Shown: one piece after another, positions 1 to 64,000 of the stretch | How positions within the stretch are numbered: position 1 is the first letter of the stretch | Layout of the letters: every line of letters begins with the position of its first letter | Sequence record: NC_048821.1 | Length of the DNA stretch: 64,000 nucleotides | Reading direction: 5' to 3' (one strand) | Translations under genes and position numbers: made by a program | Notes under the pieces: model-generated | The model's database searches: none | Told to the model about the DNA's origin: nothing | What the model saw: the letters and a program-made list of their open reading frames with translations, nothing else

Positions 1-504
1 AATGCCATAAGACCGGAGCTTGGGTTTGAAGCGCATTTCTATCCAACTAAAAGAGAGAAAGTGGAAGAGTTTGTTAAAAGCATTGACGGGGAGGAGTTGG
101 AAATCTTTGCTTTCCGTGAAGGTCGTCAACGTCCAGCCTACGCTAAACCTCACATGCAACAATACTTCGGAAAGCGTGTCTACACGTTCCGTGGTGTGAA
201 TACTGACTCTCATTACTTGGACATTAACTTGTTGGGTGAACAGATCATCGACATTTGTTTGCAACAACAATTAACTACGTCTGAAGACCGTGTCAAGTTT
301 GATATGGGTCTGTTACGTGATCTATTGTTTGGATTCGAATACGAAGAGATGCAATTAGCTTCACAAGTGTATTCACCGGAGATGTTTAACTCTATCGTAT
401 CAGCGAGCAAAGAGTTCTCCAAAGTGAACGCATTGAGTTACAAAATCCAATCGGATTCTGTTCAACCTAAAGTTTCATACAAGTGGTTGCAACAACCAGC
501 ATGA
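1..504 (+). CDS. Hypothetical protein, 5'-truncated by the window edge
   Basis: The frame of ORF 61..504 is open from base 1; its stop overlaps the next ATG (ATGA at 501-504). Confidence 0.7.
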   Translation, partial: NAIRPELGFEAHFYPTKREKVEEFVKSIDGEELEIFAFREGRQRPAYAKPHMQQYFGKRVYTFRGVNTDSHYLDINLLGEQIIDICLQQQLTTSEDRVKFDMGLLRDLLFGFEYEEMQLASQVYSPEMFNSIVSASKEFSKVNALSYKIQSDSVQPKVSYKWLQQPA

Positions 505-983
505 CTTTAATGTGGATGGGATTATTGGTCGTGGTTTTAGTGGGGGCGGGGATACACGCCCTCAATACTAAATACCATGGTGTTGGTGACTTTTATTACG
601 TTACCTTGAGGACAGAGGAAGCCGGAAGATTGGTGCTCAATTTCGAGTGCTCTGACTCCAACAAGTCTTTCTCTTTAGTGTTAATTTCTAATGGATTAGA
701 AAACGTCTTAGATGAAGAATTGAACACCAGCAGTGACTCGTCCACTACTTATTTGAGTTACTACACTGGTAAACATTTCTACACGGGTATCATGAACCAG
801 ATTCAAACGTGTCTCTATCTAAGTAGAGGAGACCGTCAACTGAAAGAAAGGTTATTGATAGTCCATGATCTAATCGCTCTAATCTATCGTCAGCAAGACA
901 CGATGCGAATCACTGATAAAGGTAACTTTGAAGTGGGGTATCGTGCAGCTAGGTGTATCAAGGCTTTAGGGAGAATACCATGA
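501..983 (+). CDS. Hypothetical protein with N-terminal transmembrane helix
   Basis: ATGA coupling at 501; hydrophobic stretch LMWMGLLVVVLVGAGI. Confidence 0.7.
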   Translation: MTLMWMGLLVVVLVGAGIHALNTKYHGVGDFYYVTLRTEEAGRLVLNFECSDSNKSFSLVLISNGLENVLDEELNTSSDSSTTYLSYYTGKHFYTGIMNQIQTCLYLSRGDRQLKERLLIVHDLIALIYRQQDTMRITDKGNFEVGYRAARCIKALGRIP

Positions 984-1498
984 TCTTTGTATTAACGTTT
1001 ATCACATTACTGACCGTCGGGTCTTTATTTTCAGCAGATCAATACCAACCAATTTACATTTTTATGATCTTAGTAGTTTCAGCAGGATGGTGCATTATGA
1101 AACTACTCGACAATAAATCTCAAAAGCGTTTCCGCGTTAACGCCGTTCGTAAGGATGACGTAACTCGTTTTGAGATTTATGATCATAACGACAAGGTTAA
1201 GTTCGTACTAGTCGTTATGGAGAACACGGAGGGGTATAGTTTATTAGAACGAGATTATCATTCTTTAAACTCTTTAACTTGGTGCACTCCTAATCAAGAA
1301 CGCGACTCTTTGAATTTAGTCAAACTCCTTAGTTCATTGGACGAGTCGGAGCGCAATACCGTCACTGAACAATTCTTTAACTTACTGTTGGTGCTGACCC
1401 ACCAAAAACCCGTCATCAGTCATACTTGTTATGAAGACTACTCGATCTCTGAATCCGCAAAAGAACAGTTTGCGAGTTCGCTTCGTCTGGCTCTTTAA
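980..1498 (+). CDS. Hypothetical membrane protein with two N-terminal hydrophobic segments
   Basis: RBS GGAGA and ATG at 980 overlapping the upstream stop; IFVLTFITLLTVGSLF and IYIFMILVVSAGWCI segments. Confidence 0.7.
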   Translation: MIFVLTFITLLTVGSLFSADQYQPIYIFMILVVSAGWCIMKLLDNKSQKRFRVNAVRKDDVTRFEIYDHNDKVKFVLVVMENTEGYSLLERDYHSLNSLTWCTPNQERDSLNLVKLLSSLDESERNTVTEQFFNLLLVLTHQKPVISHTCYEDYSISESAKEQFASSLRLAL

Positions 1499-1536
1499 TA
1501 AGCGCTGATGTTCAATATACTCAGAAGGAAACAATA

Positions 1537-2013
1537 ATGAAAAGTAAATTCTCTTGTTTATTACTCATGTGCATCAGCATGGCTGTGTCAGCAGACTACG
1601 TTGTACTGGATCAAACCTCCACACAAAAATGGGAGTATAATCCAGGTAAGGACGCTTTCACCTACCAATTCAATTATCAAGTTAATCGTTCATTGGAATT
1701 GAGTTTCTTTTGTGACCCTATCCAGGGTGAAGGGAAATTTAAATTAATACTGGATGGGCGTATATATGAAGAGAAAGATTTGGGTAAGTTGTATGGCTAT
1801 GATTCGTACTACGACTTGGCTCAGAACATGGGGTTCGCTCCAGGTGAATGGAACTACGGTGACTTCGCTCATTTCTTCGCACAATACGAAACCATATGGT
1901 TTACTGATAAGGATGGGAAGGAACTCACTTCTTTCCCCAACGACAACAGGATGGCGGCTAATGAACTTTTCTCATTCAGAAAAGAGTGTCGTGCAGTTGT
2001 GCTAGATAAATAA
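1537..2013 (+). CDS. Secreted/periplasmic hypothetical protein
   Basis: RBS AGGAA; Sec-type signal MKSKFSCLLLMCISMAVSA|D. Confidence 0.7.
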   Translation: MKSKFSCLLLMCISMAVSADYVVLDQTSTQKWEYNPGKDAFTYQFNYQVNRSLELSFFCDPIQGEGKFKLILDGRIYEEKDLGKLYGYDSYYDLAQNMGFAPGEWNYGDFAHFFAQYETIWFTDKDGKELTSFPNDNRMAANELFSFRKECRAVVLDK

Positions 2014-2033
2014 TAATTAAAAAGGCTGATGTA

Positions 2034-2064
2034 GGGAGGTGGGTTATCCACCTCCCGTTCTTTT
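2034..2064 (+). terminator. Intrinsic terminator
   Basis: GGGAGGTGG-gttat-CCACCTCCC followed by a T-rich tract. Confidence 0.7.
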
Positions 2065-2091
2065 ACACTTTATTTTTTTACTAAATATTAT

Positions 2092-2107
2092 TAAATCTAT
2101 ATTATCA
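2092..2107 (+). promoter_or_regulatory. Putative phiKZ-type early promoter variant (AAATCTATATTATC)
   Basis: Resembles the TATATTAC early motif; lies after a terminator and before a new operon; similar to 10222-10235. Confidence 0.4.
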
Positions 2108-2144
2108 AAGTGTTATGAGACTTAGTTTTCTTAAGGAAGCAACT

Positions 2145-2936
2145 ATGAAAGAACGCATCGACAAATATCAAGCCAGGTTTTTATGGTTAGCTGAGCAAGC
2201 TGGAATTACCGTTAATAAACCTATTGTAGGTTTTTGCACATCAAGTATTAACAAGAACGACTCCGCACACAATCTAGAACATGTGTTAGCGGTTGTAAAG
2301 CTCGGGGTGGAGCTAGGAATAAAGAAGGGATACTACGGCACCAAAGAAATGCTAATCGTCTACTACGGATGTTTGATGCACGATTTAGGTTGCCGTTGGG
2401 ATAGAGCTTCGCATCATGTGGAGTCCGCTATATTAGCAGAGGAATTACTAACTTCATTTGGTGGTAAGGAATTAACTGGGGAACAAATAGCACAAGTGGG
2501 ACTGTGTTGTTTGGAACACCGCAGTAGTTATAAAGGTGGTCCGACTACGGAACTTAGTACCTTGGTGGCTTTAGCGGACCGAGGTAAACCTAACTTTCCT
2601 TTATACGTAATGCGGAGTTTCTTGTTTCGTTGTAAGGAAGAGTTGACCCAACGTCAAATGACTAACGAGATCTACAACCACTTGTTAGAAAAGTTTGGTC
2701 GTTCGGAAGGTTATAACTGGGATAGCTATCCTAGTAGTGGATTGGATTTGTTTGCTGAAGATTGGCGGACTTTTGATCGACTACTCCTACGCAAAAACGT
2801 AAATTCATTAGTCAATACCTACACTGAACAGTACAACCGAACGGGATTAGTTCGTCCGGTTGAGCACATAGACACCCACTACATGGGGTTGTGGGGTAAA
2901 CGTAATAATGACCGTAAGATACGGTTTAAGGGATAA
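2145..2936 (+). CDS. HD-domain metal-dependent phosphohydrolase
   Basis: Motifs HNLEH, LMHDLG, HHVES, EH, LAD; start moved to 2145 behind RBS AAGGAAG. Confidence 0.8.
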   Translation: MKERIDKYQARFLWLAEQAGITVNKPIVGFCTSSINKNDSAHNLEHVLAVVKLGVELGIKKGYYGTKEMLIVYYGCLMHDLGCRWDRASHHVESAILAEELLTSFGGKELTGEQIAQVGLCCLEHRSSYKGGPTTELSTLVALADRGKPNFPLYVMRSFLFRCKEELTQRQMTNEIYNHLLEKFGRSEGYNWDSYPSSGLDLFAEDWRTFDRLLLRKNVNSLVNTYTEQYNRTGLVRPVEHIDTHYMGLWGKRNNDRKIRFKG

Positions 2937-2939
2937 AGA

Positions 2940-3848
2940 GTGATTTATACAAACTTCAAAGAACTGGGCCAGCGTGTACTTAATGAAGGTGAGGTTATCC
3001 ATAACCAACGCACTGGTAAAAACTGCCTTACGGTAATTAATGCGGACCTAACGTATCATAATGACTTAGGCGCTGTACCAGCTAATACTCTTCGCCAATC
3101 ACCTTTCTATTTAGGTGTTGGTGAACTATTAGGTTACTGGAAGGGGTTAATGAATGCCGCGGATTTTCGTGCTTTGATGACTAAGTCTTGGGATGCGAAT
3201 GCCAACGAAAATAAAGCGTGGTTAAATAACCCCAACCGTCTTGGTGAAGATGACATGGGTGTGGTTTACGGTGCAGTTGCCAACCATTGGCCGATCATGG
3301 AGTTTGTGAATCGGTCAGCGCGCATTAAGGATGACGGTACTTTAGATTTACGTCATTCTGGCGAAATTGATATACTGCACAAGATCTATACGGATTTAAG
3401 TAATGGTCTGGATGATCGTGGTGAGATCCTTAACTTCTGGAATCCGGGGATGTTTGATTTAGGATGTTTACGTCCTTGTATGTATTCCCACCACTGGTCA
3501 CTGGTAAACGATAACATGTACCTGAACTCAACGCAACGCTCAGCGGATTTAGGATTGGGCGTAAGCTCCAACATGATTCAAGTTTTCTTGAGCAATGCGC
3601 TGATGGCACAGATTACAGGTCATCATGCTAAAGAGTCTTATCATAAGCTGGTTAACGTACATTTGTATGAAGACCAAATTGACCTGTTCCGTGGTGAGAT
3701 GGAGCGAGAACCTTTGGAAGCACCTACGTTGTGGATTAACCCAGACATTAAAACGCTGGAGGACGTTCGCACTTGGGTAACTCCTAAAGACTTCAAGCTT
3801 ATCGACTACAAGCATCACGACAAAATCGTGTATCCGTTTACCGTTTAG
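2940..3848 (+). CDS. thyA: Thymidylate synthase
   Basis: RTG N-terminal motif, LRPCM catalytic Cys, QRSADLGLG..N, HLYEDQ, C-terminal YPFTV. Confidence 0.97.
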   Translation: MIYTNFKELGQRVLNEGEVIHNQRTGKNCLTVINADLTYHNDLGAVPANTLRQSPFYLGVGELLGYWKGLMNAADFRALMTKSWDANANENKAWLNNPNRLGEDDMGVVYGAVANHWPIMEFVNRSARIKDDGTLDLRHSGEIDILHKIYTDLSNGLDDRGEILNFWNPGMFDLGCLRPCMYSHHWSLVNDNMYLNSTQRSADLGLGVSSNMIQVFLSNALMAQITGHHAKESYHKLVNVHLYEDQIDLFRGEMEREPLEAPTLWINPDIKTLEDVRTWVTPKDFKLIDYKHHDKIVYPFTV

Positions 3849-3860
3849 TTGATTAAATCA

Positions 3861-3893
3861 GGTGGGTCCTTCGGGACCCACTCCTTTTTTGCA
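3861..3893 (+). terminator. Intrinsic terminator with cUUCGg loop
   Basis: GTGGGTCC-TTCG-GGACCCAC then TCCTTTTTTGCA. Confidence 0.85.
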
Positions 3894-3920
3894 CTTTAAA
3901 AATTTATTAAGGATGTTTCC

Positions 3921-4370
3921 ATGCAAACTGAACCAAATAAGTTTGAATCAGAAAAGATTCGTTATCAAAGAAACAAAAAGTCAATTCTGGAACGCTGCGA
4001 TGTTTCATGTCGGGAGGTCATCCAGTCATTAAACCAATGTTGTTATCTGGGGACAAGATACTGCTGTGAGGGACATGAGACTAACGACAATGTAGTTTAT
4101 TCCATCCAAATGGTTTACCGTAATGAAGCATTTGAAAAACTTATTATGTTGTATCACCTGCTCACTGATGCTTTTGACGAACCCAATGTCGTTGAAATGA
4201 AGTTTGCAAGAAAAAGAACAACAGTCAGCAACAATAATGCCCTGCACGTAGTTACCTTCTTTGTACGTCGTGATACTTACAAGAAACCTAGCGCTGATGA
4301 AGTCTCTCAAATTTTCATGAATTGGATTGAGACTTACCGTGTTAGCGAACCGACTCATTTCTATTCATGA
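3921..4370 (+). CDS. Hypothetical protein with a TYW3/Taw3-like (T..CCEGH) motif
   Basis: VIQSLNQCCYLGTRYCCEGHE recalls the LN..G..T..SC.GH motif; RBS AAGGA. Confidence 0.45.
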   Translation: MQTEPNKFESEKIRYQRNKKSILERCDVSCREVIQSLNQCCYLGTRYCCEGHETNDNVVYSIQMVYRNEAFEKLIMLYHLLTDAFDEPNVVEMKFARKRTTVSNNNALHVVTFFVRRDTYKKPSADEVSQIFMNWIETYRVSEPTHFYS

Positions 4371-4376
4371 GGTTAA

Positions 4377-5015
4377 ATGATGAAAAATTTCTACATGCAA
4401 ATAAACGACGACAACTTCCGTGTTCAGTTTACTTCCGACCGAGACAGTTATTGGACTTGCGAAACCAGAGGTGGGAAACCCGTCTGGAGAGATAAGCTGA
4501 AATATCATCCGGAAGAAGGTGAACCCGAACGGGTGATGTTCGGTAGTCGACTGCTGTACGATAACGTTATGGATTTGTCATGTAACGACATGCTAGATGC
4601 TGCCAAAGTTTTTGGTCTCGATGAATTGAAACCGGGCACTTACAAGATCCGACCTCCTGGTTGTTATTTCTACGAGGTAGGTTTAACTTATTGGTATGGC
4701 ATTACTGAATCGGGCCGAGTCATAGCAGTGACGCTATCTAAATCTAACTTGACCATTGAAGAATATGATAAAGAAGGGAACTACTTTATCGACCCGGATA
4801 ATGAAGGCACGCGTGTGGCTGAAGCGGTTGGGATTTTCTCTGCCGAGGAAACGCTACTTTGGGTGATGATGGTCGTCATGCGACCTGAGGTACCTAAGAT
4901 GTTAAAAAGTTATTATCGTCCTGACGACACTATATCTATCCATACGGTAAATTACAGTGAAGGTCTGATCGAGGAATGGGTCGGTAAATTTGAAAAAGCA
5001 TTGGAGGAATTGTAA
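4377..5015 (+). CDS. Module gene A1, hypothetical (paralogue of 5726..6370)
   Basis: Shares PVW..EEG.PE.V..G and W.G.T..G..... L motifs with A2; TAATG-coupled to B1. Confidence 0.8.
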   Translation: MMKNFYMQINDDNFRVQFTSDRDSYWTCETRGGKPVWRDKLKYHPEEGEPERVMFGSRLLYDNVMDLSCNDMLDAAKVFGLDELKPGTYKIRPPGCYFYEVGLTYWYGITESGRVIAVTLSKSNLTIEEYDKEGNYFIDPDNEGTRVAEAVGIFSAEETLLWVMMVVMRPEVPKMLKSYYRPDDTISIHTVNYSEGLIEEWVGKFEKALEEL

Positions 5016-5722
5016 TGACCATCGTCGTTTTCCATAAAGGTACTTTCATGGCCGATTCATTAAGTCGTCACGGTGCCGAATTAGAAGCAGAACATCGAGG
5101 TCGAGAGGCTTCCAAATCACATCTTAAGATTTATCCGGTTCCTGAAGACGTGCCTAAGTTTGATGACGGAAGCGGTACGTTAAAGACTCCGGACTTCATG
5201 GGTTCAGCTGGATCGACTTTCGCTATTCGGGTGACTACACTTTTTTTAAGTGACTTGTTGACTCCGTTCGGACTAACTAATTTCGTTCCCGGAACTTATA
5301 ACTTACAAACCTGCAATTTACAAGTAAACACTAATCGTGTTGCATGGTTTTTATTCCGGGTAGGTGAACAATGTTTCCGGGTTGAATACGAAGGGAACAA
5401 ACTCATCATCGGTGAATTAAAAGACGCCGACATCATTGGGAGTGCCAAGGGTTCATATAACTTTTTATTGAAAGTGTTGTATGACACCTTTAATCCTCCG
5501 CTTAATAAGAAGTTTGTTGCGTTGAACTTTTTGTTGTTGTCGGGCATCGACGAAACCATTGGTGGTGATCTTTGGGTGGTAAACAAAGGTGAAAGAGAAA
5601 TTACCGCGTCATCTCCCAAACTTAGTGATAAAGTTAAAAAGAAACTGGTCAAGGATTATCGTGAGAATTTGTACAAAAAAGCTAATCTCACTTTACCTGT
5701 TGAAGAAAAGAAAGAGGATTAA
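5015..5722 (+). CDS. Module gene B1, proteasome-beta/HslV-like Ntn (Thr) hydrolase
   Basis: M-T1 start, MADS (D13), HLKI (K37), MGSAG, IGSA, D..IGG match the order of Ntn-protease catalytic motifs. Confidence 0.65.
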   Translation: MTIVVFHKGTFMADSLSRHGAELEAEHRGREASKSHLKIYPVPEDVPKFDDGSGTLKTPDFMGSAGSTFAIRVTTLFLSDLLTPFGLTNFVPGTYNLQTCNLQVNTNRVAWFLFRVGEQCFRVEYEGNKLIIGELKDADIIGSAKGSYNFLLKVLYDTFNPPLNKKFVALNFLLLSGIDETIGGDLWVVNKGEREITASSPKLSDKVKKKLVKDYRENLYKKANLTLPVEEKKED

Positions 5723-5725
5723 ACA

Positions 5726-6370
5726 ATGTCCATAATCAGTGTAGACAGAAGCGGGTTCATGGTTACCGCCGTTACTGAGCGCGGTCCCTTTTGGTGCATG
5801 ACGACTTCCGCTAGTCGCCCTGTCTGGAGCAAAGACTTCCCTATTGAACGTGAGGAAGGCGTACCAGAACATGTGATTTATGGTGCGGCTTACGACGATG
5901 GTGAAGGGAAAGATTTTTCTTCTAATGAATTTTACGACATCATGTGGTTGTATCAAGTTGAAAAGTTAGAGGAAGGGACGTATCCACTCCGTCACCCACT
6001 TATGGTGCACAGTAAGATGGGAGAGCATCGCTGGGCTGGTTTAACTAACAAAGGTACTTTAGTTACCTTAAAACTTAACGACAGAAATTTGGAGATTAAG
6101 TTTTACGATGTTAGCGACGGTGGCAGTTATCTCATTGACAATGACCAAGAGAAAGGTCTTCCGATCGCAAGCGAAGTTGTTGGGGTTATAGACGGTCCCG
6201 AAAGTTTGCAATGGGGGATGTTAGCTAGCCTCAGAAAGGACACCCCTAAGTTAGCCAAGGTGTTTTCTACTGATCGAGACATAAGTGTTGTAATGTCCAT
6301 GAATCCAAAACCTGAAACATTAGATAGTTGGGTGACTGCTCTGGATGAAAAGCTAGGAGAATTAGTATGA
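5726..6370 (+). CDS. Module gene A2, hypothetical (paralogue of 4377..5015)
   Basis: Motif sharing with A1; ATGA-coupled to B2. Confidence 0.8.
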   Translation: MSIISVDRSGFMVTAVTERGPFWCMTTSASRPVWSKDFPIEREEGVPEHVIYGAAYDDGEGKDFSSNEFYDIMWLYQVEKLEEGTYPLRHPLMVHSKMGEHRWAGLTNKGTLVTLKLNDRNLEIKFYDVSDGGSYLIDNDQEKGLPIASEVVGVIDGPESLQWGMLASLRKDTPKLAKVFSTDRDISVVMSMNPKPETLDSWVTALDEKLGELV

Positions 6371-7083
6371 CTTTAGTTGTTGGATTTTTAGGTGACATGA
6401 TGGCTGATTCTAAGGCGATGAGCTGCGCCGAAGAGTTAGAACGTCGTCCTCGGGTTGCCACGCATGATCATCTTAAGATCATGCCCGCACCTAACTTGAC
6501 CCCTCCTTATGTTGATGAAGAAGGAACAGAGCATGTTCCAGACTTTATGGGAGTGGCAGGGAACACTAATGCAGTAGAGATGCTTAAGTTAGACCCCACG
6601 GATATGTTAGGTTTGTTTGGTTTGGAGAAATTCATTCCTGGTGAATACAACATGTCTTTGATCAATTTTAACATGGATACTGACATCTCTTTAAAAGTCA
6701 TGTTCCGTGTTGGTGAGAAATTCTTTACCGTGGGATTTGACGGTTCTTCTTTGGAGATCTCTAAATTAACCAACTATGTTTCTATGGGTAGTGGTGCTGG
6801 ACCTTTCCGCGTCCTAACTAAGATGCTCTTTGATGACAAGGGGGTGACAGGTCAAGATCTCGCGACTACCTTTAAACTACTCATGTTATCAGGTGCGGAT
6901 GTAACCGTAGGAGGAAAATTCCAATTCCTGTTATCCGGAAAGGATAACGTTTTTAGCGAGACACCTAAGATCACTCAAGAAGACCGAGAGAAATTAGTAA
7001 AGCGTTACAAAGAGACGCTTTACAAACTAAGCGGTCACGAACTCCCTAAAGAAGCGGAAGAGGAAAAGATTGAGAAGGAGTAG
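6367..7083 (+). CDS. Module gene B2, proteasome-beta/HslV-like Ntn (Thr) hydrolase
   Basis: MTLVV..MADS, HLKI (K36), MGVAGN, SMGSGA, D.TVGG; clear paralogue of B1. Confidence 0.7.
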   Translation: MTLVVGFLGDMMADSKAMSCAEELERRPRVATHDHLKIMPAPNLTPPYVDEEGTEHVPDFMGVAGNTNAVEMLKLDPTDMLGLFGLEKFIPGEYNMSLINFNMDTDISLKVMFRVGEKFFTVGFDGSSLEISKLTNYVSMGSGAGPFRVLTKMLFDDKGVTGQDLATTFKLLMLSGADVTVGGKFQFLLSGKDNVFSETPKITQEDREKLVKRYKETLYKLSGHELPKEAEEEKIEKE

Positions 7084-7086
7084 GGT

Positions 7087-7656
7087 ATGAAGGAAAACAC
7101 CATCAAGTTGGTGTTACTGGACGTGATCAAAGCTTACCACTCATACCTTGGAAACGAGGTATGGGAGGAAACCCTATTGAAAGCCAACAATGGGGATTGC
7201 ATCTGGATAGCTCAACTTACGGCGTATGTGCTCAGACATGCGTTTGATTTTTCGATAGACATACAGAGTTCCCCTCACCATACATTCTTAGTGTATGACG
7301 GAAAGGTTTACGATTCTCTTAACTTTAACGGCGGAGATGTATTCAGTCTCCCCTTTTACGGAGTATCAAGTAAATGTCGAAAGGAAGTTTCTCCTCTGGA
7401 TTACTTTCATTTGGAACCTTGGGATGAAGATATCTATTCGGTAATTCACCATGTATGTAATCATTATGGAATAATCCCCATGGGGAACGTGGGGTATGAT
7501 TTTGGGAATCCTAAACCCATCGCTATTATTAGTAGTGCGGAAGAACAAAATCGTTTAGAGATTATGGACATTGATGTTGAGTATCGAATTTCAGCTGGAT
7601 ACGAGACGGAACATGTGCATGTTGTTGAAGTTAAAGATAATAACCTAGGTAATTAA
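7087..7656 (+). CDS. Papain/transglutaminase-like Cys-His-Asp protein
   Basis: NNGDC..A, PHHTF, YDGKVYDS; paralogous to the N-terminus of 8044..9306. Confidence 0.55.
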   Translation: MKENTIKLVLLDVIKAYHSYLGNEVWEETLLKANNGDCIWIAQLTAYVLRHAFDFSIDIQSSPHHTFLVYDGKVYDSLNFNGGDVFSLPFYGVSSKCRKEVSPLDYFHLEPWDEDIYSVIHHVCNHYGIIPMGNVGYDFGNPKPIAIISSAEEQNRLEIMDIDVEYRISAGYETEHVHVVEVKDNNLGN

Positions 7657-7658
7657 GA

Positions 7659-8051
7659 ATGTTGTTCACAGTCGGTGCGTTAATTAAAAATGCGGAAGGT
7701 AAACTATTGATCCAAAATCATAAAAAGATTGGTGGGTTAACCATCCCTAGTGGTAAATTGGATGATAACGAACGTGACGTGGTTGGACTGACCCGAGAAT
7801 TGAAAGAGGAATTGGGCGTAACAACCCTTTGGGTTGGTAAGCGTTTAGGTAAGTGGCGACAGACCTACGAGGGTTTAGGTGTTGTCGATCAAGCTCTATA
7901 CGAAGTGGTGTTAAACGAAGAACCTCGAAACATGGAACCAAACAAACACACTTCCCAAACTTGGATGTCCATTGAGGAGATCAAATCAAGTGGGGAGAAA
8001 CTCAGCGGATATTTAACTAAAGTTTTAGAACTGGAGAAAACAAATGAGTAA
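7659..8051 (+). CDS. Nudix hydrolase
   Basis: Nudix box GKLDDNERDVVGLTRELKEELGV (GX5EX7REUXEEXGU). Confidence 0.92.
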   Translation: MLFTVGALIKNAEGKLLIQNHKKIGGLTIPSGKLDDNERDVVGLTRELKEELGVTTLWVGKRLGKWRQTYEGLGVVDQALYEVVLNEEPRNMEPNKHTSQTWMSIEEIKSSGEKLSGYLTKVLELEKTNE

Positions 8052-9306
8052 ACAAATTAAAGAATTAATGTACCAACTGGTCGATTCATTCTCGATTATT
8101 GCTAACCTTAAACACCATAAAGCGGTTCAGTATTTGAACAGCGGGCATTGTTACGCGGTGGCGACGTTAGCACAACACATCTTAAAAGAGAAATATGACA
8201 TCACAGTGAACTTGAAGTCTCACCCACATCATAGTTTCTTTGAATATGACGGTGTCTACTACGATACTTTGTTTCCGGTAGGTTATCCACTACACCCTTC
8301 TGAGGTGTGGCGTATGGAAGAGGCTCGGTGTCGTAAGACTTTAGATGACTGGGCGTTTGGAGAGTGCATGATGGTTAACCCAGACCCAACTATCATCGCT
8401 TGGGTGGAGTACGTTACGGAAAGACTCGGAATCAGTCAACCTAAGTTTTACTGGGAGATGATAGAAACTTTCGAAGATCGTTCTACTTATGATAAGAAAG
8501 CAACTCGTAAAGTCTACCATCACAAACTAGGCAAGTACCGTCGTAAGGTTAAACGTTACCGTCTCCGAGCATGGAAGTTCCGTAACGTAGAATGGAAAAC
8601 GTTCATGATTGGTTGGATGGCGGAGTTTACCCCTTATCCGGAAGATCTTTGGGTGGATTTAGAAGTCATTGAATACGATAAGTGGGTGAAGAAAGTAATC
8701 TCTACCGTTTACCCTCCTTACGAAGAAGTGATGGAGAAGTGTTTTGGTGACGATGTCTTTGACTCCCCTAATGTTCAAGCGATGGGTCGATTAAGTGACA
8801 TCTGTACAGGTGGTGAAGTGGGGTTTAAGCGGGACAACCTTTGGGGTGTATGTGCCAGCACTGGTCTCGAGTTAAGTGCTTCTATGGAAGTGAAGTCTCC
8901 TGTGGGACCCCTAGAGGTTTCGGAGGAAGTGGATAAAATACTGGAAGACGCAGCACAGCACTTGAATGAGAAACACCAACAGTCTAGTTTCCCTCGTGGT
9001 TGTTCTGCTAACGTCAAAATGTACGATGATGCTTGTTATCAACATTACATGAATGCACGGTCTGAAGCCCCAGGTCTTTTGAACTTGACATGTCATCACT
9101 GGAAGGTAATCGACGAGGCTTGCAAAAGAATAAAGGACGGGGAAGTCTTTGATCCTAAAAGAGTGCTTACATTAGGTTCACCTGATAAACTAGAAGATGA
9201 TCCTAAACGTGTACTCTTTGCCGTCGAAGATAACGAGGGTAAAGTGAGCTACACGAGTGATCGAGAAGCGTGGTTAAATAGGGACTCCGGTGACTGCGAG
9301 GAATAA
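8044..9306 (+). CDS. Protein with N-terminal papain/transglutaminase-like domain and unknown C-terminal region
   Basis: NSGHC..A, PHHSF, YDGVYYDT; overlaps the Nudix stop. Confidence 0.55.
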   Translation: MSKQIKELMYQLVDSFSIIANLKHHKAVQYLNSGHCYAVATLAQHILKEKYDITVNLKSHPHHSFFEYDGVYYDTLFPVGYPLHPSEVWRMEEARCRKTLDDWAFGECMMVNPDPTIIAWVEYVTERLGISQPKFYWEMIETFEDRSTYDKKATRKVYHHKLGKYRRKVKRYRLRAWKFRNVEWKTFMIGWMAEFTPYPEDLWVDLEVIEYDKWVKKVISTVYPPYEEVMEKCFGDDVFDSPNVQAMGRLSDICTGGEVGFKRDNLWGVCASTGLELSASMEVKSPVGPLEVSEEVDKILEDAAQHLNEKHQQSSFPRGCSANVKMYDDACYQHYMNARSEAPGLLNLTCHHWKVIDEACKRIKDGEVFDPKRVLTLGSPDKLEDDPKRVLFAVEDNEGKVSYTSDREAWLNRDSGDCEE

Positions 9307-9327
9307 CATCGTATGTAAGGAGAATCT

Positions 9328-9534
9328 ATGAGTAAACTAGCAATAGCGGCTGTGGTGGCCGCTACTTTATCAGCACCACATCCACTAACAATAACGCGTG
9401 ATTGGGAAGAAAGTTTTGACTACGACTTTCTTGCAACTGAGTTAAGAAGACCGCCTCTCAAAATCAACGCGGTTGGCACGAGTAGTCAGAACAACATACG
9501 TCATTTTTATTATTACATTAGAAGGAACAACTGA
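9328..9534 (+). CDS. Small protein with signal-like N-terminus
   Basis: RBS AAGGAG; MSKLAIAAVVAATLSA. Confidence 0.6.
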   Translation: MSKLAIAAVVAATLSAPHPLTITRDWEESFDYDFLATELRRPPLKINAVGTSSQNNIRHFYYYIRRNN

Positions 9535-9535
9535 G

Positions 9536-9907
9536 ATGTTTAAAAAGGAAAACTTGAAGATTCTTGTTATAGGGGTAGTGTTAGCGATCAGTTATCAGGT
9601 TGCCCTGAGCCTGGTGCCCAATACTTATGAATCAGAAGGCGAAATTGTCAATATCCGCGAGGAGGTTCATCAGATCGATGTCATTAACTTTCCAACCGTC
9701 GGTGAGAGTAAACGTGTCGAACCAGAAAGTCACTCCTTCGTACGCTATGAGATAGAAGTCTTAATAAACAGAAAGATAGTCTCTTGCATATTAAAGGAAG
9801 AACAATACGGTTTGTTAAACGGGACTAATTTCGTTAACATGTCTTATGAGATGATGGACAACGGTGAGTACCGTTGCATGAATTTGAAACCTGCTGAGGA
9901 CGTGTAA
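9536..9907 (+). CDS. Membrane-anchored small beta protein (paralogue of 9907..10206)
   Basis: Start reassigned to the ATG at 9536 directly after the upstream stop; N-terminal TM; EG.(I/V)..(I/V), two Cys, GE..C motif. Confidence 0.65.
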   Translation: MFKKENLKILVIGVVLAISYQVALSLVPNTYESEGEIVNIREEVHQIDVINFPTVGESKRVEPESHSFVRYEIEVLINRKIVSCILKEEQYGLLNGTNFVNMSYEMMDNGEYRCMNLKPAEDV

Positions 9908-10206
9908 TGAAAACCAGTACTAGTTGGGTGTGTCGAGCTGTTTCTGCTTCCCTGATCACTGCACTGTCGTTGTTCATAATTTGGTGTGCGGTCAATTACC
10001 AGATATTCATTGTGGAAGGTTATGTTACCGATGTGTTTAAAGTTGATGGTTCTGAGTACGATTACTTCATTCGAACGGAAGTGGATTTATTCCAATGTCG
10101 GATTGGGGAAGAAGAACATCTCATCATTGGGGAGGAGCGTCACTTGAGTGTTATGTATGGTGAGTACCCAACCGGAGAACGGACTTGTCTCTATATCGGT
10201 ATTTAA
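9907..10206 (+). CDS. Membrane-anchored small beta protein (paralogue of 9536..9907)
   Basis: TAATG coupling; N-terminal TM; same Cys spacing and GE..C motif. Confidence 0.65.
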   Translation: MKTSTSWVCRAVSASLITALSLFIIWCAVNYQIFIVEGYVTDVFKVDGSEYDYFIRTEVDLFQCRIGEEEHLIIGEERHLSVMYGEYPTGERTCLYIGI

Positions 10207-10221
10207 CATACAGTTACTTTC

Positions 10222-10235
10222 AAATCTATATAACC
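10222..10235 (+). promoter_or_regulatory. Putative early promoter variant (AAATCTATATAACC)
   Basis: Intergenic; matches the 2092-2107 motif. Confidence 0.35.
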
Positions 10236-10284
10236 TAGGTGTTAAGTAACTATCTTTCATTAACCTTTAATAAGGAATATCACC

Positions 10285-10548
10285 ATGGACTTTCTAAAAG
10301 AAAAAGCTACTGTCAATGAACTTCGTGTAATCAAAGCTGTCACTGGTCTAGCTATCGGTGGTGTTTCAATCGCGATGAATGAAGAACTTCCAGTAGGCAA
10401 GCTTGCTTGTACCGCAGCAGGTACTACGATGGCAGTCATGAATACTTCAGAAAGAGACACTCGTCGTCTAGGTGCTCGTGAAAATGCTATCTGGGAAACT
10501 GTAGGTAGTGTTGCGCTTGTTAGTATCGTCGGAAGCCTATTCTCATAA
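10285..10548 (+). CDS. Small Gly/Ala-rich hydrophobic protein
   Basis: RBS AAGGA; strongly biased codons (gct, act, cgt, ggt, atc). Confidence 0.7.
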   Translation: MDFLKEKATVNELRVIKAVTGLAIGGVSIAMNEELPVGKLACTAAGTTMAVMNTSERDTRRLGARENAIWETVGSVALVSIVGSLFS

Positions 10549-10568
10549 ATCTTTAAAAGGAACCTGTC

Positions 10569-10970
10569 ATGGAAAACTTCATCTACAATGGGATCAACTA
10601 CATGGACCTTGTGAAAGCAAGCGTTGGTGAACACACTATCTATATCAGTAAATGGGATGTAGAAAAGAAGATCAAAAACGATGTTATTCAACTTACAGAA
10701 GAACGTCCAACTGAGTTCAACACAGAACTCCATATTGAAATTAACTTGACTATTTATTCAAGTGTGATTGTTCATGTGGTTGATTCCTTGCAAGCTCTGG
10801 AGATTGCTAAAGAGCTTTCTTCTAAGCTTAGTAAAGAAGTTACCATTTATTCACATGCTCGTCATTTAGCTCGATTCCTAAAAGGTGAGCAGGTCGGTCA
10901 GGTGAAAACATTGGACGATTTCTATACGAACATCACTGAAGAACAACGAGCACTGACTCGCTTAAAATAA
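10569..10970 (+). CDS. Hypothetical protein
   Basis: RBS AAGGAA; ends just before a terminator. Confidence 0.7.
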   Translation: MENFIYNGINYMDLVKASVGEHTIYISKWDVEKKIKNDVIQLTEERPTEFNTELHIEINLTIYSSVIVHVVDSLQALEIAKELSSKLSKEVTIYSHARHLARFLKGEQVGQVKTLDDFYTNITEEQRALTRLK

Positions 10971-10985
10971 ACAGAATGCAGAAAA

Positions 10986-11014
10986 CCTCCTACTACCCAA
11001 TGGGTAGTAGGAGG
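10986..11014. terminator. Bidirectional terminator between convergent genes
   Basis: 13-bp stem CCTCCTACTACCC-aat-GGGTAGTAGGAGG, A-tract on the left and T-tract on the right. Confidence 0.85.
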
Positions 11015-11049
11015 AACCTTTCAGTTTATTTTTTTTTTCGTTCAGGTTA

Positions 11050-11949
11050 TTAAACCATCACGTTTTTGTTCTTCACTTTAGAAGCACGGTCTTTCATCTG
11101 CTCCATGATACCAGTATCACGAAGAGACTCAAGTACTGCCGTACGATCTTTAAAGCCAGACGGAATGCTGGAACCGATGTTGTTATACAACGGTAGTTTC
11201 TTCAAGAAAGTACGAGCAACTTCACGTACCGCCAGAGTATCGAACTCCGTCAAACCTGTGTATTCCATGTTGATCTCACGGATTTGACCAGCTTCGTCTT
11301 TGTTACGACGAATACCCACTTCTACAGTCGAACGAGGCATGACCGCTAGAGTCATGGCGGCGTGAGCGATGTCACGCATGTTTTCTGTAGTGTTGAACAT
11401 CAGTAGTGTGGCTGAACGTTCATCGATAAGTAGGTCACCCGGCTCACTCAGAACAACAGCACGCGGAGCACCGATGTCGGTATCGTGACCACACCATTTC
11501 ACCCAGATAGAGTGTAGGTTAGTGAAGACTTCACCTACGACGTCATTGCCTTGGAATGAAATAGGGCCTAGGGTGCGAGTACCACCAGTAGGCACGCTTA
11601 ACGTACGACCAGACCAACGAACATCACCGAACTCTAGTTCAGTACGGTCCGTTGGACCTTGCCATGTACGGGCACGTGTTTCAAACCACGCTTTAGCCAA
11701 CGCATGCAGATAGTTACCCGCAGGTAGACGACTGAATAGCGCAGGAGTGGACATCACGAAACACCAACCTTGTTGGTCAATGTGTGGATGTTCACTAACG
11801 TAAGCGTAGGAATCCGGCGCAAAGCCGTATTGACCACCTTGAGTGCCGTCCAACGTAGCGCGATCGCCTTTGTCGGTGTTGGCAAAGAAGGCAGACGAGT
11901 TAGACAGGATTGTCTTATTGCCGCGATGCGGCTGGTTAGAAGCTGCCAT
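11050..11949 (-). CDS. Tail tube protein (phiKZ gp30-position homologue)
   Basis: 299 aa, directly downstream of the sheath gene; size and synteny as in phiKZ-like phages. Confidence 0.7.
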   Translation of the reverse strand: MAASNQPHRGNKTILSNSSAFFANTDKGDRATLDGTQGGQYGFAPDSYAYVSEHPHIDQQGWCFVMSTPALFSRLPAGNYLHALAKAWFETRARTWQGPTDRTELEFGDVRWSGRTLSVPTGGTRTLGPISFQGNDVVGEVFTNLHSIWVKWCGHDTDIGAPRAVVLSEPGDLLIDERSATLLMFNTTENMRDIAHAAMTLAVMPRSTVEVGIRRNKDEAGQIREINMEYTGLTEFDTLAVREVARTFLKKLPLYNNIGSSIPSGFKDRTAVLESLRDTGIMEQMKDRASKVKNKNVMV

Positions 11950-11954
11950 CTAAA

Positions 11955-14093
11955 TTACCCCTCAGCTGCCAAGTCTTGCTCGTTGCGGGCAACGAGAGAC
12001 ATATCCATCATGTACTTACCTTTACGGAAAGCAACATAACCTGTTACGTAAAGAACGGAACGAGAATCCGCAGCACCTTCGTTGTACGTAGGTTCAACCA
12101 CTATATCTTCGAACATTGTCCCTAGGTTTTCACGACATTTCGTTTCAGCACGATCTTTAACGATCGCCGCGTATTCTTCTGCCGTGATGGTGGTGTCGCC
12201 AGAAACCAACGTCCACGTATCTGCGATGATCTTCTCAACGTTTACCGCAGTGAACACCGTAGTCCAGTCCTTAAGAACTGAATCTTGGTGAGGGTAAATA
12301 GTTGGAAGCGCAGGACGGTAAAGTTGTTCTTGGTTGTACGGACGTAAAGTACAAGCACCACTGTCGAAGTTGTTTGCTGCGTTAGGATCCGCTTCCAAAT
12401 CTACTGTTGGGTCGTACATAGTACGAAGTAGACGGTTGTTAGCGTGATCTGGAGAATTCGCTTTTAGCAACTGACCTTGAGAGTTACCACCGAACAATGC
12501 CATGGCGTAAGCAAGGTCCAGTACATGAGAGAAACGCTCGCCAGACTCTTCATTGATCTTAGCCATTTCCCACATTGCAATCATCGCACGACATGCAGGT
12601 GTACCATATTTCTCTGATTCAGGGAACAGACGAAGACGGTTAGTGATGTACGTTTGACGAGAGTAGTGTTCTTCGATGGTTGCTTCTTTTAGCCATTCTG
12701 CCGAAGCAAAGATCGCCGCATGGTCTTTACGAGACGCAAGAAGTTGGATCAGTTCGTCAACGATCTCTGAGTTGAAACCAACATCAAAGATGATAGATTG
12801 ACGGTTACGAGTCCAGTCCAAGATCTCTAGAGACTTGCGGTACTTCATGATATCTTCAAGGTATAACGCTTGAGTTACCTGCCACGCATCCTTACGGTTC
12901 AACTCTTCCACCGGACCTTTCTCAGGATCGAAGTTGTAAGAACGAGAAAGTGTCACACCTTCTGGTACCGAACGATCTTTAGTAAGGAAAGGAGAAATAC
13001 CGCCCGTAGCGTCTAGCTGAGCACCCATGTTGAACAATCGAGTAGGCGCATCTACTTCGATTGCGTAGTAAGGGATGCCTTCGTGGTTTACAGCAGTCAG
13101 TGGGTTGATTTGTTTGTAAGGCTTAACACCTTCCAAGTAAACCAAGTTTTCTGGCTTAGCTGCTTCTTCGACACTGAATAGGTCTTTACACAGAGCTTCA
13201 ATAGACTCGTGGTAAACGTGAGCTTCGTAGAACGGAGCAGCACGTGGAGTCATTGGACGGTTAGCTGTTGCACCTGTGTAAGCACCGATCGCTTCTTTAA
13301 CACCGTAACGAACGTTGTTAGCACGAGTGTCAAACAAAGTGAACTGCACTTCTTCAGTATTGATCAGTGTTTTAGCAATCACGGGAGTGCCGTAGATTGA
13401 TTTCTCGTACAACTTCATGTTGAACGGGAAGACACCGAACTGAGATACAAACTCAGCAATACGAGAGAAGTCCGCTGAACCAGAGATACCTGCATAGTGA
13501 CCCATGCGGTTGTAGATATCACCGATGCCCGCCGGTAGCTCGTAAAGTGGATAGATGGTGAAACCAGGTTCACCTTCTGCACCTTCACCAGTAATCGGTT
13601 TCAAACCTTTGTACTCAGTATCAGTGATATCAAGTAACATCGGAGTAATTTTACGACCTGGTAAAGTTACGTCACCTGAGTCTACCGGAATACGAGCACC
13701 GTTGTCATCAAGTACGAATTGTTGAGCTGCGTCACGCTGGTATTGCTGAATGTCTCCAGCAGTAACTTTAACGCCCACTGCCACACGAGCAATCTCGTTG
13801 TTTGCTGTTAGACGACGCATGCCTAGTGAAGCCTGACCACCACTAGCTAGAGTTTGGATCAGTGCCGCGATCGGGTTGTAGTACGGACCATCAGTATCTT
13901 GGATATCCCCATAGAGATCAGCCAAGTCACTCACGTTGATGTACTTTTGTCCGAGAGGTCCTTTAGGAGTAACCGCACTAATAACTGGGAAGTTACAAGG
14001 GTAGGAAGCGAGCTGAGGAGACACGATAGGACGTGAATCATCGCCGATACCTTGGTTACGGACTTGTCCCGGAACTATAGATGTAAAGGACAT
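11955..14093 (-). CDS. Contractile tail sheath protein (phiKZ gp29-like)
   Basis: N-terminal VP...N.GI.D.S and FPES..YGT..CRAMI motifs match the phiKZ sheath as recalled; 712 aa. Confidence 0.88.
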   Translation of the reverse strand: MSFTSIVPGQVRNQGIGDDSRPIVSPQLASYPCNFPVISAVTPKGPLGQKYINVSDLADLYGDIQDTDGPYYNPIAALIQTLASGGQASLGMRRLTANNEIARVAVGVKVTAGDIQQYQRDAAQQFVLDDNGARIPVDSGDVTLPGRKITPMLLDITDTEYKGLKPITGEGAEGEPGFTIYPLYELPAGIGDIYNRMGHYAGISGSADFSRIAEFVSQFGVFPFNMKLYEKSIYGTPVIAKTLINTEEVQFTLFDTRANNVRYGVKEAIGAYTGATANRPMTPRAAPFYEAHVYHESIEALCKDLFSVEEAAKPENLVYLEGVKPYKQINPLTAVNHEGIPYYAIEVDAPTRLFNMGAQLDATGGISPFLTKDRSVPEGVTLSRSYNFDPEKGPVEELNRKDAWQVTQALYLEDIMKYRKSLEILDWTRNRQSIIFDVGFNSEIVDELIQLLASRKDHAAIFASAEWLKEATIEEHYSRQTYITNRLRLFPESEKYGTPACRAMIAMWEMAKINEESGERFSHVLDLAYAMALFGGNSQGQLLKANSPDHANNRLLRTMYDPTVDLEADPNAANNFDSGACTLRPYNQEQLYRPALPTIYPHQDSVLKDWTTVFTAVNVEKIIADTWTLVSGDTTITAEEYAAIVKDRAETKCRENLGTMFEDIVVEPTYNEGAADSRSVLYVTGYVAFRKGKYMMDMSLVARNEQDLAAEG

Positions 14094-14238
14094 AAATAAC
14101 TCCGTTGGTTATTGTTTGTTAACTACAAGTTTTTTGATCAAAAAACTCACTTCCCATCAATCGTATGACAGGAAACACTGTCTTATAACTGAAACGTAGA
14201 AAGTAAGTTTCTACATAGGATTCAATACGGAGTTTATC

Positions 14239-15117
14239 ATGTTTTCTAATGCTTACGACACATACGTGGGTAAACCATTAGCACACCTAGACCACGTCCC
14301 TTCTACGCTGAAACGTTTAGCGTTAATGAAAGACTTGGTAGACATGGGTGACGGTGTGCACACTATTAACCACAATAATGGTCAAGGTATCCCTTTCCTT
14401 AACTTCCCTCTCTCTATGGTGGGTCTAAACCGCAAACCAATTACGGTAATGGATGATCGCCCCTACACAAACAAAAACGGTCTGGTGACTAACAACTCTG
14501 AGCGCACCGCTCTGTTGGTTACTGCTTTCGTGCAACAAGACGTCATTGAAGGTAACTTGAGTACCATTCGTTCTACTTCATCTGTAGTGGGTCGAGCTGT
14601 TTCCCGAGCTTGGGGTAGTCAGATCGTTCGTACCGCAGGTTTAGAAGAAGAGAAAGCACTTAGCATTTACGTTATCCTAATGCACTACTACAACTGTCTT
14701 ATTAATAAAGATGAAGGTGACTTGATCTTTGTTACACAAAACATGTGCCAACAAGCCATGGGTATCCCTCGTAACCGCAGCCTTGAAGTTCTGGAACAAA
14801 TTGGTTACATCAATACACTTCCTCAGCTGCATGAGACTTTGGTTAACTACCCAGGCATGTACAAGCTGAAGAACCTTAAGTTGAAAGACTTGGTTGCACT
14901 AGGTCAACGTATCTGGTATTCGGCGACAGGTAAACAGATTGTTGGTGCAGGTCTGGAACATCCACCATTGTTAATCGGGATGTGTGCGGCAACCGTGGCT
15001 AACAAAAACGCTTACGGTAAAACACCACTAGGAATGCAGCTGGATCCTAAGTACAATGAGAAAGGTAACCGTTCATTAATGATGACTATCACTAACTCTT
15101 ACCCTATCATTCTTTAA
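14239..15117 (+). CDS. Virion structural protein (phiKZ gp28-position)
   Basis: 292 aa, divergent from the sheath gene as in phiKZ synteny; RBS GGAG. Confidence 0.6.
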   Translation: MFSNAYDTYVGKPLAHLDHVPSTLKRLALMKDLVDMGDGVHTINHNNGQGIPFLNFPLSMVGLNRKPITVMDDRPYTNKNGLVTNNSERTALLVTAFVQQDVIEGNLSTIRSTSSVVGRAVSRAWGSQIVRTAGLEEEKALSIYVILMHYYNCLINKDEGDLIFVTQNMCQQAMGIPRNRSLEVLEQIGYINTLPQLHETLVNYPGMYKLKNLKLKDLVALGQRIWYSATGKQIVGAGLEHPPLLIGMCAATVANKNAYGKTPLGMQLDPKYNEKGNRSLMMTITNSYPIIL

Positions 15118-15141
15118 CTATCACACGTCCAAGGGGTCTTT

Positions 15142-17724
15142 ATGACAGCCAATAACTACAGCAGCCCCTTAGCGCGTTACGCCATTAAAGAGATGTACTC
15201 TAACCCTGGGGTGGCTCGTCAGTTTCAATTGCAGCTGACGCAGGTCTCCCCGGACGTTGGGTATATCAACGTCTTCCAATTCATGGGGCGTTATATTAAA
15301 ACACCGATCGAACGAGAATACTTTTTGATGTTTAACATGGCGGGCTTTGACGGCTCGACATGGAACTTCAAAGACTTACTCACCAGAGTAGACCCGGTGA
15401 ACAAATGGATTAACGTAGCTAAGATCTGTAAAGATCGCGGGATGATTATCGACATCTATGGAGATGACGGTCGTCTATACCCTAGGGATAAATGTTGGGT
15501 GATGTCTACTTATGACGGACAACACATCCTTGCTATCCAAAAACTAAGGGCTTTCAAATACGGTTGGGAACAAGCACGTTACTTACACTGCTATACAGTC
15601 CAGACCGATTTGTACAACCCAGTAACTAATCCTGATAATAAAGACTGGCCTCGCTTTACTTCTAACAATGGCAACAGTGTTGAAGAAAAAGATCGAATGA
15701 AGATCATTTACAGCGAGTACAAAAACCTTCCAGGATTGACCTCTGTTTATTTGAACGGGTATTTGTGGAATGGCTTCCCTAGTGATAGTCAGCTACTAGG
15801 TTCAGAGACCATCGAGATCACCAACGACCCGAGTGTTTGGAAAACTGAGACCTACGCCATTGATTCCCTACAGAACTTTTATTCTATCCGGGATGAAACT
15901 CGTAAGCTTATCATCCACCCTAAGAAAGAAGAAGGGGACTTCCTTTACCGTTACGTTTCAGACGTTTCGTTCTACTTAGTGGAAGGAAAGGGACGTGGCA
16001 TTTACTTGCATCGAAACCGAGCTAGTAACTTCCGTCAGTTAACACACCGAGACTTTGCTGTGGATTCTACCTTAGTGGATGACATGAGTAACTTGGAAGA
16101 CATGTTAAAGGACGAAACACGCTACTTGCGATTGGTGTATCGTAAAAACGATTATGCTCAAGAAATGCAGCACGAGTCTAGCGGAGTTCGTTATTTGTAC
16201 CGCATGAATGACCAAAACATCGTCGGTGCGTTAGTAGGAATTAACTCCACGGTGGAAGAGTGGAAAGCAGCCAACCTAGAGAACGCTGAAACTAACCTTT
16301 ACTTAGACCGCCCTTACGGTGAGTTAACTCACGAGCAAGCGGTGGAAGCGATTGGGTATAACCGAGCAACTCAGGTGTTGTGTGGCACACCCGTTTCTTA
16401 TGACCCTACTAGTGGAATGGAACTGGATGTACCTCCAGCGTGTCGAGAACACTTGACGTTATTTGAATATGACGCAGACGGCTTGTTCTTAAGAATGCGG
16501 GACTTCGCCAAGATACGACACGTGTTACCTTCACCGGACGCTCACCTGGTTGAATTCTATCCTGGGAAACCTGGCTTACGAATCCACATGGATATCGGTC
16601 GGGACACGATGGTGGTGGATAAAAACACAACCCCGCGTTTTTATTACCAGAAAGTCACTACCGAAGGTAATTTGGTTGGGGAACGTTTCTACGCGGTGGA
16701 AGGGGAACACTACACCTTTGACCGTGAAACTGGTACGGTCAACTGGGGATTACCTAGTTCCATGTTTATTGGCATGATTTTGTACAATGACCAAACGTTG
16801 TACAAAGAGTTTACTCTAGATCATATCGATAACTCATTGTCTTTCAGTGTTACCGAGGAATGGGTGCAAGGCGGGATGCTTACTGATGTTGCCCCGGCTA
16901 ACATCATGGTGATTATGAATCGTCGCTCGTTAATTGAAAATGTCGATTACGTGGTTCGTTTCCCTCACATCTATATTGTGAATCACCAGTACCTGAAAGC
17001 TGACGGTAATGACTTCGTACTTTATTGTAGCGAGTGGAGTCCTATTAGTGATACAGAGCCTGTAGAGCAAACTGAGCTTGGTTACGTTACAGGTGGGGTG
17101 ATTGGTCACAATACTCGCTACAACATCCGAGAGGACCGTGTGACGCGCACTACCATAGGTGGTAAAGTTTGGGATCCACTGAAAGTACCGGTTGCGGAGT
17201 TACATCCCCCTAGTGAGTTATTAAACCCGTACAATGGTCTTCCTTATGGTGTGAAACACTGGTACTTACCAATTCGTGATTGGGTTCCTTATGACCTGAC
17301 AGCAGGATGGAAAGAAGCTCGGGACCAAGACAAACGTATGAGTGATTACTTGACGTTGTTTGCCCGTAAACCAGAACCAGAAGTAATTCCAAGTTTGATG
17401 GACAAGTATCGAGTATTCAGTCCCTTTATGAATGCGGTTGTTAACCAGATACTTTTAGGTTTAATCGAACTGGATGACCTACCTCCGGGGGAATCTTACT
17501 CGGAAGACTATGTATTGCGTAAAACAGCGGAGTTCCAATGGTTGTTAGAACACGACCCCGTTACTCGCAACTACGATAGACGGTACTTTGCCGTATTCCC
17601 TTATGTTCAACAAACGATGGTTTCGGTTACTCCTAAGGAACTCATCTTCATCCGACGTATTAACGAGGTGTTCTTACAAAGCCGCGTTAATATAAATGGA
17701 CACTTTGAGGTTAAACATGTTTGA
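15142..17724 (+). CDS. Virion structural/baseplate-type protein (phiKZ gp27-position)
   Basis: 860 aa; synteny between the sheath and terminase genes. Confidence 0.6.
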   Translation: MTANNYSSPLARYAIKEMYSNPGVARQFQLQLTQVSPDVGYINVFQFMGRYIKTPIEREYFLMFNMAGFDGSTWNFKDLLTRVDPVNKWINVAKICKDRGMIIDIYGDDGRLYPRDKCWVMSTYDGQHILAIQKLRAFKYGWEQARYLHCYTVQTDLYNPVTNPDNKDWPRFTSNNGNSVEEKDRMKIIYSEYKNLPGLTSVYLNGYLWNGFPSDSQLLGSETIEITNDPSVWKTETYAIDSLQNFYSIRDETRKLIIHPKKEEGDFLYRYVSDVSFYLVEGKGRGIYLHRNRASNFRQLTHRDFAVDSTLVDDMSNLEDMLKDETRYLRLVYRKNDYAQEMQHESSGVRYLYRMNDQNIVGALVGINSTVEEWKAANLENAETNLYLDRPYGELTHEQAVEAIGYNRATQVLCGTPVSYDPTSGMELDVPPACREHLTLFEYDADGLFLRMRDFAKIRHVLPSPDAHLVEFYPGKPGLRIHMDIGRDTMVVDKNTTPRFYYQKVTTEGNLVGERFYAVEGEHYTFDRETGTVNWGLPSSMFIGMILYNDQTLYKEFTLDHIDNSLSFSVTEEWVQGGMLTDVAPANIMVIMNRRSLIENVDYVVRFPHIYIVNHQYLKADGNDFVLYCSEWSPISDTEPVEQTELGYVTGGVIGHNTRYNIREDRVTRTTIGGKVWDPLKVPVAELHPPSELLNPYNGLPYGVKHWYLPIRDWVPYDLTAGWKEARDQDKRMSDYLTLFARKPEPEVIPSLMDKYRVFSPFMNAVVNQILLGLIELDDLPPGESYSEDYVLRKTAEFQWLLEHDPVTRNYDRRYFAVFPYVQQTMVSVTPKELIFIRRINEVFLQSRVNINGHFEVKHV

Positions 17725-20700
17725 GAAAGATTTAAAAAGTCCCTCTCAGTCATCCGTCATTCCGGGAGCTGGTCCACAGCTCCCTAATGAAAATGACCGT
17801 GGGCGTATGCACTATATCTGGGAGATTTATGATCCAGATACAGTGAAACCGGGTGAAGCGCATCGTTATGTAGTTCCCCGAGAAAAAGAAATCGTAATTG
17901 ATCCTATCGCAGAAAAGAACTACGTGGTCACCCGCGTTAACTGGGAATCGGATTTAAAATCTACACTGGAACCTATCTTTGATAATGGTGAAGGCGATGG
18001 TGGTGCGGATGGCATCTTTGGCCTCCCTTCTGGTTTCCAAGGTGAGGCTGTCGTTGCAATTGACTACTCAGTCCGTCCTAACCGTGCTGTGATCGATGGT
18101 CAGGTTATGGCTCCGGGCGCGGCGTACGCGTTGTTGTACGAAGGCAACACCGTAGGAGATGACGGCAAAGTTATCTCTGTTGTATACTCTAACAACAACC
18201 AGTTAGTATCGAACCGCGTCCCAGTTACACTGGCAGCTTACCATGAGCTCAGCAACAAAGAGATCATGATTACTCAACCGTTCTCTGTGAACCGTAATCC
18301 TGATGAGTTGCCGGATGGGGCACGCTGTACTTTGGTTTGGTACGATATCAACGGTAACGTGATTCCTAAAGCCCGTACGTTGTCAGTCCAACACACTGCA
18401 ATGATGCGTGACCACCAAGTTGGTAAACGTTACATCACCCGTGTCGAGCTCGTGGCTCCTTGGTTCCTGAACACCAGTGATCCTAAAACGCTGAACGTTC
18501 CAGTCAACACTATGTTGCAGAACTTAGCGTTCCGTGCAGTAGTGCACTACAGTGATGGTTCTAAGTCAGACGAGCTTAGTATTGACGGTCAAAAGATTCA
18601 GCTACTTGGGTTAAACGAACACAAACCATCTACACCTAGTCAGCGCGGTACGTTGACCTTGGTTTATAACTTAGATTCGGATGAGTACATCTACGAAGCA
18701 CAACCTGGCAACCCTAACCAGTTCCGTGATTCTTACTGGATGTTGGCGGTACCGTTTGACGGCGCTTACTCTCCTAAACTCTACTCTTATCCGACTTGGG
18801 TAAACGGCCAATACATCCTGAAGCACTTCCTAACGGATTTAGACCGTAACTTCATGATCGACGCAACTGATCACGTACGTATTAATGAACTGTCCCCAGC
18901 TTTCCGTCCTACCACTTACGGTGTGGAACAAACGCTGGAACTGAACTGTCGTTTAAGTGACGTAGTTCCTACGTTCAAACCGATGATCATGCGTCAGTCT
19001 ACAACATTCGTGTTGAAGACACCGGGTACTGAACCAGGCAGTAAGTTTGACGTTCGTTATTCTTACGATCAGGGTTCTTACTCGGACCCCACGTTTAAGG
19101 CAGTTAACCAAGCAGACGGTCGTCAAGAAATCATCTTTGGTGGTGAATACGATGACATGGAAGATTGGTTAGAGCAGACGTACAATGCCGTTGAACCAGG
19201 GTTTAACCCGCAGCGTGAGAAAGGTCCTATTCGTCCTACTCACTTCGAAGTATTGGCGAGTTCGGGTAAAACATACGAATACGAAATCAGCCGTTATGCT
19301 GAAAAGATGTATTTGGATGTTCAAGAACCTCAAGGTCGGACTATCTACGTTCGCTGGATTCATGAATCCATTCAGGGTGATCGCTTGATTCTGGCTACCA
19401 CTGGTATCTCTATTGATGTTACCGAAGGTCCAGATACAGAAACGCCAGTTCCAACTACTATCGAGTTTGACAGTTCGGTACCTAACAGTATCGGTGAAAT
19501 GCAAATCATCGAGTTCTCTGGACGTGTTTACGATCAGAAAGGTGCGTTGGTAACAGACGGTCTAACTAAGATGTTGGTTAAAGGTGGTGTGATCTATGAT
19601 TCGACACCTCGTAAGGTCGACATTGGTTTAGACGGGACATTCCGTTTCTTTACATGGTCTGAACGTGTTAGTGGTTCTACTGAAACCTTTGAATTTGATT
19701 TTGAAGTTGCAGGTGAGGAACCAGAATACTTCCTAAGCAAAGACATTCGTATCACGACCAACCCTGAACAACAAATTGGTGAGTTCTTCCCTTACACACC
19801 AACTAAGGCGAGCATTAACAAAGCGGGTCGAGCGTACGGTCAATTACTGGACGAAGAAGGTACTCCATTGCGAGACACTGAATTCTTCTCTTTTGTTGAC
19901 AACGACTTGGACTCTATTCGCCGTGAGACTACGGATGAACAAGGTAAGTTCCTACTCACCCGTATCCACAAAGAAGGTCAAGATCGTACCACGTTCCACA
20001 TCGCAACTATGGGTGGTCGTAAGGAACATCTTTTACGCTGGGTGGAAACGGAACCATATGGTGACCGCATCATGCTTGATGTGGAAGACATGGATTTCGT
20101 TGGCGAAGAACCTCTATCGGTTACAGGTCGTGTTTACGACCAATATGGTGACCTAGTAGTAGGCGTGCCGGTTAAAATCGGTTACGGTCCTTTGTGGGCT
20201 ACTTACACTGATACTTTATCGGTTGAGAATGGTAAATACGAGCTAACGGGTTCTCCTAAAGAGCCGGGCATGAGTTACCAAGTGGTGGTCTGGACTGAGA
20301 ACGATTTCTCCTTTGGTACAGTGGAATGGTCTGAAGCACCTAAGGTAGCCTTCGACATTGTCATGAGTCCGGATAATGCACCGGAAGCGCCGGCAGGCAC
20401 CAGTGTTCGCATTTCGGGTCAGTTGGTGGATGAAGAAGGTAACAACTTCACAAGCGATAGCCGTACACCGGTTTACATGAAGGAACTGAAAGACGCGGAC
20501 GAGACGATCATCTACGCTGGTTTCGATGGACGCTTTGAAGCCGAAGTAGGTCCTTACGGGGACTGGGAAGAAACCACGTTTGTGTTCCGTCTAGAAAACG
20601 GTAACCAAGGTAGTCACATGATTCGTTGGATGGGGGAACCTCCACGTCTTGCAAAGATTACATTTGACGATGGATTACCAGTAACGAGTAAAGTTGGTGA

Positions 20701-22480
20701 GTCAGTAACCCTAAGTGGCAAGACTTTCGACCAACATGATGAGGCTTACTTACCGGGCGTTCCATTTGAATTTGAAGTGGAGTTCGCAGGCACTATCGAG
20801 AAAGCCCAATCAGACGGCAATGGCAACTGGACTTATGAAGCGGTAGGGGTTAAGTCGGGTAGTACGACTTACGGATTCTCTGCTAACAACCGTGCAGTGG
20901 GTTCTTACACCATCAACTTCACTGGTGACATAACAGTTACACCACTACCAAACGACGATCGTTTATTCCGTGTTCCTAACGGCGTTAACCGTACTATTGG
21001 CTGGTATGTGTTGGACGAGTCTGGTGCAGCTAAGGCGAACGTAACGCTGTCTTTGCGTCAAAAGGCAACGATCTATTCACCTGAACGCGATCTCGGCACC
21101 ATTACTACGGATGAACACGGCATTGCTACATTCGAAGCCCCTTATTTAGAAGGTGAAGAAAGTGGTGCTTACATCGCATCTCTGGGTGTGAAAGAAGCCA
21201 CCGTCGTTGTTGGATGGAGTGATGAGTCGGGTATTAGTGTTACCATGACGCAAATGTCTGTACCTACGATTACCTACGGAAGAGAGTTGTTATTCACTGG
21301 TGTAATGCTGGATGAAAACGGTGACCCGTTAATTCCAGATGACGTTAACACGGGCATTAGACTGGGTGGTTACGATCGCAACACGTTCGAACACATCCCT
21401 GTTTCTATCCGCGGACTAGACCCTATTACGGGCGAGTTCACAGCGTACATGACCAGCGAGACTTTCGTTACTAAAGACATCGTGCTTTACAACGAAGTGA
21501 ACAACGAACTTCATACGGTCGAATGGGCTGCCCCAGATATTACCGGTGCGTACATTGAGTGGGATCTTTCAAGTTCACCTAGTGTGTTAGTTGCTGGTGA
21601 AACTTTCCCGTTCCGAGGTAAGATCTACCAAGCTAATGGTGAGCTATATACACCGCGTGCTCCAGAGACACTTTCTGTGACGACGGATGAAGGTCCTCAT
21701 GCGGATGCAAACATCTACCAAGATGGTACAGTGATGTTAGAGATCACTAATGCATCAAGAGGTGTGCTGACTTACTCATTGTACCGTGACCCTGCGGCAA
21801 CCATCGATGACTCTCTTGAGATCGAATGGGTAGAACAAGCGTCTGTGGGATTCACCCCATACTCATACAGTGAAGTCCCTCAAGGTGAATCTGGTGAAGT
21901 TTGGCTGATCTATAAGCAAGATGGTGACCAACCAATCCAATACCGTGATGTATTAGTGGGAGTTGGTAATCCGGGTCCGGATAACGTTCCTAGAACACTT
22001 ACTACCGATGAATTCGGTATTGTGAAAGTCACGTTACCTTACAACGACACCGAATCAAGTAAGTCTATTGCCGGCATCTTAGGGGAAACGGTTCCACTAG
22101 CCATCCATAACCTCACATGGGTTGAGGATACTGTTAAAGTGGGTACTTCTTTCCGTGACCTATCAGTCCCTAGTAAAGTAGAGATTGGTGCGGAAGTGGA
22201 AGTCGTCGGTGAGGTGTTGGATAAATCCGGCGCTCTTACTGATTACAACGGAGTAGGTATTTACGATAAGACCACTCATACTTTCCACGAAAATGCCGTG
22301 AACTCGGATGGTAGCTTTAGTGTCAAACTAGGACCTTTGAACGAAGGTGACCATCATTTAGTAGTTTACACGGGTGCTGAAATTTCAGAGCACGTTGTGC
22401 GTTGGGATTCAAGCTTTGTTAATTTTGACTCTGTTGGGATTGATGAAAGCTCTAACCGTGTGGCGTTAATCACTAAATAG
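17717..22480 (+). CDS. phiKZ gp26-position structural protein with a C-terminal extension of about 1000 aa of Ig-like repeats
   Basis: Start at ATG 17717 (RBS GAGG); non-repetitive N-terminal ~570 aa, then repeats with G(R/K)V.DQ.G, DG.F and TDE.G motifs. Confidence 0.75.
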   Translation: MFEKDLKSPSQSSVIPGAGPQLPNENDRGRMHYIWEIYDPDTVKPGEAHRYVVPREKEIVIDPIAEKNYVVTRVNWESDLKSTLEPIFDNGEGDGGADGIFGLPSGFQGEAVVAIDYSVRPNRAVIDGQVMAPGAAYALLYEGNTVGDDGKVISVVYSNNNQLVSNRVPVTLAAYHELSNKEIMITQPFSVNRNPDELPDGARCTLVWYDINGNVIPKARTLSVQHTAMMRDHQVGKRYITRVELVAPWFLNTSDPKTLNVPVNTMLQNLAFRAVVHYSDGSKSDELSIDGQKIQLLGLNEHKPSTPSQRGTLTLVYNLDSDEYIYEAQPGNPNQFRDSYWMLAVPFDGAYSPKLYSYPTWVNGQYILKHFLTDLDRNFMIDATDHVRINELSPAFRPTTYGVEQTLELNCRLSDVVPTFKPMIMRQSTTFVLKTPGTEPGSKFDVRYSYDQGSYSDPTFKAVNQADGRQEIIFGGEYDDMEDWLEQTYNAVEPGFNPQREKGPIRPTHFEVLASSGKTYEYEISRYAEKMYLDVQEPQGRTIYVRWIHESIQGDRLILATTGISIDVTEGPDTETPVPTTIEFDSSVPNSIGEMQIIEFSGRVYDQKGALVTDGLTKMLVKGGVIYDSTPRKVDIGLDGTFRFFTWSERVSGSTETFEFDFEVAGEEPEYFLSKDIRITTNPEQQIGEFFPYTPTKASINKAGRAYGQLLDEEGTPLRDTEFFSFVDNDLDSIRRETTDEQGKFLLTRIHKEGQDRTTFHIATMGGRKEHLLRWVETEPYGDRIMLDVEDMDFVGEEPLSVTGRVYDQYGDLVVGVPVKIGYGPLWATYTDTLSVENGKYELTGSPKEPGMSYQVVVWTENDFSFGTVEWSEAPKVAFDIVMSPDNAPEAPAGTSVRISGQLVDEEGNNFTSDSRTPVYMKELKDADETIIYAGFDGRFEAEVGPYGDWEETTFVFRLENGNQGSHMIRWMGEPPRLAKITFDDGLPVTSKVGESVTLSGKTFDQHDEAYLPGVPFEFEVEFAGTIEKAQSDGNGNWTYEAVGVKSGSTTYGFSANNRAVGSYTINFTGDITVTPLPNDDRLFRVPNGVNRTIGWYVLDESGAAKANVTLSLRQKATIYSPERDLGTITTDEHGIATFEAPYLEGEESGAYIASLGVKEATVVVGWSDESGISVTMTQMSVPTITYGRELLFTGVMLDENGDPLIPDDVNTGIRLGGYDRNTFEHIPVSIRGLDPITGEFTAYMTSETFVTKDIVLYNEVNNELHTVEWAAPDITGAYIEWDLSSSPSVLVAGETFPFRGKIYQANGELYTPRAPETLSVTTDEGPHADANIYQDGTVMLEITNASRGVLTYSLYRDPAATIDDSLEIEWVEQASVGFTPYSYSEVPQGESGEVWLIYKQDGDQPIQYRDVLVGVGNPGPDNVPRTLTTDEFGIVKVTLPYNDTESSKSIAGILGETVPLAIHNLTWVEDTVKVGTSFRDLSVPSKVEIGAEVEVVGEVLDKSGALTDYNGVGIYDKTTHTFHENAVNSDGSFSVKLGPLNEGDHHLVVYTGAEISEHVVRWDSSFVNFDSVGIDESSNRVALITK

Positions 22481-22490
22481 GAAATAATAA

Positions 22491-25400
22491 ATGGCAGGTA
22501 TTATCAGAGGGAACTTACTCGATGCTGAAGGCAACGAAGTAAACCCGGGTAAACCCGTCACATTAAAGGCCGTCCGATCGGACGGCCTACCTGATGTGAC
22601 TATCACGACCAATGATTCTGGTCATTGGTCCTTAGAAGTGAACGCTGAAGTCGACTCTCAGGTCGACTTCACTTTTATTTACAATGGGGTGGATGTAGGA
22701 GCACACGCAGTGCGTTTCATTGAAACAGCTGAAGTAGTAACCTTGCCGTATTCTAATTTCCGCGTTAAAGTGGGTAACACTGGTGTTATTGCATTTGCGG
22801 TAAAAGACGATCAAGGTAATGGGGTTCCGTATGCGGATGTAACTATCCACCGTGACGACGAAAACTCCGAACCAGTGACAACTCTAAGGACTGACCAATT
22901 TGGTATCGTCACTTATACGGTTCCGCCTCACAACGTTTATGAACGTGTGGGGTTCTGGGCTAAGTCTGGAGGCACTACTGCGTTTTGGGGTGTTCAGTAC
23001 GAAGATGGGGAAGAAGAGTTTGCTATTTCAATGGCTAACTTCCATTACACTGAGCAATTAGGTTTGGGTAATGAACTATTAGTCATGGGCGGTGGTAATG
23101 ACCCTTGGGGATCGTTAATTTACAACCCACCTAAAGTTCTTTTTAATAAAGACACTCTGACTGAGGTCACTTACACCGAGATCTCTGATGACTTAACCAA
23201 CAACGTATTCCTAACAGTCGCGGGGTTATCTGAAGGTAATCACAACTTTGTGTTTGCAATGGAATCCGAATACCGTGAGTTTGTTGTTGAATGTGGGGAC
23301 TTCCAAGAAGAAACCATTAACACAGTAAAGCGCCATTACCCGACAGCGACCAAGTTTTTTGTAAACATGTGGTCAACGCTGGAAGCGACAGTTCAAGTGG
23401 ATGGTGTGGACTATAAGCCTCACGGCGTAGTTTACATGACCGTTGAGAGAAACGAAGATTCGATACAATCTTTGGTTTGGCCTAATGGTAAATTCGGTTA
23501 TCCTGTTTCTGGTAAAAACGGTGACGTCTACCAATACACCATTAAGAACGGTGACGCGGAAGTTCTGGCAGAGCATCCGGCTTACGTCGTTGATGGTAGT
23601 GTAAAACTTTGTGAATACTCAGTGGATACCCTCCCTACCTTGGGCAAGGGCACAGTTGCGTTCGCTATTGTTGATGATGAAGAGAAGCCAGTGACTGGCG
23701 GGTTTACTCTCGTTAACCCTGGAACCAATGCATCTGAACAAGTTGAGGTTACTGACGAATTTGGTATCGTTGAAGTAGAAGTAAGTCGTGCTTCAGGTGA
23801 GAATGAAACATTCGTGTTGTGTAGTATCGGTGGGTTTGCTAGTGTGAATCACAAAGTTACCTTCACTGGCGCTCCTGTGGCTTCTGAGTTCCGTAACTTG
23901 GATATCCCAACACAAGGTGATACTGAGACTCCTATCACTGTAACAGGGCAAGTCTACGACCAAGGTGGAAGTGCATTTAAACCACCTCGATTGGGTGTGT
24001 TTGATAAACAGAGCTTAACACATCAAGCATTCGACGCTTCTCTTATCGGAAGTGACGGTACGTTCTCTTTTGAGTATGGTCCTTTGTCACAAGGTCAACA
24101 CGACCTCGTCTTAGGTTCTTCAGGTATCATCTCTGAGAAACGCACACATTGGTCCATTGGTTTCCCTGATGGTCTTCGCACCGAACGCATGAACTACTCC
24201 ACATACCCTAACGCTTATGTTGGTGACGACGCTATTGTGGCAGTCCGTGCAAGTATCGTAGAAGACGGGTTACTGGTTCCTGTTGTCGGTGTTCCTGCGA
24301 CAGCTTACATCAATGGCCCTGGTGTGACCGACGTTGAACTGGAAACTAAGTTAACTGACGCTAACGGTATTGCGGAATTCAACATCCCGGCTTCAGTCAA
24401 TGAAACTACCTTAAACGGCAACTACGCCATCACGATGGTGGTCGGCCCTAACGTAGTTAGAACTGACATTACTTGGTTGGAAGGTTCTGATGTAATATCA
24501 GGGTTTAGTGACTTGGATTACAACCCGACCATTAATACTGGTGGTGAACTGGTTTACACCTACCGTCCTTTAAACCAAGACGGCCAACCAATGGCGGACC
24601 GTGGCGTTTACGTGACTCCGATAGATCATTTCCAGATTGGTGCTTACAATGCTACCATTTATGAAAATGCTGACGGGTCCTACACTGCGGAATTCCCAAC
24701 AATGGAAGACGGGACTTACGACGTTGTATTCCATTCAGGAAACGCTCAGGAACGCATGTCATTGACTTGGGGTGCGTATCCGGTAATCAACCCTACCTCA
24801 GTACTACTTGACTTCCTATCACCTACCTCTGGTGTAGTAGGAAGTGACGCTATTGTGTCGGGTAAGATTGTGGATGAGAACGGTAGTGTGATCCGACCTA
24901 CCGCTGGAATGCGTTTAACTGTTCGTGATGAAACTGGCTCAGAAATCCACGTTAGGGTTAAACCTGATGGGTCTTGGTCATTCGCTGCGAACTCCACCAT
25001 CGCTAAGACTAAGTCTTACAACATCCTGCATAGCGGAACAAACCTCTATGTTCATCAGATCGATTTCCATGAAACTCCTACGGTTACTTTCACCGACTAC
25101 ACTGGTGACAAAGTCGCTAAGACTCACGAGGCGATGTTAGCTACTGTGGTTAAGGATGTGGATGGTAACGGCATTCCAGGGATGTTGGTGGAGTACAAGA
25201 ACGATGACACTCACTACGGTTCAGTAATCACTGATGAGTTTGGTATCGCGGAATTCACTATTCCGTTTAACCTAGAGACCATCGTTTCCCCTACAGTAGA
25301 ACAGGATTATGTTGTTGCTCATATTAGCGACACTATCTCTGATGACGTTACTGTTCGTTGGGCAGGTGATGATGAAAACTCCGCAATTGAAATCATTGAC

Positions 25401-28400
25401 TTGGTGGTGGACTCGGATGTGTACGAAGGTACCACCGCTACCATCACTGGTAGGTTGATCGGTTCATTGGGTACGAACGATAACGCTTGGATGTGGTTAA
25501 CAGTCTTTAACAAGACAACGCTGGAAAGTAAGATGTTCAATAACAACATCATGCTGGACGGCACGTTTGAGATCGAAGTGGGTCCTTACCCTATGGGTCT
25601 TAACCAATTGGTTATTGCAACCAACAGTTACACCACTCCTATTTCGTTAGAAGTTACAGAAGCGCCTATCGTGCTTAAAGAACTACGCACACTTCCTTAT
25701 TCAACCAGTAAGGTTAAGTCTGCTGGAAGCGCTACGCTTGCCTATGCTGCTATTAACTCTCTAGATAAGGCAATGGTGGGTGAAACTGTAGAACTACGCT
25801 TAGCGAGCGATACAGGCATCCTGTTGGACACTGTAGTGACCGACAAATACGGTATTGCGGAATTCACTGTTCCAGACAACGAAAGTACACCGAACACTGG
25901 TGACGTTACGTACGTTGCTGTGAGTGGTGAGTTCTCAGCTCAGTCGACCGCATCTTGGGGTGAAACTGGTGTTGTAATTGAATCCCTAGATGGGTTCGAG
26001 GCAACTGGGTTGGTTAGTAGTGGGGCTAAGGGTGTAATCAAACTGAGTCCTTTGAGTAAGCTTGTTTACGACTCAGGTTCTTTTGCACAAGACCCTAATG
26101 GTAAACTAACTCCTTGGGAGACCATGACGCATGTCCGTGGTGCCACAATTAACGTCTTTGATAAAGTTACGTTGACTGCGATCCCACACAGTCGTGTGAA
26201 TGTTGACGTTGACGTAGGCGGTGAGAAGTTTGACATTTACACAGTCGACGCTCTTCCAGATGGTTTCTACGATCTAGTTGTTTACTCAGACAACGCAATC
26301 GAAACAGCAACCATGACTTGGGACACTGAAACTGAACTAGCGAAGCCAGATCGTTTCGTATTAACAAACAGCATTACTACAGCGTTTGTACAAAACGACA
26401 CAAACCAATGGTTGGATGGTGATGTTCAGTCTACGTCGGGTCCTGCTTTTGAACTGACGGGTTACGTAGAACCAGTAATGGTTGGTTCACAAGAACACCC
26501 AGTTTGGATCACACCTAAAGGACGATTCGTGACTAAACTGAGCGAACCTCGTTCTGAAGGTGTTCATTCGTACGACTTTAAGGTTGACGGGACAGTGGTG
26601 GATACGAAGACTATCACGTTCTACGATAGCCTTAACGTAGAGCTACTTCCTTACACCACCCCTAACCCAGTTAAGGGCAAAGTTGCGACTATCGCAGCTG
26701 TAGTTAAAGACGGTAGTGGTGAGGTGGTTCCGGGTGCTTGTGTGACACTTACCCCGGGTGCACGTATTACTTACGAACACTCAGTTAACCTCAATAGTGA
26801 CTTTAATGGTTCTGTTGAAATGACGTGGGAGTACGACGAAGCTTATCCAGAGTTTACGTTAATCACTGGTTGTAACGGTAAGCGTAATGGGGAACGACAA
26901 CTATTACGTTGGGTTGAATCTCCTGAACTCACTGGGGATAGTTTTGAAACACTGGTTGTGCCTGAGAAAGTGGTTGGGGATGACAAAGCAACGATTACTG
27001 GTAAGATCTTAGATCAAGAAGGTAATCCTTACGCTAATGGTGAATTGTTGGTTTACAACAAAATCACTATGACGTCAACAGACCTTACTACAGCCATCCA
27101 GCCAGATGGGACGTTCTCTACGGAATTGGGACCTTACCCATTCAACGCTTATGAGTTAATCTTCGCGACTCGTGGTAACGTAGATCGTCGTACGGCAGTA
27201 TGGGGTGGTAGTGGTATCTTAGCAAGTATCGAAATTGATCCTGATAGCGGCACACGTGGTCTATTAGGTGATACGGTTGAGATCTTTGGTAGTTCCACGG
27301 ATACCATCGGGACACCCTTCACACCAGATGAAGGCATTTACACTCTGGATGTTGTGAATGACAAAAACGATGATGTTCTTCCAACGGTAATCGATGCACA
27401 AGGTAACTGGTCCTTTAATGCGACTCATGACGTAAGTGAAACGGTCACGTATACCTTTAAAGATGGCGAAACAGTCCTAGCGACTCATGCTGTTGAGTTC
27501 TTTGAAGGCGCAGGCACTTTACGTAACTTCGACGCCCCTAGCACGGTTAAGGTGGGTCTGAATGAAGACTTCACATTAACGGGTAAAGTGTACAACACCA
27601 TGAACAAACTTTACCGACCAATCGTTGAAGAATTGTTCACACTGGTGCTGGATGAGACTACTGAGTTCCAAGGCACGATTCATACTGACGGTACATTCAG
27701 CGTGAAGCCGACGAACGATAAAGTGGAAACTCAAAGCTTCACCTTTAAGGTCGGAGAAGACACTTACGACACGGTAGACATCAAGTGGTGTCAGACTGTA
27801 AGCTTAGCGTTTAACGCAGACTCTCAACCTAAAGCTGTTGTCGGTGATGATGCTTATGTGTCAATCCGAGTGGTGGATGAGAACGGTGAAAGCGTTACCG
27901 GACGCACAGTGGAGTTCTATGAAGGTGAAGTCACAGGTGAACCTCTAGATACTGAGGACGTCTACAGTGAGACCTACATTGGTTACTGGCCTAAAGAAGC
28001 CACTGAAGTGGGTGACGTAGTAATCACTGCTAAGTTGGGTGGTATCCAAGATACCTTGACGCTGTCTTGGGTAGGTAACGATCCTAAGATCGCGGCTGGA
28101 TTTGGTCGTAAGACCTCAAGAACTGGTTACGTGGTTGACACTAAACCGGCTTCTGGTACGACAGCAACACTACGAGGTACAGTTGTAGACCAAGACGGTA
28201 CGCCGTTAGCAGGCCCGCAATTCCTTAAAGTGTTTGATCAAGGGTCGTTTGACTTAACGGATTACTCTGCACAAGTTCAGGCTGATGGTACGTTCGATAT
28301 CGAACTCCCAGTCAAACCAGATGGTACTTACAACTACAGTCTTGTTACTGAAGGCAATGTGGGTTCTATCAGAGGTATTTCTTGGGACGCGGAAAACGAA

Positions 28401-31400
28401 GACCTGAAAGCGGTTAAGTTGGATGCGAGTGTTCCTACTCAGGTTAACGTTGCTAGTACACATACTCTCCAAGGTACTATCTTGGATAGCGCCGGTGACA
28501 CCATTGCTCCAGCTAAGAGTATTACGGTTTACGTAAACAGTAGTGAAGGTAACACCTACGAGTTCACAGTTACACCGGACGGTACATGGTCGTTTGCTTA
28601 CACCTTTAGCAATGAAGGGGATGTGTTGTTCGACTTCCACACTTACCAAGGTAAGTACTTGGGGTCTGTCACCATCACGGTTGAAGAAGCAGCGCCGGTA
28701 TTCACTTCTATTGAGTGGGTTGGTGAACAACCTACAGAAGGGATGGTCGGTGAGTCTGTGAAACTGACTGCGGTTACTTTAGATCAATACGGAAATCCGA
28801 TCGATGGCGTTTCGGTACGACCATTCATTAATGGTGAGCCACAAAACGCTTTCCGTTCTCCTCCGGGTGGTTCTTGGAGTCTGGATTACACTTCAACTGA
28901 AGCAGGCCCAGTACTTTACGAATTTGGTTGGGAACCAGACGTTGCTCGTATTGGGCATACTGTTGAGTGGAAGCTTCCAGTGGATTCAATCGAGGTCATG
29001 CGTTATTCTGACTCTAACGCAGTACCGGGACAAACCGCGTTTGTACCTTTCGCTGCACTAGATAGTTCAGGTAAGGGCATTGCGGGTGTTCCTATTGCTC
29101 TTCACTTGGATTCAGCATCAGGAACGTTATTGACCACGGTAACTACCAACGAGTTTGGTATTGCTGAGTTCAGCGTTCCTCAGAAAGGAAGTAACGCTAA
29201 CCGTTTGATCTACGCTAAATACGGCGATATTGTAAAAGAGCGTCGTCAATGGTGGGCTAACGATCCACTTACACCTCCAACTGGATTCGCTAACTTAACG
29301 GTTACTAACCCAGTACCTGAAGGTGAGCGCGCACTAGTTAGTGTTCAAGCAGTAGCAAGTGACGGTAGTCCTCGTCCGTTGTCCACGGTAGGCATCTTTG
29401 ATCCGGAAATATTGGATCAGGTATTATTTAACCGTGTAACCACTGGTGAGTCTAAATCTCACTTACTGGACTTTGCGCATAGCGGAACAGGAACTAAGAC
29501 TTACATCTTAACTACTGACGCTGGTCGTCAAGAGTTCTCGGTGACATGGGAAAGTAAACCGGCAGTCACGCCAAACGACTTAGTGTTCGACGCGGATTCT
29601 CCGGAATCATTAGTAGTGGGTGAATGGAACACGTTAAGCGGTAAATTAGCGGTAGACGGGGTTCCAGTAACTGAACTGGATCACTACGTTAAGGCGACAA
29701 TGACTGTGGGTGGTAAGGAGAGCTACCTAGACTTGGATGTTAGCAAAGGGACGTTCCGTGTACTGGTTAAACCAACAGCGGCAGGAACAGAAAACTACGA
29801 CTTCAAACTTAATGGTACGAGCGTTGTGGTAAAGTCCTTCCGTCACAGTGACAACGTGACGTTAAACGACGTGAGTGTGTTATCGGTCACCACACCTCAG
29901 ATAGGTGACCCTGTGGTACTGAGTACTGTAGTGAAAGATAGCGAAGGGAACCCTATCCCTAAACTTCCGGTGACGTTTAAACTAGCCGGCGGGAACACAC
30001 TCGCAACATTAAACACGGACGTCAAAGGAATGGTAACACATTCAGTGCCTTACCAATCCGGGACAATGTCTTCTGACTTTGAAATTAAAGTGGGAAGCGT
30101 CGTAGAAACAGTAACGGCAACTTGGAAGCCAACTAATGAACTTATCGACGTGGCGTTTGAAGGGCTAACTACCCCGGCAACGGTTTACGATGGTGAATTA
30201 GCGAAAGTAACAGGTAAGTTAATCAACCAACAAAACAATGGGACATCAACAACTAAGTTTGAGATTTACCATCGTGGGTTATTAACGCACACCAGTCATG
30301 CCACCGATGTACAGCCGGATGGTACGTTCGACTTTAATATTGGTCCGTTTGCAGTAGGGGTGAATGAGTTCTACTTCATCATCAACGGTAAACGCATTGA
30401 ACGTAGCATCGAGTACATTGAACGCACTGACCCAGAACTGAATCGTGTTGAGTTAGATGAGGGTAATCCTACGTCAGGGTTCTCTGGCGAAAACTTAACC
30501 ATCAGTGGTAAAGGTTACGATCAATACGGTGATCCAATTGCAAACGCTCAGGTTCAATGGGCGATCTCTGGTGATGCACAACCTGCATTAACCACAGGTC
30601 CAGATGGTTCATTCAGCACAACAGTTACGCACAACACCAACGCTAGCATCACCTACCGATTCGGTGGCAATGATGGTATACCGGTGGCTAACTTGAGCAT
30701 TGCGTGGACCGTAGCGACATCAAACACGATGGCGTTTGTTGGTACATCGCAATGTAAGCAAACTCAAAACAACGAGGCTAACATTGAGTTGTACGTGAAA
30801 GACCAAGACGGTGTTGGAGTTCAAGATGCTCAGATCGTAATTAGAGATCAGGGTTCAGAAACTCCTATTGCGACACTGACAACTAACGTACGTGGTTTAG
30901 CGTCTTACGCTATCCCTTATGAAGCAGGTAACGATAACCGTACTATCGAAGCGACTCTGGATCAACTGACCGAGACGTTAGACATTACGTGGTATCCTGC
31001 GGTGACTAAGTATGCGACCGGGTTTACTCGTCTCTACATGGATAACCGCCCTGCTTCAGGAAAATCAACGACAGTACGTGGTCAGTTAGTTGATCAAGAT
31101 GGCAATCCAATCACAACGGCTTCAACGTTGGGTATCTTTAACACGATTACCTTGGAGAACTATGATTACATCGATCGACTACAACCAGACGGTACGTTTG
31201 AGTTTGAGTATGGTCCTGAGGCTGACAGTAACTACCCTATCTCGCTCTTCACCGATGCTGGTCATTTCGATGAAACGATCATTTGGGATTTGAATAACGC
31301 TGACATGAAACGTGTGGTGTTTGACAACAACATTCCTAGAATGACGAAGAGTAACGGTAGAGTTAGTCTGCACGGTACGTTTGTGGACAGTGATGGTAAC

Positions 31401-33074
31401 CCATTCACTCCGTTGTCTAATACCGCGTGTACAGCCACTGGGGATAATGGTGACGCCTTTACGGGTACCATTAAAACGGATGGTACGTTCGAAGTTGAAG
31501 TATGGTTCCCTGAGTACCGTACTCACAAAGTCGACATATCAGCACCAGATAAGACTTACCTAGGAACTTACTCTCTGGTAGTGACCGCAGACAACATCAT
31601 TGATGAAATGCCTTACTCAGCTAACGTTGCAACCACGGGTCAACCGGCAACAATGGCAGTGAAAGTCGTGAACCAAAGTGATGTTGCGGTAGAGGACACT
31701 GTAGTTACTGCTCACTTGGGTGACCCAAGTAATCCGGCAGTGGTGACAGCGAACACCGACGCCAGAGGTATTGCGACCATGAATGTTCCGGCTCCAGCGG
31801 AAACAGGTAAAACGACGGTCTACTTTAAGAACGGTACTTCGGTACTTGACGCAGAGGTGGATTGGAAACCTGTGGAAGAATTGGTCGGTAAGACATTCGA
31901 AGATGTTGTGACGTCATCTCCAGCTGAATACGGCCAACCAGCTACAATCAGTGGTAAGCTGTTAGATCAGAACGGGGACGTGTTACCGGGTCGTAACCTT
32001 GGTGTGTATCACTTGAACGGAGGTACGTTGTTGAATACCACTGTAGTGAAGAACGATGGAACAGGGTTTACTCTGGAAGTTGGTCCTTTAACTACAGGAA
32101 CACATCAGTTAGTGTTGTTCACGGGTAATGCTGAACGTTATGAAGAGATTACATGGAACGTGGAAATTCCTCCTATTGGAAAACTAGAAACGGTCTCGTT
32201 CTCTTCAACGAAGGCCCCAAGTGGTCAACCTGCCAAAGTTCACTTCTACGTCCTTGCACCTAACTACGGTCGCGTCAAAGACGTTCCGGTAACTGCACGT
32301 TGGGGTAATGCTCAGGGTGAAGTTATTGCAACAGAAATGACGAACTCTGAAGGCTTGGTAAGTTACACCTTACCGGGAACGAATGAGTCTGGTGATCGAC
32401 TAGGCACACATACGGTTTACGTTGAAGTTGGTGGTAAGTCCATCACGGATACCGTGGAGTGGGTGGACGATGAATTGATCGGTGAATCCATCATTGAAAT
32501 CGACAACATGCAGAACATCGAATACGGGGAGAAATTCCTAGTTCGCATGACGGTCAGAGATCAAAACAACGAACCTATCCGTAATCCGGGATACAGTCTG
32601 TTCCAACCTAAATCTCGTCAAGAGGTTATCAATCTGGTTCGAATCGACTACCCGGGTGATGATGTGGTGTTCCAAGCAACCGCACAATCAAGTTCAGTAA
32701 CGGAGTTGTATGTGGGTACTGATAATGACTATCGTGTTATCCCTGTTAACTGGGATTACGCTAACGACATCATTAAACCAGTGACCGCAGCGATCGATGT
32801 TGATGTTCCTGAGTATCATCCTGTGGGTGTTGACTCAATAGTGAAAGGTAAAGTGCTCGACACCAATGGTTTAGAGTTCCGACCAACCACTATACTGAAG
32901 CTGAAAGCACGTCGTGTTAGCGATAATTCAGAAACTGAGTTGACGGTCATGCCAGATGGCGAATGGGCGTTTGTTGTGAACGAACCTACTGAGTCTGAAG
33001 TAGTGTACAAGTTAATGTACGGCAACGTAGAATTAATGGAATACACGGCTAAGTTCGGTACTCCTGCAAGCTAA
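22491..33074 (+). CDS. Giant Ig-like (Big/invasin-type) repeat protein, 3527 aa; probable virion fibre/adhesin
   Basis: About 12 super-repeats of roughly 290 aa containing TD(E/K)(F/Y)GI.EF, G.(L/V).DQ.G and DG(T/S)(F/W) motifs; rich in Thr/Val/Gly/Asp/Glu. Confidence 0.8.
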   Translation: MAGIIRGNLLDAEGNEVNPGKPVTLKAVRSDGLPDVTITTNDSGHWSLEVNAEVDSQVDFTFIYNGVDVGAHAVRFIETAEVVTLPYSNFRVKVGNTGVIAFAVKDDQGNGVPYADVTIHRDDENSEPVTTLRTDQFGIVTYTVPPHNVYERVGFWAKSGGTTAFWGVQYEDGEEEFAISMANFHYTEQLGLGNELLVMGGGNDPWGSLIYNPPKVLFNKDTLTEVTYTEISDDLTNNVFLTVAGLSEGNHNFVFAMESEYREFVVECGDFQEETINTVKRHYPTATKFFVNMWSTLEATVQVDGVDYKPHGVVYMTVERNEDSIQSLVWPNGKFGYPVSGKNGDVYQYTIKNGDAEVLAEHPAYVVDGSVKLCEYSVDTLPTLGKGTVAFAIVDDEEKPVTGGFTLVNPGTNASEQVEVTDEFGIVEVEVSRASGENETFVLCSIGGFASVNHKVTFTGAPVASEFRNLDIPTQGDTETPITVTGQVYDQGGSAFKPPRLGVFDKQSLTHQAFDASLIGSDGTFSFEYGPLSQGQHDLVLGSSGIISEKRTHWSIGFPDGLRTERMNYSTYPNAYVGDDAIVAVRASIVEDGLLVPVVGVPATAYINGPGVTDVELETKLTDANGIAEFNIPASVNETTLNGNYAITMVVGPNVVRTDITWLEGSDVISGFSDLDYNPTINTGGELVYTYRPLNQDGQPMADRGVYVTPIDHFQIGAYNATIYENADGSYTAEFPTMEDGTYDVVFHSGNAQERMSLTWGAYPVINPTSVLLDFLSPTSGVVGSDAIVSGKIVDENGSVIRPTAGMRLTVRDETGSEIHVRVKPDGSWSFAANSTIAKTKSYNILHSGTNLYVHQIDFHETPTVTFTDYTGDKVAKTHEAMLATVVKDVDGNGIPGMLVEYKNDDTHYGSVITDEFGIAEFTIPFNLETIVSPTVEQDYVVAHISDTISDDVTVRWAGDDENSAIEIIDLVVDSDVYEGTTATITGRLIGSLGTNDNAWMWLTVFNKTTLESKMFNNNIMLDGTFEIEVGPYPMGLNQLVIATNSYTTPISLEVTEAPIVLKELRTLPYSTSKVKSAGSATLAYAAINSLDKAMVGETVELRLASDTGILLDTVVTDKYGIAEFTVPDNESTPNTGDVTYVAVSGEFSAQSTASWGETGVVIESLDGFEATGLVSSGAKGVIKLSPLSKLVYDSGSFAQDPNGKLTPWETMTHVRGATINVFDKVTLTAIPHSRVNVDVDVGGEKFDIYTVDALPDGFYDLVVYSDNAIETATMTWDTETELAKPDRFVLTNSITTAFVQNDTNQWLDGDVQSTSGPAFELTGYVEPVMVGSQEHPVWITPKGRFVTKLSEPRSEGVHSYDFKVDGTVVDTKTITFYDSLNVELLPYTTPNPVKGKVATIAAVVKDGSGEVVPGACVTLTPGARITYEHSVNLNSDFNGSVEMTWEYDEAYPEFTLITGCNGKRNGERQLLRWVESPELTGDSFETLVVPEKVVGDDKATITGKILDQEGNPYANGELLVYNKITMTSTDLTTAIQPDGTFSTELGPYPFNAYELIFATRGNVDRRTAVWGGSGILASIEIDPDSGTRGLLGDTVEIFGSSTDTIGTPFTPDEGIYTLDVVNDKNDDVLPTVIDAQGNWSFNATHDVSETVTYTFKDGETVLATHAVEFFEGAGTLRNFDAPSTVKVGLNEDFTLTGKVYNTMNKLYRPIVEELFTLVLDETTEFQGTIHTDGTFSVKPTNDKVETQSFTFKVGEDTYDTVDIKWCQTVSLAFNADSQPKAVVGDDAYVSIRVVDENGESVTGRTVEFYEGEVTGEPLDTEDVYSETYIGYWPKEATEVGDVVITAKLGGIQDTLTLSWVGNDPKIAAGFGRKTSRTGYVVDTKPASGTTATLRGTVVDQDGTPLAGPQFLKVFDQGSFDLTDYSAQVQADGTFDIELPVKPDGTYNYSLVTEGNVGSIRGISWDAENEDLKAVKLDASVPTQVNVASTHTLQGTILDSAGDTIAPAKSITVYVNSSEGNTYEFTVTPDGTWSFAYTFSNEGDVLFDFHTYQGKYLGSVTITVEEAAPVFTSIEWVGEQPTEGMVGESVKLTAVTLDQYGNPIDGVSVRPFINGEPQNAFRSPPGGSWSLDYTSTEAGPVLYEFGWEPDVARIGHTVEWKLPVDSIEVMRYSDSNAVPGQTAFVPFAALDSSGKGIAGVPIALHLDSASGTLLTTVTTNEFGIAEFSVPQKGSNANRLIYAKYGDIVKERRQWWANDPLTPPTGFANLTVTNPVPEGERALVSVQAVASDGSPRPLSTVGIFDPEILDQVLFNRVTTGESKSHLLDFAHSGTGTKTYILTTDAGRQEFSVTWESKPAVTPNDLVFDADSPESLVVGEWNTLSGKLAVDGVPVTELDHYVKATMTVGGKESYLDLDVSKGTFRVLVKPTAAGTENYDFKLNGTSVVVKSFRHSDNVTLNDVSVLSVTTPQIGDPVVLSTVVKDSEGNPIPKLPVTFKLAGGNTLATLNTDVKGMVTHSVPYQSGTMSSDFEIKVGSVVETVTATWKPTNELIDVAFEGLTTPATVYDGELAKVTGKLINQQNNGTSTTKFEIYHRGLLTHTSHATDVQPDGTFDFNIGPFAVGVNEFYFIINGKRIERSIEYIERTDPELNRVELDEGNPTSGFSGENLTISGKGYDQYGDPIANAQVQWAISGDAQPALTTGPDGSFSTTVTHNTNASITYRFGGNDGIPVANLSIAWTVATSNTMAFVGTSQCKQTQNNEANIELYVKDQDGVGVQDAQIVIRDQGSETPIATLTTNVRGLASYAIPYEAGNDNRTIEATLDQLTETLDITWYPAVTKYATGFTRLYMDNRPASGKSTTVRGQLVDQDGNPITTASTLGIFNTITLENYDYIDRLQPDGTFEFEYGPEADSNYPISLFTDAGHFDETIIWDLNNADMKRVVFDNNIPRMTKSNGRVSLHGTFVDSDGNPFTPLSNTACTATGDNGDAFTGTIKTDGTFEVEVWFPEYRTHKVDISAPDKTYLGTYSLVVTADNIIDEMPYSANVATTGQPATMAVKVVNQSDVAVEDTVVTAHLGDPSNPAVVTANTDARGIATMNVPAPAETGKTTVYFKNGTSVLDAEVDWKPVEELVGKTFEDVVTSSPAEYGQPATISGKLLDQNGDVLPGRNLGVYHLNGGTLLNTTVVKNDGTGFTLEVGPLTTGTHQLVLFTGNAERYEEITWNVEIPPIGKLETVSFSSTKAPSGQPAKVHFYVLAPNYGRVKDVPVTARWGNAQGEVIATEMTNSEGLVSYTLPGTNESGDRLGTHTVYVEVGGKSITDTVEWVDDELIGESIIEIDNMQNIEYGEKFLVRMTVRDQNNEPIRNPGYSLFQPKSRQEVINLVRIDYPGDDVVFQATAQSSSVTELYVGTDNDYRVIPVNWDYANDIIKPVTAAIDVDVPEYHPVGVDSIVKGKVLDTNGLEFRPTTILKLKARRVSDNSETELTVMPDGEWAFVVNEPTESEVVYKLMYGNVELMEYTAKFGTPAS

Positions 33075-33083
33075 TGTAAAGTA

Positions 33084-33116
33084 ATAACTCAGGTGGGTTA
33101 GACCCACCTGAGTTAT
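33084..33116 (+). terminator. Intrinsic terminator
   Basis: 15-bp perfect stem ATAACTCAGGTGGGT-tag-ACCCACCTGAGTTAT followed by CTTTATTTT. Confidence 0.85.
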
Positions 33117-33221
33117 CTTTATTTTCCACTTATTTAAACCCCACTGAGAATTTATTGAACGAAACGCGTAACTGGGTTCTCCCTTGGCCCGGTGTGTATA
33201 ACAAGCAAAAGGAAGATACTA

Positions 33222-36200
33222 ATGACGGGTGTTATTAGAGGAAACTTGTTGAAAGGTGACACGACGGTAAAACCTGATGGACCCGTCAGTCTTACCTTGA
33301 AACGAGACGATGGACTTCCAGATACGGAAGTCGTAACTGATGCTGATGGTAACTGGCAAGTCGAGGTTGAGTCGGCAACGAAAAAGAAAGTCAAATTTAG
33401 TTTCTTTGACAAAAGCAAACCGCTTGGTGAACACGAAGTGGAGTTTGTCAAGGAATTGGAAATCATTCCTGCATCCGGTCGATTCACTAAAGAAAACCTG
33501 AATGGTTTCCACGGTCGATTAATTGATCAAGATCTGAATCCGATCTCTGATGCGGAGATCACTTACAAACGTAAGTACGACGACGCTGAAAACTGGATCG
33601 AAAGCAGCGTCACAACAAACGAACACGGTTACTTCAACGTAATGTGGGGGATTAACGAACTGGAGCCTAAGAAGCTTTACATTCAAATCTCGTACGGGGA
33701 TTTGAGTGATGAGTTTACTTACGACTTTTCTGATGGTTCTTTAACCACTTATTTTGTTGACCCTGTGGGACAAGAAGAGTTAGCCCCGGGTGAGACCTTG
33801 AAAGTAGTCGGACGTGCATTCCCGAATTACGGTTCAGGTGACGTTAACCTCACCGAGGATGCGTTCCTTGGTCACTTTGTGGACAACCCACTTTATTTCG
33901 TGGATAACAGTGAATCATTAGAGAGTGGCGGTAAGTTCTCCATCGATGTGGATGGGACACACGCCACTTTAATGAGTAACAACGGTAACCTAGAAGTAAA
34001 ACCACCTGTGGTTCAGGGGTTAAAGCCGCCCGCGATTATGCGATTTGGTGTACGCAGCGTGCTTATCAACAACCCGGATCTGCATTACAGTGGAAGTTTC
34101 CCACTTACTTGCTCGGTGTATACAGCGGATTACAAAAAGCCGAATGTGGATTCTAGTGAGTTGGAATTCTACGATTTCAATAACTCCCCGCATTCTTACG
34201 GCAGTTACCTGACAGAAGGTAATGACCGTTGGTATGCTGGTGAAGACTTTGTTAGTATTCGGGAAGGTGGGTATAAACACACAGTACTTTGTCGTGGCCG
34301 ACCACTAGCCGATAATTACGTCCGCTGTTTTACTGACGGTGATATGCTTAACTTGGTAGGCGGCACTAGAAACTGGGTCCATGTGGGCAACGAAGTCGTA
34401 AACCGTCTTGCGTTGACTGACAACCAAGGAAATCCAAGATCGGGAGTAACGGTTTCTTTCTTCAAAGGAGATTCGGAAACAGCGTTCCGTCAAGCAACCA
34501 CAGACGACCTAGGTTTAGTGGAAATCACGCTCCCTACGGAGAGTGAAGTAACTCGCACCTTTATGCGTGCAGAAGCAGATGGTGTTGAAGCAACATGGTA
34601 CAATGACTGGGTCCCAGTCACACTAGAAGTTGTAGAGAGTGTTTCTACACCTTTCCTTCCGGTTTATTTTGACCGAGATTTCTTCATGTTTTTAACTACT
34701 CCTTTGGGTAAAGATGGTCAACCATTTAACCCTCAGGACAGTGGTGTATACGAAGGTCTCACGATTCAGTTATTAGACCGTTGGTACGTTCGTCCTTACC
34801 TCAGTAAGCGCGATGGGGCTTGTGAATACCTCCTTCCACTACAAGACGATACCAACCCAATTAAAGGCGGTCGGTTATCTATGACCTGTGACCACTTCCA
34901 CACAGAAAAAGATGTCGTGGTTGGTAAGCGTGTGGGATTAAACCCACTGCCTTACGCTCAGGGAACAAGTGTTGCTAATCAAGACCTAACCACTGGGTGG
35001 TTGTTGTTGGACGACGCTCTGGAACCAGTAGAAGGTGGTGTGATTGATGTCTGGATCGATGATCGAAGTGGTGCAGTAGATCATAAACTAACCACCGACA
35101 AATACGGGATTGTGGAAATCACAGTTCCTTTTAAAGAAGGTGAGTTGGTACGCAAAGCTTACGCTAAACACGGGACGGATCAATTTGAACTAGAATTGAT
35201 GTGGACTGAGAAAAACGCAGCTTGTCAAATTACGATCACTCCTCCTCAAGGTGACATCGGTGTCGATGAACTCGTCACGTTTGACGTACGTTCGTTAGAT
35301 CAACACGGTAACGAAGTTAATGAAGAATCCCCAGTTCTCTTTAACATGTATGGCTTCTCTAACCTCGGTGTTTACGACAAAGTCACACACAAAGTCGAAT
35401 ACCTTGGGTCAGACCGCACTACCGATGTAAACGTACAGACTAACGATAAAGTTGGTGAGCAAGAGTTGGTGTTCTTTACCGAAGCTGGATTTAAAACGGT
35501 TAAGTTCAATGCCATCCAACGTCCGGTTCGTAATACAGATCGCTTAGAGTACAGCTCGAGTACCGCATTCCCTGATTCTGAAGCCTTGGTCGGCTTCCGT
35601 GTTTCTGATGATAATGGGCAAGGTGTTCCGGGTGAAACTGTCGAGATTCGATACTTAGGTGAAGAAGTCGATAAGTTAGTAGGCAATACTTGGATTAAGG
35701 TTCACGAAGGTGGGTCTGACGAAGTCATCACAACTTTGACTACGGATGAGTTCGGTATTGTCGAATTCCCTACCACCATGCCAACGGATACCGGAACTCA
35801 TAGCTGGAGTGGTACAACGGTAAGTGCGGGTCCTAAAGACAGAAAGGGTAAAACAGACGTTTACGTCCATTGGCGTGACGGGATTATCACTGACCTGAAG
35901 AATGTGAAGTCGATCCCGGTTACCGAGTCGGGTGAGAAAACGGTGTTCTCCGCAGAGTTGTGGGAAAACGTCAGTGCTGACAACCAAGTCATCACTGAAG
36001 ACAACATGCACATTCACGTTTACATAAAAGAACTAGATCGTACTCTAGAGAACACGGGCACTTTCTATAAGGGTCATAAAGTTTGTTCAATAGATGAGGT
36101 CTTACCGGACGGCACATACCACGCGGTACTCTATGTTCAGAACGCACAACACGAGGTTACTTTATCGTGGGGTTCTGTGGCAGGTGTTAATCCGACTTCA

Positions 36201-39200
36201 TTGGTTTACAACAACTTTGTTCCTAAGAAGTTCCCTATTGGTGCGCGTTACATATCTTCGGTCAGCCTTAACGATGATGACGGTAAGATTACTGCAATGA
36301 CTAGAGCGGTTAATGTAGAGGTTTACAACTCTGACAACCAAGTCATGGGCGAAGGTGTAATCGATGTTGATGGTAACGGTCGCATCCAATGGTCTACCAA
36401 CTACGGTACTCCGAACCCAATCGAAACGTATGAGTTCCGAGATGGTTCAAAGGTGTTGTTCTCTATGACGGCTGGTCTTGTTACGTGGCCTAAGATTAAG
36501 ATGACTCCTTACAACCTAACCAACCCGGTTATCGGTCAAACCATTACCGTTGGCGCGTTTGTTGAGAACGAGGAAGAGACGGAAGCAGTAGATGGCATCT
36601 ATGTGACGATGGAAGACAACTACGGTAACTTGCTTGCTGAAGGGGAAACGGATGAATTCGGTTTCTTTGACATCAGCTATGACCGTATTGGAGAAGAGTC
36701 ACATATGTTCGTTCGAGCTAAATGTGGTCAAAGTTCTAACTATGAGACCGCTCCTTGGACTGACACCAACTCACCTCGTTGGGTAGACTTGCAGCTCACC
36801 AACCCACCAACTAGCGTGGATAACGACGGAAGTGTCTTCATGAACGGTATGATGCGGGATCAGGATGGTAATCCTGCTGACCGTGTTGCTTACAGCGTTT
36901 ATGATGTTCGTAACCGTAGCAGTATCGGTGGTCGTAGTAAATCAGACGGTCGCATCGAACCTTCCTTGGACAACATTGCATTGGGTAAAAACCCTGTCGT
37001 TGTAACTAGTGCCAACGGGATGGTTAGACATGTGGTCAATTACAAAAAGATGCCGGCGTCTGCTGATATCGTAAGTGGTCATAGTGAAGCCATGGCCTTT
37101 GATGGCAATCCTGAGGTCACTTATCAGCTGAAGGATAGTGAAGGGAACAACTACGTGCCTAACGAGGGCGAGGTGGTAAACTTACTTACTCAAAGCGGGC
37201 GCTACCAGAAACACGGCACCCCAGTAGGTCCGACGGGTTTAGTTACGATGCCTTGGTTCAGTAAAGGTATAGGGCATGAAGTCTACATCCTTGCTAACGA
37301 AGACATGTCTAAGGCTCTCAACACCACGCCTACTGAGCACATTGCGATTAAGGAAGTTAAAGTATTCCACGCTAGTGACTACCCTCAGTCTGGTGACCCG
37401 GGCATCATGTTGGCAAACGTTCAAGACTTTAACGATAACCCTATCCCTAATATCGAGTTCCGTGTGAAAAGCACTACCGATGGTTTCGAGTTAGATGCGG
37501 TTTACAAAACTGATGCCAACGGTGTTGGTAAGGTGTTGTTAGCCGGCCAGTCTGACGGAACAAACATCTCGGTCGAATTGACCTGTGGTAATGCAGTTAC
37601 AAGCTACTCTATTGGTTGGGAAGATGGAGGTGAGTCTAGTCCCGGAACGGTGATTTTAGATGCATTACCTTCGGAAGCTTCGGAAGACGACAATCTTCCA
37701 ATTACAGGTAAAGTTGTTGATAGTGAAGGGAATGGGATTAGTGACGCGTTCGTTTACTTGTACATAGGGACGCCGAATAGTACCTATTACCAAGAGGACT
37801 CTGTTAACGCGGATGCCGATGGACGTTTCTCTATCACCCCTTGGCTGGAATCAGGAAACCTCAAGTTCCTTGTAGTTAACGGGAACGACTTTGATAGTGC
37901 CGAAGTATTGTGTTACTCAACACCTATGGTTACTATGACTAACCTCACTATTCGTGATATTCACGAAAATCAGCGTGGTCGTGTCTCTGCCCTCTATAAG
38001 GACAGATACGGTAATCCGGTCCAAGGTGAAACTGTTGAGTTCCGATTTGACAGCGCAAGTGGTGAGTTAATAGATACCAAAACCACTAACGAGAAGGGTC
38101 ATGCGTGGACTGAAGTTACTTGGACGCAAGCACAAGGACACAGTGAGATTTACGCTGTTTGTAATGAGGCATCGGACTCTACCTACATTAATGTTGCAGA
38201 AGCGGGTGATGTCGCTCCAGTGGTTTCTACTATCGCTTGGCACAACAATGTTGGTTTCGTTCATCCAGAAATGCCAGCACTGATAATGGGTAAGGTATTA
38301 GACCAACACGGCAACCCGTACTCTAAAGCGGAGGTGAACTATTATCGTCCTGACATCGGATCAAGGAATATGACTTATACTGACTCAGATGGTAACTTTA
38401 CCTTAGAGGTCAGTCCGGGTCGTTTCGATCCTACCCGTAAGGATTTGTTTGGTGTACGTGGTAAGTTTACTGAGATCGCTCCTAAGTGGAACATGGGAAC
38501 CAAGTTCAAGTCTGGAGCTATTAAGTTTAACAAACCTGATTTTCCTGAAGGCATTCCATACGACTCAACCATCACCTTATCCGGTACCGTAAAAGATACC
38601 GATGGAAGCATGGCTGAAGTGGGTGACGCTGTAATTAAACTGAAGGCGCGCGTTCGATCTGAAGGTTCGGAGCTAGGGTTGAAAGAGTTCACGGTTTCAC
38701 CTGACGGTACTTGGTCTGTTGACATCCCAACGCCGGATAAAGAAATTAAGTTCGATGTCTGGTTGGAAGATGAATACGGGAATGGTTGTGATCGTGTCGC
38801 ACTTTGGGCAGGTCCACCTAAGACCAAGACACTAGCGTTTGCTCCACCTACACATGACTACATCCCTGAAGGTCAGAATCATACACGAGTGGTTTACTAC
38901 TTGCTGGATGAAGAAGGCAAACCTATGCCTAACGTATCCATCGACTTTAAATATAAAGGCGATGCTGATTCTCGTTGGAATTATGGTTCAATGGATCGTA
39001 CGGATGAAGATGGTCACGTTAACACCCGTATTCAGTTACGCAACAGCACGACTATTGAGTTACGTATTAAAGCTGAAGGGTTAACGACCAAACACACTAT
39101 CGTCAGAACAAGTGATCCGGTCGGCACGAACTTAGTTGGGGTTTATTACCCAGACTCAACCAGTGTCTCTCGTGGATTAACTGGTTGGGCTAAGTTAACT

Positions 39201-40874
39201 GACATTAGCGGTAAAGCGATCCCTGACCTTAGTGATGTGAAGGTTGGTATCTACGACCTTGTGACTAGGGAAACATACGACCTGAAACCTTGGATGTTGG
39301 ATAACATCAACATTGCCTATAACTTTAATCCGCCAGCTGGCAGACATCGCTTCATGCAGTACTCCGACGCTTACATGGACTACTACCAAGTTCCTAAGGT
39401 GGTAGAGGTGACCGAAAGTGATCCTTCTGAGGTGGTAGTGCCTACGCAGGTAGTGTTATCTCCGACCATAGAAAACGGTGGTCTTGTGACACGGTCGAAC
39501 ATGAACATTAAAACGGGATTCCGTTTAGTTGACGACCAGTACCGTGATTGGAATGCAACTGGCGAGGTAAATGTTTACGATGATTACGTTGGGCTACTGC
39601 GTGAGACCAAATCAGAGGGTGAAGTTCATCAGGTTCAGATATATGATCCACTCGATCCTGGTTTACGCACTTGGCGTGTGTTCGCTGACTACAAAGAAGT
39701 TGGCACAATCCCAATCTTCATTGTGGAGGGTGACGACGTTATGAACTTGGTACCGGGATCTACTGTAGTTAACCGAGTGGATCAAACGGCGGTTGCGATG
39801 TTCGGTTGTTATTCAGCGACTAACATGACCCCTACTGTCGGTAAAACAGTAAACGTTTGGGAAGTTGGAAAGGAAGGAGCTAAACTGAGTCTAACCACTG
39901 ACGATAGAGGATTAGTTGCGTTTGACTTACCGGCACAAACCACACCGGGTGTTTACCACTACATAGTGGAGTACGACGGTAATCAAGTGCCGTTCGACTT
40001 CCATTGGGTAGCTGCGGATATGGTATTGGGTGAAAGCTTTGGTGAGACATTCTTCCCGACTGTATGGGCTGAAGAAGAGTACCAAGGGTTCAAGGCCGAG
40101 GTAGTCGACCAGAACGGTGACGTCGTAAGTAACGGTGTGAAAGGTATTTCGGTTAAGGACCTTGATGATCCTGAAATGAATTACTGGTACAACATCGATG
40201 GGGAATATGTGAGACCAGCTTACTTTACTAAGGGCAAACACTTAATTGGCATGTCGGCTGGTGCGGTAGCTGAGACGTTTAACATCTTCAGCGGTAATGC
40301 TACTGGACTCCGTACTTTGGCTTACGCTCAAGGTAAGGGTCTGGATGGTCAGAACCTGAAGGTGGCGTTTGGTCTAACTAACGAATCATTCGTACCGATT
40401 AACGGTGCAGTGGTTAAAGTGTGGATAGGAGAGAAATCAGGTGATTCTCATTACGAGGTGACTACTGGTACTTACGGTATCGCCGAGTTTGACATTCCTC
40501 AGCCTGAGGGTGTGACACGCACTTGGTTGTACGCGGAATCAAATGGTCATGAGTTGAAGATACCGGTTGTTTGGGCTAAGAAACCAACACCAAGTAAATT
40601 CAGCACACTGACAGTTCCGACTTCAATCCCGGCAGGATCTACGCTGGACTTCTCTGCAACGATTGTTAACCAAGATGATACGCCAGATAGCATCGATAGC
40701 TGGAAAGCTATTCATGGTGGTGTGTACGTTAAGGCTAACCAGAAGTTTGAGTACTTGTTCTCAGCGTCTGGCGATCATTCGTTAAACATCATTGGTGATC
40801 TATCACCGGGTACTCACGAAATTGTGTTCTTCACATTGGCTGGGTACGAGGTGAAACAAATCACTATCACTTAA
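33222..40874 (+). CDS. Second giant Ig-like repeat protein (~2550 aa), paralogue of 22491..33074
   Basis: Start reassigned to ATG 33222 (RBS AGGAAG); N-terminus MTGVIRGNLL parallels MAGIIRGNLL; about 10 TD..G repeat motifs. Confidence 0.8.
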   Translation: MTGVIRGNLLKGDTTVKPDGPVSLTLKRDDGLPDTEVVTDADGNWQVEVESATKKKVKFSFFDKSKPLGEHEVEFVKELEIIPASGRFTKENLNGFHGRLIDQDLNPISDAEITYKRKYDDAENWIESSVTTNEHGYFNVMWGINELEPKKLYIQISYGDLSDEFTYDFSDGSLTTYFVDPVGQEELAPGETLKVVGRAFPNYGSGDVNLTEDAFLGHFVDNPLYFVDNSESLESGGKFSIDVDGTHATLMSNNGNLEVKPPVVQGLKPPAIMRFGVRSVLINNPDLHYSGSFPLTCSVYTADYKKPNVDSSELEFYDFNNSPHSYGSYLTEGNDRWYAGEDFVSIREGGYKHTVLCRGRPLADNYVRCFTDGDMLNLVGGTRNWVHVGNEVVNRLALTDNQGNPRSGVTVSFFKGDSETAFRQATTDDLGLVEITLPTESEVTRTFMRAEADGVEATWYNDWVPVTLEVVESVSTPFLPVYFDRDFFMFLTTPLGKDGQPFNPQDSGVYEGLTIQLLDRWYVRPYLSKRDGACEYLLPLQDDTNPIKGGRLSMTCDHFHTEKDVVVGKRVGLNPLPYAQGTSVANQDLTTGWLLLDDALEPVEGGVIDVWIDDRSGAVDHKLTTDKYGIVEITVPFKEGELVRKAYAKHGTDQFELELMWTEKNAACQITITPPQGDIGVDELVTFDVRSLDQHGNEVNEESPVLFNMYGFSNLGVYDKVTHKVEYLGSDRTTDVNVQTNDKVGEQELVFFTEAGFKTVKFNAIQRPVRNTDRLEYSSSTAFPDSEALVGFRVSDDNGQGVPGETVEIRYLGEEVDKLVGNTWIKVHEGGSDEVITTLTTDEFGIVEFPTTMPTDTGTHSWSGTTVSAGPKDRKGKTDVYVHWRDGIITDLKNVKSIPVTESGEKTVFSAELWENVSADNQVITEDNMHIHVYIKELDRTLENTGTFYKGHKVCSIDEVLPDGTYHAVLYVQNAQHEVTLSWGSVAGVNPTSLVYNNFVPKKFPIGARYISSVSLNDDDGKITAMTRAVNVEVYNSDNQVMGEGVIDVDGNGRIQWSTNYGTPNPIETYEFRDGSKVLFSMTAGLVTWPKIKMTPYNLTNPVIGQTITVGAFVENEEETEAVDGIYVTMEDNYGNLLAEGETDEFGFFDISYDRIGEESHMFVRAKCGQSSNYETAPWTDTNSPRWVDLQLTNPPTSVDNDGSVFMNGMMRDQDGNPADRVAYSVYDVRNRSSIGGRSKSDGRIEPSLDNIALGKNPVVVTSANGMVRHVVNYKKMPASADIVSGHSEAMAFDGNPEVTYQLKDSEGNNYVPNEGEVVNLLTQSGRYQKHGTPVGPTGLVTMPWFSKGIGHEVYILANEDMSKALNTTPTEHIAIKEVKVFHASDYPQSGDPGIMLANVQDFNDNPIPNIEFRVKSTTDGFELDAVYKTDANGVGKVLLAGQSDGTNISVELTCGNAVTSYSIGWEDGGESSPGTVILDALPSEASEDDNLPITGKVVDSEGNGISDAFVYLYIGTPNSTYYQEDSVNADADGRFSITPWLESGNLKFLVVNGNDFDSAEVLCYSTPMVTMTNLTIRDIHENQRGRVSALYKDRYGNPVQGETVEFRFDSASGELIDTKTTNEKGHAWTEVTWTQAQGHSEIYAVCNEASDSTYINVAEAGDVAPVVSTIAWHNNVGFVHPEMPALIMGKVLDQHGNPYSKAEVNYYRPDIGSRNMTYTDSDGNFTLEVSPGRFDPTRKDLFGVRGKFTEIAPKWNMGTKFKSGAIKFNKPDFPEGIPYDSTITLSGTVKDTDGSMAEVGDAVIKLKARVRSEGSELGLKEFTVSPDGTWSVDIPTPDKEIKFDVWLEDEYGNGCDRVALWAGPPKTKTLAFAPPTHDYIPEGQNHTRVVYYLLDEEGKPMPNVSIDFKYKGDADSRWNYGSMDRTDEDGHVNTRIQLRNSTTIELRIKAEGLTTKHTIVRTSDPVGTNLVGVYYPDSTSVSRGLTGWAKLTDISGKAIPDLSDVKVGIYDLVTRETYDLKPWMLDNINIAYNFNPPAGRHRFMQYSDAYMDYYQVPKVVEVTESDPSEVVVPTQVVLSPTIENGGLVTRSNMNIKTGFRLVDDQYRDWNATGEVNVYDDYVGLLRETKSEGEVHQVQIYDPLDPGLRTWRVFADYKEVGTIPIFIVEGDDVMNLVPGSTVVNRVDQTAVAMFGCYSATNMTPTVGKTVNVWEVGKEGAKLSLTTDDRGLVAFDLPAQTTPGVYHYIVEYDGNQVPFDFHWVAADMVLGESFGETFFPTVWAEEEYQGFKAEVVDQNGDVVSNGVKGISVKDLDDPEMNYWYNIDGEYVRPAYFTKGKHLIGMSAGAVAETFNIFSGNATGLRTLAYAQGKGLDGQNLKVAFGLTNESFVPINGAVVKVWIGEKSGDSHYEVTTGTYGIAEFDIPQPEGVTRTWLYAESNGHELKIPVVWAKKPTPSKFSTLTVPTSIPAGSTLDFSATIVNQDDTPDSIDSWKAIHGGVYVKANQKFEYLFSASGDHSLNIIGDLSPGTHEIVFFTLAGYEVKQITIT

Positions 40875-40886
40875 TCATAACTAACT

Positions 40887-40920
40887 ATAACCGAGTAGGA
40901 CTTTCGTCCTACTCGGTTAT
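40887..40920 (+). terminator. Intrinsic terminator
   Basis: 15-bp perfect stem ATAACCGAGTAGGAC-tttc-GTCCTACTCGGTTAT followed by TTATGCA. Confidence 0.85.
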
Positions 40921-40962
40921 TTATGCATCGTATAGACCCTAGCCATTAAGCAAGGAGTTATC

Positions 40963-43900
40963 ATGGGTGCCAAATTAGAATTTAAATTTAACGAACAAGA
41001 ACAAGTTTTAAAATACCTAAGCATAGAGAAAGAAACACTCCCTACGAAGCTAGTGGATGAACCTTCAGACGACGTACCGGAGCGTAACTGGGAGGAGTTA
41101 TTAAAAGCACACTGGGAAGAAGACTCTCTGAGTTCTTTAAAGACCGTCCGATTCATGAAGGACTTTGAAAGATATCGAGCTAGACCTGATTTAAAGACCA
41201 CCAATAAATCTTTCATCCGTACTATGGACGTATTCCGCCGCATGGGCATCAAGAACTGTGCTTTCCACTTACAACTTAACAACCCTATGTTGGTTGGAGT
41301 GGACCCTCGTTCCCCAGACTTAACAGATGATCAACGACTAATGATCATGAAAGAGATGCAAGAGAACTTCTGGTATTTCTTAAGGGAAGTGTGTCACTTA
41401 AACGGTGGTATCCGTTTCCGTGCTAACCGTGCTAACATTTCCTTTGCGTGGTGTTGGTTAAACCACCTGACTACAATGTTAATCCTCCCACGTCAGCAAG
41501 GTAAAGAATTATCTGTTGATGCTAAAATCAAAACTATGAATGGATGGGTTCGAAACGGAGACCTTAAACCAGGTGATGTGATACTGACGTCTAAGGGTGA
41601 TCCATGTAAAGTTAAGGGGGTTTATCCTCAAGGGGTTAAGTCTTTATATTGGGTTACTATGGAAGACGGTCGTCGGGTGAAGGCAGGTCTTGATCACTTG
41701 TGGAAAGTATTTGACTGGGGTAAGAATCGTTGGAAGATATGCAGTACTCGGGAATTGATCTCTGATTTATGTAAAGGACGTAAATGCAGTATTCCTATCG
41801 CACTCCCAGAACACAAGACTGATGTTAAGCTTCCTGTCCACCCTTGGCTACTGGGGATGATCTTAGGAGGAAATGGGATTACTGGTGCGCTAACCAAGAT
41901 TGGAAACAAAGATCCAATTGTGCGTCAAAAACTAGATCACATTCTAAGCCTCCACGAGAAACCTATAGTGACCGGAAAGGGGATCCCAGACGAATACCTT
42001 ACCTCATCTTATTTGCAGCGTGTGGAGCTTGTACAGGGCTTAATGGACGCTCATGGGGAAGTGACACCTACAGGTAATTTGTTATGGGTAAATGACGACG
42101 TGGAATTCAACGTGCGTTTGACTGAGCTCGTTCGATCGGTAGGTGGCGTAGTTTATACAAGCGAAGATGGAACCTGTTTAGAAATCAACGACCCTGCGTT
42201 AGACTTATTGGTTTCAGTAGATTATAAACGTAATCTGTTGAGACATAACTCTAAGGGTGTAGCGAGACCCACTCAGTTAGAGATTACTTCTATTGAGTAT
42301 GCTTGTGACGAAGAAGCGTTATGTATCGAGATAGATGACCCAGAACACCTGTACGTTACAGACGATTACATCGTAACCCACAACACGGTTACTGCACAAT
42401 GTATCTTTTTCTGGTTAACTTACATATCTGGTCGTGCTTACGAGTCTCACCTCATTACTCTGAAAGACGATAACCGACAACAATTCGTTGATGCGATTAA
42501 GGGTATCCGTAACAATATCCCGTCGTGGATGACGAACGTCACCTACCGAGATAAAGACGCAGGTAACTCGTTAACGTACTCTGCCTTTGGTGATGAGGTT
42601 AAGAACAAACTCACTATATCGGTACCACAGATCGGTCAGGAAGCAGCACGAAACGTTGGTCGTGGTTTAACCATCAAGTCTCGTTTCATAGATGAGCCTG
42701 CGTACATTAAGTGGATGGAAGAAATCCTCAACGGTGCTGGCCCATCTACGTTGACGGCTCGTGAAAACGCCCGCAGACTAAATGAACCTTACGCTACTGG
42801 GTTCATTACAACACCTGCGAGTATACTGACAGAATCTGGTCAGTATATGTACAACATCCTCATGGAGTCTACGGAATGGCGTGAAAACTATTTCGATACT
42901 TACGGGGAATCTCATCTGTACGATGTGCTGTTGAAGAACGCACCCAAAGCCACTACTAGTCCGTCAGTTGGCATGGTCTTCAACTACCTGCAACTTGGTA
43001 AGAACCGAGACTGGGTTAAGAAAACCATCGACGAACTTAAGTTGTCACTCAGTGAAGCTAAGATCGACTTGTTGTTGATGTGGGATGATAATGGTAAAGG
43101 TAAGTTATTCGATGACGAAACTCGTGATGCGTTGAATGATGCTAAACGTGGTCGTAGTTGGAGTCAACAGATCTCCGGTACATCTTTGTTCTTTGACTGG
43201 TTCATCACAGAAGAAGAACATGCCGAGATTATGAGTGGTGGAAAGAACTCCACTTTCTACTTAATTGGTTTGGATACTTCTGGTGCGGTAGGTCGAGACG
43301 CTTGCACTATCGTAGTGCGAGATATCAGAGACGGCTCTGTAGCGGGTGTAGGGCGTTATCAGCGTGCTTTCTTAACCGAGGTAGGGATGGTGGTCCAAAC
43401 ATTGCTCATGGAGCTTCCTAACTCGCTATTGATACCAGAACGTAACTACGCTCACCACATGATCGATCAATTGTTACAATCACTCCCTGCTATGGGACTG
43501 GATCCATTTAAGAAGATCTATAACCGCATCTTCCAAGATCCGATGAAATACCAAAACCATTACCGTGATATTAAAGCCCGCGCCTTTGGTAATCGCAACG
43601 ACGTGTTCTATTTGAAATACAAAGAGTTCTTTGGTTTCAACACTGGAGCGAAATCACGTGAGACCATGTACGGGTTCTTAGAAGAAGCGGTGAGCTTAAC
43701 CGGGTCTGGGACCAACTACACTAAATTGATTGACGAGTTAACTAACTTGAAGATTAAGAACGGACGCATTGACCACGAAACTGGTAACCACGATGATATC
43801 GTAATCAGTTGGTTATTAACATACTGGTTTATTAAGTTAGGGGAAAACAAAAATGAATACGGTATTCCTGCTGGCATTGCCTTAACTAACGTTAATATGT

Positions 43901-44175
43901 TACGCCTTGGTGAAACCAAGAAAGAACTCTCCGATCCAGTAAAACAAAAACGCATTGCTTTCTACCGACAAAAAATCGATGAAGTAAGTGCGAAGTTGAT
44001 GGACTGTGATGACCCTATCATAGTCGCACGCCTTGAAGTGGCTCTGGAGCGTTTGCGTGATATGGTTCCGGATGATGTCCGTAAGTCGATTACAATTGAT
44101 GATATTAAACGTCAAGCTGAAACCGAGCGTAATAAACGTATGTTGGAAAACAAGCGTAAAGGGTATCGTCGTTAG
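40963..44175 (+). CDS. terL: Terminase large subunit (phiKZ gp25-like), intein-containing
   Basis: Walker A PRQQGK/T, Walker B FIDEP, FITTP, nuclease IGLDTS and HDD motifs; 777 aa after intein removal. Confidence 0.93.
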   Translation: MGAKLEFKFNEQEQVLKYLSIEKETLPTKLVDEPSDDVPERNWEELLKAHWEEDSLSSLKTVRFMKDFERYRARPDLKTTNKSFIRTMDVFRRMGIKNCAFHLQLNNPMLVGVDPRSPDLTDDQRLMIMKEMQENFWYFLREVCHLNGGIRFRANRANISFAWCWLNHLTTMLILPRQQGKELSVDAKIKTMNGWVRNGDLKPGDVILTSKGDPCKVKGVYPQGVKSLYWVTMEDGRRVKAGLDHLWKVFDWGKNRWKICSTRELISDLCKGRKCSIPIALPEHKTDVKLPVHPWLLGMILGGNGITGALTKIGNKDPIVRQKLDHILSLHEKPIVTGKGIPDEYLTSSYLQRVELVQGLMDAHGEVTPTGNLLWVNDDVEFNVRLTELVRSVGGVVYTSEDGTCLEINDPALDLLVSVDYKRNLLRHNSKGVARPTQLEITSIEYACDEEALCIEIDDPEHLYVTDDYIVTHNTVTAQCIFFWLTYISGRAYESHLITLKDDNRQQFVDAIKGIRNNIPSWMTNVTYRDKDAGNSLTYSAFGDEVKNKLTISVPQIGQEAARNVGRGLTIKSRFIDEPAYIKWMEEILNGAGPSTLTARENARRLNEPYATGFITTPASILTESGQYMYNILMESTEWRENYFDTYGESHLYDVLLKNAPKATTSPSVGMVFNYLQLGKNRDWVKKTIDELKLSLSEAKIDLLLMWDDNGKGKLFDDETRDALNDAKRGRSWSQQISGTSLFFDWFITEEEHAEIMSGGKNSTFYLIGLDTSGAVGRDACTIVVRDIRDGSVAGVGRYQRAFLTEVGMVVQTLLMELPNSLLIPERNYAHHMIDQLLQSLPAMGLDPFKKIYNRIFQDPMKYQNHYRDIKARAFGNRNDVFYLKYKEFFGFNTGAKSRETMYGFLEEAVSLTGSGTNYTKLIDELTNLKIKNGRIDHETGNHDDIVISWLLTYWFIKLGENKNEYGIPAGIALTNVNMLRLGETKKELSDPVKQKRIAFYRQKIDEVSAKLMDCDDPIIVARLEVALERLRDMVPDDVRKSITIDDIKRQAETERNKRMLENKRKGYRR
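41506..42384 (+). mobile_element. Intein (293 aa, class-3 WCT signature, Glu1, degenerate LAGLIDADG endonuclease) in terL Walker A
   Basis: GK|ELSVDAKIKT...GLDHLW...ALCIEID..HLYVT..IVTHN|T; LAGLIDADG remnants WLLGMILGGNG and LVQGLMDAHG. Confidence 0.92.
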
Positions 44176-44187
44176 GTAAAATGCAAA

Positions 44188-44223
44188 TATAACTCCTACC
44201 TCCCTAGGGAGGTAGGAGTTATA
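44188..44223. terminator. Near-perfect palindromic, probably bidirectional terminator
   Basis: TATAACTCCTACCTCCC-ta-GGGAGGTAGGAGTTATA between convergent terL and tmk. Confidence 0.8.
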
Positions 44224-44359
44224 ACTTTTATCGTCTTGCCGGAGCTTAAGTTACCGCCAAATAACTTAACGCAAGACTACCTTACCAAAAAGAGGAGTTA
44301 TCATGTGTCCCACTTTCCAAACCTAGACCACACATAAAATGTAACACTTGGGTAAAAGT

Positions 44360-44983
44360 TTACATCCCGAGTCGTTTTAACTCTTCATAAACTTCATCTG
44401 GATCATTAGAACGAATCACTTTAACGTTCGAACTTAATTGCAATAAACGCAATGAGTTCTGGTACTCTTTTTGGAAGTGACAGAAAACAGTTGGGTCACT
44501 GATGTGTGTCTCAATCGCTTCGGTTTCTTCTCGGTCTTTACCAAGTCGTTCGATGTAAGTTGGATGATCTATTTCCAAATAAACAACTACATCCGGCGTC
44601 ACGTTTTTAGATAGATAGCGACCTGCTTGTACGTTAGCCAGTAAAATGGCGTTGGCGTCGTGGTTTTTGTCTTGTTGGTAAACCATGGAGGTTAAGAGAC
44701 AACGGTCCGTGATAACACACTGTCCTGCCTTTAGAGCCGGGTTTACTTTTTCTTCATAGAGTGCGACACGTTGGGCGACACTCATATGGATCTGGGCAAC
44801 CTTAGGGATCGTAGGGGAAATAACCATCTTACGGATAGTCTTCCATTCCTCAGAGTCTTTACGAGGTTCAGCGAGCAGTACGGGGCGTTCTAGGTTGTCC
44901 GCCTGCATCTTCTCTAAGATCTTTTCGATCATGGTGGATTTGCCGGCGTAATCTAAGCCTTCAAACGCAATTACTTTATTCAC
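44360..44983 (-). CDS. tmk: Thymidylate (dTMP) kinase
   Basis: P-loop AFEGLDYAGKST, EP, VITDR..TS..YQ, PD.VVYL. Confidence 0.93.
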   Translation of the reverse strand: MNKVIAFEGLDYAGKSTMIEKILEKMQADNLERPVLLAEPRKDSEEWKTIRKMVISPTIPKVAQIHMSVAQRVALYEEKVNPALKAGQCVITDRCLLTSMVYQQDKNHDANAILLANVQAGRYLSKNVTPDVVVYLEIDHPTYIERLGKDREETEAIETHISDPTVFCHFQKEYQNSLRLLQLSSNVKVIRSNDPDEVYEELKRLGM

Positions 44984-45006
44984 AACTTAAAAAATCCTTA
45001 ATAAAA

Positions 45007-45032
45007 CGTAGGGAGTCTATAGACTCCCTACG
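45007..45032 (-). terminator. Intrinsic terminator (minus strand)
   Basis: CGTAGGGAGTC-tata-GACTCCCTACG with an A-tract on its left side (T-tract on the minus strand). Confidence 0.7.
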
Positions 45033-45041
45033 ATAGTAAAA

Positions 45042-46412
45042 TTAAACACGGTCTTTAGTTAATACACGTAGCACGATATACAACATTAGGGCAGTGCGTA
45101 ATGCAGAGTACGTAACACGAGTACGGATACCGGTCAGGTCTTGTACGATGTCATCTCCCATGGCACGCATTTTCAGAATAGATTCATTCTGGTTACGAGG
45201 GGATGCGTAAGTTCCCGCCATACGTGTGATTACCTCACGAAGATTAGTCTGACGAATTCGGTTAGAGTTTAAGTACTCAAACAAATGAGTCAGCACCTCA
45301 TCTACGAATTCCTGGTAATATTCGCCACGTTTATTCCGTGCCTGATAGTTACCAGGGAACTCTTTAAGAACACGTTCTAGTTTATCCTTAGGGGCGTTAT
45401 CGATCTTTTTAGTGATCACGTCCGCTAGTTCCTCTTTATAGAAACCAGTAGGGGCGGTAAGGATGATTTTAGCGTAGTTCTTATAAACGTTAACTTGCTT
45501 GGTAATCTCCTTGACAGTCATACCTTCTTCCATGTTAACTTGAGCTTTATCAAGCTGCATGATGTTAGTACGGTTTTTTACGTCATGGAACACTTTGTTG
45601 ATATCGTTAACTAGACCACGAAGACGGTCCTGAATATCACCTACCATGTAAATGATTTTCTTATCGTCGTTCATTTGTGTAAACGTTTTATAGTGTATCC
45701 CGGTAGTTGGGCTGATGATGTACTCAGCACGCGCCAAGAACAGCGCTCGCCAACTTTCATACTTTTTAATGTCGTACTTCAGGCTAAGGCGGTTATACGT
45801 CTCATAAACGATCTCAGGCTTCGCTAGGTACTTGTAGTCATTGTGAATCATTGAAGTGATACATTTACAATGATACATGAAAAGTACCATGATCTGGGCT
45901 TCACGTTTCATACCCGCCGGGAGTTGCTTGGAATGTTGGATCTTCCAAAGCAGATAAGGAATGGTCAAGTTAAAAACGTCACCGGTTACCGCCCAGTCTT
46001 TGTTAACCCACTTACACTCGTGGAGACTTTCCTTCAACTCTTCCTCATCGACATCCCAAATGTCGGTAAACCATTCGTTACGGTCAGCCGTAGTGAATGT
46101 GATTTTTTGCAAACCGAGATAAGGAGAACCAAAGAAGTCACCGTAGTCAGTGATACCGACTTTACGGGTCGTGAAGTTAAACATGTAACGCTTTAGACGA
46201 GTTGCCCACTTAACGTCGATGACTAGATCACGACCAAAGTGTTCACAAACATCCAAGATGGCATTATCACGTTTGTAGTTAAAGTTAGGAATCAACGACT
46301 CCATACCGTCGATCAGGAATTCATCCTGGGACTGGTACGGTTGATCGTTGAATAAAGATACGGTGGGTTCGTAGAAACTCTCCCCACCAAACACGTCGTG
46401 TTCTAAAAACAT
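45042..46412 (-). CDS. Conserved phiKZ-like hypothetical, probably structural (456 aa)
   Basis: Long ORF coupled (TAATG) to the upstream gene; late-gene-like codon usage. Confidence 0.6.
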   Translation of the reverse strand: MFLEHDVFGGESFYEPTVSLFNDQPYQSQDEFLIDGMESLIPNFNYKRDNAILDVCEHFGRDLVIDVKWATRLKRYMFNFTTRKVGITDYGDFFGSPYLGLQKITFTTADRNEWFTDIWDVDEEELKESLHECKWVNKDWAVTGDVFNLTIPYLLWKIQHSKQLPAGMKREAQIMVLFMYHCKCITSMIHNDYKYLAKPEIVYETYNRLSLKYDIKKYESWRALFLARAEYIISPTTGIHYKTFTQMNDDKKIIYMVGDIQDRLRGLVNDINKVFHDVKNRTNIMQLDKAQVNMEEGMTVKEITKQVNVYKNYAKIILTAPTGFYKEELADVITKKIDNAPKDKLERVLKEFPGNYQARNKRGEYYQEFVDEVLTHLFEYLNSNRIRQTNLREVITRMAGTYASPRNQNESILKMRAMGDDIVQDLTGIRTRVTYSALRTALMLYIVLRVLTKDRV

Positions 46413-47257
46413 TACATTCTCCCAGGAACAGTCTTACGAATCATTTCTGCTTTACGCTGAGTATCGGAGTAAGACATAAACTTGAGCCATTCATTTTCGA
46501 AGTACTCTTTGTAATCTTTCCAAGCATCTTGATATCCGTAAACTTCGTCTCGGATAGAGTCCACGTTTACTCCACCACGAACCACACCTTCGTTAATTTT
46601 GTTACGAACGTTTTTGTAAATGTGCGCTTTGGTTGCGTGTTCTACTAAAGTCGCAAAGTAAGGATAAGCTCGTGGGTTGATGTGGGATAAGGCATCGTCA
46701 GATTCCAATACCATACGAGCAGTCATAGAAAAGATGCCTGACGGACAATTGCTGATAATGAACGTGTTATTACCGATCACTTGGATGTTGGTAAACGTTT
46801 GCGGGATCGCTCGGTTAGATCGAAGTCCGTTCAACATACCTGCGGTCATGTCATTCAATGCACCTTCACCACAACCCACGTTTTGAGCGGCCATGGAAAG
46901 TGCACCACTAGAAGCTCCAATAGAACCTTGGTATACTTCCGCTACTGAGATGATCTTACGACCACCAGTTACGAAGTCTGGGACTTGTACTTGGATTTTA
47001 CCGTGACCTAACTGGATGATACTGGACCCAGTCAAATCAATTAATTCTGTTACGCCACCTTGGACGTTACACTGTTTGAGGACCACCCCATGGATAACAC
47101 GTTCTCGTAGACCCTGCTCAACGCTATAGTTGATCGGTTCTGATAACCAGTTATCCACTACGTTTTGGTTAGGGTTAGCAAACGCTAGCTCCAATACGTA
47201 ACTTGAGATGTCCCCGCCTTCTACTACTTCGTTGATTGCATAATCTACGCAGTTCAT
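46412..47257 (-). CDS. Conserved phiKZ-like hypothetical, probably structural (281 aa)
   Basis: Long ORF with RBS AAGGTAG; the TGGRKIISV segment resembles recalled phiKZ-family virion proteins. Confidence 0.55.
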   Translation of the reverse strand: MNCVDYAINEVVEGGDISSYVLELAFANPNQNVVDNWLSEPINYSVEQGLRERVIHGVVLKQCNVQGGVTELIDLTGSSIIQLGHGKIQVQVPDFVTGGRKIISVAEVYQGSIGASSGALSMAAQNVGCGEGALNDMTAGMLNGLRSNRAIPQTFTNIQVIGNNTFIISNCPSGIFSMTARMVLESDDALSHINPRAYPYFATLVEHATKAHIYKNVRNKINEGVVRGGVNVDSIRDEVYGYQDAWKDYKEYFENEWLKFMSYSDTQRKAEMIRKTVPGRM

Positions 47258-47325
47258 AATACGCTACCTTATGAGTTGTATGGTCGGTGAGTGGTTCAAT
47301 AAAATTCCAAAATGCAAAAATAAGG

Positions 47326-47347
47326 GGTAGGGGATGGGACCCCTACC
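47326..47347 (-). terminator. Intrinsic terminator (minus strand)
   Basis: GGTAGGGG-atggga-CCCCTACC preceded on the plus strand by TGCAAAAATAA. Confidence 0.65.
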
Positions 47348-47551
47348 GAACCTTAAAATCAACCTAAATATTGAAACCCAATCGCAAGACATTCCGGGCC
47401 AAATGACCATCGAAAGACAACCAACCACAGCGTCTATCGTTTAAGAGTTACCTTGCTATATAATAGGTTTTAGGATTTAATGTATAGTTTCTTTAACTGG
47501 GATTCTATATTTAATGTCAGATTTCAATAACTTATAACAGGAGTAACGACA

Positions 47552-48145
47552 ATGTCTTTTCCTTATAAAGACGTCGTAGCCGCGCTGCAATTTGTATTGC
47601 TCCGCATGATTTACGACAACTTCAGTACCATCGTTCACGCCGGCCATCGAGAACTCGTCCGCAATGGTGGAGTAGAAACTCACATCGTTTATTTTGGTTC
47701 CGCTCAAGGTGGTTTCCAAGTTATCATGCGTCGGGATACTAAAGCCCGATATCACTTGGATTTTTTAAATGTACCATTCCCTTTAGGGGAACGTGATTTT
47801 ACCGTCACCTTAGGTCGAGGAAAGAATTTGGTTAACCATAGGGTCATGAACGATGTGGGTGCTCGGCTTAACGCTTTCTTGGGTGATTCAACTTACGCTA
47901 AAAAGAAATCCTTATTAACTCGTCATGTGTTGGAATACGCCAGCAAGGATGTGGAGGTGGAAATCCCCGGATGGTTTACCCGTATGCTAGGAACTCATCA
48001 ATACAACTTTAACGGTCAGATTGATAAAACCGGACTCCCGGGATTAACTCTAGTCCACGAAACAAAATGGAAGTGGTTTGAAGGCAGCAGTGAAGTCGGT
48101 ATCCACGTCCATCTGTTTGGTGGAGTTAAGGAAGTCTTGAAATAA
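47552..48145 (+). CDS. Hypothetical protein
   Basis: RBS AGGAG; followed by a terminator. Confidence 0.75.
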   Translation: MSFPYKDVVAALQFVLLRMIYDNFSTIVHAGHRELVRNGGVETHIVYFGSAQGGFQVIMRRDTKARYHLDFLNVPFPLGERDFTVTLGRGKNLVNHRVMNDVGARLNAFLGDSTYAKKKSLLTRHVLEYASKDVEVEIPGWFTRMLGTHQYNFNGQIDKTGLPGLTLVHETKWKWFEGSSEVGIHVHLFGGVKEVLK

Positions 48146-48155
48146 ATTAGGATAT

Positions 48156-48185
48156 GTGGTGGGGTTACACCCACCACTTTTTTTT
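48156..48185 (+). terminator. Intrinsic terminator
   Basis: GTGGTGGG-gttaca-CCCACCAC followed by 8 T. Confidence 0.85.
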
Positions 48186-48205
48186 CGGCTTTTTATTATA
48201 AATCA

Positions 48206-48224
48206 GTTCTATATTACTAAAGGG
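48206..48224 (+). promoter_or_regulatory. Putative early (virion RNAP) promoter GTTCTATATTACT-AA-AGGG
   Basis: Contains the phiKZ early consensus TATATTAC; 17/19 identical to 56075-56093. Confidence 0.7.
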
Positions 48225-48257
48225 AAGGACATTAGTGTATCGCGTCAGGAGCTTATT

Positions 48258-48836
48258 ATGAACCACTTTATTGAAACGCTTTTATTCCAACAGTTTTACG
48301 ATAACCTGGATCAATGGTTGGCTTTACGTTTTAAGGCTATTGAAGAAGGGTTGTTAGAACAACCATGTGGACAAGTAGTAAGGTTTAATGAATTAGACGT
48401 TACTTATCAAATCACCCGCCACGGTGTGGTGAGGGTTCATGTGGATTGGCTACAACACCGGGCTTACGGGATGGTGTTTGATTTTCATAAAGACGAACAT
48501 TTAGCGGTAGATTTCTTTAAAGATACTTTTAAAAAATACGTCGGTAAGAAACGAGTTGAGGATGCTAAGTTTAAACTCACCGCTATTGTGAAACACAGTA
48601 TACCGGAAGCGATCATGCGGTCTATGGAATCCGGTACTTTAAAACACTACGAACCAGTGCAAGGTAACTTAGGTACTCCGTTCTCAGCATACGTACAACC
48701 ACGTGTACTGGAACTTGGTGGGGTGGTTTACGAACTTGTGTTTAGTTTCCAAAATTCATTAGGAGGATATGAAGAATGTGTGATGGGCGATCTAGAGGTC
48801 CGAACATGGACCTCGCTTACCGACACCACGTGTTAA
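48258..48836 (+). CDS. Hypothetical protein
   Basis: Start reassigned to ATG 48258 (RBS AGGAG); the track's start at 48156 lies inside a terminator. Confidence 0.75.
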   Translation: MNHFIETLLFQQFYDNLDQWLALRFKAIEEGLLEQPCGQVVRFNELDVTYQITRHGVVRVHVDWLQHRAYGMVFDFHKDEHLAVDFFKDTFKKYVGKKRVEDAKFKLTAIVKHSIPEAIMRSMESGTLKHYEPVQGNLGTPFSAYVQPRVLELGGVVYELVFSFQNSLGGYEECVMGDLEVRTWTSLTDTTC

Positions 48837-49399
48837 CGTTGTTGAAAGAATTGACTTTCAATTTAGGTCCTGTCTTAACAAGGCGGGTGAACGGTGGGTT
48901 TGCTGAAGAGTCTTACCCCTTGTTTGATTTGAACATCAACGGGGGTCAATGTCAGTGCACTATCTACGGTTTTGGTGACGAGGTAACACTAACCTTGTAT
49001 GGATTGCGATCTCTGCTAGGAGATAATGTCCAAGAAGGTGTTATCTACCGATTCAACGTTAATAACGAAGAAGAAGTAATCGAGGTACAAGATCTGTTAC
49101 GTGATCTATTGGGACCTTACTTTATTAAACACTTGACTCGTGAAACTGAAGAGGAAGCTAATGCTTTGTTCTTCACTCGTGTGAGTGCTATTAAGGATGC
49201 TGGTGCATTTCGTAATCGCAATTGGTTCCGTAAAGAACAGGTCATCGGATTCTTTTACTTAGACGCTTATTTACGTGTAGAACAAGTAGTGATTCGACGA
49301 GGTAAGGGTAGAGGTAGGTGTTATTATCATGTGACACGAACTTCGTTATTAGGTAAAGAGACTAAAGAAGTATTACCTTGTCCTAGAGTCTTAGATTAA
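48806..49399 (+). CDS. Hypothetical protein
   Basis: ATG 48806 with RBS GAGG. Confidence 0.7.
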   Translation: MDLAYRHHVLTLLKELTFNLGPVLTRRVNGGFAEESYPLFDLNINGGQCQCTIYGFGDEVTLTLYGLRSLLGDNVQEGVIYRFNVNNEEEVIEVQDLLRDLLGPYFIKHLTRETEEEANALFFTRVSAIKDAGAFRNRNWFRKEQVIGFFYLDAYLRVEQVVIRRGKGRGRCYYHVTRTSLLGKETKEVLPCPRVLD

Positions 49400-49406
49400 G
49401 TAAAGG

Positions 49407-50198
49407 GTGAGTTATATGGACTTAGATGAATTTATTGATCAACATAATTTGGTGGGAGATCTTCTCAACAAAGATATGTTCGATCTTTATCAGAGCCTTC
49501 CTCACTATAGTCGGCCCACGTTTCTATATCCAATTCTTCTATCTAAGATAAAGGAAGATCCGGATTTTGAACTGTGGGAGCGTCACTATCAGTGGGATTT
49601 TATCAAAAAGGGTAAAAGAGGTCAAGGTTTCTTTGAATCCCCTCATCTGTTTATAAGTAGTCACGGTAGAGTGTATAACTCAAAGAGTGGTAACTTTCTC
49701 AAAGGGTCGACGAAAGGAGGTAAAGGTGATTACTTGAGACATAACGATACTATTTCAGGTAGGAACATTCGCATCCATCGTGCCGTCGCATGCATGTTTG
49801 TAGGTAACTATACAAACAAACCTTTAACTAAGTTGCTGGTCAATCATAAAGACCTAGATAAACAACATAATTTCTTTGCTAACCTCGAGTGGTGTACTCA
49901 AAAAGGTAACACTCACCACGCTATAGATGAACTAGGTAGCTTCTCTGTTCCTCGGGTTTATTACCTTTGTGAAGTTGTTAAAGGGGGTCAATTCCTCAAC
50001 CACAAATTCATCATTTCAGGTGAAGTTGATTGTAAGAAGTACCGGATGACTCATGCTTATTTAGCGGCTAAAGATGAAAATAAAACTTGCAATAACTGTA
50101 AAGTGGAGGTAATCGATAAGAGTGAAGTCGATGATAGGTTATTAATTAAAAACCAATCTAATCGATTCAAAGGTTGGTTAAAGAAACCTAAAAGATAA
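49407..50198 (+). CDS. Free-standing HNH homing endonuclease (NUMOD4/HNH_3 type)
   Basis: ISSHGRVYN, IHRAVA..F, VNHKD.DK.HN...NLEWCT.K.N..HA; the true start may be ATG 49416. Confidence 0.88.
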   Translation: MSYMDLDEFIDQHNLVGDLLNKDMFDLYQSLPHYSRPTFLYPILLSKIKEDPDFELWERHYQWDFIKKGKRGQGFFESPHLFISSHGRVYNSKSGNFLKGSTKGGKGDYLRHNDTISGRNIRIHRAVACMFVGNYTNKPLTKLLVNHKDLDKQHNFFANLEWCTQKGNTHHAIDELGSFSVPRVYYLCEVVKGGQFLNHKFIISGEVDCKKYRMTHAYLAAKDENKTCNNCKVEVIDKSEVDDRLLIKNQSNRFKGWLKKPKR

Positions 50199-50337
50199 TT
50201 AAAAACTAAGTGACATGTATTATATGTTACAAAACCTTTTTACCCCATTTTTATTGAACGGTTACTTTGTACTCTAAAATCTTGTTATTTTACCTGTTTT
50301 TTCATCGTTATTTTCACCCCTAAAAGTGAAAGGCGAT

Positions 50338-50421
50338 GGGGAGAAAGAGGGGCAAGGTGATAGGGGCAAGGTGATAGGGGTGTCAAGGTTGAGTGGGTGT
50401 CAAGGTTAGTTGGTTCAAGTT
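50338..50421 (+). repeat. G-rich direct repeats (CAAGGT core x4 plus CAAGTT) with four GGGG runs
   Basis: GGGGCAAGGTGATA x2 (50349, 50363) and GGGTGTCAAGGTT x2; cores at 50353, 50367, 50384, 50401, 50416. Confidence 0.8.
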
Positions 50422-50651
50422 AGTTAAAAGATTCGGGCAAAGCCCAAGATAATTAATATTAATATATTAATATATCTAACTATAGAGTATGACTTCCTTA
50501 CAACGTAACGAGTATCACGAGTGAAGTGGTTAAGGTAAAGAGTCATACGTTAAAGGTATAGATACATAGTAGGATGTCCGTTAAGGAGTCCTACTAGGGT
50601 TTATACTGCTTTTTAAATATTTAAGTTAAGATTAATTAAGGTTATTAGACC

Positions 50652-51044
50652 ATGCAAGAAAAAGAAGTATTAGCGGGATTAGTAAGTAGAGCGTTGCATT
50701 TAGGAGTAGGGTTAGTACTAGAAGACGGAGATCATAAAGTACTGCTTAAGACTTACGAGATCCGTAATAAGTTAAAGCCACCGTATTATCGCTTAGAGGT
50801 TCACCTAGAGCGAATAGGAGAGCGTTATAGGTTACGTACCGTAGGGTTAGTTAAACTAGGGTATAGTGATATGACGTTAGACTATGGGTTAGGAGAACGA
50901 GTAGAGTTAAATACGTTCGGGGATTTAGATAAGGGCAGTTTAATTAGCTTTATAGGTAGCAGAGCACTAGACTTTATCGATTTACCCATTATCCACAATA
51001 ATGAATTAATCTTACATTACAACGTACCACCTATTAAGTTATAA
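50652..51044 (+). CDS. Hypothetical protein
   Basis: ORF of 130 aa; first gene after a 453-nt intergenic region. Confidence 0.6.
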   Translation: MQEKEVLAGLVSRALHLGVGLVLEDGDHKVLLKTYEIRNKLKPPYYRLEVHLERIGERYRLRTVGLVKLGYSDMTLDYGLGERVELNTFGDLDKGSLISFIGSRALDFIDLPIIHNNELILHYNVPPIKL

Positions 51045-51061
51045 GACTAGGAGTAACTAAC

Positions 51062-51532
51062 ATGAATGCAGTAAATCGAGTTAAAGTGAGTAAAGCGCTA
51101 ATCCCGGTGATCTTAGGTTGGGTAGAACTTGCTACCTTTACAGACGCTAAGCGATTAAAGACCAAACACCAAGGACATAAGGTTATAGCGAGCATTACGT
51201 TGCCTTGGGATAAAGATAAACAAATAGTCGTAAAAGTATTGTCAGTAGACTCCGTAAGTTTTACAGTCGTCGTAGAAGGTATGGTTTACGTAGATCGCAC
51301 TGGGATCTGTTTAAACGTGATGAATGAAGACGTACTATTTAACGAAGCGTATGAAGCTCTAAGAAGACGAGCTGAAGGTTACTTAGACGTTTTACACCAC
51401 TTAGCCAAAGAAACGCCGGAGTTATTACCAGAGCTTAGCTTCGAAGTAACGGATAGACACTTTACCGTTACGCATAAAACTATCCAAGATATCGGACTAG
51501 CTTTTCCTATTAACAAAAAACGAGAGTTTTAA
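51062..51532 (+). CDS. Hypothetical, paralogue family member 1
   Basis: RBS AGGAG; LIPVILGW and ITLPWDKD..IVVK motifs shared with the next genes. Confidence 0.7.
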   Translation: MNAVNRVKVSKALIPVILGWVELATFTDAKRLKTKHQGHKVIASITLPWDKDKQIVVKVLSVDSVSFTVVVEGMVYVDRTGICLNVMNEDVLFNEAYEALRRRAEGYLDVLHHLAKETPELLPELSFEVTDRHFTVTHKTIQDIGLAFPINKKREF

Positions 51533-51535
51533 ATC

Positions 51536-52579
51536 ATGAACTTAGTGACAAAATCTAAATTACAATTAGCTTTGGGATCGTTAGTAAAAGAGTGGTTACA
51601 ACACGCTCCTCGGGTCAGTGCTGCGAAACCGTTAGGGGAAGACTTGCTTATCGCTAAGTTTAAACTTCCTTGGGGGAACGACACGGTACTCATTAAAGCG
51701 ATAGCACGAACACGGAATGGTTGTACGATCGTTACCGAAGGTTTACGTCATCTGAATCTCGTTAACGTTTCCGGTAGAGTGGTTTACGCTCCTATATCCA
51801 GTGACCTTAATGATGGTTGGAAAAAGCAAACAGCATTTACTGTTTGTGATGACTCTTATCAAGAAAACATGGAGTTGGTTGGAGATCTGCACCGACACAC
51901 ACTCATGGAGCTAATCAGTGAAAATAAACTGGAGATAGCTGACATCACTTTAGAACATTGTGATAATGAAATAAAGATCGGAACCAAAGGAGGGGAGTGT
52001 ACATTTAGAACTTCTTTGGATTCACACATGACACGAGGTAGAGAAGACTATAGTGTACATGGTCAAGTCTTAATACAACGAGAGTGTTTGGCTAAGACTC
52101 TCCTTAATAAAGCGTTATACGAACTCCCAGACATCTTAGAACGGTTAATATTGAAACCGTTACCGGGTCCTCGGTTAACACCTAAACGAGAGCGTATCAT
52201 CAAACTCCCGATAAGTAACGTTACCCAATACACACTTCACTTAGAATACCGTCGTGAATTAATTTACTTGGTCCTAGATACCAGTGAAGGGTTAATGGAA
52301 TTCCTAGTTCCCCGAGAATACCTAGTTCGACAACGTTGGGTAAGAGATCTAGTGACCCATCTGAAGCACACTTTCTTACTCAGTAGACACATCGACTTAA
52401 AGGAGGCGTATCGTCTCTGTAAGGAGCTAGAAACCCTTAATAATGATTATGGTAGTATATCAGTCGATGAAGACAACGAAACGGCTCTGGTGAACGTACA
52501 CGAGCATTTATTACCATACCACCAAAAACGTGTTTTCGAGTTCACGACTAAAATCGAAAGCAAACCACTTAAATTTTAA
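51536..52579 (+). CDS. Hypothetical, paralogue family member 2
   Basis: LGSLVKEW, FKLPWGND..LIK, FLVP..Y motifs. Confidence 0.7.
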   Translation: MNLVTKSKLQLALGSLVKEWLQHAPRVSAAKPLGEDLLIAKFKLPWGNDTVLIKAIARTRNGCTIVTEGLRHLNLVNVSGRVVYAPISSDLNDGWKKQTAFTVCDDSYQENMELVGDLHRHTLMELISENKLEIADITLEHCDNEIKIGTKGGECTFRTSLDSHMTRGREDYSVHGQVLIQRECLAKTLLNKALYELPDILERLILKPLPGPRLTPKRERIIKLPISNVTQYTLHLEYRRELIYLVLDTSEGLMEFLVPREYLVRQRWVRDLVTHLKHTFLLSRHIDLKEAYRLCKELETLNNDYGSISVDEDNETALVNVHEHLLPYHQKRVFEFTTKIESKPLKF

Positions 52580-52610
52580 TTCAACCGCACCTAAAGAAGG
52601 AAACTCAATC

Positions 52611-53630
52611 ATGTTCTGTCAACAACCAGAAAAACTATCTCAAGCTAAACTTAACTTCATCACTCGTCCATTGGTAAAACACTGGATCCTAGAAGCACAC
52701 CGTATTGTCAAAGAACCCGGGTTTGTCGGTAAAATAGTGGTGGGTGCGTGTGGATACAGACACCAAGATATCATCATTAAGGTCGAAGCTATCGACGATA
52801 AACCAGATCATTACTTGATGACCGCTATGAACATTCCTTTCATGAACGGTGATTGGGAAGTGGAAGTCCATAAACACGTTAGCCTCCCAACCCAGCGTAT
52901 CCCAGAGATTAACGAGATCCTGGACTCTGTGACAACCTTCGGGGAGTGTGAGTTATTGAACCTAGCCATAACCAACCCATCTGGTCTAGCCGAAATAGGG
53001 ATTAACATCTATGACAACAATAGTGCGATACACCGCTTAGACCCTAAAGTTTTCAATGTTCATTATCAGGGCATCGGATACCCGCTAAGTATTAATGAAC
53101 CTGAGACTTACCCAGAGTCCGAGATGACTTACGATGAAACCATTTTGGAAACACGGGTCGCGATAGCTGAAATCATCTCTGCTGAGGTAGCTCGTTACCT
53201 ACCTTATGAAGTTGAGCAAGCTTTGATGAAGAATCAGATCTTGTTTGGTGATGATCGATACCACCCAGTAGTTTTAGTTAACGTTCCCGTACACCAGAAC
53301 GCTGGGTTCTCGGTCGTGCTGGATTACAACGGTGAGCACTTTAGCTTGTTTATTAACTTAGTTAACGGTCATCGTGAAAAGTTTGACTTAGCACTTAATC
53401 ACGTTGAACGCAATGAGCAACTTCATGAGATCAGTGGTTGGATTCGTGGAATGTGTCGTACAACCGAACGTCAGTTCGAACTCATTACTGAGTGTTATGA
53501 CCGAGTTCGTAGTCAACCGACTCATTACGGTCGACTAGATAAAAATTCAGAAACAGGTGAAATCAATTTGTTCTTGGATAAAGATCTCTTTACAAGGGAC
53601 ATTCGTGTGCTACTCGTACCGGGCAAATAA
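52611..53630 (+). CDS. Hypothetical, paralogue family member 3
   Basis: Start reassigned to ATG 52611 (RBS AAGGAA); RPLVKHWI and QDIIIK motifs. Confidence 0.7.
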   Translation: MFCQQPEKLSQAKLNFITRPLVKHWILEAHRIVKEPGFVGKIVVGACGYRHQDIIIKVEAIDDKPDHYLMTAMNIPFMNGDWEVEVHKHVSLPTQRIPEINEILDSVTTFGECELLNLAITNPSGLAEIGINIYDNNSAIHRLDPKVFNVHYQGIGYPLSINEPETYPESEMTYDETILETRVAIAEIISAEVARYLPYEVEQALMKNQILFGDDRYHPVVLVNVPVHQNAGFSVVLDYNGEHFSLFINLVNGHREKFDLALNHVERNEQLHEISGWIRGMCRTTERQFELITECYDRVRSQPTHYGRLDKNSETGEINLFLDKDLFTRDIRVLLVPGK

Positions 53631-53666
53631 CATAAATTAAATTAAACGTCAGTTGGACCAAGGAAA

Positions 53667-54011
53667 ATGGAAAAACATAATTACCAAGAAATGGCTTTGT
53701 CGTTAGTAGAACAAACTATTAGCGAAGGTAAAGGTGAGGTGTTAACACAAGAAGGTAAAGTTACCCTGATACTAGAAGGTAACGACCTGCACCTCATCGT
53801 CAATGAAATCGTACACCGTTATAACGGGCTACGCCTGCTGGACCGAAAGGGTCTGGCAGGTTCCATAGAACGAGTGCTTAGCTTAACTTTAAAGGTACCT
53901 GACTTAGAACAAGAAGCTCAGGTATTATTCGATTTAGATCGTGGGACGTTTTGGTTAGATCCCCTTAAGCGCGTCATCACCAACTACTTGCTAAACAGGA
54001 AAGTAGCATGA
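53667..54011 (+). CDS. Hypothetical protein
   Basis: RBS AAGGAA; ATGA-coupled to the next gene. Confidence 0.7.
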   Translation: MEKHNYQEMALSLVEQTISEGKGEVLTQEGKVTLILEGNDLHLIVNEIVHRYNGLRLLDRKGLAGSIERVLSLTLKVPDLEQEAQVLFDLDRGTFWLDPLKRVITNYLLNRKVA

Positions 54012-54961
54012 ATACCAAATTGGTTAATCTGGGTTTAAAGAGTTTATTTCAACACGCTTTACACTCAATCCCTACCATTATCAAAAGTGACTACTCGAAA
54101 GCCATGGAGCATGAACTTTACTCGGTAAAGATGCCTGACGGCATTTGGGTGTCGCTGTCGTTTTATTGGAAAGAAGGTGATACGATCACGATCACCACTA
54201 AAGGAATGACTCGCATCAAGCAAAGGGATTTTACATTTGACTATAATCCGAAATACGGTCATGACTTTGAAAAGCTCATCCCGTATCCATGGAATAAACG
54301 AGTTTCCGGTGGGATTATACGCAATTTCCTAAAAGCGGCGGAAACTTACAATTTCGATACACGACTAACTAAGGACGCGGAAGGAAAATACATTCGTTAT
54401 TCGATGTCGTGTCCTTTGGTTCCTAGTTTGTCATTTGAACCTAATCCAAGCTTGGTGTATGAACCCCACAAACTGTTAGTGTCTGTAAAAGAAAAACTTT
54501 ACTTGTTGTTGGTGAAGGTAGCACTTGGAGATCTAGAGAAATACGTGGAACATGAGATTGCTACTCAAGCGCATCTAAATGAACTAGGTAAACCTCTGCT
54601 GGATTTCCCTCACATCCAAGGTGACCGCTTGCAAATGGGATTAAGACAATACGGTAACCCCACCCTACGATTTGTAATCCCTTTGCCTTCTGGTGATGAT
54701 CTGACCTACCTGGTTCCTGCATCTCAAGAAGATCGCGTAGAGTGGTACAAGCACATCACGGAGATTGTTTACGAAGAATTAGAATCTTTCGATCATGCTC
54801 CAATTTGTCGTGTGTTAAAGGAGCACTACTATAACACGAACAATGATCTGTTAACTTTCAAACCAACACCCCATGATAACGTTTGGGCGATGACCATTAA
54901 TCAGTCATTAATGCCGTGGGGAAGTGAAAGTACTCGTCAGTTCCCTTACATGATCAAATAA
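54008..54961 (+). CDS. Hypothetical, probable paralogue family member 4
   Basis: LKSLFQHAL and YLVP...DRVEW motifs resemble member 2. Confidence 0.65.
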   Translation: MNTKLVNLGLKSLFQHALHSIPTIIKSDYSKAMEHELYSVKMPDGIWVSLSFYWKEGDTITITTKGMTRIKQRDFTFDYNPKYGHDFEKLIPYPWNKRVSGGIIRNFLKAAETYNFDTRLTKDAEGKYIRYSMSCPLVPSLSFEPNPSLVYEPHKLLVSVKEKLYLLLVKVALGDLEKYVEHEIATQAHLNELGKPLLDFPHIQGDRLQMGLRQYGNPTLRFVIPLPSGDDLTYLVPASQEDRVEWYKHITEIVYEELESFDHAPICRVLKEHYYNTNNDLLTFKPTPHDNVWAMTINQSLMPWGSESTRQFPYMIK

Positions 54962-54965
54962 GTCC

Positions 54966-54992
54966 CTAGGAGCTCCTTAGAGGAGCTCCTAG
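54966..54992. other. 12-bp perfect hairpin lacking a U-tract
   Basis: CTAGGAGCTCCT-tag-AGGAGCTCCTAG. Confidence 0.6.
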
Positions 54993-55056
54993 TTCATCAT
55001 CCAACACATAACACCGATTTACTTTAATTAAGCTCTTAGAGCCTTAAGGAACCATT

Positions 55057-55815
55057 ATGAACGAACAATGTCCTTTCACTTTACACATGGGTTATAACCG
55101 ACATGGATTACCTATCCCCCACCCACCTTCAAGTATCCACACGTTTGAATCTCGTTTAGAGATGATGTCTAAGTTGGCTTTCGCTTATCGAAGCTTTGAT
55201 AATGCGTTCCAATGGATTATTGATGTTTCTAATCAACTCCATCAAGACCGTGCTCAATCGTGGGACTTTGCTCATAAAAACCACCTCCTAATTTCTCCCA
55301 ACAATTACGATAACCGCCAGTTTTCAATCGAACACCATAACCGTAAACGCAGTAGCATCACCATAACGGAATCTTACAATAAACTGAATCCTGACTTTTC
55401 ATTTAAGCTGGAATTCAGAGAAGGTAGTGGATACGAACTCACTTGGGATTTACCTTGGGGTTTGTTTAAAAACCGGAACAACGAAGAGTGGTTTCATAAA
55501 CGTCACTTTAATTTCAAGTTCAACACGTTAACTGAACCTGGTATCAAAGCCATGGTGAAAACTATCACTCAACACATGTGGTTAGATCGTTTTAACGTAG
55601 ATAAAGAATTCGAAGCTTTCATGCACGTGGTGAGTCCCCGTCCTAAGTTTAACTGGTTTAAATCAGAGCACACTATCACCAGACCTTCTATCATCAATGA
55701 TGATTGCATGGAGTCGGAGTTGATCATCACTCGTGTTCCTTTAAGACGAGATGTGGTTACTTTACGTGGTACTTATAACGAACTCAGTGGTCTTAAGACA
55801 CACTTCATATTCTAA
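55057..55815 (+). CDS. Hypothetical protein
   Basis: RBS AAGGAA; 252 aa. Confidence 0.7.
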   Translation: MNEQCPFTLHMGYNRHGLPIPHPPSSIHTFESRLEMMSKLAFAYRSFDNAFQWIIDVSNQLHQDRAQSWDFAHKNHLLISPNNYDNRQFSIEHHNRKRSSITITESYNKLNPDFSFKLEFREGSGYELTWDLPWGLFKNRNNEEWFHKRHFNFKFNTLTEPGIKAMVKTITQHMWLDRFNVDKEFEAFMHVVSPRPKFNWFKSEHTITRPSIINDDCMESELIITRVPLRRDVVTLRGTYNELSGLKTHFIF

Positions 55816-56074
55816 AGTTATTTTTCTAACGGACAATATATTATATGTACTAAACTAAATCCGTCGAAGACCCCCTAGAAAGGATGGGAAAGGGTTATTT
55901 TTGCATACGAGTTATAGTAGTACTCCTTAGAGTGATCTATGAGGTACGAATAGTCACGGTGAGTGTTGTAGTACGAAGTACGTAAACACGATAAAAGGAG
56001 TGTACTACGTATAACGAGTAATGTGATGTACGAGTCCATGTAATAGGGAAATGATCTAGTAGAAAAGAATTTTG

Positions 56075-56093
56075 GTTCTATATTACTTTAGGG
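56075..56093 (+). promoter_or_regulatory. Putative early promoter GTTCTATATTACT-TT-AGGG
   Basis: Second copy of the 48206-48224 motif; upstream of 56153 and the AraC operon. Confidence 0.7.
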
Positions 56094-56152
56094 TAAATAA
56101 AACTGGATCATGTAAGTTATTAGTAAATAACGTTAGTAGGAGTAATTAGGAC

Positions 56153-56932
56153 ATGAGTAAAAGAATTCAACAGATAAAGAATACCAGCTTACACCATTTA
56201 CACGGAATGATCGTTACCGCTAAAGGTAAGCCTTATCGTCAAAACAACATTACGTTTACCGTAAAGGGGAACAAACAAGTACGTTTAACTCGAGCTCAAT
56301 TTTGGTTAGAACATTTAACTAAGCTACGAGAAGGGTTTCCCATCCATTTAGTGGACCAAGCGGAAGAGTTTCATTTCAAAGAAGTCTTATTACCGACTTA
56401 CGAAGACTACGTGGTGTTCGCTCCTTACGTTACTAAGGTGATCAGTTGGGAGGGATTGAACTTATACATCTTACCAGGGTTCTTAGGGAACGCTGTGGCG
56501 GAAGATGGTAAGATCTACGAGCTATACGTGGATGAAAGAGCGAAGCAGTGGTATTGGGGTGAGATCTATCCTAATCAAAACCAATGTTACGATTTGATCA
56601 ACAGTATCGATGGAGATATGTTAGAAGTTAGCACGGATGACATCATCTATTTGTTGAAGTCGTCAGTCGTTACTGGGGATGATTTGAGTGACTACTACGC
56701 TAAGCGTGTAGTGAATCGTCGAGCTGAAGTAGCGTTAGAAGACGGTTGGGTGGATATCGATCCAAAAGACATTCAATCACCAGATCACGTAGCTGCGTTG
56801 AAACACGCTGAAAAAGACAACATGTTAGTCAGAATAGAAGTGAAACCTAAAACCGTCGGAGAGGCTTTCTTGCAAGCTTATCGCCGAGGTGGTTTCGAAG
56901 CACTTCCTTGGGAAGGTCGAATGGCCTCCTAA
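56153..56932 (+). CDS. Hypothetical, possibly a degenerate NUMOD4/HNH-derived DNA-binding protein
   Basis: ILPGFLGNAVAEDGKIYE resembles the NUMOD4 IPGY..Y.VS..G.V motif; no HNH catalytic residues seen. Confidence 0.4.
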   Translation: MSKRIQQIKNTSLHHLHGMIVTAKGKPYRQNNITFTVKGNKQVRLTRAQFWLEHLTKLREGFPIHLVDQAEEFHFKEVLLPTYEDYVVFAPYVTKVISWEGLNLYILPGFLGNAVAEDGKIYELYVDERAKQWYWGEIYPNQNQCYDLINSIDGDMLEVSTDDIIYLLKSSVVTGDDLSDYYAKRVVNRRAEVALEDGWVDIDPKDIQSPDHVAALKHAEKDNMLVRIEVKPKTVGEAFLQAYRRGGFEALPWEGRMAS

Positions 56933-56939
56933 CCTTACG

Positions 56940-56971
56940 CCCTACTTGCTTAACGGCAAGTAGGGTTATTT
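56940..56971 (+). terminator. Intrinsic terminator
   Basis: CCCTACTTGC-ttaacg-GCAAGTAGGG followed by TTATTT. Confidence 0.75.
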
Positions 56972-57005
56972 CTACAAACTCAATATAAATCATTAAGGAT
57001 TAATT

Positions 57006-58184
57006 ATGTCCATCGAGTTACCTATCGCTGAAGATCCAATCACAGCATTGACTTTTAAGAACATAGAAAAGTACTATAAGGAAAAGCGGAAGTTTACTGA
57101 TATCGCTAAAATTCAAAAGATTTGTCCCAACGCGATTACCAAACGTTTTGAAATCCAAGGGTTCGAAACCCCGGTGTACTACTTGAAAGAGTTACGTAAA
57201 GAGTTAGCTAAAACTTTAGTCACCGAAGGTGAGCTCTCATTGAGTGAGATAGCAAAAACCCTCGGTTACGATAAGACAATGAATTTCTACGTTTGGTACC
57301 AGTCTGTTTTTGGAGAACGTCCTACTAAAGTGCGAGCAAGAATGGGTCTTAAGTCTAAGACTCCGTGTCTAGGTGTGATCGACGCTATCGCTGAATCTAT
57401 TGCCTCAAAGATCGATCTCAACCCTAACCTTTACAAAAACGCCACTGAGCTCATGGAAGGTCACGAATATAGTGTCGTTTACATTAAGCGCACATTTATC
57501 AAAATGTACGGTAAGACACCTCGAGCTTATTTATTGGACCGACAACTAGAGTACGTTGCAGGCCAAATAAAGAATCACGGTTATAAGGAAAGTCGTTTAA
57601 TGGAAATGACCATGCATAACGCACCTACCGGACTCAATAAGGCTTTCAAAGCTAAGTACGGTATGACGACCAGTGATTACGGTGAATCTTTGTCGATCGG
57701 CACGTGGGCTAAAGTTCATGGTGAAAACGTGTGGGTGATGCCCTCACTTATGGATGAGATCTTGGACAACGTTACTGAGAACTTACTTGACGACCGCTTT
57801 AACCTTTACCAACTAAGAGACTTCTACGGCCTCAACTCACATTCTTGGGAACGAATGTTTAAGCTCTACACAGGCATGCTTCCAAGTAAGGCGCGTCAGT
57901 GTATTCGTTTAGAGTTAATCGTTTACTTCCTGCAAAACACCCGCTGGAAGTTCGCAAAGATCTTGAGAAAGGTTGGTTCTGATTATGAGTATGACGTCAG
58001 ACGACAAATGAAAGAATGTTACGGGTTGACTCCGGTTGAGATCCGTAAACTAAAAGGTCCACTTACCCGCTTTCATAATACGGAACAATTCGTTCGTTTT
58101 GTTAAATCCAACGCCGACCAATGTATCGAAGACGATAAGATTCGCTTAGAGAAAATCAAGGAAATTGAATTATGTACCCCGTAG
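57006..58184 (+). CDS. Protein of three tandem AraC/XylS DNA-binding domains, no effector domain
   Basis: Three HTH-HTH units, e.g. LSEIAKTLGYDKTMNFY..FG.RP, F.K.YG.TP..Y, F..YTG..P..R..RL. Confidence 0.85.
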   Translation: MSIELPIAEDPITALTFKNIEKYYKEKRKFTDIAKIQKICPNAITKRFEIQGFETPVYYLKELRKELAKTLVTEGELSLSEIAKTLGYDKTMNFYVWYQSVFGERPTKVRARMGLKSKTPCLGVIDAIAESIASKIDLNPNLYKNATELMEGHEYSVVYIKRTFIKMYGKTPRAYLLDRQLEYVAGQIKNHGYKESRLMEMTMHNAPTGLNKAFKAKYGMTTSDYGESLSIGTWAKVHGENVWVMPSLMDEILDNVTENLLDDRFNLYQLRDFYGLNSHSWERMFKLYTGMLPSKARQCIRLELIVYFLQNTRWKFAKILRKVGSDYEYDVRRQMKECYGLTPVEIRKLKGPLTRFHNTEQFVRFVKSNADQCIEDDKIRLEKIKEIELCTP

Positions 58185-58897
58185 ATAAAGAATCCAGAAC
58201 TCGTTTAATGGATGATTTGGACAAATGGATAAGTGAACACTACCTAGAAAAAGTCACCGTCAAAGACTTAAGTCATCAACTAGGCGTGTACATTCCAGAT
58301 GTCTACCGTTTGTTTGCCGAGCAACGTAATACTACTCCTGGTGAATACCTTCGACGCAAACGCTTAGTCAAAGCCAAGTCTTTATTGGAGTCAGGAGTCA
58401 GACCAACGTTAGCCGGAGCCCACGTTGGTTATTCTCACTTTCAATCTTTCATCAAAGAGTACAAAGCTTTCTTTAAACGCCATCCTCGTGAGGATTATGT
58501 GGATTCCCTCGAGGTCCCGACTATGGATTCTTATTCTAAAGAAACTATGGACCGATATTATCCTAGTGAGTTGCGTGAGAAGATATTGGATCATTTGATT
58601 AAAAACATCAAAGTTAATTTTAATTACGCTGATGTAGAAAAGAAGTTTGGTTTACCAGATCGTAGCTTAAGCGAAATGTTTGAACACTATTACGGTAAAC
58701 CCTATCGTGAATGGAGAAAGGATACTAGGATGAAATTAGCTAAGGACTTGCTCCACAAAAATCCAAGTATTAAGATTGCTGACTTGGCGACTACTGTAGG
58801 TTCTTGTAGTGCGACCTATTTACGGAAGCAATACCAAGAAGTCTACGGAGTTAATATCGTTGAACTCCGGGAAACTTTGAGAGGCGCGTGTGTCTGA
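58172..58897 (+). CDS. Protein of two tandem AraC/XylS DNA-binding domains
   Basis: VTVKDLS..LG...LF....TTPGEYLRRKRL..AKSLL..VGY...SF; second unit RM..AKDLL..I.DLA..VG. Confidence 0.88.
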   Translation: MYPVDKESRTRLMDDLDKWISEHYLEKVTVKDLSHQLGVYIPDVYRLFAEQRNTTPGEYLRRKRLVKAKSLLESGVRPTLAGAHVGYSHFQSFIKEYKAFFKRHPREDYVDSLEVPTMDSYSKETMDRYYPSELREKILDHLIKNIKVNFNYADVEKKFGLPDRSLSEMFEHYYGKPYREWRKDTRMKLAKDLLHKNPSIKIADLATTVGSCSATYLRKQYQEVYGVNIVELRETLRGACV

Positions 58898-59591
58898 TAA
58901 GAAATCCAGAGAGCTCAAGAAACTCAAAAATGCGGCTAAGAAATATTGTCTGGAGCCTAATGCCTCGGAATTAGTTTTAAAGAAAACGAGGATGACTCCC
59001 TCTAAAGTCATTAAAATATTCCGTGATACAGGGGAGGGGAGTTTGTATGATTACATTACCCATTTAAAAATGTTAGAGGCGAAGAAACTCTTAGATGACA
59101 CAGATCTTAACCTAACCTCTATTTCTAGAGCAATTGGGTATGCTAATCATAAATCGTTGAGAGAAAACTTCATCAAACAATTTGGTATGTATCCCTTGAA
59201 TTACCGCAACCGACCGAAGACCAACGACCTGGCTTGGGATTTGTTTAAAACTCATCCCAAGTTAACGGTACACCGTCAGACGTTTTTGCTAGATCATATC
59301 AAGAAACATTACAAAAGTTCTGATTTAAGCATCCAGACTCTATCGGACCGATTCCGTTTAACCCACCAAGAAATAGAACTGATTATCAAACACCATTATA
59401 GATTGGGATTGAAACAACTCTTATTAGACTTGCGTTTAAATCAAGCACATACCAAACTGCCTAATTACTATAAGCCATTGCGTCAACTCGCTGAGGAGTT
59501 AGGCTTCCTTGACTTTAGTTATTTCGTAGCGAAGTTCGAAGGGAAATATGGAATGGGACCTAAACGTTATCAACAACACGCACGTCTTTAA
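58890..59591 (+). CDS. Protein of two tandem AraC/XylS DNA-binding domains
   Basis: KM.EAKKLLDDTDL.LTSIS.AIGY...F.KQFG.YP..YR; LAEELGF.D.SYF..KF..KYG.GP..Y. Confidence 0.88.
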   Translation: MSDKKSRELKKLKNAAKKYCLEPNASELVLKKTRMTPSKVIKIFRDTGEGSLYDYITHLKMLEAKKLLDDTDLNLTSISRAIGYANHKSLRENFIKQFGMYPLNYRNRPKTNDLAWDLFKTHPKLTVHRQTFLLDHIKKHYKSSDLSIQTLSDRFRLTHQEIELIIKHHYRLGLKQLLLDLRLNQAHTKLPNYYKPLRQLAEELGFLDFSYFVAKFEGKYGMGPKRYQQHARL

Positions 59592-59620
59592 ATTAATCTT
59601 TAACTCAGTGTACATTGTAT

Positions 59621-60189
59621 GTGAGCGGTACAAGATTAGGTTTAGCTAGACTAGCGTGTCCGAAAAGAAAAGGTGTATACCGCGAGTCCGACCTAGGAAG
59701 TTATTCCTTCATTACAACCGCTCACAGCTTACTCATATCGTGTTACGAGTATAAAGCGCAGATCGCCACCCCCATGGCGATCACTATTTTCAGTCCAGAA
59801 TGACGACCTGTATCCCTTGTCATCGATGTTAGTTACTTGTTCTGGACTGAACCCTATTTGATCTAATGCCTCCAAATGGTTTTCTCCCTGTGTTACACAG
59901 CCATCACCATTAGGTCAAATAACTAAACGGAAGCCGAGCCTTCTGTTTGTTGGACCGAGTTGCCTTTAACTCCTCGGTCCCCAGCGGTAAACCCCTTGAC
60001 CGCTATAAAAAAAGGAGAGCGTTTTCTGCCAGCTCCAACGCTCCAATAAAGGGATGCTACGCCGAGGCTAGCCGGCTGGGTTTTCGACCGCAAAAGACAA
60101 ATGTCTTTGAGAATCCAGTTCGGGTACTTTCAGCGAGGTACTGTGAAACACTGCTTTGACCATCCCGAAGCCCGGGATGGTACTTTTTT
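59621..60189 (+). ncRNA. Candidate large structured ncRNA (~570 nt), family not recognised
   Basis: At least nine stems with G-U pairs favouring the plus strand, a TATG late-promoter-like start and a terminator at the end; no credible ORF. Confidence 0.6.
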
Positions 60190-60192
60190 GCA
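60159..60192 (+). terminator. Intrinsic terminator upstream of phuZ
   Basis: ACCATCCCG-aagcc-CGGGATGGT followed by ACTTTTTTGCA. Confidence 0.85.
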
Positions 60193-60229
60193 TTTTAAAT
60201 ATTTTAGCTAAACTTTAAAGGAGTTTATT

Positions 60230-61195
60230 ATGTCTACATTACGTGCATGGTGTGTTGGTGGTGCGGGTATCAACATTGGTTCGGCATGGAACAAATCACT
60301 AAGAAATCTACCTTTAGCAAAAGTGGATTTCATTGGTCTAGATACGTCCATGAATAACCGTCCGGATGATGACGCCTTCACTGTCGAATCACCAGCAAAC
60401 ACCCGAGGTGGTGGTAAGAAGCGTACACTTAATCGTGACCTTATCCCAGACTTCGTAAAACAGATGCTTATCAAACACCGTCCAGGTGACTTCAACGTAG
60501 TCATCTACAGTGGTGCAGGTGCGTCAGGTTCTACGATTGGTCCTTACTTGGTTCGTGCGCTTATGGAAGCCGGTGTTCCAGTGGTTTCTTTCTTAGTTTT
60601 GGATCAAACTACAGACATCGAGTTTGAAAACACACTCGCAACCCTTCGCTCTCTGGATGGTCAACGTAAGTATTTCAACCAACCAGTCGTTCTAGATGTA
60701 TTAGAGAACAATGAGCGAATGAATCGTGGTCAGATGAACGAACTCGCGGTAGAGCGATTAAACCTACTCAGCTTGTTCTTAACCGATGTTCATGAGGAAT
60801 CCGACTACGAAGATGTTCGTCACTTACTGAACTACTCTAGTGCGATCGATATTCCACCTGCACTAACTCGTATTGAGTACTATGATGGTCAAACCATCGA
60901 CCAACGTCAAGGTGTTGCAGTAGCGAGTTTCTCTCTTTACTCTCACCGTAACGATATCCGTTCTGTACAGATTGGTAAGAGTTACCGTGTGACAGGTGTT
61001 ATGCACCCAGACACAATCACCCCTAACAAAACAGGTGAGTTACACATGATGTTAGAGTACGATAGTGTGACCGACCAACTTATCGAAGACCTACAGCGTT
61101 CTGAGCAACAAGCAGCAGAGCGTCAAGCACAGTTTCACAAGACCCGTGCTAAAGACCTCACAGAAGACGCTGATGGCGATTCAATGTGCTGGTAA
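60230..61195 (+). CDS. phuZ: PhuZ phage tubulin
   Basis: GGAGINIG (T1), IDTS-like LDTS, GGGKKR, SGAGASGS (T4 variant), acidic C-tail ending DGDSMCW; 321 aa. Confidence 0.92.
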   Translation: MSTLRAWCVGGAGINIGSAWNKSLRNLPLAKVDFIGLDTSMNNRPDDDAFTVESPANTRGGGKKRTLNRDLIPDFVKQMLIKHRPGDFNVVIYSGAGASGSTIGPYLVRALMEAGVPVVSFLVLDQTTDIEFENTLATLRSLDGQRKYFNQPVVLDVLENNERMNRGQMNELAVERLNLLSLFLTDVHEESDYEDVRHLLNYSSAIDIPPALTRIEYYDGQTIDQRQGVAVASFSLYSHRNDIRSVQIGKSYRVTGVMHPDTITPNKTGELHMMLEYDSVTDQLIEDLQRSEQQAAERQAQFHKTRAKDLTEDADGDSMCW

Positions 61196-61216
61196 TACCT
61201 AAGTAAGTCTTAACTG

Positions 61217-61243
61217 CGTATGGCATCTTCTAGGTGCCATACG
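61217..61243 (+). terminator. Intrinsic terminator after phuZ
   Basis: CGTATGGCATC-ttcta-GGTGCCATACG followed by an AT/T-rich tract. Confidence 0.7.
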
Positions 61244-61288
61244 TTTAATATTTATTATTTTTTAGTTTTATTAAAAACGGGAAGATAA

Positions 61289-61582
61289 ATGAGTAAAACT
61301 TGTATTCGAGTCATTTCCGTGACTCTTAACGAATTTACAGAGTTCATGAAAGACGAACAATCCGTTTTTAATGGAATTGCACTCGTCCAAGAAACTTTAA
61401 CTGATTTGGGATACCATGTCACAAATCGTCACTTAATAACTGGGGATGAAGCCTCGCTTTACCCAGTCAAACTTTTCATTAAAACCGCACTAGAGGGACA
61501 GACCAATGGAATACCTACTAACGTCAACGTTATGGTAAGACCGGCAAGTCCTGGGTGCTACGCTGTTATGTTTTTCAAATAA
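61289..61582 (+). CDS. Hypothetical protein
   Basis: 97-aa ORF with RBS GGGAAG. Confidence 0.65.
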   Translation: MSKTCIRVISVTLNEFTEFMKDEQSVFNGIALVQETLTDLGYHVTNRHLITGDEASLYPVKLFIKTALEGQTNGIPTNVNVMVRPASPGCYAVMFFK

Positions 61583-61591
61583 GGGGTTATT

Positions 61592-62080
61592 ATGTACGTT
61601 ATCAACACGGGTCAGATTATGCGAGATCTACTCACGTTCGATAAGTTAGATTTTGATGAATTCTTAATCCATGGTTATGTTCATGCCCTGGTGGAAGACG
61701 TGATTCGAGTTTTTAACTCTAAAGACTTCGACCAAGCTTACGATCGCATCGGACACCTAACTACATTGTTAGGTAATAACCCGGCGGTGGAAACCATTTA
61801 TATGGACCAGCTTGAAAATCTACGCAAGTATGTTCGTCAGGCTGGATGGGACCCACGTGTCCATATTAAGATTTGTGAAGATAAAAGCATAAAAGATCGA
61901 AGTGGGATTATTCAACAGATCTTACTTATCATGGACCTGGATGCCACATTCGAATCAATGTTAGTCGAAACAGATTCAACTACTTCTTTAGGAGAACTTG
62001 TCAGTGATAACCCTAGCCAGGACGATCTCGCAAAAGTTATCGAAGATGAAATTGCTAGCTCTGAGTCTGGAGCAAGTTAA
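61592..62080 (+). CDS. Hypothetical protein (phiKZ-like core-block position)
   Basis: RBS AAGGGG; acidic 162-aa ORF. Confidence 0.65.
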   Translation: MYVINTGQIMRDLLTFDKLDFDEFLIHGYVHALVEDVIRVFNSKDFDQAYDRIGHLTTLLGNNPAVETIYMDQLENLRKYVRQAGWDPRVHIKICEDKSIKDRSGIIQQILLIMDLDATFESMLVETDSTTSLGELVSDNPSQDDLAKVIEDEIASSESGAS

Positions 62081-62582
62081 AGCTTTAACCTGGGAGTTGA
62101 TGTACGAGAATGACCTCAGACCCATACCTTTAGAGAAAACTGCTGATGTTCACGCAGGTTTGTTGTACATGGGGATTAAGCTGGTGTGTGACCACCCAAA
62201 GTTCAAACTGGGCCCCGCTCCCTCCGAACCAATTAAATACGAACCCTTGTATTTTTACGACAAAGCGGCTGAACGAGAAGACTTTGAAATAGTAACACTG
62301 TATCCGGAATACGACATCTCTTTTTTGAATCGTTATTATTCCGCCAGAGTGTTAGATGAAATTACATCGGAAATACAATTCGGTGTCTTACAACTGTTGT
62401 ACAGCGTGACCCCGAATACTTATTTTGACCATATCGTTACAGTAACTGTACCGAATACTGAATTTATGGTCATCACTGTACACGAAGACGACTTAGAGGA
62501 AAGCGATGCTGACGATATATCAGATGCAACCGATGGCGGACTTCATTCAGAGACGATGTTTGACGGATTTCACCACAGTTAG
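61998..62582 (+). CDS. Hypothetical protein (start uncertain, possibly 62046)
   Basis: ORF in a tight gene array. Confidence 0.55.
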   Translation: MSVITLARTISQKLSKMKLLALSLEQVKALTWELMYENDLRPIPLEKTADVHAGLLYMGIKLVCDHPKFKLGPAPSEPIKYEPLYFYDKAAEREDFEIVTLYPEYDISFLNRYYSARVLDEITSEIQFGVLQLLYSVTPNTYFDHIVTVTVPNTEFMVITVHEDDLEESDADDISDATDGGLHSETMFDGFHHS

Positions 62583-62889
62583 TCAAGCGGACCTATTGCA
62601 TATCTTTTTCTATACAGCTTATGAAAATGTCGTGAGTTGGGGAAGAGAACAAGCGGTCCAACAAGCACAGTCCGGCATGTTAAGTAACGTACTCCGTGAA
62701 CTTATCCATGGGGATTGTGTGAACGATTTCCCATGGATCCTAGCGGACATGGAATTAAGTGCTATCGGTACAAATATGGTAGAGGATATTGATGACATGT
62801 TGCAATTACATGAACTCACCGCCTACAATCCTCTACCTAACGTAGAAAAACCAAATTCAATGATGTTGGAGCTCACTCATGAATGCTAA
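62506..62889 (+). CDS. Hypothetical protein (start uncertain)
   Basis: ORF in a tight gene array. Confidence 0.55.
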   Translation: MLTIYQMQPMADFIQRRCLTDFTTVSQADLLHIFFYTAYENVVSWGREQAVQQAQSGMLSNVLRELIHGDCVNDFPWILADMELSAIGTNMVEDIDDMLQLHELTAYNPLPNVEKPNSMMLELTHEC

Positions 62890-63205
62890 CACTATTAACC
62901 ACTCTTTCACCATCCCACCTGCGACGGACATCGAAGCCTTGATGACTTTCGTTGGGGGACTGCTAAATGCTCACCAAGTCCCAAACGGTATTCAAACTTT
63001 ACAGACTGTTGAGTTAGATCACCCTATCGAAGAGTCTAAGAAACAATTGATGCAAGAAGCGTATCGTCTTAACGAACTGATTAGTGGTTTGAAGTCACAA
63101 TACAGTTCCGTAGAAGTGACTGACGCGAAAATGGCGGGGTTAAACGTCATGATCGTGTTTAAAGTCTCAGGGGACCGATCTAATGAATTTATTTCTATTA
63201 GCTGA
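62879..63205 (+). CDS. Hypothetical protein
   Basis: RBS GGAG; overlaps both neighbours. Confidence 0.65.
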   Translation: MNANTINHSFTIPPATDIEALMTFVGGLLNAHQVPNGIQTLQTVELDHPIEESKKQLMQEAYRLNELISGLKSQYSSVEVTDAKMAGLNVMIVFKVSGDRSNEFISIS

Positions 63206-63509
63206 TATCGACTACCCATTAATGGCTCGTTACGTTAATTCGTTATACGACCCAGATGCATGGGTGTTAAGTTCCGACATGCTAGGAACACACCTGAATG
63301 ATCACTTCTATCACCTGAATGGGACCGAAGACCCAGACCCTACTCTCACCCAATTCATTTTCCCTGACGAAACTTTGTACAATTCTTTCGTCCCGGTTAT
63401 GAAAGATCACACCGCGGCAGTATTGGATATCGATGAAGGTATTTCTTGTTCTTGTCCCATGATCATGTTAGTGAGTCGTGCGTATTATGATCATTTCTAT
63501 AGGCAATAA
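63183..63509 (+). CDS. Hypothetical protein
   Basis: ORF in a tight gene array. Confidence 0.6.
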   Translation: MNLFLLADIDYPLMARYVNSLYDPDAWVLSSDMLGTHLNDHFYHLNGTEDPDPTLTQFIFPDETLYNSFVPVMKDHTAAVLDIDEGISCSCPMIMLVSRAYYDHFYRQ

Positions 63510-63538
63510 CTGCCTAACCAGACTATAGGAGTTCAAAC

Positions 63539-63946
63539 GTGATCTACAACATAGGTGATGAAGATCGCATTAGTTTCCGTATCGTTGAATCTGGTTTGAT
63601 GAACAGTTCTTTCGAAGGTGTAACCTACCAAGGCACAGTGTCTTATGCCGTGGCTTTGCAGTTAACCAAAGACATCAACATCAAACACCAGAATCTACGT
63701 GCGTACTTTAAAGGCGACTACCCTAATGCCATCAACCCTTCTGACTATAAGTACCTTCTGGTCAAACACCTTAATGGTAAAGTCGAAGCCATTGGCGAAC
63801 CTTGGATAGTTAAGAACTCACTCAAAGTAGTGAACGTTCAATCCAAGGTCATTACTATCTCTAACTGGTCTGCATGGTTTAATGACCCTATCGAAGATCT
63901 ATTAACTTCTTTAGGTGCAACTTACACCATCAGTGATAAAGAGTAA
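63539..63946 (+). CDS. Hypothetical protein (phiKZ-like conserved small beta protein)
   Basis: GTG start with RBS AGGAG; followed by a terminator. Confidence 0.7.
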   Translation: MIYNIGDEDRISFRIVESGLMNSSFEGVTYQGTVSYAVALQLTKDINIKHQNLRAYFKGDYPNAINPSDYKYLLVKHLNGKVEAIGEPWIVKNSLKVVNVQSKVITISNWSAWFNDPIEDLLTSLGATYTISDKE

Positions 63947-63951
63947 TCTCC

Positions 63952-63978
63952 CTACCCTACCCTCTATGGGTAGGGTAG
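63952..63978 (+). terminator. Intrinsic terminator
   Basis: CTACCCTACCC-tctat-GGGTAGGGTAG followed by a T-rich tract. Confidence 0.75.
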
Positions 63979-64000
63979 TTTCTACCTTCTTATTTTTTTT

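Follow-up and report, generated by a model that had tools for sequence, protein, structure and literature searches.

The window analysed here is a stretch of 64,000 nucleotides, positions 173510-237509 of NC_048821.1, and forms the final 64 kb of the genome of Photobacterium phage PDCC-1. PDCC-1 is a phiKZ-like jumbo phage of the Gorgonvirinae (marine Vibrio-family hosts) with a genome of 237 kb, isolated on Photobacterium damselae. Three of its genes, gp186, gp187 and gp188, encode long tandem arrays of repeats that occupy 9.7% of the genome. The features of the locus are as follows, in positions of the window.

15142..17724, + strand: gp185, homologue of phiKZ gp27; its 3' end overlaps the start of gp186
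17717..22480, + strand: gp186 (1587 aa), a gp26-like baseplate module followed by ten repeats predicted to be Ig-like
17717..19498, + strand: gp26-homologous module of gp186 (phmmer against PDB 9xqd chain a; phrog_3430)
19499..22477, + strand: C-terminal extension of gp186, ten tandem repeats of ~97 aa, predicted Ig-like (10 profile matches)
22491..33074, + strand: gp187 (3527 aa), consisting solely of 36 tandem repeat slots
22491..22772, + strand: N-terminal domain of gp187, a conserved subtype and candidate docking domain
33084..33116, + strand: terminator-like hairpin between gp187 and gp188 (15-bp stem, T-rich tail)
33222..40874, + strand: gp188 (2550 aa), 26 repeat slots; the reading frame is open from 33192
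33222..34388, + strand: N-terminal module of gp188, two recognisable domains and then a beta-rich stretch of ~200 aa
40887..40920, + strand: terminator-like hairpin 3' of gp188
40963..44175, + strand: gp189, large terminase (TerL; phrog_2, E 6.9e-55), the conserved right-hand border of the slot
21958..22855, + strand: recombination block nearest to Aphrodite1 (175 vs 30 informative sites)
22856..27199, + strand: recombination block nearest to Vibrio phage 2 TSL-2019 (1601 vs 48 informative sites; 97-100% DNA identity)
27200..39213, + strand: recombination block nearest to Vibrio phage Aphrodite1 (3594 vs 287 informative sites; 85-98% DNA identity)

The three open reading frames lie exactly where the sequence-only reading, made before our analysis, had placed them. 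An in-frame ATG upstream of gp186, at 17696, would give an alternative product of 1594 aa. The gap between gp186 and gp187 is 10 nt and the ribosome-binding site of gp187 overlaps the gp186 stop; this start-site context indicates that gp187 is translationally coupled to gp186, and gp188 has a ribosome-binding site of its own. A strong terminator-like hairpin directly follows each of gp187 and gp188. Joining of the three reading frames by read-through or frameshift was considered and rejected, since gp187 lies in a different frame and has both a start and a ribosome-binding site of its own, and is also contradicted by the two hairpins and by the starts, which are kept in relatives.

The first array is fused to a homologue of a baseplate protein. 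Residues 59-568 of gp186 align with residues 35-544 of the 552 of PHIKZ026 (phmmer, PDB 9xqd chain a, E 1.3e-47), so that the likeness takes in the first ~570 residues of gp186 and almost the whole phiKZ chain, and gp186 matches phrog_3430 with E 1.2e-140. Homologues of this module occur in 290 phage records, and the matches stop at about residue 570-580. The preceding gene product, gp185, matches PHIKZ027 (PDB 9xqd, E 3.4e-43), the 'virion structural protein' of 11pb (E 7.9e-69) and phrog_3184. The gp186 gene adjoins this gp27 homologue on its downstream side and is divergent from the sheath gene, the same order as in fnug, a phage of the phiKZ species; sheath, gp28, gp27 and gp26 follow each other alike in both. 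In fnug gp26 has 552 aa and terL begins 135 nt downstream, in keeping with the earlier statement that phiKZ gp26 is much shorter and lies directly beside terL. The phiKZ protein thus ends at the end of the module, whereas gp186 goes on with ten Ig-like domains and is followed by the further array genes; the ~1000-aa Ig-like C-terminal extension that had been noticed on the gp26-position protein is indeed there.

A 2026 cryo-EM atlas describes phiKZ gp26 as the cross-linker of the outer 'star-lobe' fibre platform, with 5 copies per lobe and 30 per virion, and gp27 as a core scaffold at the outer periphery of the baseplate (PMC13250141). Since gp26 sits in the outer rim of the phiKZ baseplate, the gp186 array is probably anchored there. 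The sequence-only reading had proposed anchoring through a structural protein, and for the first array this is matched by its covalent fusion to the homologue of a baseplate-periphery protein. The C-terminus of phiKZ gp26 contacts other parts within the platform (PMC13250141), so an added 1000 aa could mean that the 30 positions are not all arranged alike. Several partners of gp26 are encoded in PDCC-1: local tblastn found homologues of the platform proteins gp128 (wedge protein, 3e-80), gp139 (7e-26), gp157 (5e-35) and gp130 (1e-6), and matches to the N-termini of the fibre dockers gp131, gp133 and gp135 (1e-6 to 9e-16). The same search gave no homologue of the star-lobe partner gp127 at E <= 1e-3, while gp27, gp139, gp130 and gp157 were found.

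The arrays contain about 70 domains by length, as had been estimated. Using a repeat profile built from gp186, gp187 and gp188 themselves, we detected 60 repeats (10, 34 and 16, respectively) with a period of ~97 aa and per-repeat E-values, under this self-built profile, mostly between 1e-10 and 1e-20. Spacing gives 72 slots (10 + 36 + 26), 12 of them without profile detection. In gp186 the 10 matches tile the extension with gaps of 3-12 aa. The claim that the two larger proteins are made wholly of repeats applies to gp187, where 34 of the 36 slots are detected and the last domain is itself a repeat, but only partly to gp188, where 16 of 26 slots are detected, about 10 are beta-rich but unassigned, and the chain ends in 85 aa outside the assigned repeats. 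Ten of the 12 undetected slots were not recognised as a repeat by hhalign, and AlphaFold gives the undetected slots low-confidence beta structure only.

Neighbouring repeats are the least similar pairs within the arrays, and in 20 of 23 cases the repeat after one of subtype A is of subtype C. Both features are as in folded tandem arrays and support the reading as Ig-like arrays. A plain three-domain super-repeat found no support in a lag analysis; the ordered pair A-C holds instead. We also rejected a recent duplication at the DNA level: the longest direct repeats are <=48 nt, tandem DNA repeats are absent and paralogous repeats are 6-30% identical. The dN/dS ratio is 0.04-0.22 across thousands of codons of the arrays, a sign of purifying selection, which shows that the arrays are genuine, constrained coding sequence and not chance; gene-wide positive selection is not seen in these ratios. 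PDCC-1 has a fourth array protein, gp112, in which ten repeats follow another kind of N-terminal module, 590 aa long, for which no PDB match was found.

Structure prediction supports the Ig-like beta-sandwich fold that the sequence-only reading had assigned to the repeats. The AlphaFold model of gp187 residues 2760-3049 (three repeats, pLDDT 88.8) has three all-beta domains, each a beta-sandwich, and its Foldseek matches include invasin (1cwv, E 8e-9), SiiE (2yn3) and MpIBP (5irb) at ~1e-7, SbsC/Sap S-layer proteins and macroglobulin arrays, with E between 1e-9 and 1e-7. The N-terminal 400 aa of gp188 gave a pLDDT of 65.8, too uncertain for fold matching, and a sequence search of gp187 against the PDB gave no match. 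An Ig-like domain is ~3.5-4 nm long in invasin, and at this length a chain of 36 domains comes to more than 100 nm, as had been calculated earlier.

The nearest non-phage relatives are bacterial adhesins. Outside phages, the repeat profile matches best to Big_1 arrays that inverse-autotransporter adhesins expose on the cell surface, in giant proteins of Serratia, Orbus and Yersinia; these share with the phage arrays the fold and the tandem layout of tens of ~95-aa domains. The summed scores for Pfam Big_1 (PF02369) are 107.3 bits for gp187 and 121.3 bits for gp188, above the curated cut-off of 34.9, and 27.9 bits for gp186, below it. Single domains score ~3-5 bits in the phage proteins versus ~60 bits in the bacterial ones; 2-3 repeats are significant individually, and the same stretches also give scores for the CarboxypepD_reg and MG families. 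The bacterial top match has the IAT beta-barrel (PF11924), whereas the phage proteins have neither IAT nor LysM, and the distal lectin-like or jacalin tip of such adhesins has no counterpart in them: the Pfam scan (E <= 0.01) found no distinct tip, lectin or enzymatic domain in gp187 or gp188. The mount also differs, an outer-membrane barrel in the bacteria and, for gp186, a baseplate protein in the phage. SiiE and MpIBP share the principle of a stalk on the 100-nm scale built of dozens of beta-sandwich domains, and bear ligand-binding domains at the tip. Proteins of the SiiE/MpIBP/LapA type have RTX repeats and type I secretion, of which Pfam shows nothing in the phage proteins, so this likeness is one of fold alone.

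The free-standing chains open with a common domain. In the seven phages compared, one N-terminal domain subtype begins every such chain; matches between N-termini have E-values of 1e-8 to 1e-26, against 1e-4 to 1e-8 to internal domains, and this domain is 79-100% identical where its neighbours are only 26-63% identical. The N-terminal layouts of gp187 and gp188 are alike, with two recognisable domains and then a beta-rich, unassigned stretch of ~200 aa, and the gp188 module has positional orthologues in the third reading frame of Tidunavirus phages. Such conservation points to a fixed partner for gp187 and gp188, and we regard the domain as a candidate docking module. Beyond this domain type, no homology to a known attachment or virion-anchor domain was found in either protein.

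The arrays are kept throughout the lineage while the number and length of the chains vary, as shown by the comparison across related phages that the sequence-only reading had proposed. In every relative compared, the array genes lie between the baseplate genes and terL. A gp186 architecture of 1587-1588 aa is also found in 2 TSL-2019, Aphrodite1 and phiKT1019. Across the relatives the gp26 fusions span 1169-2486 aa and carry ten Ig-like domains in Aphroditevirus, ~19-20 in Tidunavirus and ~6-8 in uncultured relatives, with up to five further array genes behind them. The locus persists with 3 array reading frames in Aphroditevirus and 5-6 in Tidunavirus, the chains have 10 to ~40 domains, and the total length of the locus is similar despite the different split. 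The neighbouring TerL of PDCC-1 is 91% identical to that of pTD1 outside one in-frame insertion. Beyond isolates, a word-indexed search found whole-length homologues of the giant proteins in only 4, 3 and 11 clusters, all of this lineage, and judged by these clusters the arrays appear confined to it. In a more distant relative the same slot holds a very different 1826-aa protein of the BNR/Sortilin type, a propeller fold common among carbohydrate-active proteins. The description of the arrays as inserted into the gp26-terminase interval is valid as a comparison with phiKZ; given this different protein in the same place, a variable cargo slot describes the locus better.

Within the region, variability and recombination both peak at the array locus. 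The arrays form a mosaic of two sister phages in which the nearest relative switches at least six times. The block 21958..22855 covers the last Ig domains of gp186 together with the first domain of gp187, and its flanks are 2 TSL-2019-like. Over long blocks the PDCC-1 arrays share 92-100% identity with the arrays of phages whose isolation host was Vibrio alginolyticus. Variability and recombination of this kind are typical of host-range determinants, and chain number and length vary between phages of different hosts, so one could propose that host range is determined by the arrays, which as the primary receptor-binding proteins would supplant the ordinary tail fibres or outweigh them. We consider this improbable. 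PDCC-1 retains phiKZ-type fibre proteins with docking N-termini and further annotated fibre genes, gp187 has no distinct distal binding domain, and dN/dS gives no gene-wide positive selection. Moreover, long array blocks are nearly identical across phages from different host genera, which argues that the ligand of the arrays is not what separates these hosts.

The same data could suggest that the chains are a passive bumper or spacer skirt without specific binding, which would prevent premature triggering, clumping of virions or contact with non-host surfaces. The arrays are uniform and lack a tip domain, their fold is strongly constrained while whole blocks exchange freely, and the repeat model matches S-layer and titin-like architectural arrays, among others, in structure. 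We give this idea little credence, because nearly 10% of the genome is a large outlay for a spacer, adhesins are the closest relatives by sequence, and the conserved order of subtypes with maintained diversity suggests more than bulk.

The reading that we favour, with moderate confidence, is that gp186, gp187 and gp188 are virion appendages, long thin Ig-like chains displayed around the baseplate of this phiKZ-like phage. We infer that the arrays form fibres at this location and, by analogy, that they may bind glycans. The ten-domain tail of gp186 would project ~35-40 nm from up to 30 points at the baseplate rim, and gp187 (~130 nm) and gp188 (~95 nm) would dock by their N-terminal module onto the platform or onto gp186. 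Together the chains could make a wide, multivalent net of low affinity, whose initial, reversible contacts would be with polysaccharides on cell or particle surfaces and which would keep the virion close to such a surface while the ordinary fibres search for the specific receptor. Recombination among co-circulating phages would supply diversity, and purifying selection would hold the fold of each domain.

An alternative hypothesis is that the chains join head to tail, gp186 to gp187 to gp188, with each N-terminal domain seated on the last domain of the preceding chain. It is hinted at by the last gp186 and first gp187 domains, inherited as one block from a parent unlike that of the flanks, and by the similar total locus length despite different partitioning. 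We think such joining quite unlikely. If true, it would give composite tentacles of ~70 domains and ~250 nm, equal to the tail in length and attached at up to 30 baseplate points; the boundaries of the reading frames would be interchangeable joints of one modular thread (3 versus 5-6 chains), and recombination would swap stretches of the thread, like cassette exchange in surface antigens.

Another hypothesis, rather unlikely in our view, places only gp186 on the baseplate and makes gp187 and gp188 virion 'hairs' elsewhere, on the tail sheath, neck or capsid. Such structures exist: Erwinia phage vB_EamM_Y3 has hair-like appendages on its tail sheath and phage PTm1 has capsid fibres (review, PMC13282480). 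Our repeat model also matches in structure, at rank 16, a 588-aa Y3 protein that has Big_1-type repeats. Y3 is a jumbo myovirus with many thin accessory appendages, as we propose for PDCC-1, the fibres of the latter being predicted from its genes. Neither gp187 nor gp188 has a gp26-like module, and gp112, with its ten repeats on another carrier, indicates that the repeats are not tied to a single one. On the other hand, the genes lie within the block of baseplate-periphery genes, gp187 is translationally coupled to gp186, and the end of gp186 and the start of gp187 share one recombination block, a hint of a shared interface.

The gp187 and gp188 proteins might even be no part of the virion, being made in the infected cell and acting after lysis, as soluble decoys or matrix binders, or inside the cell. 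The literature on Gorgonvirinae yielded no account of these proteins, of virion proteomics, or of electron microscopy of such fibres, hairs or unusual fibres, and published negative-stain accounts of relatives mention a head and a contractile tail alone; the separate terminator-like hairpin behind each gene would also suit this idea. We hold it to be very unlikely, since the domain type is typical of extracellular display, the genes keep their place between the baseplate genes and terL, the conservation of the N-terminal domain speaks for a fixed partner, and the Pfam scan found no signal peptide or secretion-related family in the three proteins.

Appendages around the baseplate would belong to a known kind, that of phage Ig-like appendages. 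The T4 Hoc protein and the C-terminus of lambda gpV are Ig-like accessory surface modules thought to bind carbohydrates weakly (mucus-adherence model); the known cases have one to few domains per protein and their function is debated. What is new here, as read from the genes, is the size of the arrays and the fusion to the gp26 baseplate protein. Hoc and gpV sit on the capsid or tail tube, whereas the PDCC-1 arrays are predicted at the baseplate rim, with ~72 domains per locus. Proteins of the Hoc type have a capsid-binding domain, of which PHROGs show none here; the sole non-repeat module in the locus is the gp26 module.

A cultured and sequenced lineage thus spends ~10% of a 237-kb genome on ~70 Ig-like domains. 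With the seat of gp26 in the baseplate recently solved, the purpose of phage Ig-like domains becomes structurally addressable at one site, including where the chains leave the platform, their length and stiffness, and their contacts with the cell. Its variants across the lineage also form a natural series in which to follow the construction and diversification of tandem-domain fibres, from 6 to ~20 domains on gp26 and 3 to 6 chains per locus to a propeller in a distant relative. In practical terms, it may describe a first-contact apparatus of phages tried against Vibrio and Photobacterium in aquaculture.

In GenBank the array proteins of sister phages are labelled 'putative invasin', a label that stems from their likeness to the Big_1 repeats of invasin and intimin.

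Our data indicate that the gp26-type baseplate protein of PDCC-1 carries a long tail of repeats and is followed by two giant repeat proteins before the terminase gene. PDCC-1 is a phiKZ-like, nucleus-forming jumbo phage (Gorgonvirinae, Aphroditevirus) of Photobacterium damselae subsp. damselae, with the nuclear shell protein and split RNA polymerases annotated in its record. The window covers the final 64,000 bases of NC_048821.1 (237,509 bp), and window coordinates are those of the record minus 173,509. The plus-strand genes below are taken from the ORF list and the RefSeq annotation.

11955-14093, minus strand: sheath protein, 100% identical to the PDCC-1 sheath
17696 or 17717 to 22480, plus strand: gp186, gp26-like module with Ig-like repeats
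22491-33074, plus strand: gp187, free-standing repeat chain
33192 or 33222 to 40874, plus strand: gp188, free-standing repeat chain
40963-44175, plus strand: large terminase (TerL), gp189 in RefSeq

The phiKZ baseplate protein PHIKZ026 (PDB 9xqd) matches gp186 residues 59-568 with E 1.3e-47, covering residues 35-544 of the 552 in the chain, and gp185, directly upstream of gp186, matches PHIKZ027. In fnug (phiKZ species) the order is gp27 (898 aa), gp26 (552 aa) and terL, and gp26 is also short in closer outgroups (Raoultella phage, 571 aa; Aeromonas phage, 575 aa). The gap between gp26 and terL in fnug is 135 nt, so the sequence-only reading was right that the two genes are neighbours in phiKZ and that gp26 is much shorter there. 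In the 290 phage records that contain a gp26 homologue, homology always stops near gp186 residue 570-580.

Pfam assigns the arrays to weak, overlapping beta-sandwich families, i.e. Big_1, CarboxypepD_reg and the bacterial and eukaryotic macroglobulin MG domains. A self-profile iterated on the three proteins detects 10, 34 and 16 repeats in gp186, gp187 and gp188, respectively, with a period of ~97 aa (threshold E < 1e-3, most repeats at 1e-10 to 1e-20). They tile gp186 residues 602-1594, and gp187 from residue 2 to its last residue except for a two-slot stretch at ~183-384, where the self-profile finds no significant repeat. By spacing there are 10 + 36 + 26 = 72 slots; 12 of them (2 in gp187, 10 in gp188) are undetected by the profile, and hhalign gives 10 of these 12 a repeat probability below 35%. 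The paralogous repeats are only 6-30% identical and the arrays contain no DNA-level repeats longer than 48 nt, indicating that the arrays are old. Clustering yields three subtypes in a non-random order: gp187 has C directly after A in 12/12 cases, gp188 in 7/9 and gp186 in 1/2. Subtype A is the most Big_1-like, and similarity is lowest between adjacent repeats. The G+C content is 0.463 in the arrays (19499-40874) and 0.423 in the rest of the window, and the same interval has 13 sigma-70-like promoter matches against 26.8 +/- 5.8 expected from shuffled sequence.

We predicted the structure of one A-C-B triplet (gp187 residues 2760-3049) with AlphaFold2, using an alignment of 15 in-register paralogous triplets. 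The model has three all-beta domains with a mean pLDDT of 88.8, and its pTM of 0.59 makes the relative domain orientation uncertain. Foldseek against the PDB matches it to tandem beta-sandwich arrays with E 4e-9 to 1e-6: the S-layer proteins SbsC and Sap, invasin (1cwv), the MG arrays of complement and alpha-2-macroglobulin, the ice-binding adhesin MpIBP (5irb), SiiE (2yn3) and titin. The TM-scores are low (~0.25), as expected where domain angles differ. A search of predicted viral structures ranks twelve sister-phage proteins first, followed by Ig-array proteins of other phages, including one of the 'hairy' Erwinia phage Y3. The Ig-like fold proposed from the sequence is thus borne out by the all-beta model and by its matches.

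The best matches of a 60-repeat profile beyond the sister phages are giant bacterial surface proteins. At E <= 1e-3, searching 1.84 billion representative proteins gave 55,658 matches, of which 493 reach E <= 1e-30. Orbus sturtevantii proteins (6890 and 6416 aa) are among the top bacterial ones, as are proteins of Serratia and Symbiopectobacterium and a Yersinia protein annotated as inverse autotransporter adhesin Ilp. One bacterial match, P0010, combines an inverse-autotransporter beta-barrel with 29 Big_1 repeats and is jacalin-like at its end, whereas the Pfam scan finds no barrel, LysM or tip domain in gp186, gp187 or gp188. The Pfam Big_1 score per domain is ~twenty times lower for the phage repeats than for the bacterial ones. 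The phage arrays have the repeat type of invasin-like adhesins without belonging to their family, and the GenBank label 'putative invasin' in some sister-phage records is misleading.

The interval is ~21-26 kb long in all compared phages and contigs, and it is divided differently among them.

Proteins between gp185 and terL in PDCC-1 and its relatives
PDCC-1 and Aphrodite1 (Aphroditevirus): 1587-1588 + 3527-3529 + 2548-2550 aa
2 TSL-2019 (Aphroditevirus): 1587 + 3908 + 2549 aa
phiKT1019 (Aphroditevirus-like, record without genus): 1587 + 3522 + 1825 aa
244-kb metagenomic scaffold (uncultured): 1579 + 3712 + 1444 aa
pTD1, VP4B and phiKT1028 (Tidunavirus): gp26 fusion of 2481-2486 aa, then four or five chains of 756-1726 aa

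Long gp26 fusions (1169, 1358, 1576-1587 and 2481-2486 aa) were found in this lineage only, in 11 clusters with gp26 modules at least 64% identical. The 1169-aa fusion, with four detected repeats, belongs to a distant uncultured relative (Logan SRR24908277, 71-kb contig), where it is followed by a single 1826-aa protein (10304-15784 of this contig, L017) and then terL, with no Ig chains between. This protein matches BNR/Asp-box, Sortilin-Vps10 and YCF48-type propellers and is without the N-terminal domain conserved among the Ig chains. Proteins related to gp187 over its whole length fall into four clusters among 5.8 billion, all from isolates. In PDCC-1 the three array genes total 23,004 nt, or 9.7% of the genome. 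A fourth array protein, gp112 (1507 aa, NC_048821.1 117275-121798, or 17275-21798 of locus L015), is encoded outside the window. It has a ~590-aa N-terminal module without a PDB match and, C-terminal to it, ten repeats of this family; it mirrors gp186 on a different carrier, and its repeats are nearest to the second ORF of the Tidunavirus phages.

We considered whether gp187 and gp188 are pieces of a broken gene and rejected this, as their own starts, ribosome-binding sites and terminator-like hairpins mark them as separate proteins. The start of gp187 lies 10 nt past the gp186 stop in a different frame, and its ribosome-binding site overlaps this stop; gp188 is read from an ATG at 33222 with a separate ribosome-binding site; and the two strongest terminator-like hairpins of the region follow gp187 and gp188. 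Every isolate compared carries all three genes as uninterrupted ORFs. One domain subtype starts every free-standing chain in seven phages (two chains in Aphroditevirus, four or five in Tidunavirus). The N-terminal 95 residues of gp187 and gp188 match other chains' N-termini with E 1e-8 to 1e-26 and internal repeats with 1e-4 to 1e-8, and this first domain is 75-100% identical among Aphroditevirus phages, compared with 26-63% for the domains after it. Both proteins begin with two recognisable domains (pLDDT 75-86 by AlphaFold) and ~200 unassigned residues, a beta-rich stretch that is modelled poorly; the second and third Tidunavirus ORFs are positional orthologues of this layout. The conserved first domain is a candidate contact with an invariant virion partner, and gp187 and gp188 are probably incorporated in the virion. 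Less likely explanations are that the chains are displayed elsewhere on the particle or have a non-virion role. The public records label the array genes 'hypothetical protein', 'virion structural protein' or 'putative invasin'.

In phiKZ the outer periphery of the baseplate is a six-lobed star ~107 nm across that forms the platform for twelve fibres; gp26 cross-links this region with five copies per lobe, i.e. 30 per virion, and its C-terminus itself contacts the platform (PMC13250141). Local tblastn with fnug proteins as queries found homologues of gp128, gp139, gp130 and gp157 in PDCC-1 but none of gp127; two genes annotated 'minor tail protein' are homologous to the N-terminal docking regions of fibre proteins gp131, gp133 and gp135. 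Because of these homologues we regard the platform and the ordinary fibres as retained, and the Ig arrays are, judging from sequence, an addition to them. The ten-domain tail of gp186 probably leaves the baseplate rim; given the platform contacts of gp26 in phiKZ, the extended form may not be tolerated at all 30 positions.

The five-domain rod of invasin is ~18 nm long, i.e. ~3.6 nm per domain. At this spacing the gp186 tail, gp187 and gp188 would reach ~36, 130 and 95 nm by arithmetic; the tails of relatives are ~227-232 nm. We lean somewhat towards the view that long Ig-like chains mounted on the baseplate rim would enlarge the capture radius of the virion and touch surface polysaccharides weakly, multivalently and reversibly, the ordinary fibres engaging after this contact. 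For gp187 and gp188 the attachment point, the extended shape and the binding activity are all putative.

Judged by informative sites, the PDCC-1 region is a mosaic that alternates between Aphrodite1-like and 2 TSL-2019-like sequence, these two phages being the closest sequenced relatives.

Nearest relative along the region, with informative sites for and against
15174-20392: 2 TSL-2019, 870 vs 137
20491-21203: Aphrodite1, 112 vs 36
21212-21956: 2 TSL-2019, 269 vs 9
21958-22855: Aphrodite1, 175 vs 30
22856-27199: 2 TSL-2019, 1601 vs 48
27200-39213: Aphrodite1, 3594 vs 287

The signal is mixed beyond 39213. Window-by-window identities agree with this mosaic: across gp187 residues 195-1067 every ~97-residue window is 100% identical to 2 TSL-2019 and 26-60% to Aphrodite1, while from ~residue 1650 of gp187 onwards and throughout gp188 the windows are 82-100% identical to Aphrodite1 (97% and 94% overall) and 39-96%, mostly <75%, to 2 TSL-2019. 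The switch points are not exactly at domain borders. In the arrays dN/dS is 0.04-0.22, so each domain is under purifying selection. For TerL, the gp26 module, the sheath, gp184 and gp185 the values against 2 TSL-2019 are 0.016-0.04, so selection on the arrays is somewhat relaxed, and their diversity arises mainly by exchange between divergent alleles. Two further explanations, also less likely, are that the chains form a passive skirt and that they are the primary receptor binders. The two 'parents' were isolated on Vibrio alginolyticus (Australia, Greece) and PDCC-1 on Photobacterium damselae (Mexico); the arrays are near-identical in blocks to those of the Vibrio phages and thus are not what separates these hosts. 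Reversible contact before the fibres is the role we favour.

It is well established that phage structural proteins can carry accessory Ig-like domains and that bacteria have giant Ig-repeat adhesins. 'Hairy' jumbo phages are also already known (PMC13282480), and our literature search found no study of these array genes. What is unusual here is the scale (up to ~40 domains per chain, ~72 per locus), the mounting of arrays on gp26 of a phiKZ-type baseplate rim, the family of free chains with one common N-terminal domain, and the fluid partition of the locus into 3-6 chains.

The terminase gene next to the arrays carries an insertion of its own. RefSeq labels gp189 'DarB-like antirestriction', which is wrong, as the gene encodes the large terminase. 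It is 1070 aa long, compared with 777 aa in pTD1 and VP4B; relative to this shorter Tidunavirus enzyme, a single in-frame stretch of ~290 aa is inserted in its ATPase domain, and identity outside the insertion is 82-91%. The insert has no Pfam match; it resembles an intein at its C-terminal end, and its first residue is unusual. Long versions are also found in all Aphroditevirus relatives and phiKT1028, and the terminase on the SRR24908277 contig is short (775 aa). Outside the window, RefSeq attaches the note 'Phage terminase, large subunit @ intein-containing' to genes for an RNA polymerase beta subunit and a DNA helicase (gp021 and gp022, NC_048821.1 21613-25139); the note seems to be misplaced, or it may point to additional inteins.

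Elsewhere in the window, a two-gene unit is duplicated in tandem at 4377-7083: the ORF at 4377-5015 is 30% identical to the copy at 5726-6370 (E 5e-32), and the ORF at 5015-5722 is 39% identical to that at 6367-7083 (E 2e-49). The adjacent ORFs at 57006-58184 and 58172-58897 are weak paralogues, with 30% identity over 132 aa (E 1e-8).

Follow-up and report, generated by a model that had tools for sequence, protein, structure and literature searches.

A C-terminal peptide of a gp26-type baseplate protein as a possible strand donor for giant Ig-repeat fibres in Photobacterium phage PDCC-1

The anchor and fibre genes and their junction

The window, that is, the whole 64,000-nucleotide stretch of NC_048821.1 that was analysed, comes from Photobacterium phage PDCC-1, a phiKZ-like jumbo phage, and carries the following genes and features.

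15142..17724, + strand: P0, homologue of phiKZ gp27 (full-length match to the PHIKZ027 PDB sequence, E 3e-43; phrog_3184)
17717..22480, + strand: P1, the anchor (gp186); start at 17717 according to the annotation and orthologue starts
17870..19399, + strand: gp26-like module of P1 (residues 59-568 of the open reading frame; PDB match to PHIKZ026, 9xqd_a; phrog_3430)
19424..22405, + strand: P1 arm of about 10 Ig-like repeat domains, from repeat HMM matches
22112-22405, + strand: last intact Ig-like domain of P1, closing Trp at 22403-22405 (AF2 pLDDT ~97)
22406..22477, + strand: C-terminal tail of P1, 24 residues, linker plus equivalent of the A and A' strands
22478..22490, + strand: P1-P2 junction, with TAG, an overlapping AGGAA ribosome-binding site and two P2-frame TAA codons
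22491..33074, + strand: P2, a giant Ig-repeat fibre (gp187), 3527 aa, with a Big_1 match over the whole protein (107 bits)
22491..22736, + strand: head domain of P2, residues 1-82, strand B first, without A/A' strands
33084..33116, + strand: intrinsic-terminator-like hairpin between P2 and P3
33222..40874, + strand: P3, a second giant fibre (gp188), 2550 aa
33222-33467: head of P3, a paralogue of the P2 head with the same start position

The open reading frame of P1 (17696-22480) opens upstream of the probable start. Its residues 59-568 align to residues 35-544 of the 552-residue 9xqd_a (PHIKZ026; E 1.3e-47), with a further match to phrog_3430 (E 1e-140), so that the description of this protein as gp26-like in an earlier note on this DNA holds across the whole length of gp26. 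By analogy, P1 is probably an outer-baseplate protein of the gp26 type, the baseplate location itself being known only for phiKZ gp26. In phiKZ, gp27 serves as an outer-baseplate scaffold (PMC13250141), and P0 is a probable partner of the neighbouring P1. Around P1, the gp27 and gp28 homologues lie beside tail sheath and tube genes (PhiKZ_VTX, DUF7193, phiKZ_gp29PR). The fold of the P1 repeat domain is Ig/filamin/SbsC-like.

P1 ends at a TAG (22478-22480) and P2 is read in the +1 frame relative to it, with TAA TAA (22485-22490) directly 5' of its ATG at 22491. Since the AGGAA ribosome-binding site of P2 overlaps the P1 stop codon, the two genes are probably translationally coupled. Past the TAG, the P1 frame meets a TGA 15 codons on, while the other frame is stopped before the ATG, so neither readthrough nor a simple frameshift would suffice for a fused product, which would need a bypass. 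The domain register does run on continuously over the boundary, as it would if P1 and P2 were made as one polypeptide by frameshifting, readthrough or bypass, or if the stop were a sequencing error. Nevertheless, we consider this extremely improbable: in every lineage, the P2 frame has at least one stop immediately 5' of the ATG, no open path leads from the P1 frame into the P2 frame in any of them, independent genomes share an identical junction layout with metagenome contigs, and the ribosome-binding site is suitably spaced from the ATG. Recoding, whether by readthrough, frameshift or a suppressor tRNA, was rejected given the stops in both frames and the absence of any tRNA gene from the window. 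The two products are separate polypeptides and not a frameshift or readthrough fusion, as the earlier note had argued.

Register and conservation of the P1 tail

Tail and head pieces were always searched and aligned separately. Across 17 internal copies, each following a domain that ends in Trp, strand B follows this Trp at a distance of 24 residues in 11 cases and of 23, 25 or 26 residues in two cases each. The P1 tail has the modal length, Trp+24, and carries its hydrophobic-x-hydrophobic-Asp motif at the modal +13. For the neighbouring intact domain, AF2 places strand A at Trp+10..15 and strand A' at Trp+19..21 (pLDDT 97); the tail is predicted to be flexible and without secondary structure (pLDDT 53-66), as would be expected for a peptide that folds solely on a partner.

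The sequences, stop codons and register reported in the earlier note are all correct, and the internal repeats it cited are P2 residues 1577-1600 and 766-791. Its alignment of 24 out of 24 positions is indeed gapless, but identity to the cited repeat amounts to 5/24. Searched alone against an HMM of the internal copies, the tail gave no significant match (-0.4 bits). Its in-register BLOSUM62 score was -13.6, compared with -8.1 +/- 5.7 for genuine segments and -21.3 +/- 4.5 for all 24-mers of the repeat region (empirical p = 0.046); against shuffled tails, p was 0.087, and register 0 was the best of nine offsets. The likeness of the tail to internal A-strand segments is marginal (p about 0.05), and it is register and conservation taken together, not sequence similarity, that go beyond chance.

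Conservation of the split point in relatives, which the earlier note had offered as a check, was observed. The tail, the head and a 10-nt spacer of constant length (TAGGAA...ATG) recur in at least seven lineages, and the split is kept with this same spacer in five Aphroditevirus genomes as well as in metagenomic lineages. Relative to phage 2 TSL-2019, the last 16 tail residues show no amino-acid change and eight synonymous codon changes (P = 0.003); relative to phiKT1019, there are one amino-acid and five synonymous changes (P = 0.017). Over the 124 codons before these 16, 30-32% of residues differ (30% versus phage 2 TSL-2019). From these codon comparisons, the last 16 tail codons (22430-22477) are evidently under purifying selection. 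The tail motif is also kept in Tidunavirus, another genus, although the adjoining domain is far more diverged. There, the motif is internal, 33-45 residues before the C-terminus of P1, and P1 is followed by a terminator-bearing spacer of ~130 nt, the genes not being coupled.

It might be argued that the tail is an evolutionary scar, left as a linker with no role in docking when a repeat gene was cut by a stop and a new start, or when a head cassette recombined into the array. Partial A-A'-B units, typical of recombination within repeats, do occur at other C-termini (those of P1 and P2 in Tidunavirus, and of P2 in L013/L014), and the weak similarity of the tail to internal A segments would also fit. 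However, we regard a mere scar as improbable in view of the selection on the amino-acid sequence of the last 16 residues while synonymous sites change, the retention of the motif in two genera, and a tail length that is invariant across lineages whose gp26-like modules are ~73-74% identical to that of PDCC-1.

The fibre heads

In all six lineages examined, residue 1 of the P2 head maps to the position of the repeat profile that directly follows the upstream segment, and in a search of 1.84 billion representatives residue 1 was the head start in 11 of the 17 matches. Four phages share a head with 100% amino-acid identity while their distal P2 differs, and the DNA match among them stops near P2 residue 139. 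Judging by these sequences, with a conserved N-terminus and a variable distal part, the head appears to behave as an attachment module.

Whether this domain is incomplete, as the earlier note had assumed, is not obvious, given that AF2 predicted a confident fold for the isolated P2 head (pLDDT 95). Pfam searches with the whole of P2 matched Big_1 (cut-off 34.9 bits) and CarboxypepD_reg (65 bits; cut-off 32.3). With a single head, both matches were below the curated cut-offs; CarboxypepD_reg started at the first residues of the head, and Big_1 expected ~16-23 further upstream positions. The lone fold and the start of the CarboxypepD_reg match suggest that the head may need no donor to be complete. 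No match to the P2 N-terminus was found among PDB sequences, and a fold search with the head returned generic Ig/CBM-like matches alone (E > 0.01). Neither did we find an unsplit relative, the close homologues of the head all beginning at protein residue 1.

Each genome has two to five paralogous fibre genes that open with the strand-less head, and most of these have no tail before them. P3 and up to five paralogous fibres share the head boundary, lying after terminators and lacking an upstream donor tail. In another lineage, a second such junction is found between P2 and P3; there, the tail extends 24 residues beyond the Trp and the spacer measures 16 nt. A tblastn search with the 24-residue tail found one site per genome and no more, hence no second donor copy was detected; if docking holds, several fibres would have to share one tail. 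Two P1 orthologues lack the tail, and no head-bearing fibre lies downstream of either, a co-absence that could reflect a single deletion event.

An alternative is therefore that the head is a complete, autonomous domain which attaches the fibre to some other baseplate component, that the tail makes another contact (P1-P1 or P1-baseplate, for example), and that the split coincides with a domain boundary by chance. The predicted lone fold and the position of the CarboxypepD_reg match are in line with this, as is the lack of an adjacent tail at the P3 head and at those of the Tidunavirus fibres. So too is phiKZ, where gp26 C-termini insert into partner proteins (gp157, gp130/gp139 and other gp26 copies; PMC13250141) and where separate sites receive the paralogous N-termini of the fibres. 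Yet an autonomous head would leave unexplained why the tail has the modal Trp+24 length with an A/A' pattern, why it ends where the head starts in at least seven lineages, and why tail and fibres are lost together, and we consider it unlikely on balance. The central claim of the earlier note, that one domain is split between proteins 1 and 2, survives in part: the tail matches A/A' in length and strand pattern, but its marginal sequence similarity to internal A segments, the lone-folding head, the tail-less paralogues, the internal motif of Tidunavirus and the lack of an unsplit relative weigh against it.

A proposed strand donor and its counterparts

A tail like the first Ig strands, next to a fibre that starts where those strands end, suggests that the tail may hook the fibre. 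We propose, with a probability of roughly 0.45, that the C-terminal peptide of the anchor is a donor that docks onto fibre heads lacking the A strand; such a strand-complementation hook between anchor and fibre is plausible but not proven. In this reading P1, a gp26-type outer-baseplate protein, has been lengthened by ~10 Ig-like domains and ends in a flexible 24-residue peptide that resembles the A/A' strands of every internal repeat in its length, in its register and in its alternation of hydrophobic residues. The heads of P2 and its paralogue P3, starting at strand B without A/A', would receive this peptide in trans along their free edge as the missing strands, through beta-strand complementation or augmentation, and the giant fibres would thereby hang non-covalently from the distal end of the anchor arm. 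Such an arrangement probably originated when a longer repeat gene was split, the head then being duplicated into other fibres. The sequences themselves show the anatomy, the register, the conservation and the joint occurrence of tail and fibres, whereas docking, its stoichiometry and the origin of the split are inferred.

More broadly, and more doubtfully, Gorgonvirinae jumbo phages may hang two to five giant Ig-repeat fibres on the baseplate by a natural split-Ig coupling, in which donor peptides with A/A' strands, borne by the gp26-like anchor and in some lineages by the fibres, complete in trans the heads that lack these strands. If so, it would be the first coupling of this sort to be described in a virus and would share its polarity with type V pili, and fibres could then be exchanged, multiplied or joined in series as modules. 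We found nothing relevant in the literature on donor strands in phage tail fibres, and nothing on these fibres in that on PDCC-1 or in the phiKT1019/phiKT1028 paper.

No part of the chimallivirus virion is less well resolved than the outer baseplate with its fibres, and both recent atlases are largely without models there. If confirmed, a donor tail together with a strand-less head would provide a rule, readable from sequence, for which protein carries which fibre. It would explain how fibres of 2500-4500 residues are attached and why conserved head modules have swapped distal parts, and it would constitute a natural case, outside bacterial pili, of an Ig domain completed from two gene products. 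Should the docking be wrong, the locus is still a clear fission of a repeat gene with a conserved leftover peptide.

Subunits of chaperone-usher pili donate a strand from an N-terminal extension, and what the acceptor lacks is strand G, a C-terminal strand of the core. The proposed coupling shares with them an Ig-like domain completed by a strand of another polypeptide, but the analogy drawn in the earlier note has the wrong polarity, as here a C-terminal donor would complete a domain that lacks its N-terminal A/A' strands; moreover, the missing strand is an edge strand here and a core strand in pilins, and among the genes examined we saw neither a chaperone nor an usher. SpyTag/SpyCatcher is an engineered split Ig-like domain in which a separate terminal-strand peptide forms an isopeptide bond, whereas nothing here suggests a covalent link. 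Filamin-type domains and the N-terminal strand-swapped scaffold 4m6a were among the fold matches. In strand-swapped FN3 and filamin systems, a terminal strand from a separate chain likewise rebuilds an Ig-like fold, but these are engineered or homodimeric.

Among phages, phiKZ gp26 is comparable in that the N-terminal 570 residues of P1 are its full-length homologue and lie beside a gp27 homologue, but P1 has ~1000 extra Ig-repeat residues and a tail, and phiKZ is without such an arm; its fibres, gp131-135, use N-terminal helical segments for docking. The insertion of gp26 C-termini into partner proteins in phiKZ is nonetheless a precedent for the proposed docking of the P1 tail, and Goslar offers another. 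The DUF7941 'fibre cloud' of Goslar consists of filaments at the chimallivirus peripheral baseplate, proposed to assemble head-to-tail, with a disordered segment of each protomer predicted to dock on the N-terminal domain of the next (bioRxiv 10.64898/2026.04.21.720040). This is another protein family, forming homotypic oligomers and not completing an Ig strand, and DUF7941 had no Pfam match in P1 or P2.

By analogy, type V pili seem a nearer counterpart of the proposed coupling than chaperone-usher pili. In Bacteroidia, an acceptor subunit of such pili (FimA/Mfa1) that is without its N-terminal strand is completed non-covalently by a strand from the C-terminus of another subunit (PMC13655056), and the anatomy at the P1-P2 boundary fits this arrangement of C-terminal donor and absent N-terminal strand, the docking here being our proposal. 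The two differ in that a protease removes the strand in the pili, whereas here it is absent from the gene, with stops upstream of the ATG. The domain here is also a small Ig-like repeat without pilin homology (no pilin family or fold was matched by these proteins in Pfam or fold searches), and type V pili are homopolymers, whereas the coupling proposed here would be a single link between two different proteins.

The fibre locus and the anchor-fibre junction

The region matches Photobacterium phage PDCC-1 at 100% identity; this is a phiKZ-like jumbo phage of 237.5 kb (Gorgonvirinae, Aphroditevirus). Its plus strand encodes, in order, a 292-aa protein, P0, the anchor P1, the giant fibres P2 and P3, and the large terminase, a series situated downstream of the tail sheath and tube genes, which run divergently. 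No tRNA genes were found in the window.

Fibre-locus genes
P0, + strand: 860 aa, PHIKZ027 homologue
17696-22480, + strand: open reading frame of P1 (gp186), start at 17717 in the annotation and in orthologues
22491-33074, + strand: P2 (gp187), 3527 aa
33222-40874, + strand: P3 (gp188), 2550 aa

The label "gp26-like" given to P1 was right: residues 59-568 align with PHIKZ026 over the whole length of gp26 (E 1.3e-47), and P1 is a complete gp26 to which ~1000 further residues are appended. According to the structural atlas of phiKZ, the "star lobes" of the outer baseplate have gp27 as their scaffold and are cross-linked by gp26, of which each lobe holds five copies with C-termini inserted into partner proteins (PMC13250141).

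An earlier note had proposed that an Ig domain is split across the P1/P2 boundary and completed non-covalently by the P1 tail. The protein ends it quoted, the TAG, the paired TAA codons and the ATG at 22491 were all confirmed in the sequence. P1 closes with TAG at 22478-22480, overlapped by an AGGAA ribosome-binding site, and its frame meets the next stop 15 codons further on; the P2 frame is +1 relative to it and holds two TAA codons (22485-22490) directly before the ATG. No terminator was found between P1 and P2, while strong hairpins follow P2 (33084-33116) and P3 (40887-40920). Therefore, P1 and P2 are two separate products, and their translation is probably coupled. That the junction reflects recoding or a sequencing error has next to no probability, as the note had already argued for frameshift and readthrough, being excluded by the stop codons, the frame offset and the many independent genomes. 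With its start at 17717 (M-F-E-K...), in an open reading frame that opens at 17696, P1 shares 8 nt with the end of P0, an overlap suggesting that P0 and P1 are coupled too.

A terminator-like hairpin (22646-22671, + strand; stem of 11 bp, then a T-rich run) lies inside the region coding for the P2 head. The five Aphroditevirus genomes all keep its stem without a single change, despite differences in the loop and variation at synonymous sites close by; the hairpin is absent from the metagenomic lineages L009 and L010 and from the Tidunavirus VP4B. It could be an attenuator for this 10.6-kb gene or a by-product of repeated Val-Asp codons. Matches to sigma-70-like promoters are sparse in the fibre genes (21800-41200), at 12 vs 26.8 ± 6.5 in shuffled sequences.

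Ig-like repeats, the anchor tail and the fibre heads

Ig-like domains of ~100 residues each are arrayed along P2, P3 and the part of P1 that begins at about residue 577, with fold matches to Ig domains of the filamin, SbsC and invasin type; P2 as a whole protein passes the Pfam cut-offs for Big_1 and CarboxypepD_reg. In a repeat profile built from 25 internal copies, 27 upstream positions precede the domain itself. At least the end of this upstream segment is present in each of the 32 internal copies detected (E < 1e-4), and most have all of it; the P2 and P3 N-termini alone begin after it. The distance from Trp to strand B is 24 residues in 11 of the 17 copies preceded by a Trp-ended domain (range 23-26). 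The P1 tail, which follows the closing Trp of the last Ig-like domain (22406-22477), is likewise 24 residues long, so the proposed register is kept, and its hydrophobic-x-hydrophobic-Asp motif falls at the modal +13. By sequence alone the likeness of the tail to internal segments exceeds chance only marginally: it scored -0.4 bits against an HMM of internal copies, and its in-register average BLOSUM62 of -13.6 (p = 0.046) falls inside the range of genuine segments (-8.1 ± 5.7) and exceeds the background of all 24-mers (-21.3 ± 4.5), register 0 being the best of nine offsets tested. The comparative evidence set out below is stronger.

In AF2 models, the upstream segment of the last intact P1 domain forms strands A (Trp+10..15) and A' (Trp+19..21) at pLDDT ~97, and the P1 tail lacks secondary structure (pLDDT 53-66). 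In the reading that we consider best supported, with a probability of about 0.45, this C-terminal peptide would supply the A/A' strands to fibre heads that lack them. Going by phiKZ, where gp26 is present in 30 copies, a virion could have several P1 tails, available to both P2 and P3. The note's description of the P2 N-terminal domain as incomplete is weakened by AF2, which confidently folds the first 104 residues on their own into a six-strand sandwich (pLDDT 94.9) in which strand B (residues 2-8) comes first; the strands missing from the head are edge strands. Less probably, the head is autonomous and binds elsewhere, and the P1 tail is used for another contact.

Several observations also count against one domain having been cut in two. 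The head boundary is shared by a whole family: P3 of PDCC-1 and four or five fibres in Tidunavirus genomes all have their start at strand B or beyond it, and the majority of them come after terminators with no donor tail upstream. When 1.84 billion representative proteins were scanned, the head stood at residue 1 in 11 of 17 matches and none held a close full-length internal copy, so that library contains no unsplit relative. Of the single-domain Pfam matches, both under cut-off, CarboxypepD_reg begins exactly at the head start and Big_1 would place ~16-23 further positions upstream.

Conservation and variants of the junction

The junction layout (24-residue tail, 10-nt spacer TAGGAA...ATG, head M-A-G-I-I-[RK]-G), whose conservation the note had suggested checking, is kept in five Aphroditevirus genomes and, among metagenomic lineages, in L009/L013/L014 and L010. 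In L009 and L010 the gp26-like module has just 73-74% identity to that of PDCC-1. Between PDCC-1 and phage 2 TSL-2019, the final 16 residues of the tail have no amino-acid change and eight synonymous codon changes (binomial P = 0.003), while residues differ at 30% of the 124 preceding codons; for phiKT1019 the corresponding counts are one and five (P = 0.017). The constraint is therefore on the peptide, not the DNA, and this purifying selection disfavours a functionless scar of gene fission, which we regard as improbable. Head amino acids are 100% identical in four phages and the DNA match ends near P2 residue 139; an identical head with a diverging distal P2 is the usual sequence signature of a fibre attachment module.

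Two P1 orthologues, in L011 (1958-8113) and L012 (6732-18181), lack the tail. In L011 the terminase gene follows directly and giant fibres are absent; in L012 an unrelated 1826-aa protein follows, with faint BNR/sortilin-like matches and no head. Tail and head-bearing fibres are thus missing together, which one deletion could explain.

Junction variants in comparison sequences
L013 20070-20220; L014 22340-22500: second split-type junction, P2/P3, metagenomic lineage
L006 11680-11871 and 16960-17160; L007 equivalents: ~60-residue ends of Tidunavirus P1, and of P2 in VP4B/pTD1

At the P2/P3 junction of L013/L014, P2 runs on for 24 residues beyond its last Trp, the spacer measures 16 nt, and P3 starts within the A' region, tail end and P3 start partly duplicating each other. 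In Tidunavirus (VP4B, pTD1, phiKT1028) the P1 orthologue (~2480 aa) keeps the tail motif V-x-[IV]-D...S-N-[KR]-x-x-L-I and continues for 33-45 residues, including a second A-A'-B-like unit; the spacer is ~130 nt with a terminator-like hairpin, and the P2 head start is unchanged. The P2 C-termini of VP4B and pTD1 carry ~60 residues of partial A-A'-B units. These ~60-residue ends resemble two tandem mini-units with the rest of the domain missing, and might act as additional donors or be left over from recombination. In Tidunavirus genomes (phiKT1028, L017/L018; VP4B, L015), four to five fibre genes with a head follow one another (759-1720 aa, spacers ~60-160 nt), where PDCC-1 has two much longer fibres.

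Comparison with known docking systems

Neither strand complementation nor a conserved N-terminal adaptor on fibres is new in itself. In the literature searchable here we found no description of a phage gene boundary with a putative donor peptide encoded on one side and its acceptor head on the other, an arrangement of which variants recur within this one subfamily. The analogy with chaperone-usher pili drawn in the note fails on polarity, which is unlike that of the proposed docking. The polarity is instead that of type V pili, with a C-terminal donor and an absent N-terminal strand (PMC13655056). Among the baseplate proteins of chimalliviruses, docking through flexible termini already has documented or proposed examples.

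Follow-up and report, generated by a model that had tools for sequence, protein, structure and literature searches.

A candidate split Ig-like domain joint between a baseplate anchor and two giant fibres of Photobacterium phage PDCC-1

Described strand-complementation and fibre systems

In chaperone-usher pili, a strand of the neighbouring subunit fills the gap in an incomplete Ig-like fold, the missing strand being the C-terminal G strand and the donor an N-terminal extension. In CBA120-like or G7C-like phages, several tailspikes share a conserved N-terminal anchor domain and vary in their distal parts. The type V pili of Bacteroidia (FimA/Mfa1) use C-terminal donor strands that non-covalently replace the missing N-terminal beta-sandwich strand of the next subunit, with donor strands present on anchor and stalk subunits and absent from terminal (tip) subunits (PMC13655056). 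The DUF7941 filaments formed by Goslar gp22/gp23 and phiKZ gp126/gp127 are long, flexible and proposed to aid host recognition; they consist of polymerised protomers, each about 7 nm and present in hundreds to thousands of copies, and their head-to-tail joints are predicted to be a continuous intermolecular beta-sheet (PMC13742148). In phiKZ, gp26 and gp27 form a fibre-attachment platform, with five gp26 per star lobe and about 30 copies of gp26 per virion (PMC13250141).

In nucleus-forming jumbo phages, no part is less well resolved than the outer baseplate with its fibres, which are largely unmodelled in the cryo-EM of phiKZ and Goslar. We analysed a 64,000-nt stretch of NC_048821.1 (hereafter the window), from Photobacterium phage PDCC-1 (Chimalliviridae, Gorgonvirinae), a jumbo Vibrio/Photobacterium phage, and propose that gp186, gp187 and gp188 constitute one fibre module of the peripheral baseplate held together by a split Ig-like domain, a reading that we put at roughly 45%. 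A phiKZ-gp26-like domain would seat gp186 in the baseplate, and its stalk of about ten Ig-like domains would project outward and end in a 24-residue orphan segment. The giants gp187 and gp188 would be long adhesin-like strings of Ig-like domains, the first of which would be a dedicated attachment domain (N-module) lacking strands A and A'. The orphan segment would serve as strands A/A', lying along strands B and G in the N-module, and the two polypeptides would thus be joined head to tail, non-covalently. Both giants begin with one kind of N-module and both lack an overhang, so that each would form the terminal fibre of a gp186 stalk.

The proposed joint would resemble that of type V pili in its C-terminal donor and in an acceptor without its N-terminal strand; polarity and lengths fit, but the similarity of the tail to A/A' is not significant. 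The gp186 anchor likewise bears an overhang, and gp187 and gp188, the would-be terminal subunits, have none. In contrast to type V pili, there is neither lipoprotein export nor a protease step, as the N-module starts at Met1 already without the strand; the phage fibre is not a homopolymer, with one joint per fibre and giant multi-domain chains as subunits; and no sequence relationship was found between the two systems, the phage joint being a proposal. As in chaperone-usher pili, an incomplete Ig-like fold would be completed by another chain, but the N-module has strand G, lacks A/A' and has a C-terminal candidate donor, so that the polarity is reversed, and the phage system has no chaperone or usher. 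The DUF7941 filaments belong to the same virus family and share the proposed site at the peripheral baseplate; however, they are built from another protein family, whereas PDCC-1 has a few giant chains of Ig-like repeats, and gp186, gp187 and gp188 have no Pfam match to DUF7941 at E up to 0.01. With the CBA120- and G7C-like sets, the PDCC-1 fibres would share the principle of alternative host-binding proteins with a common N-terminal attachment part and variable distal parts, although the former use globular docking domains on trimeric spikes rather than a split beta-sandwich on monomer-like Ig strings.

If correct, this would add a phage to the short list of strand-complementation systems (chaperone-usher pili, type V pili, TasA and archaeal threads). 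A C-terminal orphan strand unit together with an N-terminal strand-less module would be a rule readable from sequence, which would explain how proteins of 2500-3900 residues hang on the virion and would make fibre sets predictable from genomes.

The gp186 anchor and its C-terminal overhang

15142..17724, + strand: gp185, homologue of phiKZ gp27 / Goslar gp220, context for the anchor
17696..22480, + strand: gp186 (anchor, 1594 aa), with a gp26-like baseplate domain, an Ig-like stalk and a 24-residue overhang
17870..19399, + strand: gp26-like domain of gp186, residues 59-568 (phmmer against the PDB)
19448..22405, + strand: Ig-like stalk of gp186, residues 585-1570 (repeat HMM)
22406..22477, + strand: 24-residue overhang that follows the final complete repeat of gp186, proposed to donate strands A/A'

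Sequence comparison identifies gp186 as a homologue of the peripheral baseplate protein gp26 of phiKZ, lengthened by an Ig-like stalk. Its residues 59-568 align to residues 35-544 of the 552 of PHIKZ026 (PDB 9xqd_a; phmmer E 1.3e-47), i.e., across nearly all of gp26, and it belongs to PHROG 3430/27497 ('virion structural protein'; E 1.2e-140 for PHROG 3430). Whereas gp26 stops at 552 aa, gp186 carries ~1000 more residues of stalk (8 repeats by HMM, about 10 by length, with Big_1 and CarboxypepD_reg traces in Pfam) plus the overhang, and such extended gp26 forms were seen only in this phage clade. The neighbours are also those of gp26: upstream of gp186 lie Phage_TTP_14 (tube), the tail sheath, PhiKZ_VTX (gp28) and DUF7193 (gp27), a tube-sheath-gp28-gp27-gp26 synteny that matches phiKZ. 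The last of these upstream genes, gp185, has a Pfam DUF7193 score of 1059 bits and matches PDB chains 11pb_C (E 7.9e-69) and 9xqd_G, PHIKZ027 (E 3.4e-43). The role of gp27 / gp220 is that of a scaffold of the peripheral baseplate (PMC13250141, PMC13742148), and the outer-baseplate location is established for phiKZ gp26 only (PMC13250141).

The overhang comprises the 24 residues after the last G-strand W position of gp186. It is 100% identical in four phages in which the adjoining 300 aa are only 76-83% identical, and the last 15 gp186 codons differ from those of phage 2 TSL-2019 by 7 nt and 0 aa; the overhang is under purifying selection. Its length of 24 recurs in five diverged lineages. There is one copy per genome, and no second tail-like segment was found in the genome at tblastn sensitivity. 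An earlier note on this DNA had both fibres compete for a single donor tail; 'single' holds for each anchor chain, which has one tail, and for the genome, which has one tail type, but is overstated for the virion, as the phiKZ homologue is present in about 30 copies (PMC13250141).

Internal repeat junctions of these proteins span 29.4 ± 1.8 residues (mode 30, n=151), and the 24 residues of the overhang plus 7 at the fibre start add up to 31, or 30 without Met1. Overhang and fibre start thus approximate one internal junction, which gives the overhang the right length to complete an N-module. Two observations on the tail count against the joint. First, the PDCC-1 tail scored 0.0 against an A/A' (and A/A'/B) HMM of the internal repeats, a score equalled by 17% of random 26-mers (p 0.17), in a test of little power since the A/A' region is weakly conserved; the longer Tidunavirus overhangs do score as the A/A' head of internal repeats (p at most 0.008). 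Second, the C-terminus of phiKZ gp26 inserts into gp157 and gp130/gp139 (PMC13250141), and the gp186 tail could, by analogy, retain a similar insertion role in other baseplate proteins.

Candidate giant fibres with strand-less N-modules

22491..33074, + strand: gp187, giant fibre 1 (3527 aa), of which Ig-like repeats cover 3241 residues; C-terminal overhang absent
22491..22724, + strand: gp187 residues 1-78 (N-module), beginning at strand B; N-module HMM score 103.3 bits
33222..40874, + strand: gp188, giant fibre 2 (2550 aa), Ig-like repeats and four beta-rich stretches, no C-terminal overhang
33222..33455, + strand: gp188 residues 1-78 (N-module), beginning at strand B; N-module HMM score 112.5 bits

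Both giants match Big_1 (107.3 bits for gp187 and 121.4 for gp188; cut-off 34.9) and CarboxypepD_reg (65 and 71.5 bits; cut-off 32.3) in Pfam. The internal repeat is modelled as a beta-sandwich by AlphaFold2 (AF2), with only generic Ig-like matches in Foldseek (SbsC, CARDB, filamin and InvE, TM about 0.6), and the four beta-rich stretches of gp188 gave no match in a Pfam search. As had been noted earlier, gp187 ends in a complete domain and offers no donor tail, its C-terminus lying 5 residues after the conserved G-strand position; the same is true of gp188, which ends on the G strand. The gp187 gene starts 10 nt past the gp186 stop, behind a ribosome-binding site of its own. This site, and the stops that close both frames between the genes, led us to reject a fusion of gp186 and gp187 by frameshift or read-through. 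For gp188, the start is the ATG at 33222, 7 nt downstream of an AAGGAAG ribosome-binding site; relatives do not conserve the longer GTG ORF that begins at 33192.

The paralogy of the two N-termini and their lack of the first strands, both proposed in the earlier note, were borne out. The N-termini are 33% identical over 127 aa (BLASTP E 1e-14), and an HMM of the first 80 residues, searched against the six-frame window, finds two copies, with internal repeats and all else at no more than 25.8 bits. Residue 4 of gp187 aligns to position 24 of the 102-position internal-repeat HMM. In the AF2 model of an internal repeat (pLDDT 93.1), strands A (5-12) and A' (16-18) precede strand B (23-31) and five more, eight in all; the model of the gp188 N-module (pLDDT 73.2) opens with strand B (2-8), followed by 23-28, 35-38, 44-50, 55-63 and 66-75 as its main strands. 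The module thus retains G (66-75) without N-terminal A/A', and confidence within the fold drops to its minimum in strand B and at the G-strand end. A search of 1.84 billion representatives gave 15 family-level matches, all with the module at residues 1-18, and a leader ahead of it was absent in 15/15, strand B following directly from Met1.

The two N-modules are most alike at strand B (78% identical) and one loop (86%), also the most conserved parts of the module, which is what a shared socket predicts. Identity to phiKT1019 is 81-86% in the N-modules and 24-58% over the whole proteins. The loop, R-x-D-G-x-P-D, is invariant and occurs in N-modules only; it may be another binding site, which counts against the joint. 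Foldseek matched the N-module to invasin (1cwv, TM 0.62), with no match at E below 0.05. A covalent (isopeptide, SpyTag-like) joint is unsupported, as the module has no invariant Lys. A pairing of 'short' N-modules without strand B to overhangs containing B was also dropped, since several of these modules keep a B-like strand in the alignment and only the hairpin is shortened.

These data also bear on a rather unlikely alternative, in which the N-module, a small beta-sandwich complete in itself (prealbumin / CarboxypepD_reg-like), docks through its conserved loop on another baseplate protein or the side of the gp186 stalk, with the tail a linker or cross-linking end and the missing A/A' simply reflecting the chain start. 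Both the Pfam CarboxypepD_reg model and the solved N-terminal domain of SusC (PDB 9hfj) start at the strand-B equivalent, so a sandwich without strand A can be complete, which counts against the joint. The invariant loop, the tail's lack of significant A/A' likeness, the entry of the phiKZ gp26 C-terminus into gp157 and gp130/gp139, and an AF2 fold that still forms at pLDDT 73 all point the same way. However, a self-sufficient module leaves unexplained why the tail is exactly 24 residues long in five diverged lineages and why tail and fibre start sum to one junction.

Lineage comparison

With additional lineages drawn from protein collections (an IMG/VR scan for further relatives returned known isolates only), an overhang on the anchor is seen together with downstream fibres starting at strand B in eight lineages. 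In one of these (L017), a fibre has an unrelated first domain and still shows the strand-B start downstream of an anchor with an overhang. The sole anchor without an overhang (L019) is directly followed by a terminase gene, with no fibre genes. This pattern links the overhang to the fibre genes, and neither the absence of fibres beside the overhang-less anchor nor the strand-B start of the unrelated fibre is explained by a self-sufficient N-module. We therefore regard a donor-strand-like joint built on a split domain as plausible, and likewise its use by both fibres.

Overhang units and acceptors number 4 and 4 in VP4B and pTD1, about 2-3 and 5 in phiKT1028, and 1 and 2 in PDCC-1. A one-to-one rule was dropped since it fails for the latter two, a mismatch that counts against the joint. 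In Tidunavirus relatives, fibre 1 itself bears overhangs, which suggests branching. A tentative generalisation is that a split Ig-like domain acts as a universal plug and socket across the Gorgonvirinae, with orphan C-terminal units on the anchor (and, in some genera, also on fibre 1) and strand-less modules on 1-5 interchangeable fibres. Each virion would bear a mixed or branched 'tree' of adhesin fibres, its make-up determined by gene content and expression, and phage tail-fibre attachment would thereby have its first described donor-strand-type joint.

It is very improbable that gp187 and gp188 are something other than baseplate fibres, such as capsid or tail decorations or non-virion proteins. 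Ig-like repeats do occur in capsid decoration proteins too, and the literature yielded no proteomic sign of virion association: no Gorgonvirinae phage turned up with a virion proteome, fibre images or an account of such fibres. Yet the genes directly follow the gp27/gp26 homologues in every relative, fibre presence tracks the anchor overhang, and the reading frames of 10.6 and 7.6 kb are intact. Their distal parts are fast-evolving, as is typical of host-contact proteins.

Intergenic elements and possible fibre display

33084..33116, + strand: terminator-like hairpin after gp187 (15-bp stem, 3-nt loop, T-rich tail)
33117..33221, + strand: spacer before gp188, with conserved blocks (alignment with two relatives), a ribosome-binding site and no TATG
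40887..40920, + strand: second terminator-like hairpin, after gp188, with an ATAAC...GTTAT base as in the first

The 15-bp terminator described earlier between the giants is present as a terminator-like hairpin, and so is the intergenic DNA of some 100 nt: the stem is perfect, with a 3-nt loop followed by CTTTATTTT, and 105 nt separate its end from the gp188 ATG. Only seven hairpins in the 64 kb are perfect over 11 bp or more, this one included; it is kept in relatives through two compensatory pair changes. The suggestion that separate transcription sets the fibre ratio is weakened: the hairpin is real, but PDCC-1 alone lacks before gp188 the TATG tetranucleotide of the phiKZ late-promoter motif (PMC4666361), which four relatives have at a conserved position. 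Aphrodite1 and USC-1 are examples of phages with the motif. A sigma-70 promoter scan found none in the spacer, and is irrelevant to a phage with its own RNA polymerases.

All five Aphroditevirus-like lineages have 10 nt between the stop of gp186 and the start of gp187, a spacing that may favour gp187. Taken further, gp187 alone could join the gp186 tail, through assembly during translation from one mRNA, while gp188 binds elsewhere through its similar module, so that the fibres occupy different sites and no competition arises. We consider this improbable. The hairpin ahead of gp188, the presence of only a gp187-type fibre in one lineage (L016) and the divergence of the gp188 module from that of gp187 outside strand B and the loop would fit; against it, strand B, the would-be donor-facing edge, is the region most alike between the giants (78%), gp187 has no overhang of its own, and tblastn detected no other tail-like segment in the genome. 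We instead infer a physical joint, one tail type common to both fibres, and display on the virion. With about 30 anchors expected per virion by homology, virions would carry mixed fibres. Of the mixed or switchable display proposed earlier, the mixture thus stands as the more likely outcome by analogy with phiKZ, and an either/or switch is less likely. Genes of the gp186-gp188 type are at present annotated 'hypothetical', 'putative invasin' or 'TonB family protein'.

Anchor and fibre genes in the baseplate block

The window matches Photobacterium phage PDCC-1 (NC_048821, 237.5 kb; Gorgonvirinae, Aphroditevirus) at 100% identity, with window coordinates equal to record coordinates minus 173508. 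PDCC-1 is a phiKZ-like, nucleus-forming jumbo phage, and its tail/baseplate block around gp186-gp188 has the same gene order as phiKZ, the sheath being followed by gp184, gp185, gp186, gp187, gp188 and gp189.

Features of the tail/baseplate block (window coordinates).
11050-11949, minus strand: tail tube (Phage_TTP_14)
11955-14093, minus strand: sheath
gp184: phiKZ gp28 homologue (PhiKZ_VTX)
gp185: phiKZ gp27 homologue (DUF7193; PDB 9xqd_G, 11pb_C)
17696-22480: gp186, the anchor, 1594 aa; Ig-like stalk at residues 585-1570, after the gp26-like domain
22406-22477: gp186 tail, 24 residues past the conserved G-strand tryptophan position
22491-33074: gp187, first putative giant fibre, 3527 aa, Ig-like repeats nearly throughout
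33222-40874: gp188, second putative giant fibre, 2550 aa, Ig-like repeats nearly throughout
40963-44175: gp189, large terminase

Residues 59-568 of gp186 are homologous to phiKZ gp26 (PDB 9xqd, E 1.3e-47), which cross-links the outer baseplate (the 'fiber attachment platform'), is present in five copies per star lobe (~30 per virion), and has termini that extend into neighbouring proteins (PMC13250141). In both giant fibres, Big_1 and CarboxypepD_reg exceed Pfam thresholds, and repeats cover 3241 of the 3527 residues of gp187. Four stretches of gp188 (33744-34364, 34602-34955, 35793-36512, and 39126-39758), recognized by neither the repeat HMMs nor Pfam, may contain gp188-specific binding domains. 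The earlier note correctly described gp187 as ending in a complete domain with no donor tail: only 5 residues lie past the last G-strand position, and gp188 terminates on its G strand. The gp189 product matches the PHROGs terminase large subunit family (phrog_2, E 6.9e-55); it is named 'DarB-like antirestriction' in RefSeq, where the phiKT phage proteins are called 'ATP-dependent DNA helicase', while relatives also annotate a terminase.

N-terminal modules of the giant fibres

The N-termini of gp187 and gp188 are paralogous, as first noted from the sequence (33% identity over 127 aa, E 1e-14). Their description as lacking opening strands is right relative to the proteins' own repeats, because both HMM alignment and AlphaFold2 strands put the module start at strand B. 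In an HMM of 102 positions derived from 23 internal repeats, residue 4 of gp187 aligns at position 24, and an AlphaFold2 model of one internal repeat (gp187 1478-1581, alignment of 23 paralogues, pLDDT 93.1) places strands A, A', and B at 5-12, 16-18, and 23-31, followed by five more. In the modelled gp188 N-module, i.e., the first ~78 residues (17 homologues, pLDDT 73.2), strand B at residues 2-8 comes first among six main strands, and the least confident parts of the fold are strand B and the final part of G, which form the two edges that would be covered by A and A'. With Foldseek, the only matches were generic Ig-like sandwiches (SbsC, CARDB, filamin, invasin). CarboxypepD_reg-type sandwiches are, however, already complete from the strand-B equivalent onward, which argues against a joint based on missing strands.

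Searched with an HMM built from residues 1-80, the six-frame window gave 112.5 and 103.3 bits at the two N-termini and no more than 25.8 anywhere else, and the N-module thus forms a distinct subfamily rather than one more repeat. Across 1.84 billion representative proteins, its profile matched 36, with the module at the extreme N-terminus in all 15 family-level matches; other matches were partial, to repeats of bacterial adhesins. Compared to phiKT1019, N-modules are 81-86% identical, whole gp187 58%, and whole gp188 24%. We consider it probable that this is an attachment module. Within it, mean pairwise identity reaches 61% for strand B (78% between gp187 and gp188) and 78% for an R-x-D-G-x-P-D loop (86% between gp187 and gp188), with the remaining strands below both at 29-44%. 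This module-specific loop may be the true interface.

A putative joint between anchor and fibres

A split Ig-like domain is our best reading of the gp186 and N-module data. The orphan segment of gp186 would supply strands A/A' to an N-module, and the resulting domain would join anchor and fibre chains head to tail. In this protein family, 151 internal junctions between consecutive repeats measure 29.4 ± 1.8 residues (mode 30), counted from the G-strand tryptophan position to the strand-B glycine conserved in the next repeat. This glycine is residue 7 in both fibres, so that the 24-residue tail plus fibre start gives 31 residues, or 30 without Met1. The tail, present in one copy per genome, is 100% identical across PDCC-1, Aphrodite1, USC-1, and 5 TSL-2019, while the last 300 gp186 residues are only 76-83% identical; between PDCC-1 and 2 TSL-2019, its last 15 codons show 7 nucleotide and 0 amino acid differences. 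Against strand complementation, the tail has no A/A'-like score with the A/A' profile, a region poorly conserved in general. Overall, we give such a joint between gp186 tail and N-module a probability of about 0.5.

The 24-residue tail with its common motif, followed 10 nt downstream by a fibre starting at strand B, occurs in five Aphroditevirus-like lineages: the PDCC-1 group, 2 TSL-2019, phiKT1019, L016 (a 244-kb metagenome scaffold), and L018 (a Logan contig). Based on the pattern over compared lineages, including the Logan contig L019, overhang presence tracks that of strand-B-start fibres.

Anchors and downstream genes in other relatives.
Tidunaviruses VP4B and pTD1: overhang of 59-61 residues; then four N-module proteins, the first ending in a 66-residue overhang
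phiKT1028: overhang of 69 residues; then five N-module proteins
L017, more distant (anchor 65% identical): overhang present; single 1826-aa fibre with an unrelated first domain also starting at strand B
L019, 1958-8113: gp26-like anchor and Ig stalk, the only anchor lacking an overhang; terminase gene directly after, no fibre genes

In VP4B (16800-16987 and 22080-22276) and pTD1, anchor and first fibre each end in two tandem orphan head-like units, some including a B-like strand; four units accompany four N-module proteins, a count from which phiKT1028 departs. In L016 (10001-25490, ENA), fibre 1 (3712 aa) itself ends in a 24-residue overhang, and the next gene (1444 aa), starting 16 nt on, lacks an N-module and opens partway through A'/B of an ordinary repeat. 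Here the junction is split in a second way, and its lengths (24 + 18) do not sum to one junction.

Since both PDCC-1 giants carry the same module and neither has an overhang, each would be a terminal fibre, as an alternative to the other. That both share the gp186 tail is somewhat less probable than the joint itself. Type V pili show the same polarity as proposed here: the N-terminal strand of the acceptor is replaced by a C-terminal donor, and no donor is present on tip subunits (PMC13655056). Intermolecular beta-sheet joints proposed for Goslar DUF7941 baseplate filaments (PMC13742148) echo the gp186 joint, although the protein families are unrelated. The split-domain joint would be a putative variant of a known assembly principle, backed coherently by sequence data, structure prediction, and distribution across lineages. 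The earlier note's observation is confirmed, and its interpretation, two fibres competing for one anchor tail, is partly supported.

Hairpins and transcription of gp188

Separate transcription of gp188 had also been proposed. The terminator-type hairpin between gp187 and gp188 (33084-33116) is present, shows two compensatory changes in relatives, and on comparative grounds is real and under selection. Strong intergenic hairpins built on a common ATAAC...GTTAT base form a small set that includes this one, and a hairpin of this type follows each fibre gene of relatives. Of the seven strongest perfect hairpins in the window, three have this stem base (33084-33116, 40887-40920, and 44188-44223), as do hairpins 3' of fibre genes in VP4B and phiKT1028; the shared base may mark a terminator or a processing signal specific to the family.

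The case for a separate gp188 promoter is thin. phiKZ late promoters require TATG, with G as the start site (PMC4666361). TATG occurs at one aligned position ~25 nt 5' of the gp188 start in USC-1, Aphrodite1, 2 TSL-2019, and phiKT1019, but nowhere in the PDCC-1 spacer (33117-33221), where the aligned position is one base off. Should the motif hold for this subfamily, expression of gp188 in PDCC-1 may lean on read-through more than in relatives.

Elsewhere in the window, five back-to-back ORFs of 189-238 aa without Pfam match (4377-7656) form an array also found in 2 TSL-2019 and phiKT1019, and a 453-nt non-coding stretch 3' of an HNH endonuclease gene (50200-50652) contains short direct repeats (GGGGCAAGGTGATAG and GGGTGTCAAGGTT, twice each) and AT-rich palindromic runs.

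Follow-up and report, generated by a model that had tools for sequence, protein, structure and literature searches.

The 64,000-nucleotide stretch of record NC_048821.1 that we analysed, referred to here as the window, is the end of the genome of Photobacterium phage PDCC-1, a marine jumbo phage of the Gorgonvirinae. It contains an operon of three genes, gp205–207, that encode gpA, gpB and gpC and carry AraC/XylS-family DNA-binding domains in a 3+2+2 layout (Table 1). Consecutive genes overlap by 13 nt (gp205/gp206) and 8 nt (gp206/gp207), and the coordinates and overlaps given in the first-pass annotation are exact. A Shine-Dalgarno-like AAGGA or GAGAGG lies immediately 5′ of each of the three start codons, and translation of the three genes is tightly coupled. 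The genome encodes the nuclear shell protein (chimallin), PhuZ and split RNA polymerase beta subunits, confirming the phiKZ-like, nucleus-forming context that had been assumed at first pass. The public sequencing runs found to contain PDCC-1, in a search that included RNA runs, are all DNA or metagenome runs.

Table 1 Features of the AraC operon and its flanks, in window positions (aa, residues of the protein named)
Feature	Position	Strand	Description
Promoter-like box	56077–56086	+	phiKZ-type, TCTATATTAC; 67 nt 5′ of the gp204 start codon
gp204	56153–56932	+	259 aa, PHROG 24322; hypothetical protein, always directly 5′ of the AraC genes
Upstream hairpin	56939–56966	+	12 pairs, then a T-run; terminator- or attenuator-like; between gp204 and gpA, ~40 nt before the gpA ATG
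gpA (gp205)	57006–58184	+	392 aa, ATG; three AraC DNA-binding domains
gpA D1	57030–57344 (aa 9–113)	+	
gpA D2	57375–57692 (aa 124–229)	+	
gpA beta-hairpin linker	aa 234–243		
gpA D3	57744–58055 (aa 247–350)	+	
gpA C-terminal helix	aa 360–388		29 residues
gpB (gp206)	58172–58897	+	241 aa, ATG; two AraC DNA-binding domains
gpB D1	58190–58501 (aa 7–110)	+	
gpB D2	58568–58879 (aa 133–236)	+	
gpC (gp207)	58890–59591	+	233 aa, GTG start; two AraC DNA-binding domains
gpC D1	58923–59219 (aa 12–110)	+	
gpC D2	59280–59582 (aa 131–231)	+	
Conserved motif	59610–59623	+	GTACATTGTATGTG; 19 nt 3′ of the gpC stop codon
Downstream hairpin	60159–60181	+	with T-run, terminator-like; ends the gene-free stretch before phuZ

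Pfam HTH_18 matches gpA, gpB and gpC in three, two and two stretches, at 89.0, 91.7 and 89.5 bits, respectively (cut-off 33.6 bits). A hidden Markov model (HMM) made from the operon's own domains recovers seven full-length copies (E 1e-27 to 1e-33 each), every copy running from model positions 1–5 to 100–103 of about 105, and finds no further AraC domain in the window. AlphaFold2 predicts three seven-helix units in gpA (pLDDT 88) and two in gpB (pLDDT 84), and both models show the double helix-turn-helix (HTH) unit of about 100 aa with its long joining helix. The gpA model matches the DNA-binding domains of MarA, SoxS, Rob, AraC, GadX, YesN and AdpA, with TM-scores by target of 0.7–0.82. The models do not fix the relative orientation of the domains (pTM 0.60 for gpA and 0.48 for gpB), and a co-fold of gpA, gpB and gpC, run as a heteromer check, scored 0.00, which counts neither for nor against an assembly. 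Pfam, the operon's own HMM and AlphaFold2 thus bear out the earlier description of 3+2+2 complete double-HTH units. The count of seven domains made at first pass holds for the operon and fails as a total for the phage: gp100, the fourth AraC-like gene of PDCC-1 (positions 108161–109129 of the record, outside the window), adds at least one AraC-like domain.

The AraC domains occupy 79–86% of each protein. The remainder consists of short linkers and of the beta-hairpin linker and C-terminal helix of gpA; the linker of gpB is flexible at aa 113–119 and holds a short conserved helix at aa 123–129. No space is therefore left for a sensor domain, and neither the models nor a Pfam search, which returned no other Pfam domain, reveal a sensor or dimerization domain in gp205–207, as had been proposed. 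All seven domains are basic (pI 8.8–9.8) and the second-HTH signature (G-Y/F ... F ... F/Y ... G ... P) is retained in each orthogroup, which makes nucleic-acid binding by the three proteins plausible.

The closest parallel is with MarA, SoxS and RamA of Enterobacteria, which are likewise limited to the AraC double-HTH DNA-binding domain, lack a ligand or dimerization domain, and are active once made; the phage sequences and models match the structures 1bl0, 7w5w and 7bef. MarA, SoxS and RamA are single modules of 107–130 aa that act as monomers on a single asymmetric box of ~20 bp and switch on sigma-70 promoters of the host, whereas PDCC-1 fuses two or three modules in each protein, so that in none of them is a single domain the whole protein, co-encodes three such proteins and transcribes with its own polymerases. 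All three proteins belong to the family of PHROG 7620, 'transcriptional regulator' (E 4.7e-112, 6.7e-64 and 3.8e-53 for gpA, gpB and gpC), gpB and gpC aligning to the same columns as D2–D3 of gpA. RefSeq and UniProt name these proteins and their Gorgonvirinae orthologues 'transcriptional regulator', 'AraC-type DNA-binding protein' or 'HTH araC/xylS-type domain-containing protein'; the automatic names 'lactose operon transcriptional activator' and 'Msm operon regulatory protein' are misleading, having been transferred from sensor-bearing proteins.

Chained AraC domains also occur in proteins from metagenome contigs and from Bacillota. One uncharacterized metagenome protein (P0036, 677 aa) is made of six chained AraC domains and nothing more, and another (P0012) joins four AraC domains to ankyrin repeats, with more AraC domains in the adjoining gene. 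Unlike those of the phage genes, the neighbours of P0036 are of bacterial type (ECF sigma factors, peroxiredoxin), and a scan of bacterial genomes for its relatives gave one weak match. Two-domain AraC proteins of Bacillota, unlike gp205–207, have added sensor domains. In sequence, these metagenome and Bacillota proteins resemble the phage proteins only weakly (E 1e-11 to 1e-4); an AlphaFold DB predicted structure superposes on D2–D3 of gpA with an r.m.s.d. of 4.5 Å over 234 residues. Searches of a literature library turned up no work on phage proteins with chained AraC domains, and for AraC together with jumbo or nucleus-forming phages only papers using AraC as an arabinose induction system.

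The operon is real, old and conserved. Across eight phages, each of the seven domain positions forms one separate orthologue clade (support 91–100), and the positions have been held as distinct orthologues since the Gorgonvirinae ancestor. Selection on the genes is purifying, with dN/dS of 0.05–0.15; despite these low values the AraC proteins, of which gpB is the best conserved, diverge faster than neighbouring proteins. The 3+2+2 layout recurs in Tidunavirus and phiKT1019 at ~30–50% protein identity, and a metagenome contig shows a layout beginning 3+2. A more distant lineage has only the three-domain gene, adjoining tubulin. HMMER searches against 1.84 billion representatives gave only eight matches below 1e-10, and full-length relatives found by tblastn among phage records are confined to Vibrio and Photobacterium phages. 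By this distribution, the array does not appear to belong to the core genome of the nucleus-forming Chimalliviridae.

The TCTATATTAC box 5′ of gp204 is the sole recognizable promoter upstream of the AraC genes; a sigma-70 promoter scan gave 16 matches against 19.3 in shuffled sequence, that is, no excess. TATATTAC is enriched 41-fold in upstream regions of the PDCC-1 genome, and the box matches predicted promoters of phiKZ and 201phi2-1 (PMC7058600, Table 2). The box is retained 68–86 nt 5′ of the gp204 orthologue in eight of nine lineages; gp204 itself shares 81% identity with its phiKT1019 counterpart and 63% with that of pTD1. TCTATATTAC is also found ahead of an RNA polymerase beta gene, of GroEL and of the thymidylate synthase operon, and a near variant, TATATAAC, precedes chimallin. 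The AraC genes would be transcribed from this promoter, through the upstream hairpin, whose structure is kept in 8/8 phages with differing stem sequences. Because the box is common to them all, the AraC proteins are probably early, alongside chimallin, the non-virion RNA polymerase and nucleotide-metabolism genes, although timing is uncertain because a hairpin and T-run separate gpA from its sole recognizable promoter.

Most recognition helices hold a basic residue; the usual one is missing from helix 3 of domains B2 and C2 and from helix 6 of domain A1. The presumed DNA-reading helices are only 1–57% identical between genera, so their target sequences must differ or co-evolve. The only DNA motif common to the 22 intergenic regions of the window is the T-run of terminators, repeats near the operon amount to chance-level pairs, and no enrichment is seen for the words ACGAGT and TACGA, which occur in two gene-free stretches. 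We also considered the single striking repeat array in the vicinity, at 50348–50424, as a common binding site. It lies partly within a 180-nt element that is 88–89% identical between genera, and this near-invariance, set against the variable recognition helices, makes it an unlikely common target.

gp205–207 are probably signal-independent DNA-binding regulators, and long composite DNA sites are the most natural reading of their chained domains. We lean, with somewhat better than even confidence, towards a model in which they are MarA/SoxS-like, ligand-independent, sequence-specific binders of double-stranded DNA, chained in arrays on long composite sites and probably made early. The missing sensor domain suggests that activity would be set by the amount of protein rather than by a ligand. 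Each module would read its own subsite of ~17–20 bp, so that each protein would read a composite site of ~40–60 bp, the flexible linkers allowing the modules to track the DNA. The chaining of small units to read a long composite site is familiar from Myb R1R2R3 and from polydactyl zinc-finger proteins such as TFIIIA; the principle is common, the folds and lineages are unrelated, and the likeness is purely one of analogy. The job of the arrays would be to switch transcription or to occupy DNA. Since phiKZ-like phages transcribe their own genes independently of host RNA polymerase, the arrays are unlikely to act as classical AraC-type activators at phage promoters. One possible target is the chromosome of the host, on which AraC modules can contact sigma-70 RNA polymerase; alternatively, the arrays may bind variable phage sites, such as the flanking RNA gene and phuZ region.

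The same likeness to MarA and SoxS admits a reading in which DNA binding is secondary. Through surfaces of the kind used by MarA, SoxS and Rob, the modules would grip both the alpha C-terminal domain and region 4 of sigma-70 ('pre-recruitment'), and several of them in a chain would sequester or redirect the host polymerase early in infection. The sensor-less modules and the likely early promoter class suit this idea, as does the fact that the phage does not need that polymerase for its own genes, and rapid divergence with retained architecture is typical of host-interaction genes. However, sequence variation does not track host species: gpA of PDCC-1, whose host is Photobacterium, is 88% identical to that of phage 2 TSL-2019, whose host is V. 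alginolyticus, whereas a 30% difference separates the gpA proteins of two phages of V. alginolyticus. The seven modules, each distinct and conserved in its own right, also exceed what three RNA polymerase surfaces would need, and we regard such hijacking as unlikely.

A gene-free stretch bearing a large structured RNA follows the last AraC gene in 9/9 lineages. This RNA stays beside the operon in pTD1, VP4B and phiKT1028, which have no phuZ at the locus, and in L017 it lies beside the lone three-domain gene. Within ~30 nt 3′ of the last AraC gene, every one of the nine lineages has a TA...TATGTG motif, and GTACATTGTATGTG may be the promoter or the 5′ end of the RNA. We found no strong terminator between gpC and the RNA; the first strong one 3′ of the operon is the downstream hairpin, which is conserved with compensatory changes, L017 included. 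Rfam and tRNA scans of the region gave no match.

The constant presence of this RNA, and the lack of a strong terminator before it, would fit proteins that bind it and its gene, and many basic domains on flexible linkers could equally coat, bridge or organize phage DNA. Bacterial regulators are often encoded beside their targets, and TFIIIA binds 5S DNA as well as 5S RNA. RNA binding is not a known property of AraC domains, however, and positional orthology with distinct reading helices suggests that binding would be specific and not in bulk. A conserved, promoter-like start motif belongs to the RNA itself, and adjacency may merely reflect kept gene order. An architectural or RNA-linked role is thus, in our estimate, of low probability. 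A bolder version, that arrays and RNA form one functional unit in which the modules bind the gene of the RNA and perhaps also its transcript, as TFIIIA does, giving a ribonucleoprotein or a feedback switch that only this branch of nucleus-forming phages would have, seems to us very doubtful. That the proteins are decoys titrating AraC negative regulators of the host, or other host factors that partner AraC proteins, is suggested solely by the making of AraC-type domains without the rest of the protein, and is highly improbable: such regulators bind the linker or dimerization region of AraC proteins, which gp205–207 lack, and we identified no such partner.

Nucleus-forming jumbo phages are studied as candidates for treating Vibrio disease in aquaculture and as models of viral compartments, and their host takeover and gene timing are still poorly understood. 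The present value of the operon is as a well-defined, testable gene set rather than as a demonstrated mechanism. Were the RNA-linked unit real, AraC domains would gain their first RNA-linked role. If the preferred reading of ligand-free arrays on composite sites of 40–60 bp is correct, these phages would provide a natural, modular way of recognizing long DNA sites with a bacterial fold, and the arrays might be useful as programmable binders. Seven chained DNA-reading modules, conserved and probably early, are a concrete candidate for control of takeover and timing, and if they act on the host, the phage would be turning the cell's commonest activator fold against the cell itself.

The three AraC-domain genes, gpA, gpB and gpC, overlap by 13 nt (gpA/gpB) and 8 nt (gpB/gpC), as the first-pass annotation had described, and a Shine-Dalgarno-like sequence precedes each start codon. 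Its count of 3+2+2 complete AraC domains also holds: Pfam HTH_18 matches three, two and two stretches at ~90 bits, far above the threshold of 33.6 bits; an HMM made from the operon's own domains finds seven full-length copies and, scanned over the window, no eighth; and AlphaFold2 models of gpA (pLDDT 88.2, pTM 0.60) and gpB (pLDDT 84, pTM 0.48) contain three and two seven-helix units, respectively. The sole extras in these models are a β-hairpin linker (residues 234-243) and a C-terminal helix (360-388) in gpA and a short conserved helix within the linker of gpB, bearing out the absence of a sensor or dimerisation domain. Sequence matches among solved structures include the DNA-binding domains of AraC, SoxS, RamA, GadX, Rns, AdpA and YesN. 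In a fold search, every match among solved structures was to a lone AraC domain (TM by target 0.7-0.82); no solved structure contained chained AraC domains.

Coordinates of AraC-like genes and short motifs
Feature	Coordinates	Size	Description
gpA ORF	window 57006-58184	392 aa	three AraC domains
gpB ORF	window 58172-58897	241 aa	two AraC domains
gpC ORF	window 58890-59591	233 aa	two AraC domains; GTG start
gp100	record 108161-109129 (outside the window); L026:8161-9126		divergent AraC-like; annotated hypothetical
phiKZ-type box	record 19485, 73853, 102326, 112370, 130790, 147278, 175607, 221015, 221719, 229588 (= window 56079)		
ATT(A/G)TATG	window 50219, 55840, 59614		each near the 5' edge of a gene-free stretch
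ATT(A/G)TATG	record 3806, 51762, 51803		

The window corresponds to record 173,510-237,509 of Photobacterium phage PDCC-1 (NC_048821, 237,509 bp; Gorgonvirinae, Aphroditevirus), to which megablast aligned window 56900-59700 with 100% identity. The phage encodes a nuclear shell protein (chimallin), the PhuZ tubulin and several split RNA polymerase beta subunits. The related phages phiKT1019 and phiKT1028 have been placed in Chimalliviridae and, with sfGFP-ChmA fusions followed by microscopy as the test of nucleus formation, termed nucleus-forming (PMC10587174). Together, these genes and relatives show that the phiKZ-like, nucleus-forming context assumed at first was right. PDCC-1 also encodes gp100, a fourth AraC-like protein, the N-terminal domain of which (residues 31-115) matches the AraC family with our own HMM (E 2e-14) and hhalign (93.6%), and falls below the Pfam threshold for an AraC domain. 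A 314-aa protein of phage pTD1, whose match to the three-module gpA model extends over 300 columns, is possibly the gp100 orthologue, judging by length alone.

With a gp204-like gene before it and a long stretch free of genes after it, the order gpA-gpB-gpC recurs at protein identities of 70-95% in Aphrodite1, USC-1, 2 TSL-2019 and 5 TSL-2019 and of ~30-50% in phiKT1019, phiKT1028, pTD1 and VP4B. The third AraC gene of pTD1 (L003:7848-8552) has been annotated with an internal ATG as its start (197 aa); the reading frame remains open back to an ATG 111 nt farther upstream, from which it encodes 234 aa, the length seen in VP4B. In a tree of 56 domains, the seven domain positions form seven separate clades (support 91-100), so all seven modules were already present in the common ancestor, and since then none has disappeared or been swapped. 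Identity between paralogous modules is only 12-24%; domains D2-D3 are the part of gpA to which gpB and gpC align, which fits duplication of a two-module unit.

Despite a low dN/dS (0.05-0.15), the AraC proteins change faster than their neighbours: between PDCC-1 and phiKT1019, gpA, gpB and gpC are 32%, 50% and 40% identical, compared with 81% for gp204, 83% for PhuZ and 93% for gp214. Divergence within Aphroditevirus is mosaic (window 57006-57600 and 58890-59591 against loci L007 and L008). In gpA D1-D2, PDCC-1 is near 2 TSL-2019 and distant from USC-1 and Aphrodite1; gpC shows the opposite pattern, in which 2 TSL-2019 stands apart at 67% identity with saturation at synonymous sites, and gpB is almost invariant. 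This mosaic suggests that alleles have been exchanged. A HMMER search of 1.84 billion representatives returned only eight relatives below 1e-10. One lies on a 71-kb metagenome contig (L017) carrying chimallin and tubulin, which has the three-module gene alone, followed by 385 nt without a gene and then tubulin; on another metagenome contig (L018), the three-module gene is accompanied by a two-module gene and by the beginning of a third. The three-module gene is thus the most widespread element of the operon.

Regions upstream of genes in the PDCC-1 genome are 41-fold enriched in a box, TCTATATTAC, that matches the promoters predicted for phiKZ and 201phi2-1 (PMC7058600). This phiKZ-type box reads (T/C)CTATATTA(C/T), often with ..GGTG after it and AAATATTTT before it. 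The box lies upstream of an RNA polymerase beta gene, GroEL, the thymidylate synthase operon and gp204, the gene directly upstream of gpA; chimallin is preceded by a variant, TATATAAC (record about 3920). The distance from the box to the gp204 orthologue is 68-86 nt in eight of nine lineages. The interval from gp204 to gpA lacks the box and holds a hairpin with a T-run, which is kept via compensatory changes. We infer that the AraC genes are probably transcribed early, with read-through or attenuation at the hairpin. Among public sequencing runs, the phage occurs in DNA and metagenome runs only. A second motif, ATT(A/G)TATG, occurs nine times in the genome, seven of them intergenic (intergenic sequence being 7.4% of the genome) and most of these within gene-free stretches of 168-640 nt; it may represent another class of promoter, or be a marker of several non-coding RNA genes.

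Downstream of gpC, a gene-free stretch (window 59592-60229) contains the structured RNA. Compared over this stretch and loci L002-L004, L007-L010 and L017, the region opens in all nine lineages with a TA...TATGTG motif, at most about 30 nt past the stop codon of the last AraC gene, and closes at a conserved terminator. It is present in pTD1, VP4B and phiKT1028, all of which have no phuZ gene at the locus, so the RNA gene is linked to the AraC genes and not to phuZ. Farther downstream, a 194-aa open frame with a TTG start (window 61998-62582) spans most of a stretch unannotated in RefSeq (62081-62559).

All seven modules are basic (pI 8.8-9.8), the second-HTH signature of the family is retained in each orthogroup, and most recognition helices retain a basic residue, the exceptions being helix 3 of gpB D2, helix 3 of gpC D2 and helix 6 of gpA D1. 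Identity between genera is 1-57% for the two recognition helices and 29-39% for the scaffold. Because the helices show no more conservation than the scaffold, target sites would have to differ between genera or co-evolve with the modules. This variability argues against one shared target, a near-constant 180-nt non-coding element near the operon (core 50376-50552) that is 88-89% identical between genera. The core, which has this identity in Tidunavirus, where the adjoining proteins are only 25-75% identical, lies in a gene-free stretch (window 50199-50651) with iteron-like direct repeats (GGGGCAAGGTGATA twice, GGGTGTCAAGGTT.AGT twice, and GGTTCAAGTTAGTT), an inverted repeat, GTATGAC...GTCATAC, a palindromic run rich in A and T (TAATTAATATTAATATATTAATATAT) and a small hairpin; it could act as a replication origin or encode a further RNA.

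On balance, we favour a reading of gpA-gpC as ligand-independent DNA binders: they would recognise long composite sites and, early in infection, regulate or occupy DNA. Host and phage DNA are both candidate targets: the fit of AraC modules to the sigma-70 polymerase favours host promoters, and adjacency to the operon favours the RNA gene and phuZ region. Direct capture of the host polymerase by the arrays seems unlikely, as does an architectural or RNA-linked role. That the arrays are decoys is very improbable.

Chaining of AraC modules is not restricted to phages. A 677-aa protein (L005:4702-6735), on a metagenome contig that also holds ECF sigma factors and a peroxiredoxin, is made up solely of six AraC modules. 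Another metagenome protein, on L006, combines ankyrin repeats with four AraC modules, and a neighbouring gene has further modules. Bacillota proteins with two modules, present in AlphaFold DB and the ESM Atlas, differ from the phage proteins in bearing sensor domains. RefSeq and UniProt already name gpA-gpC regulators, and we found no paper on a chained-AraC phage operon in the literature searched. The AraC fold and the sensor-less mode are known; the chained, multi-gene, phage-borne form is new.
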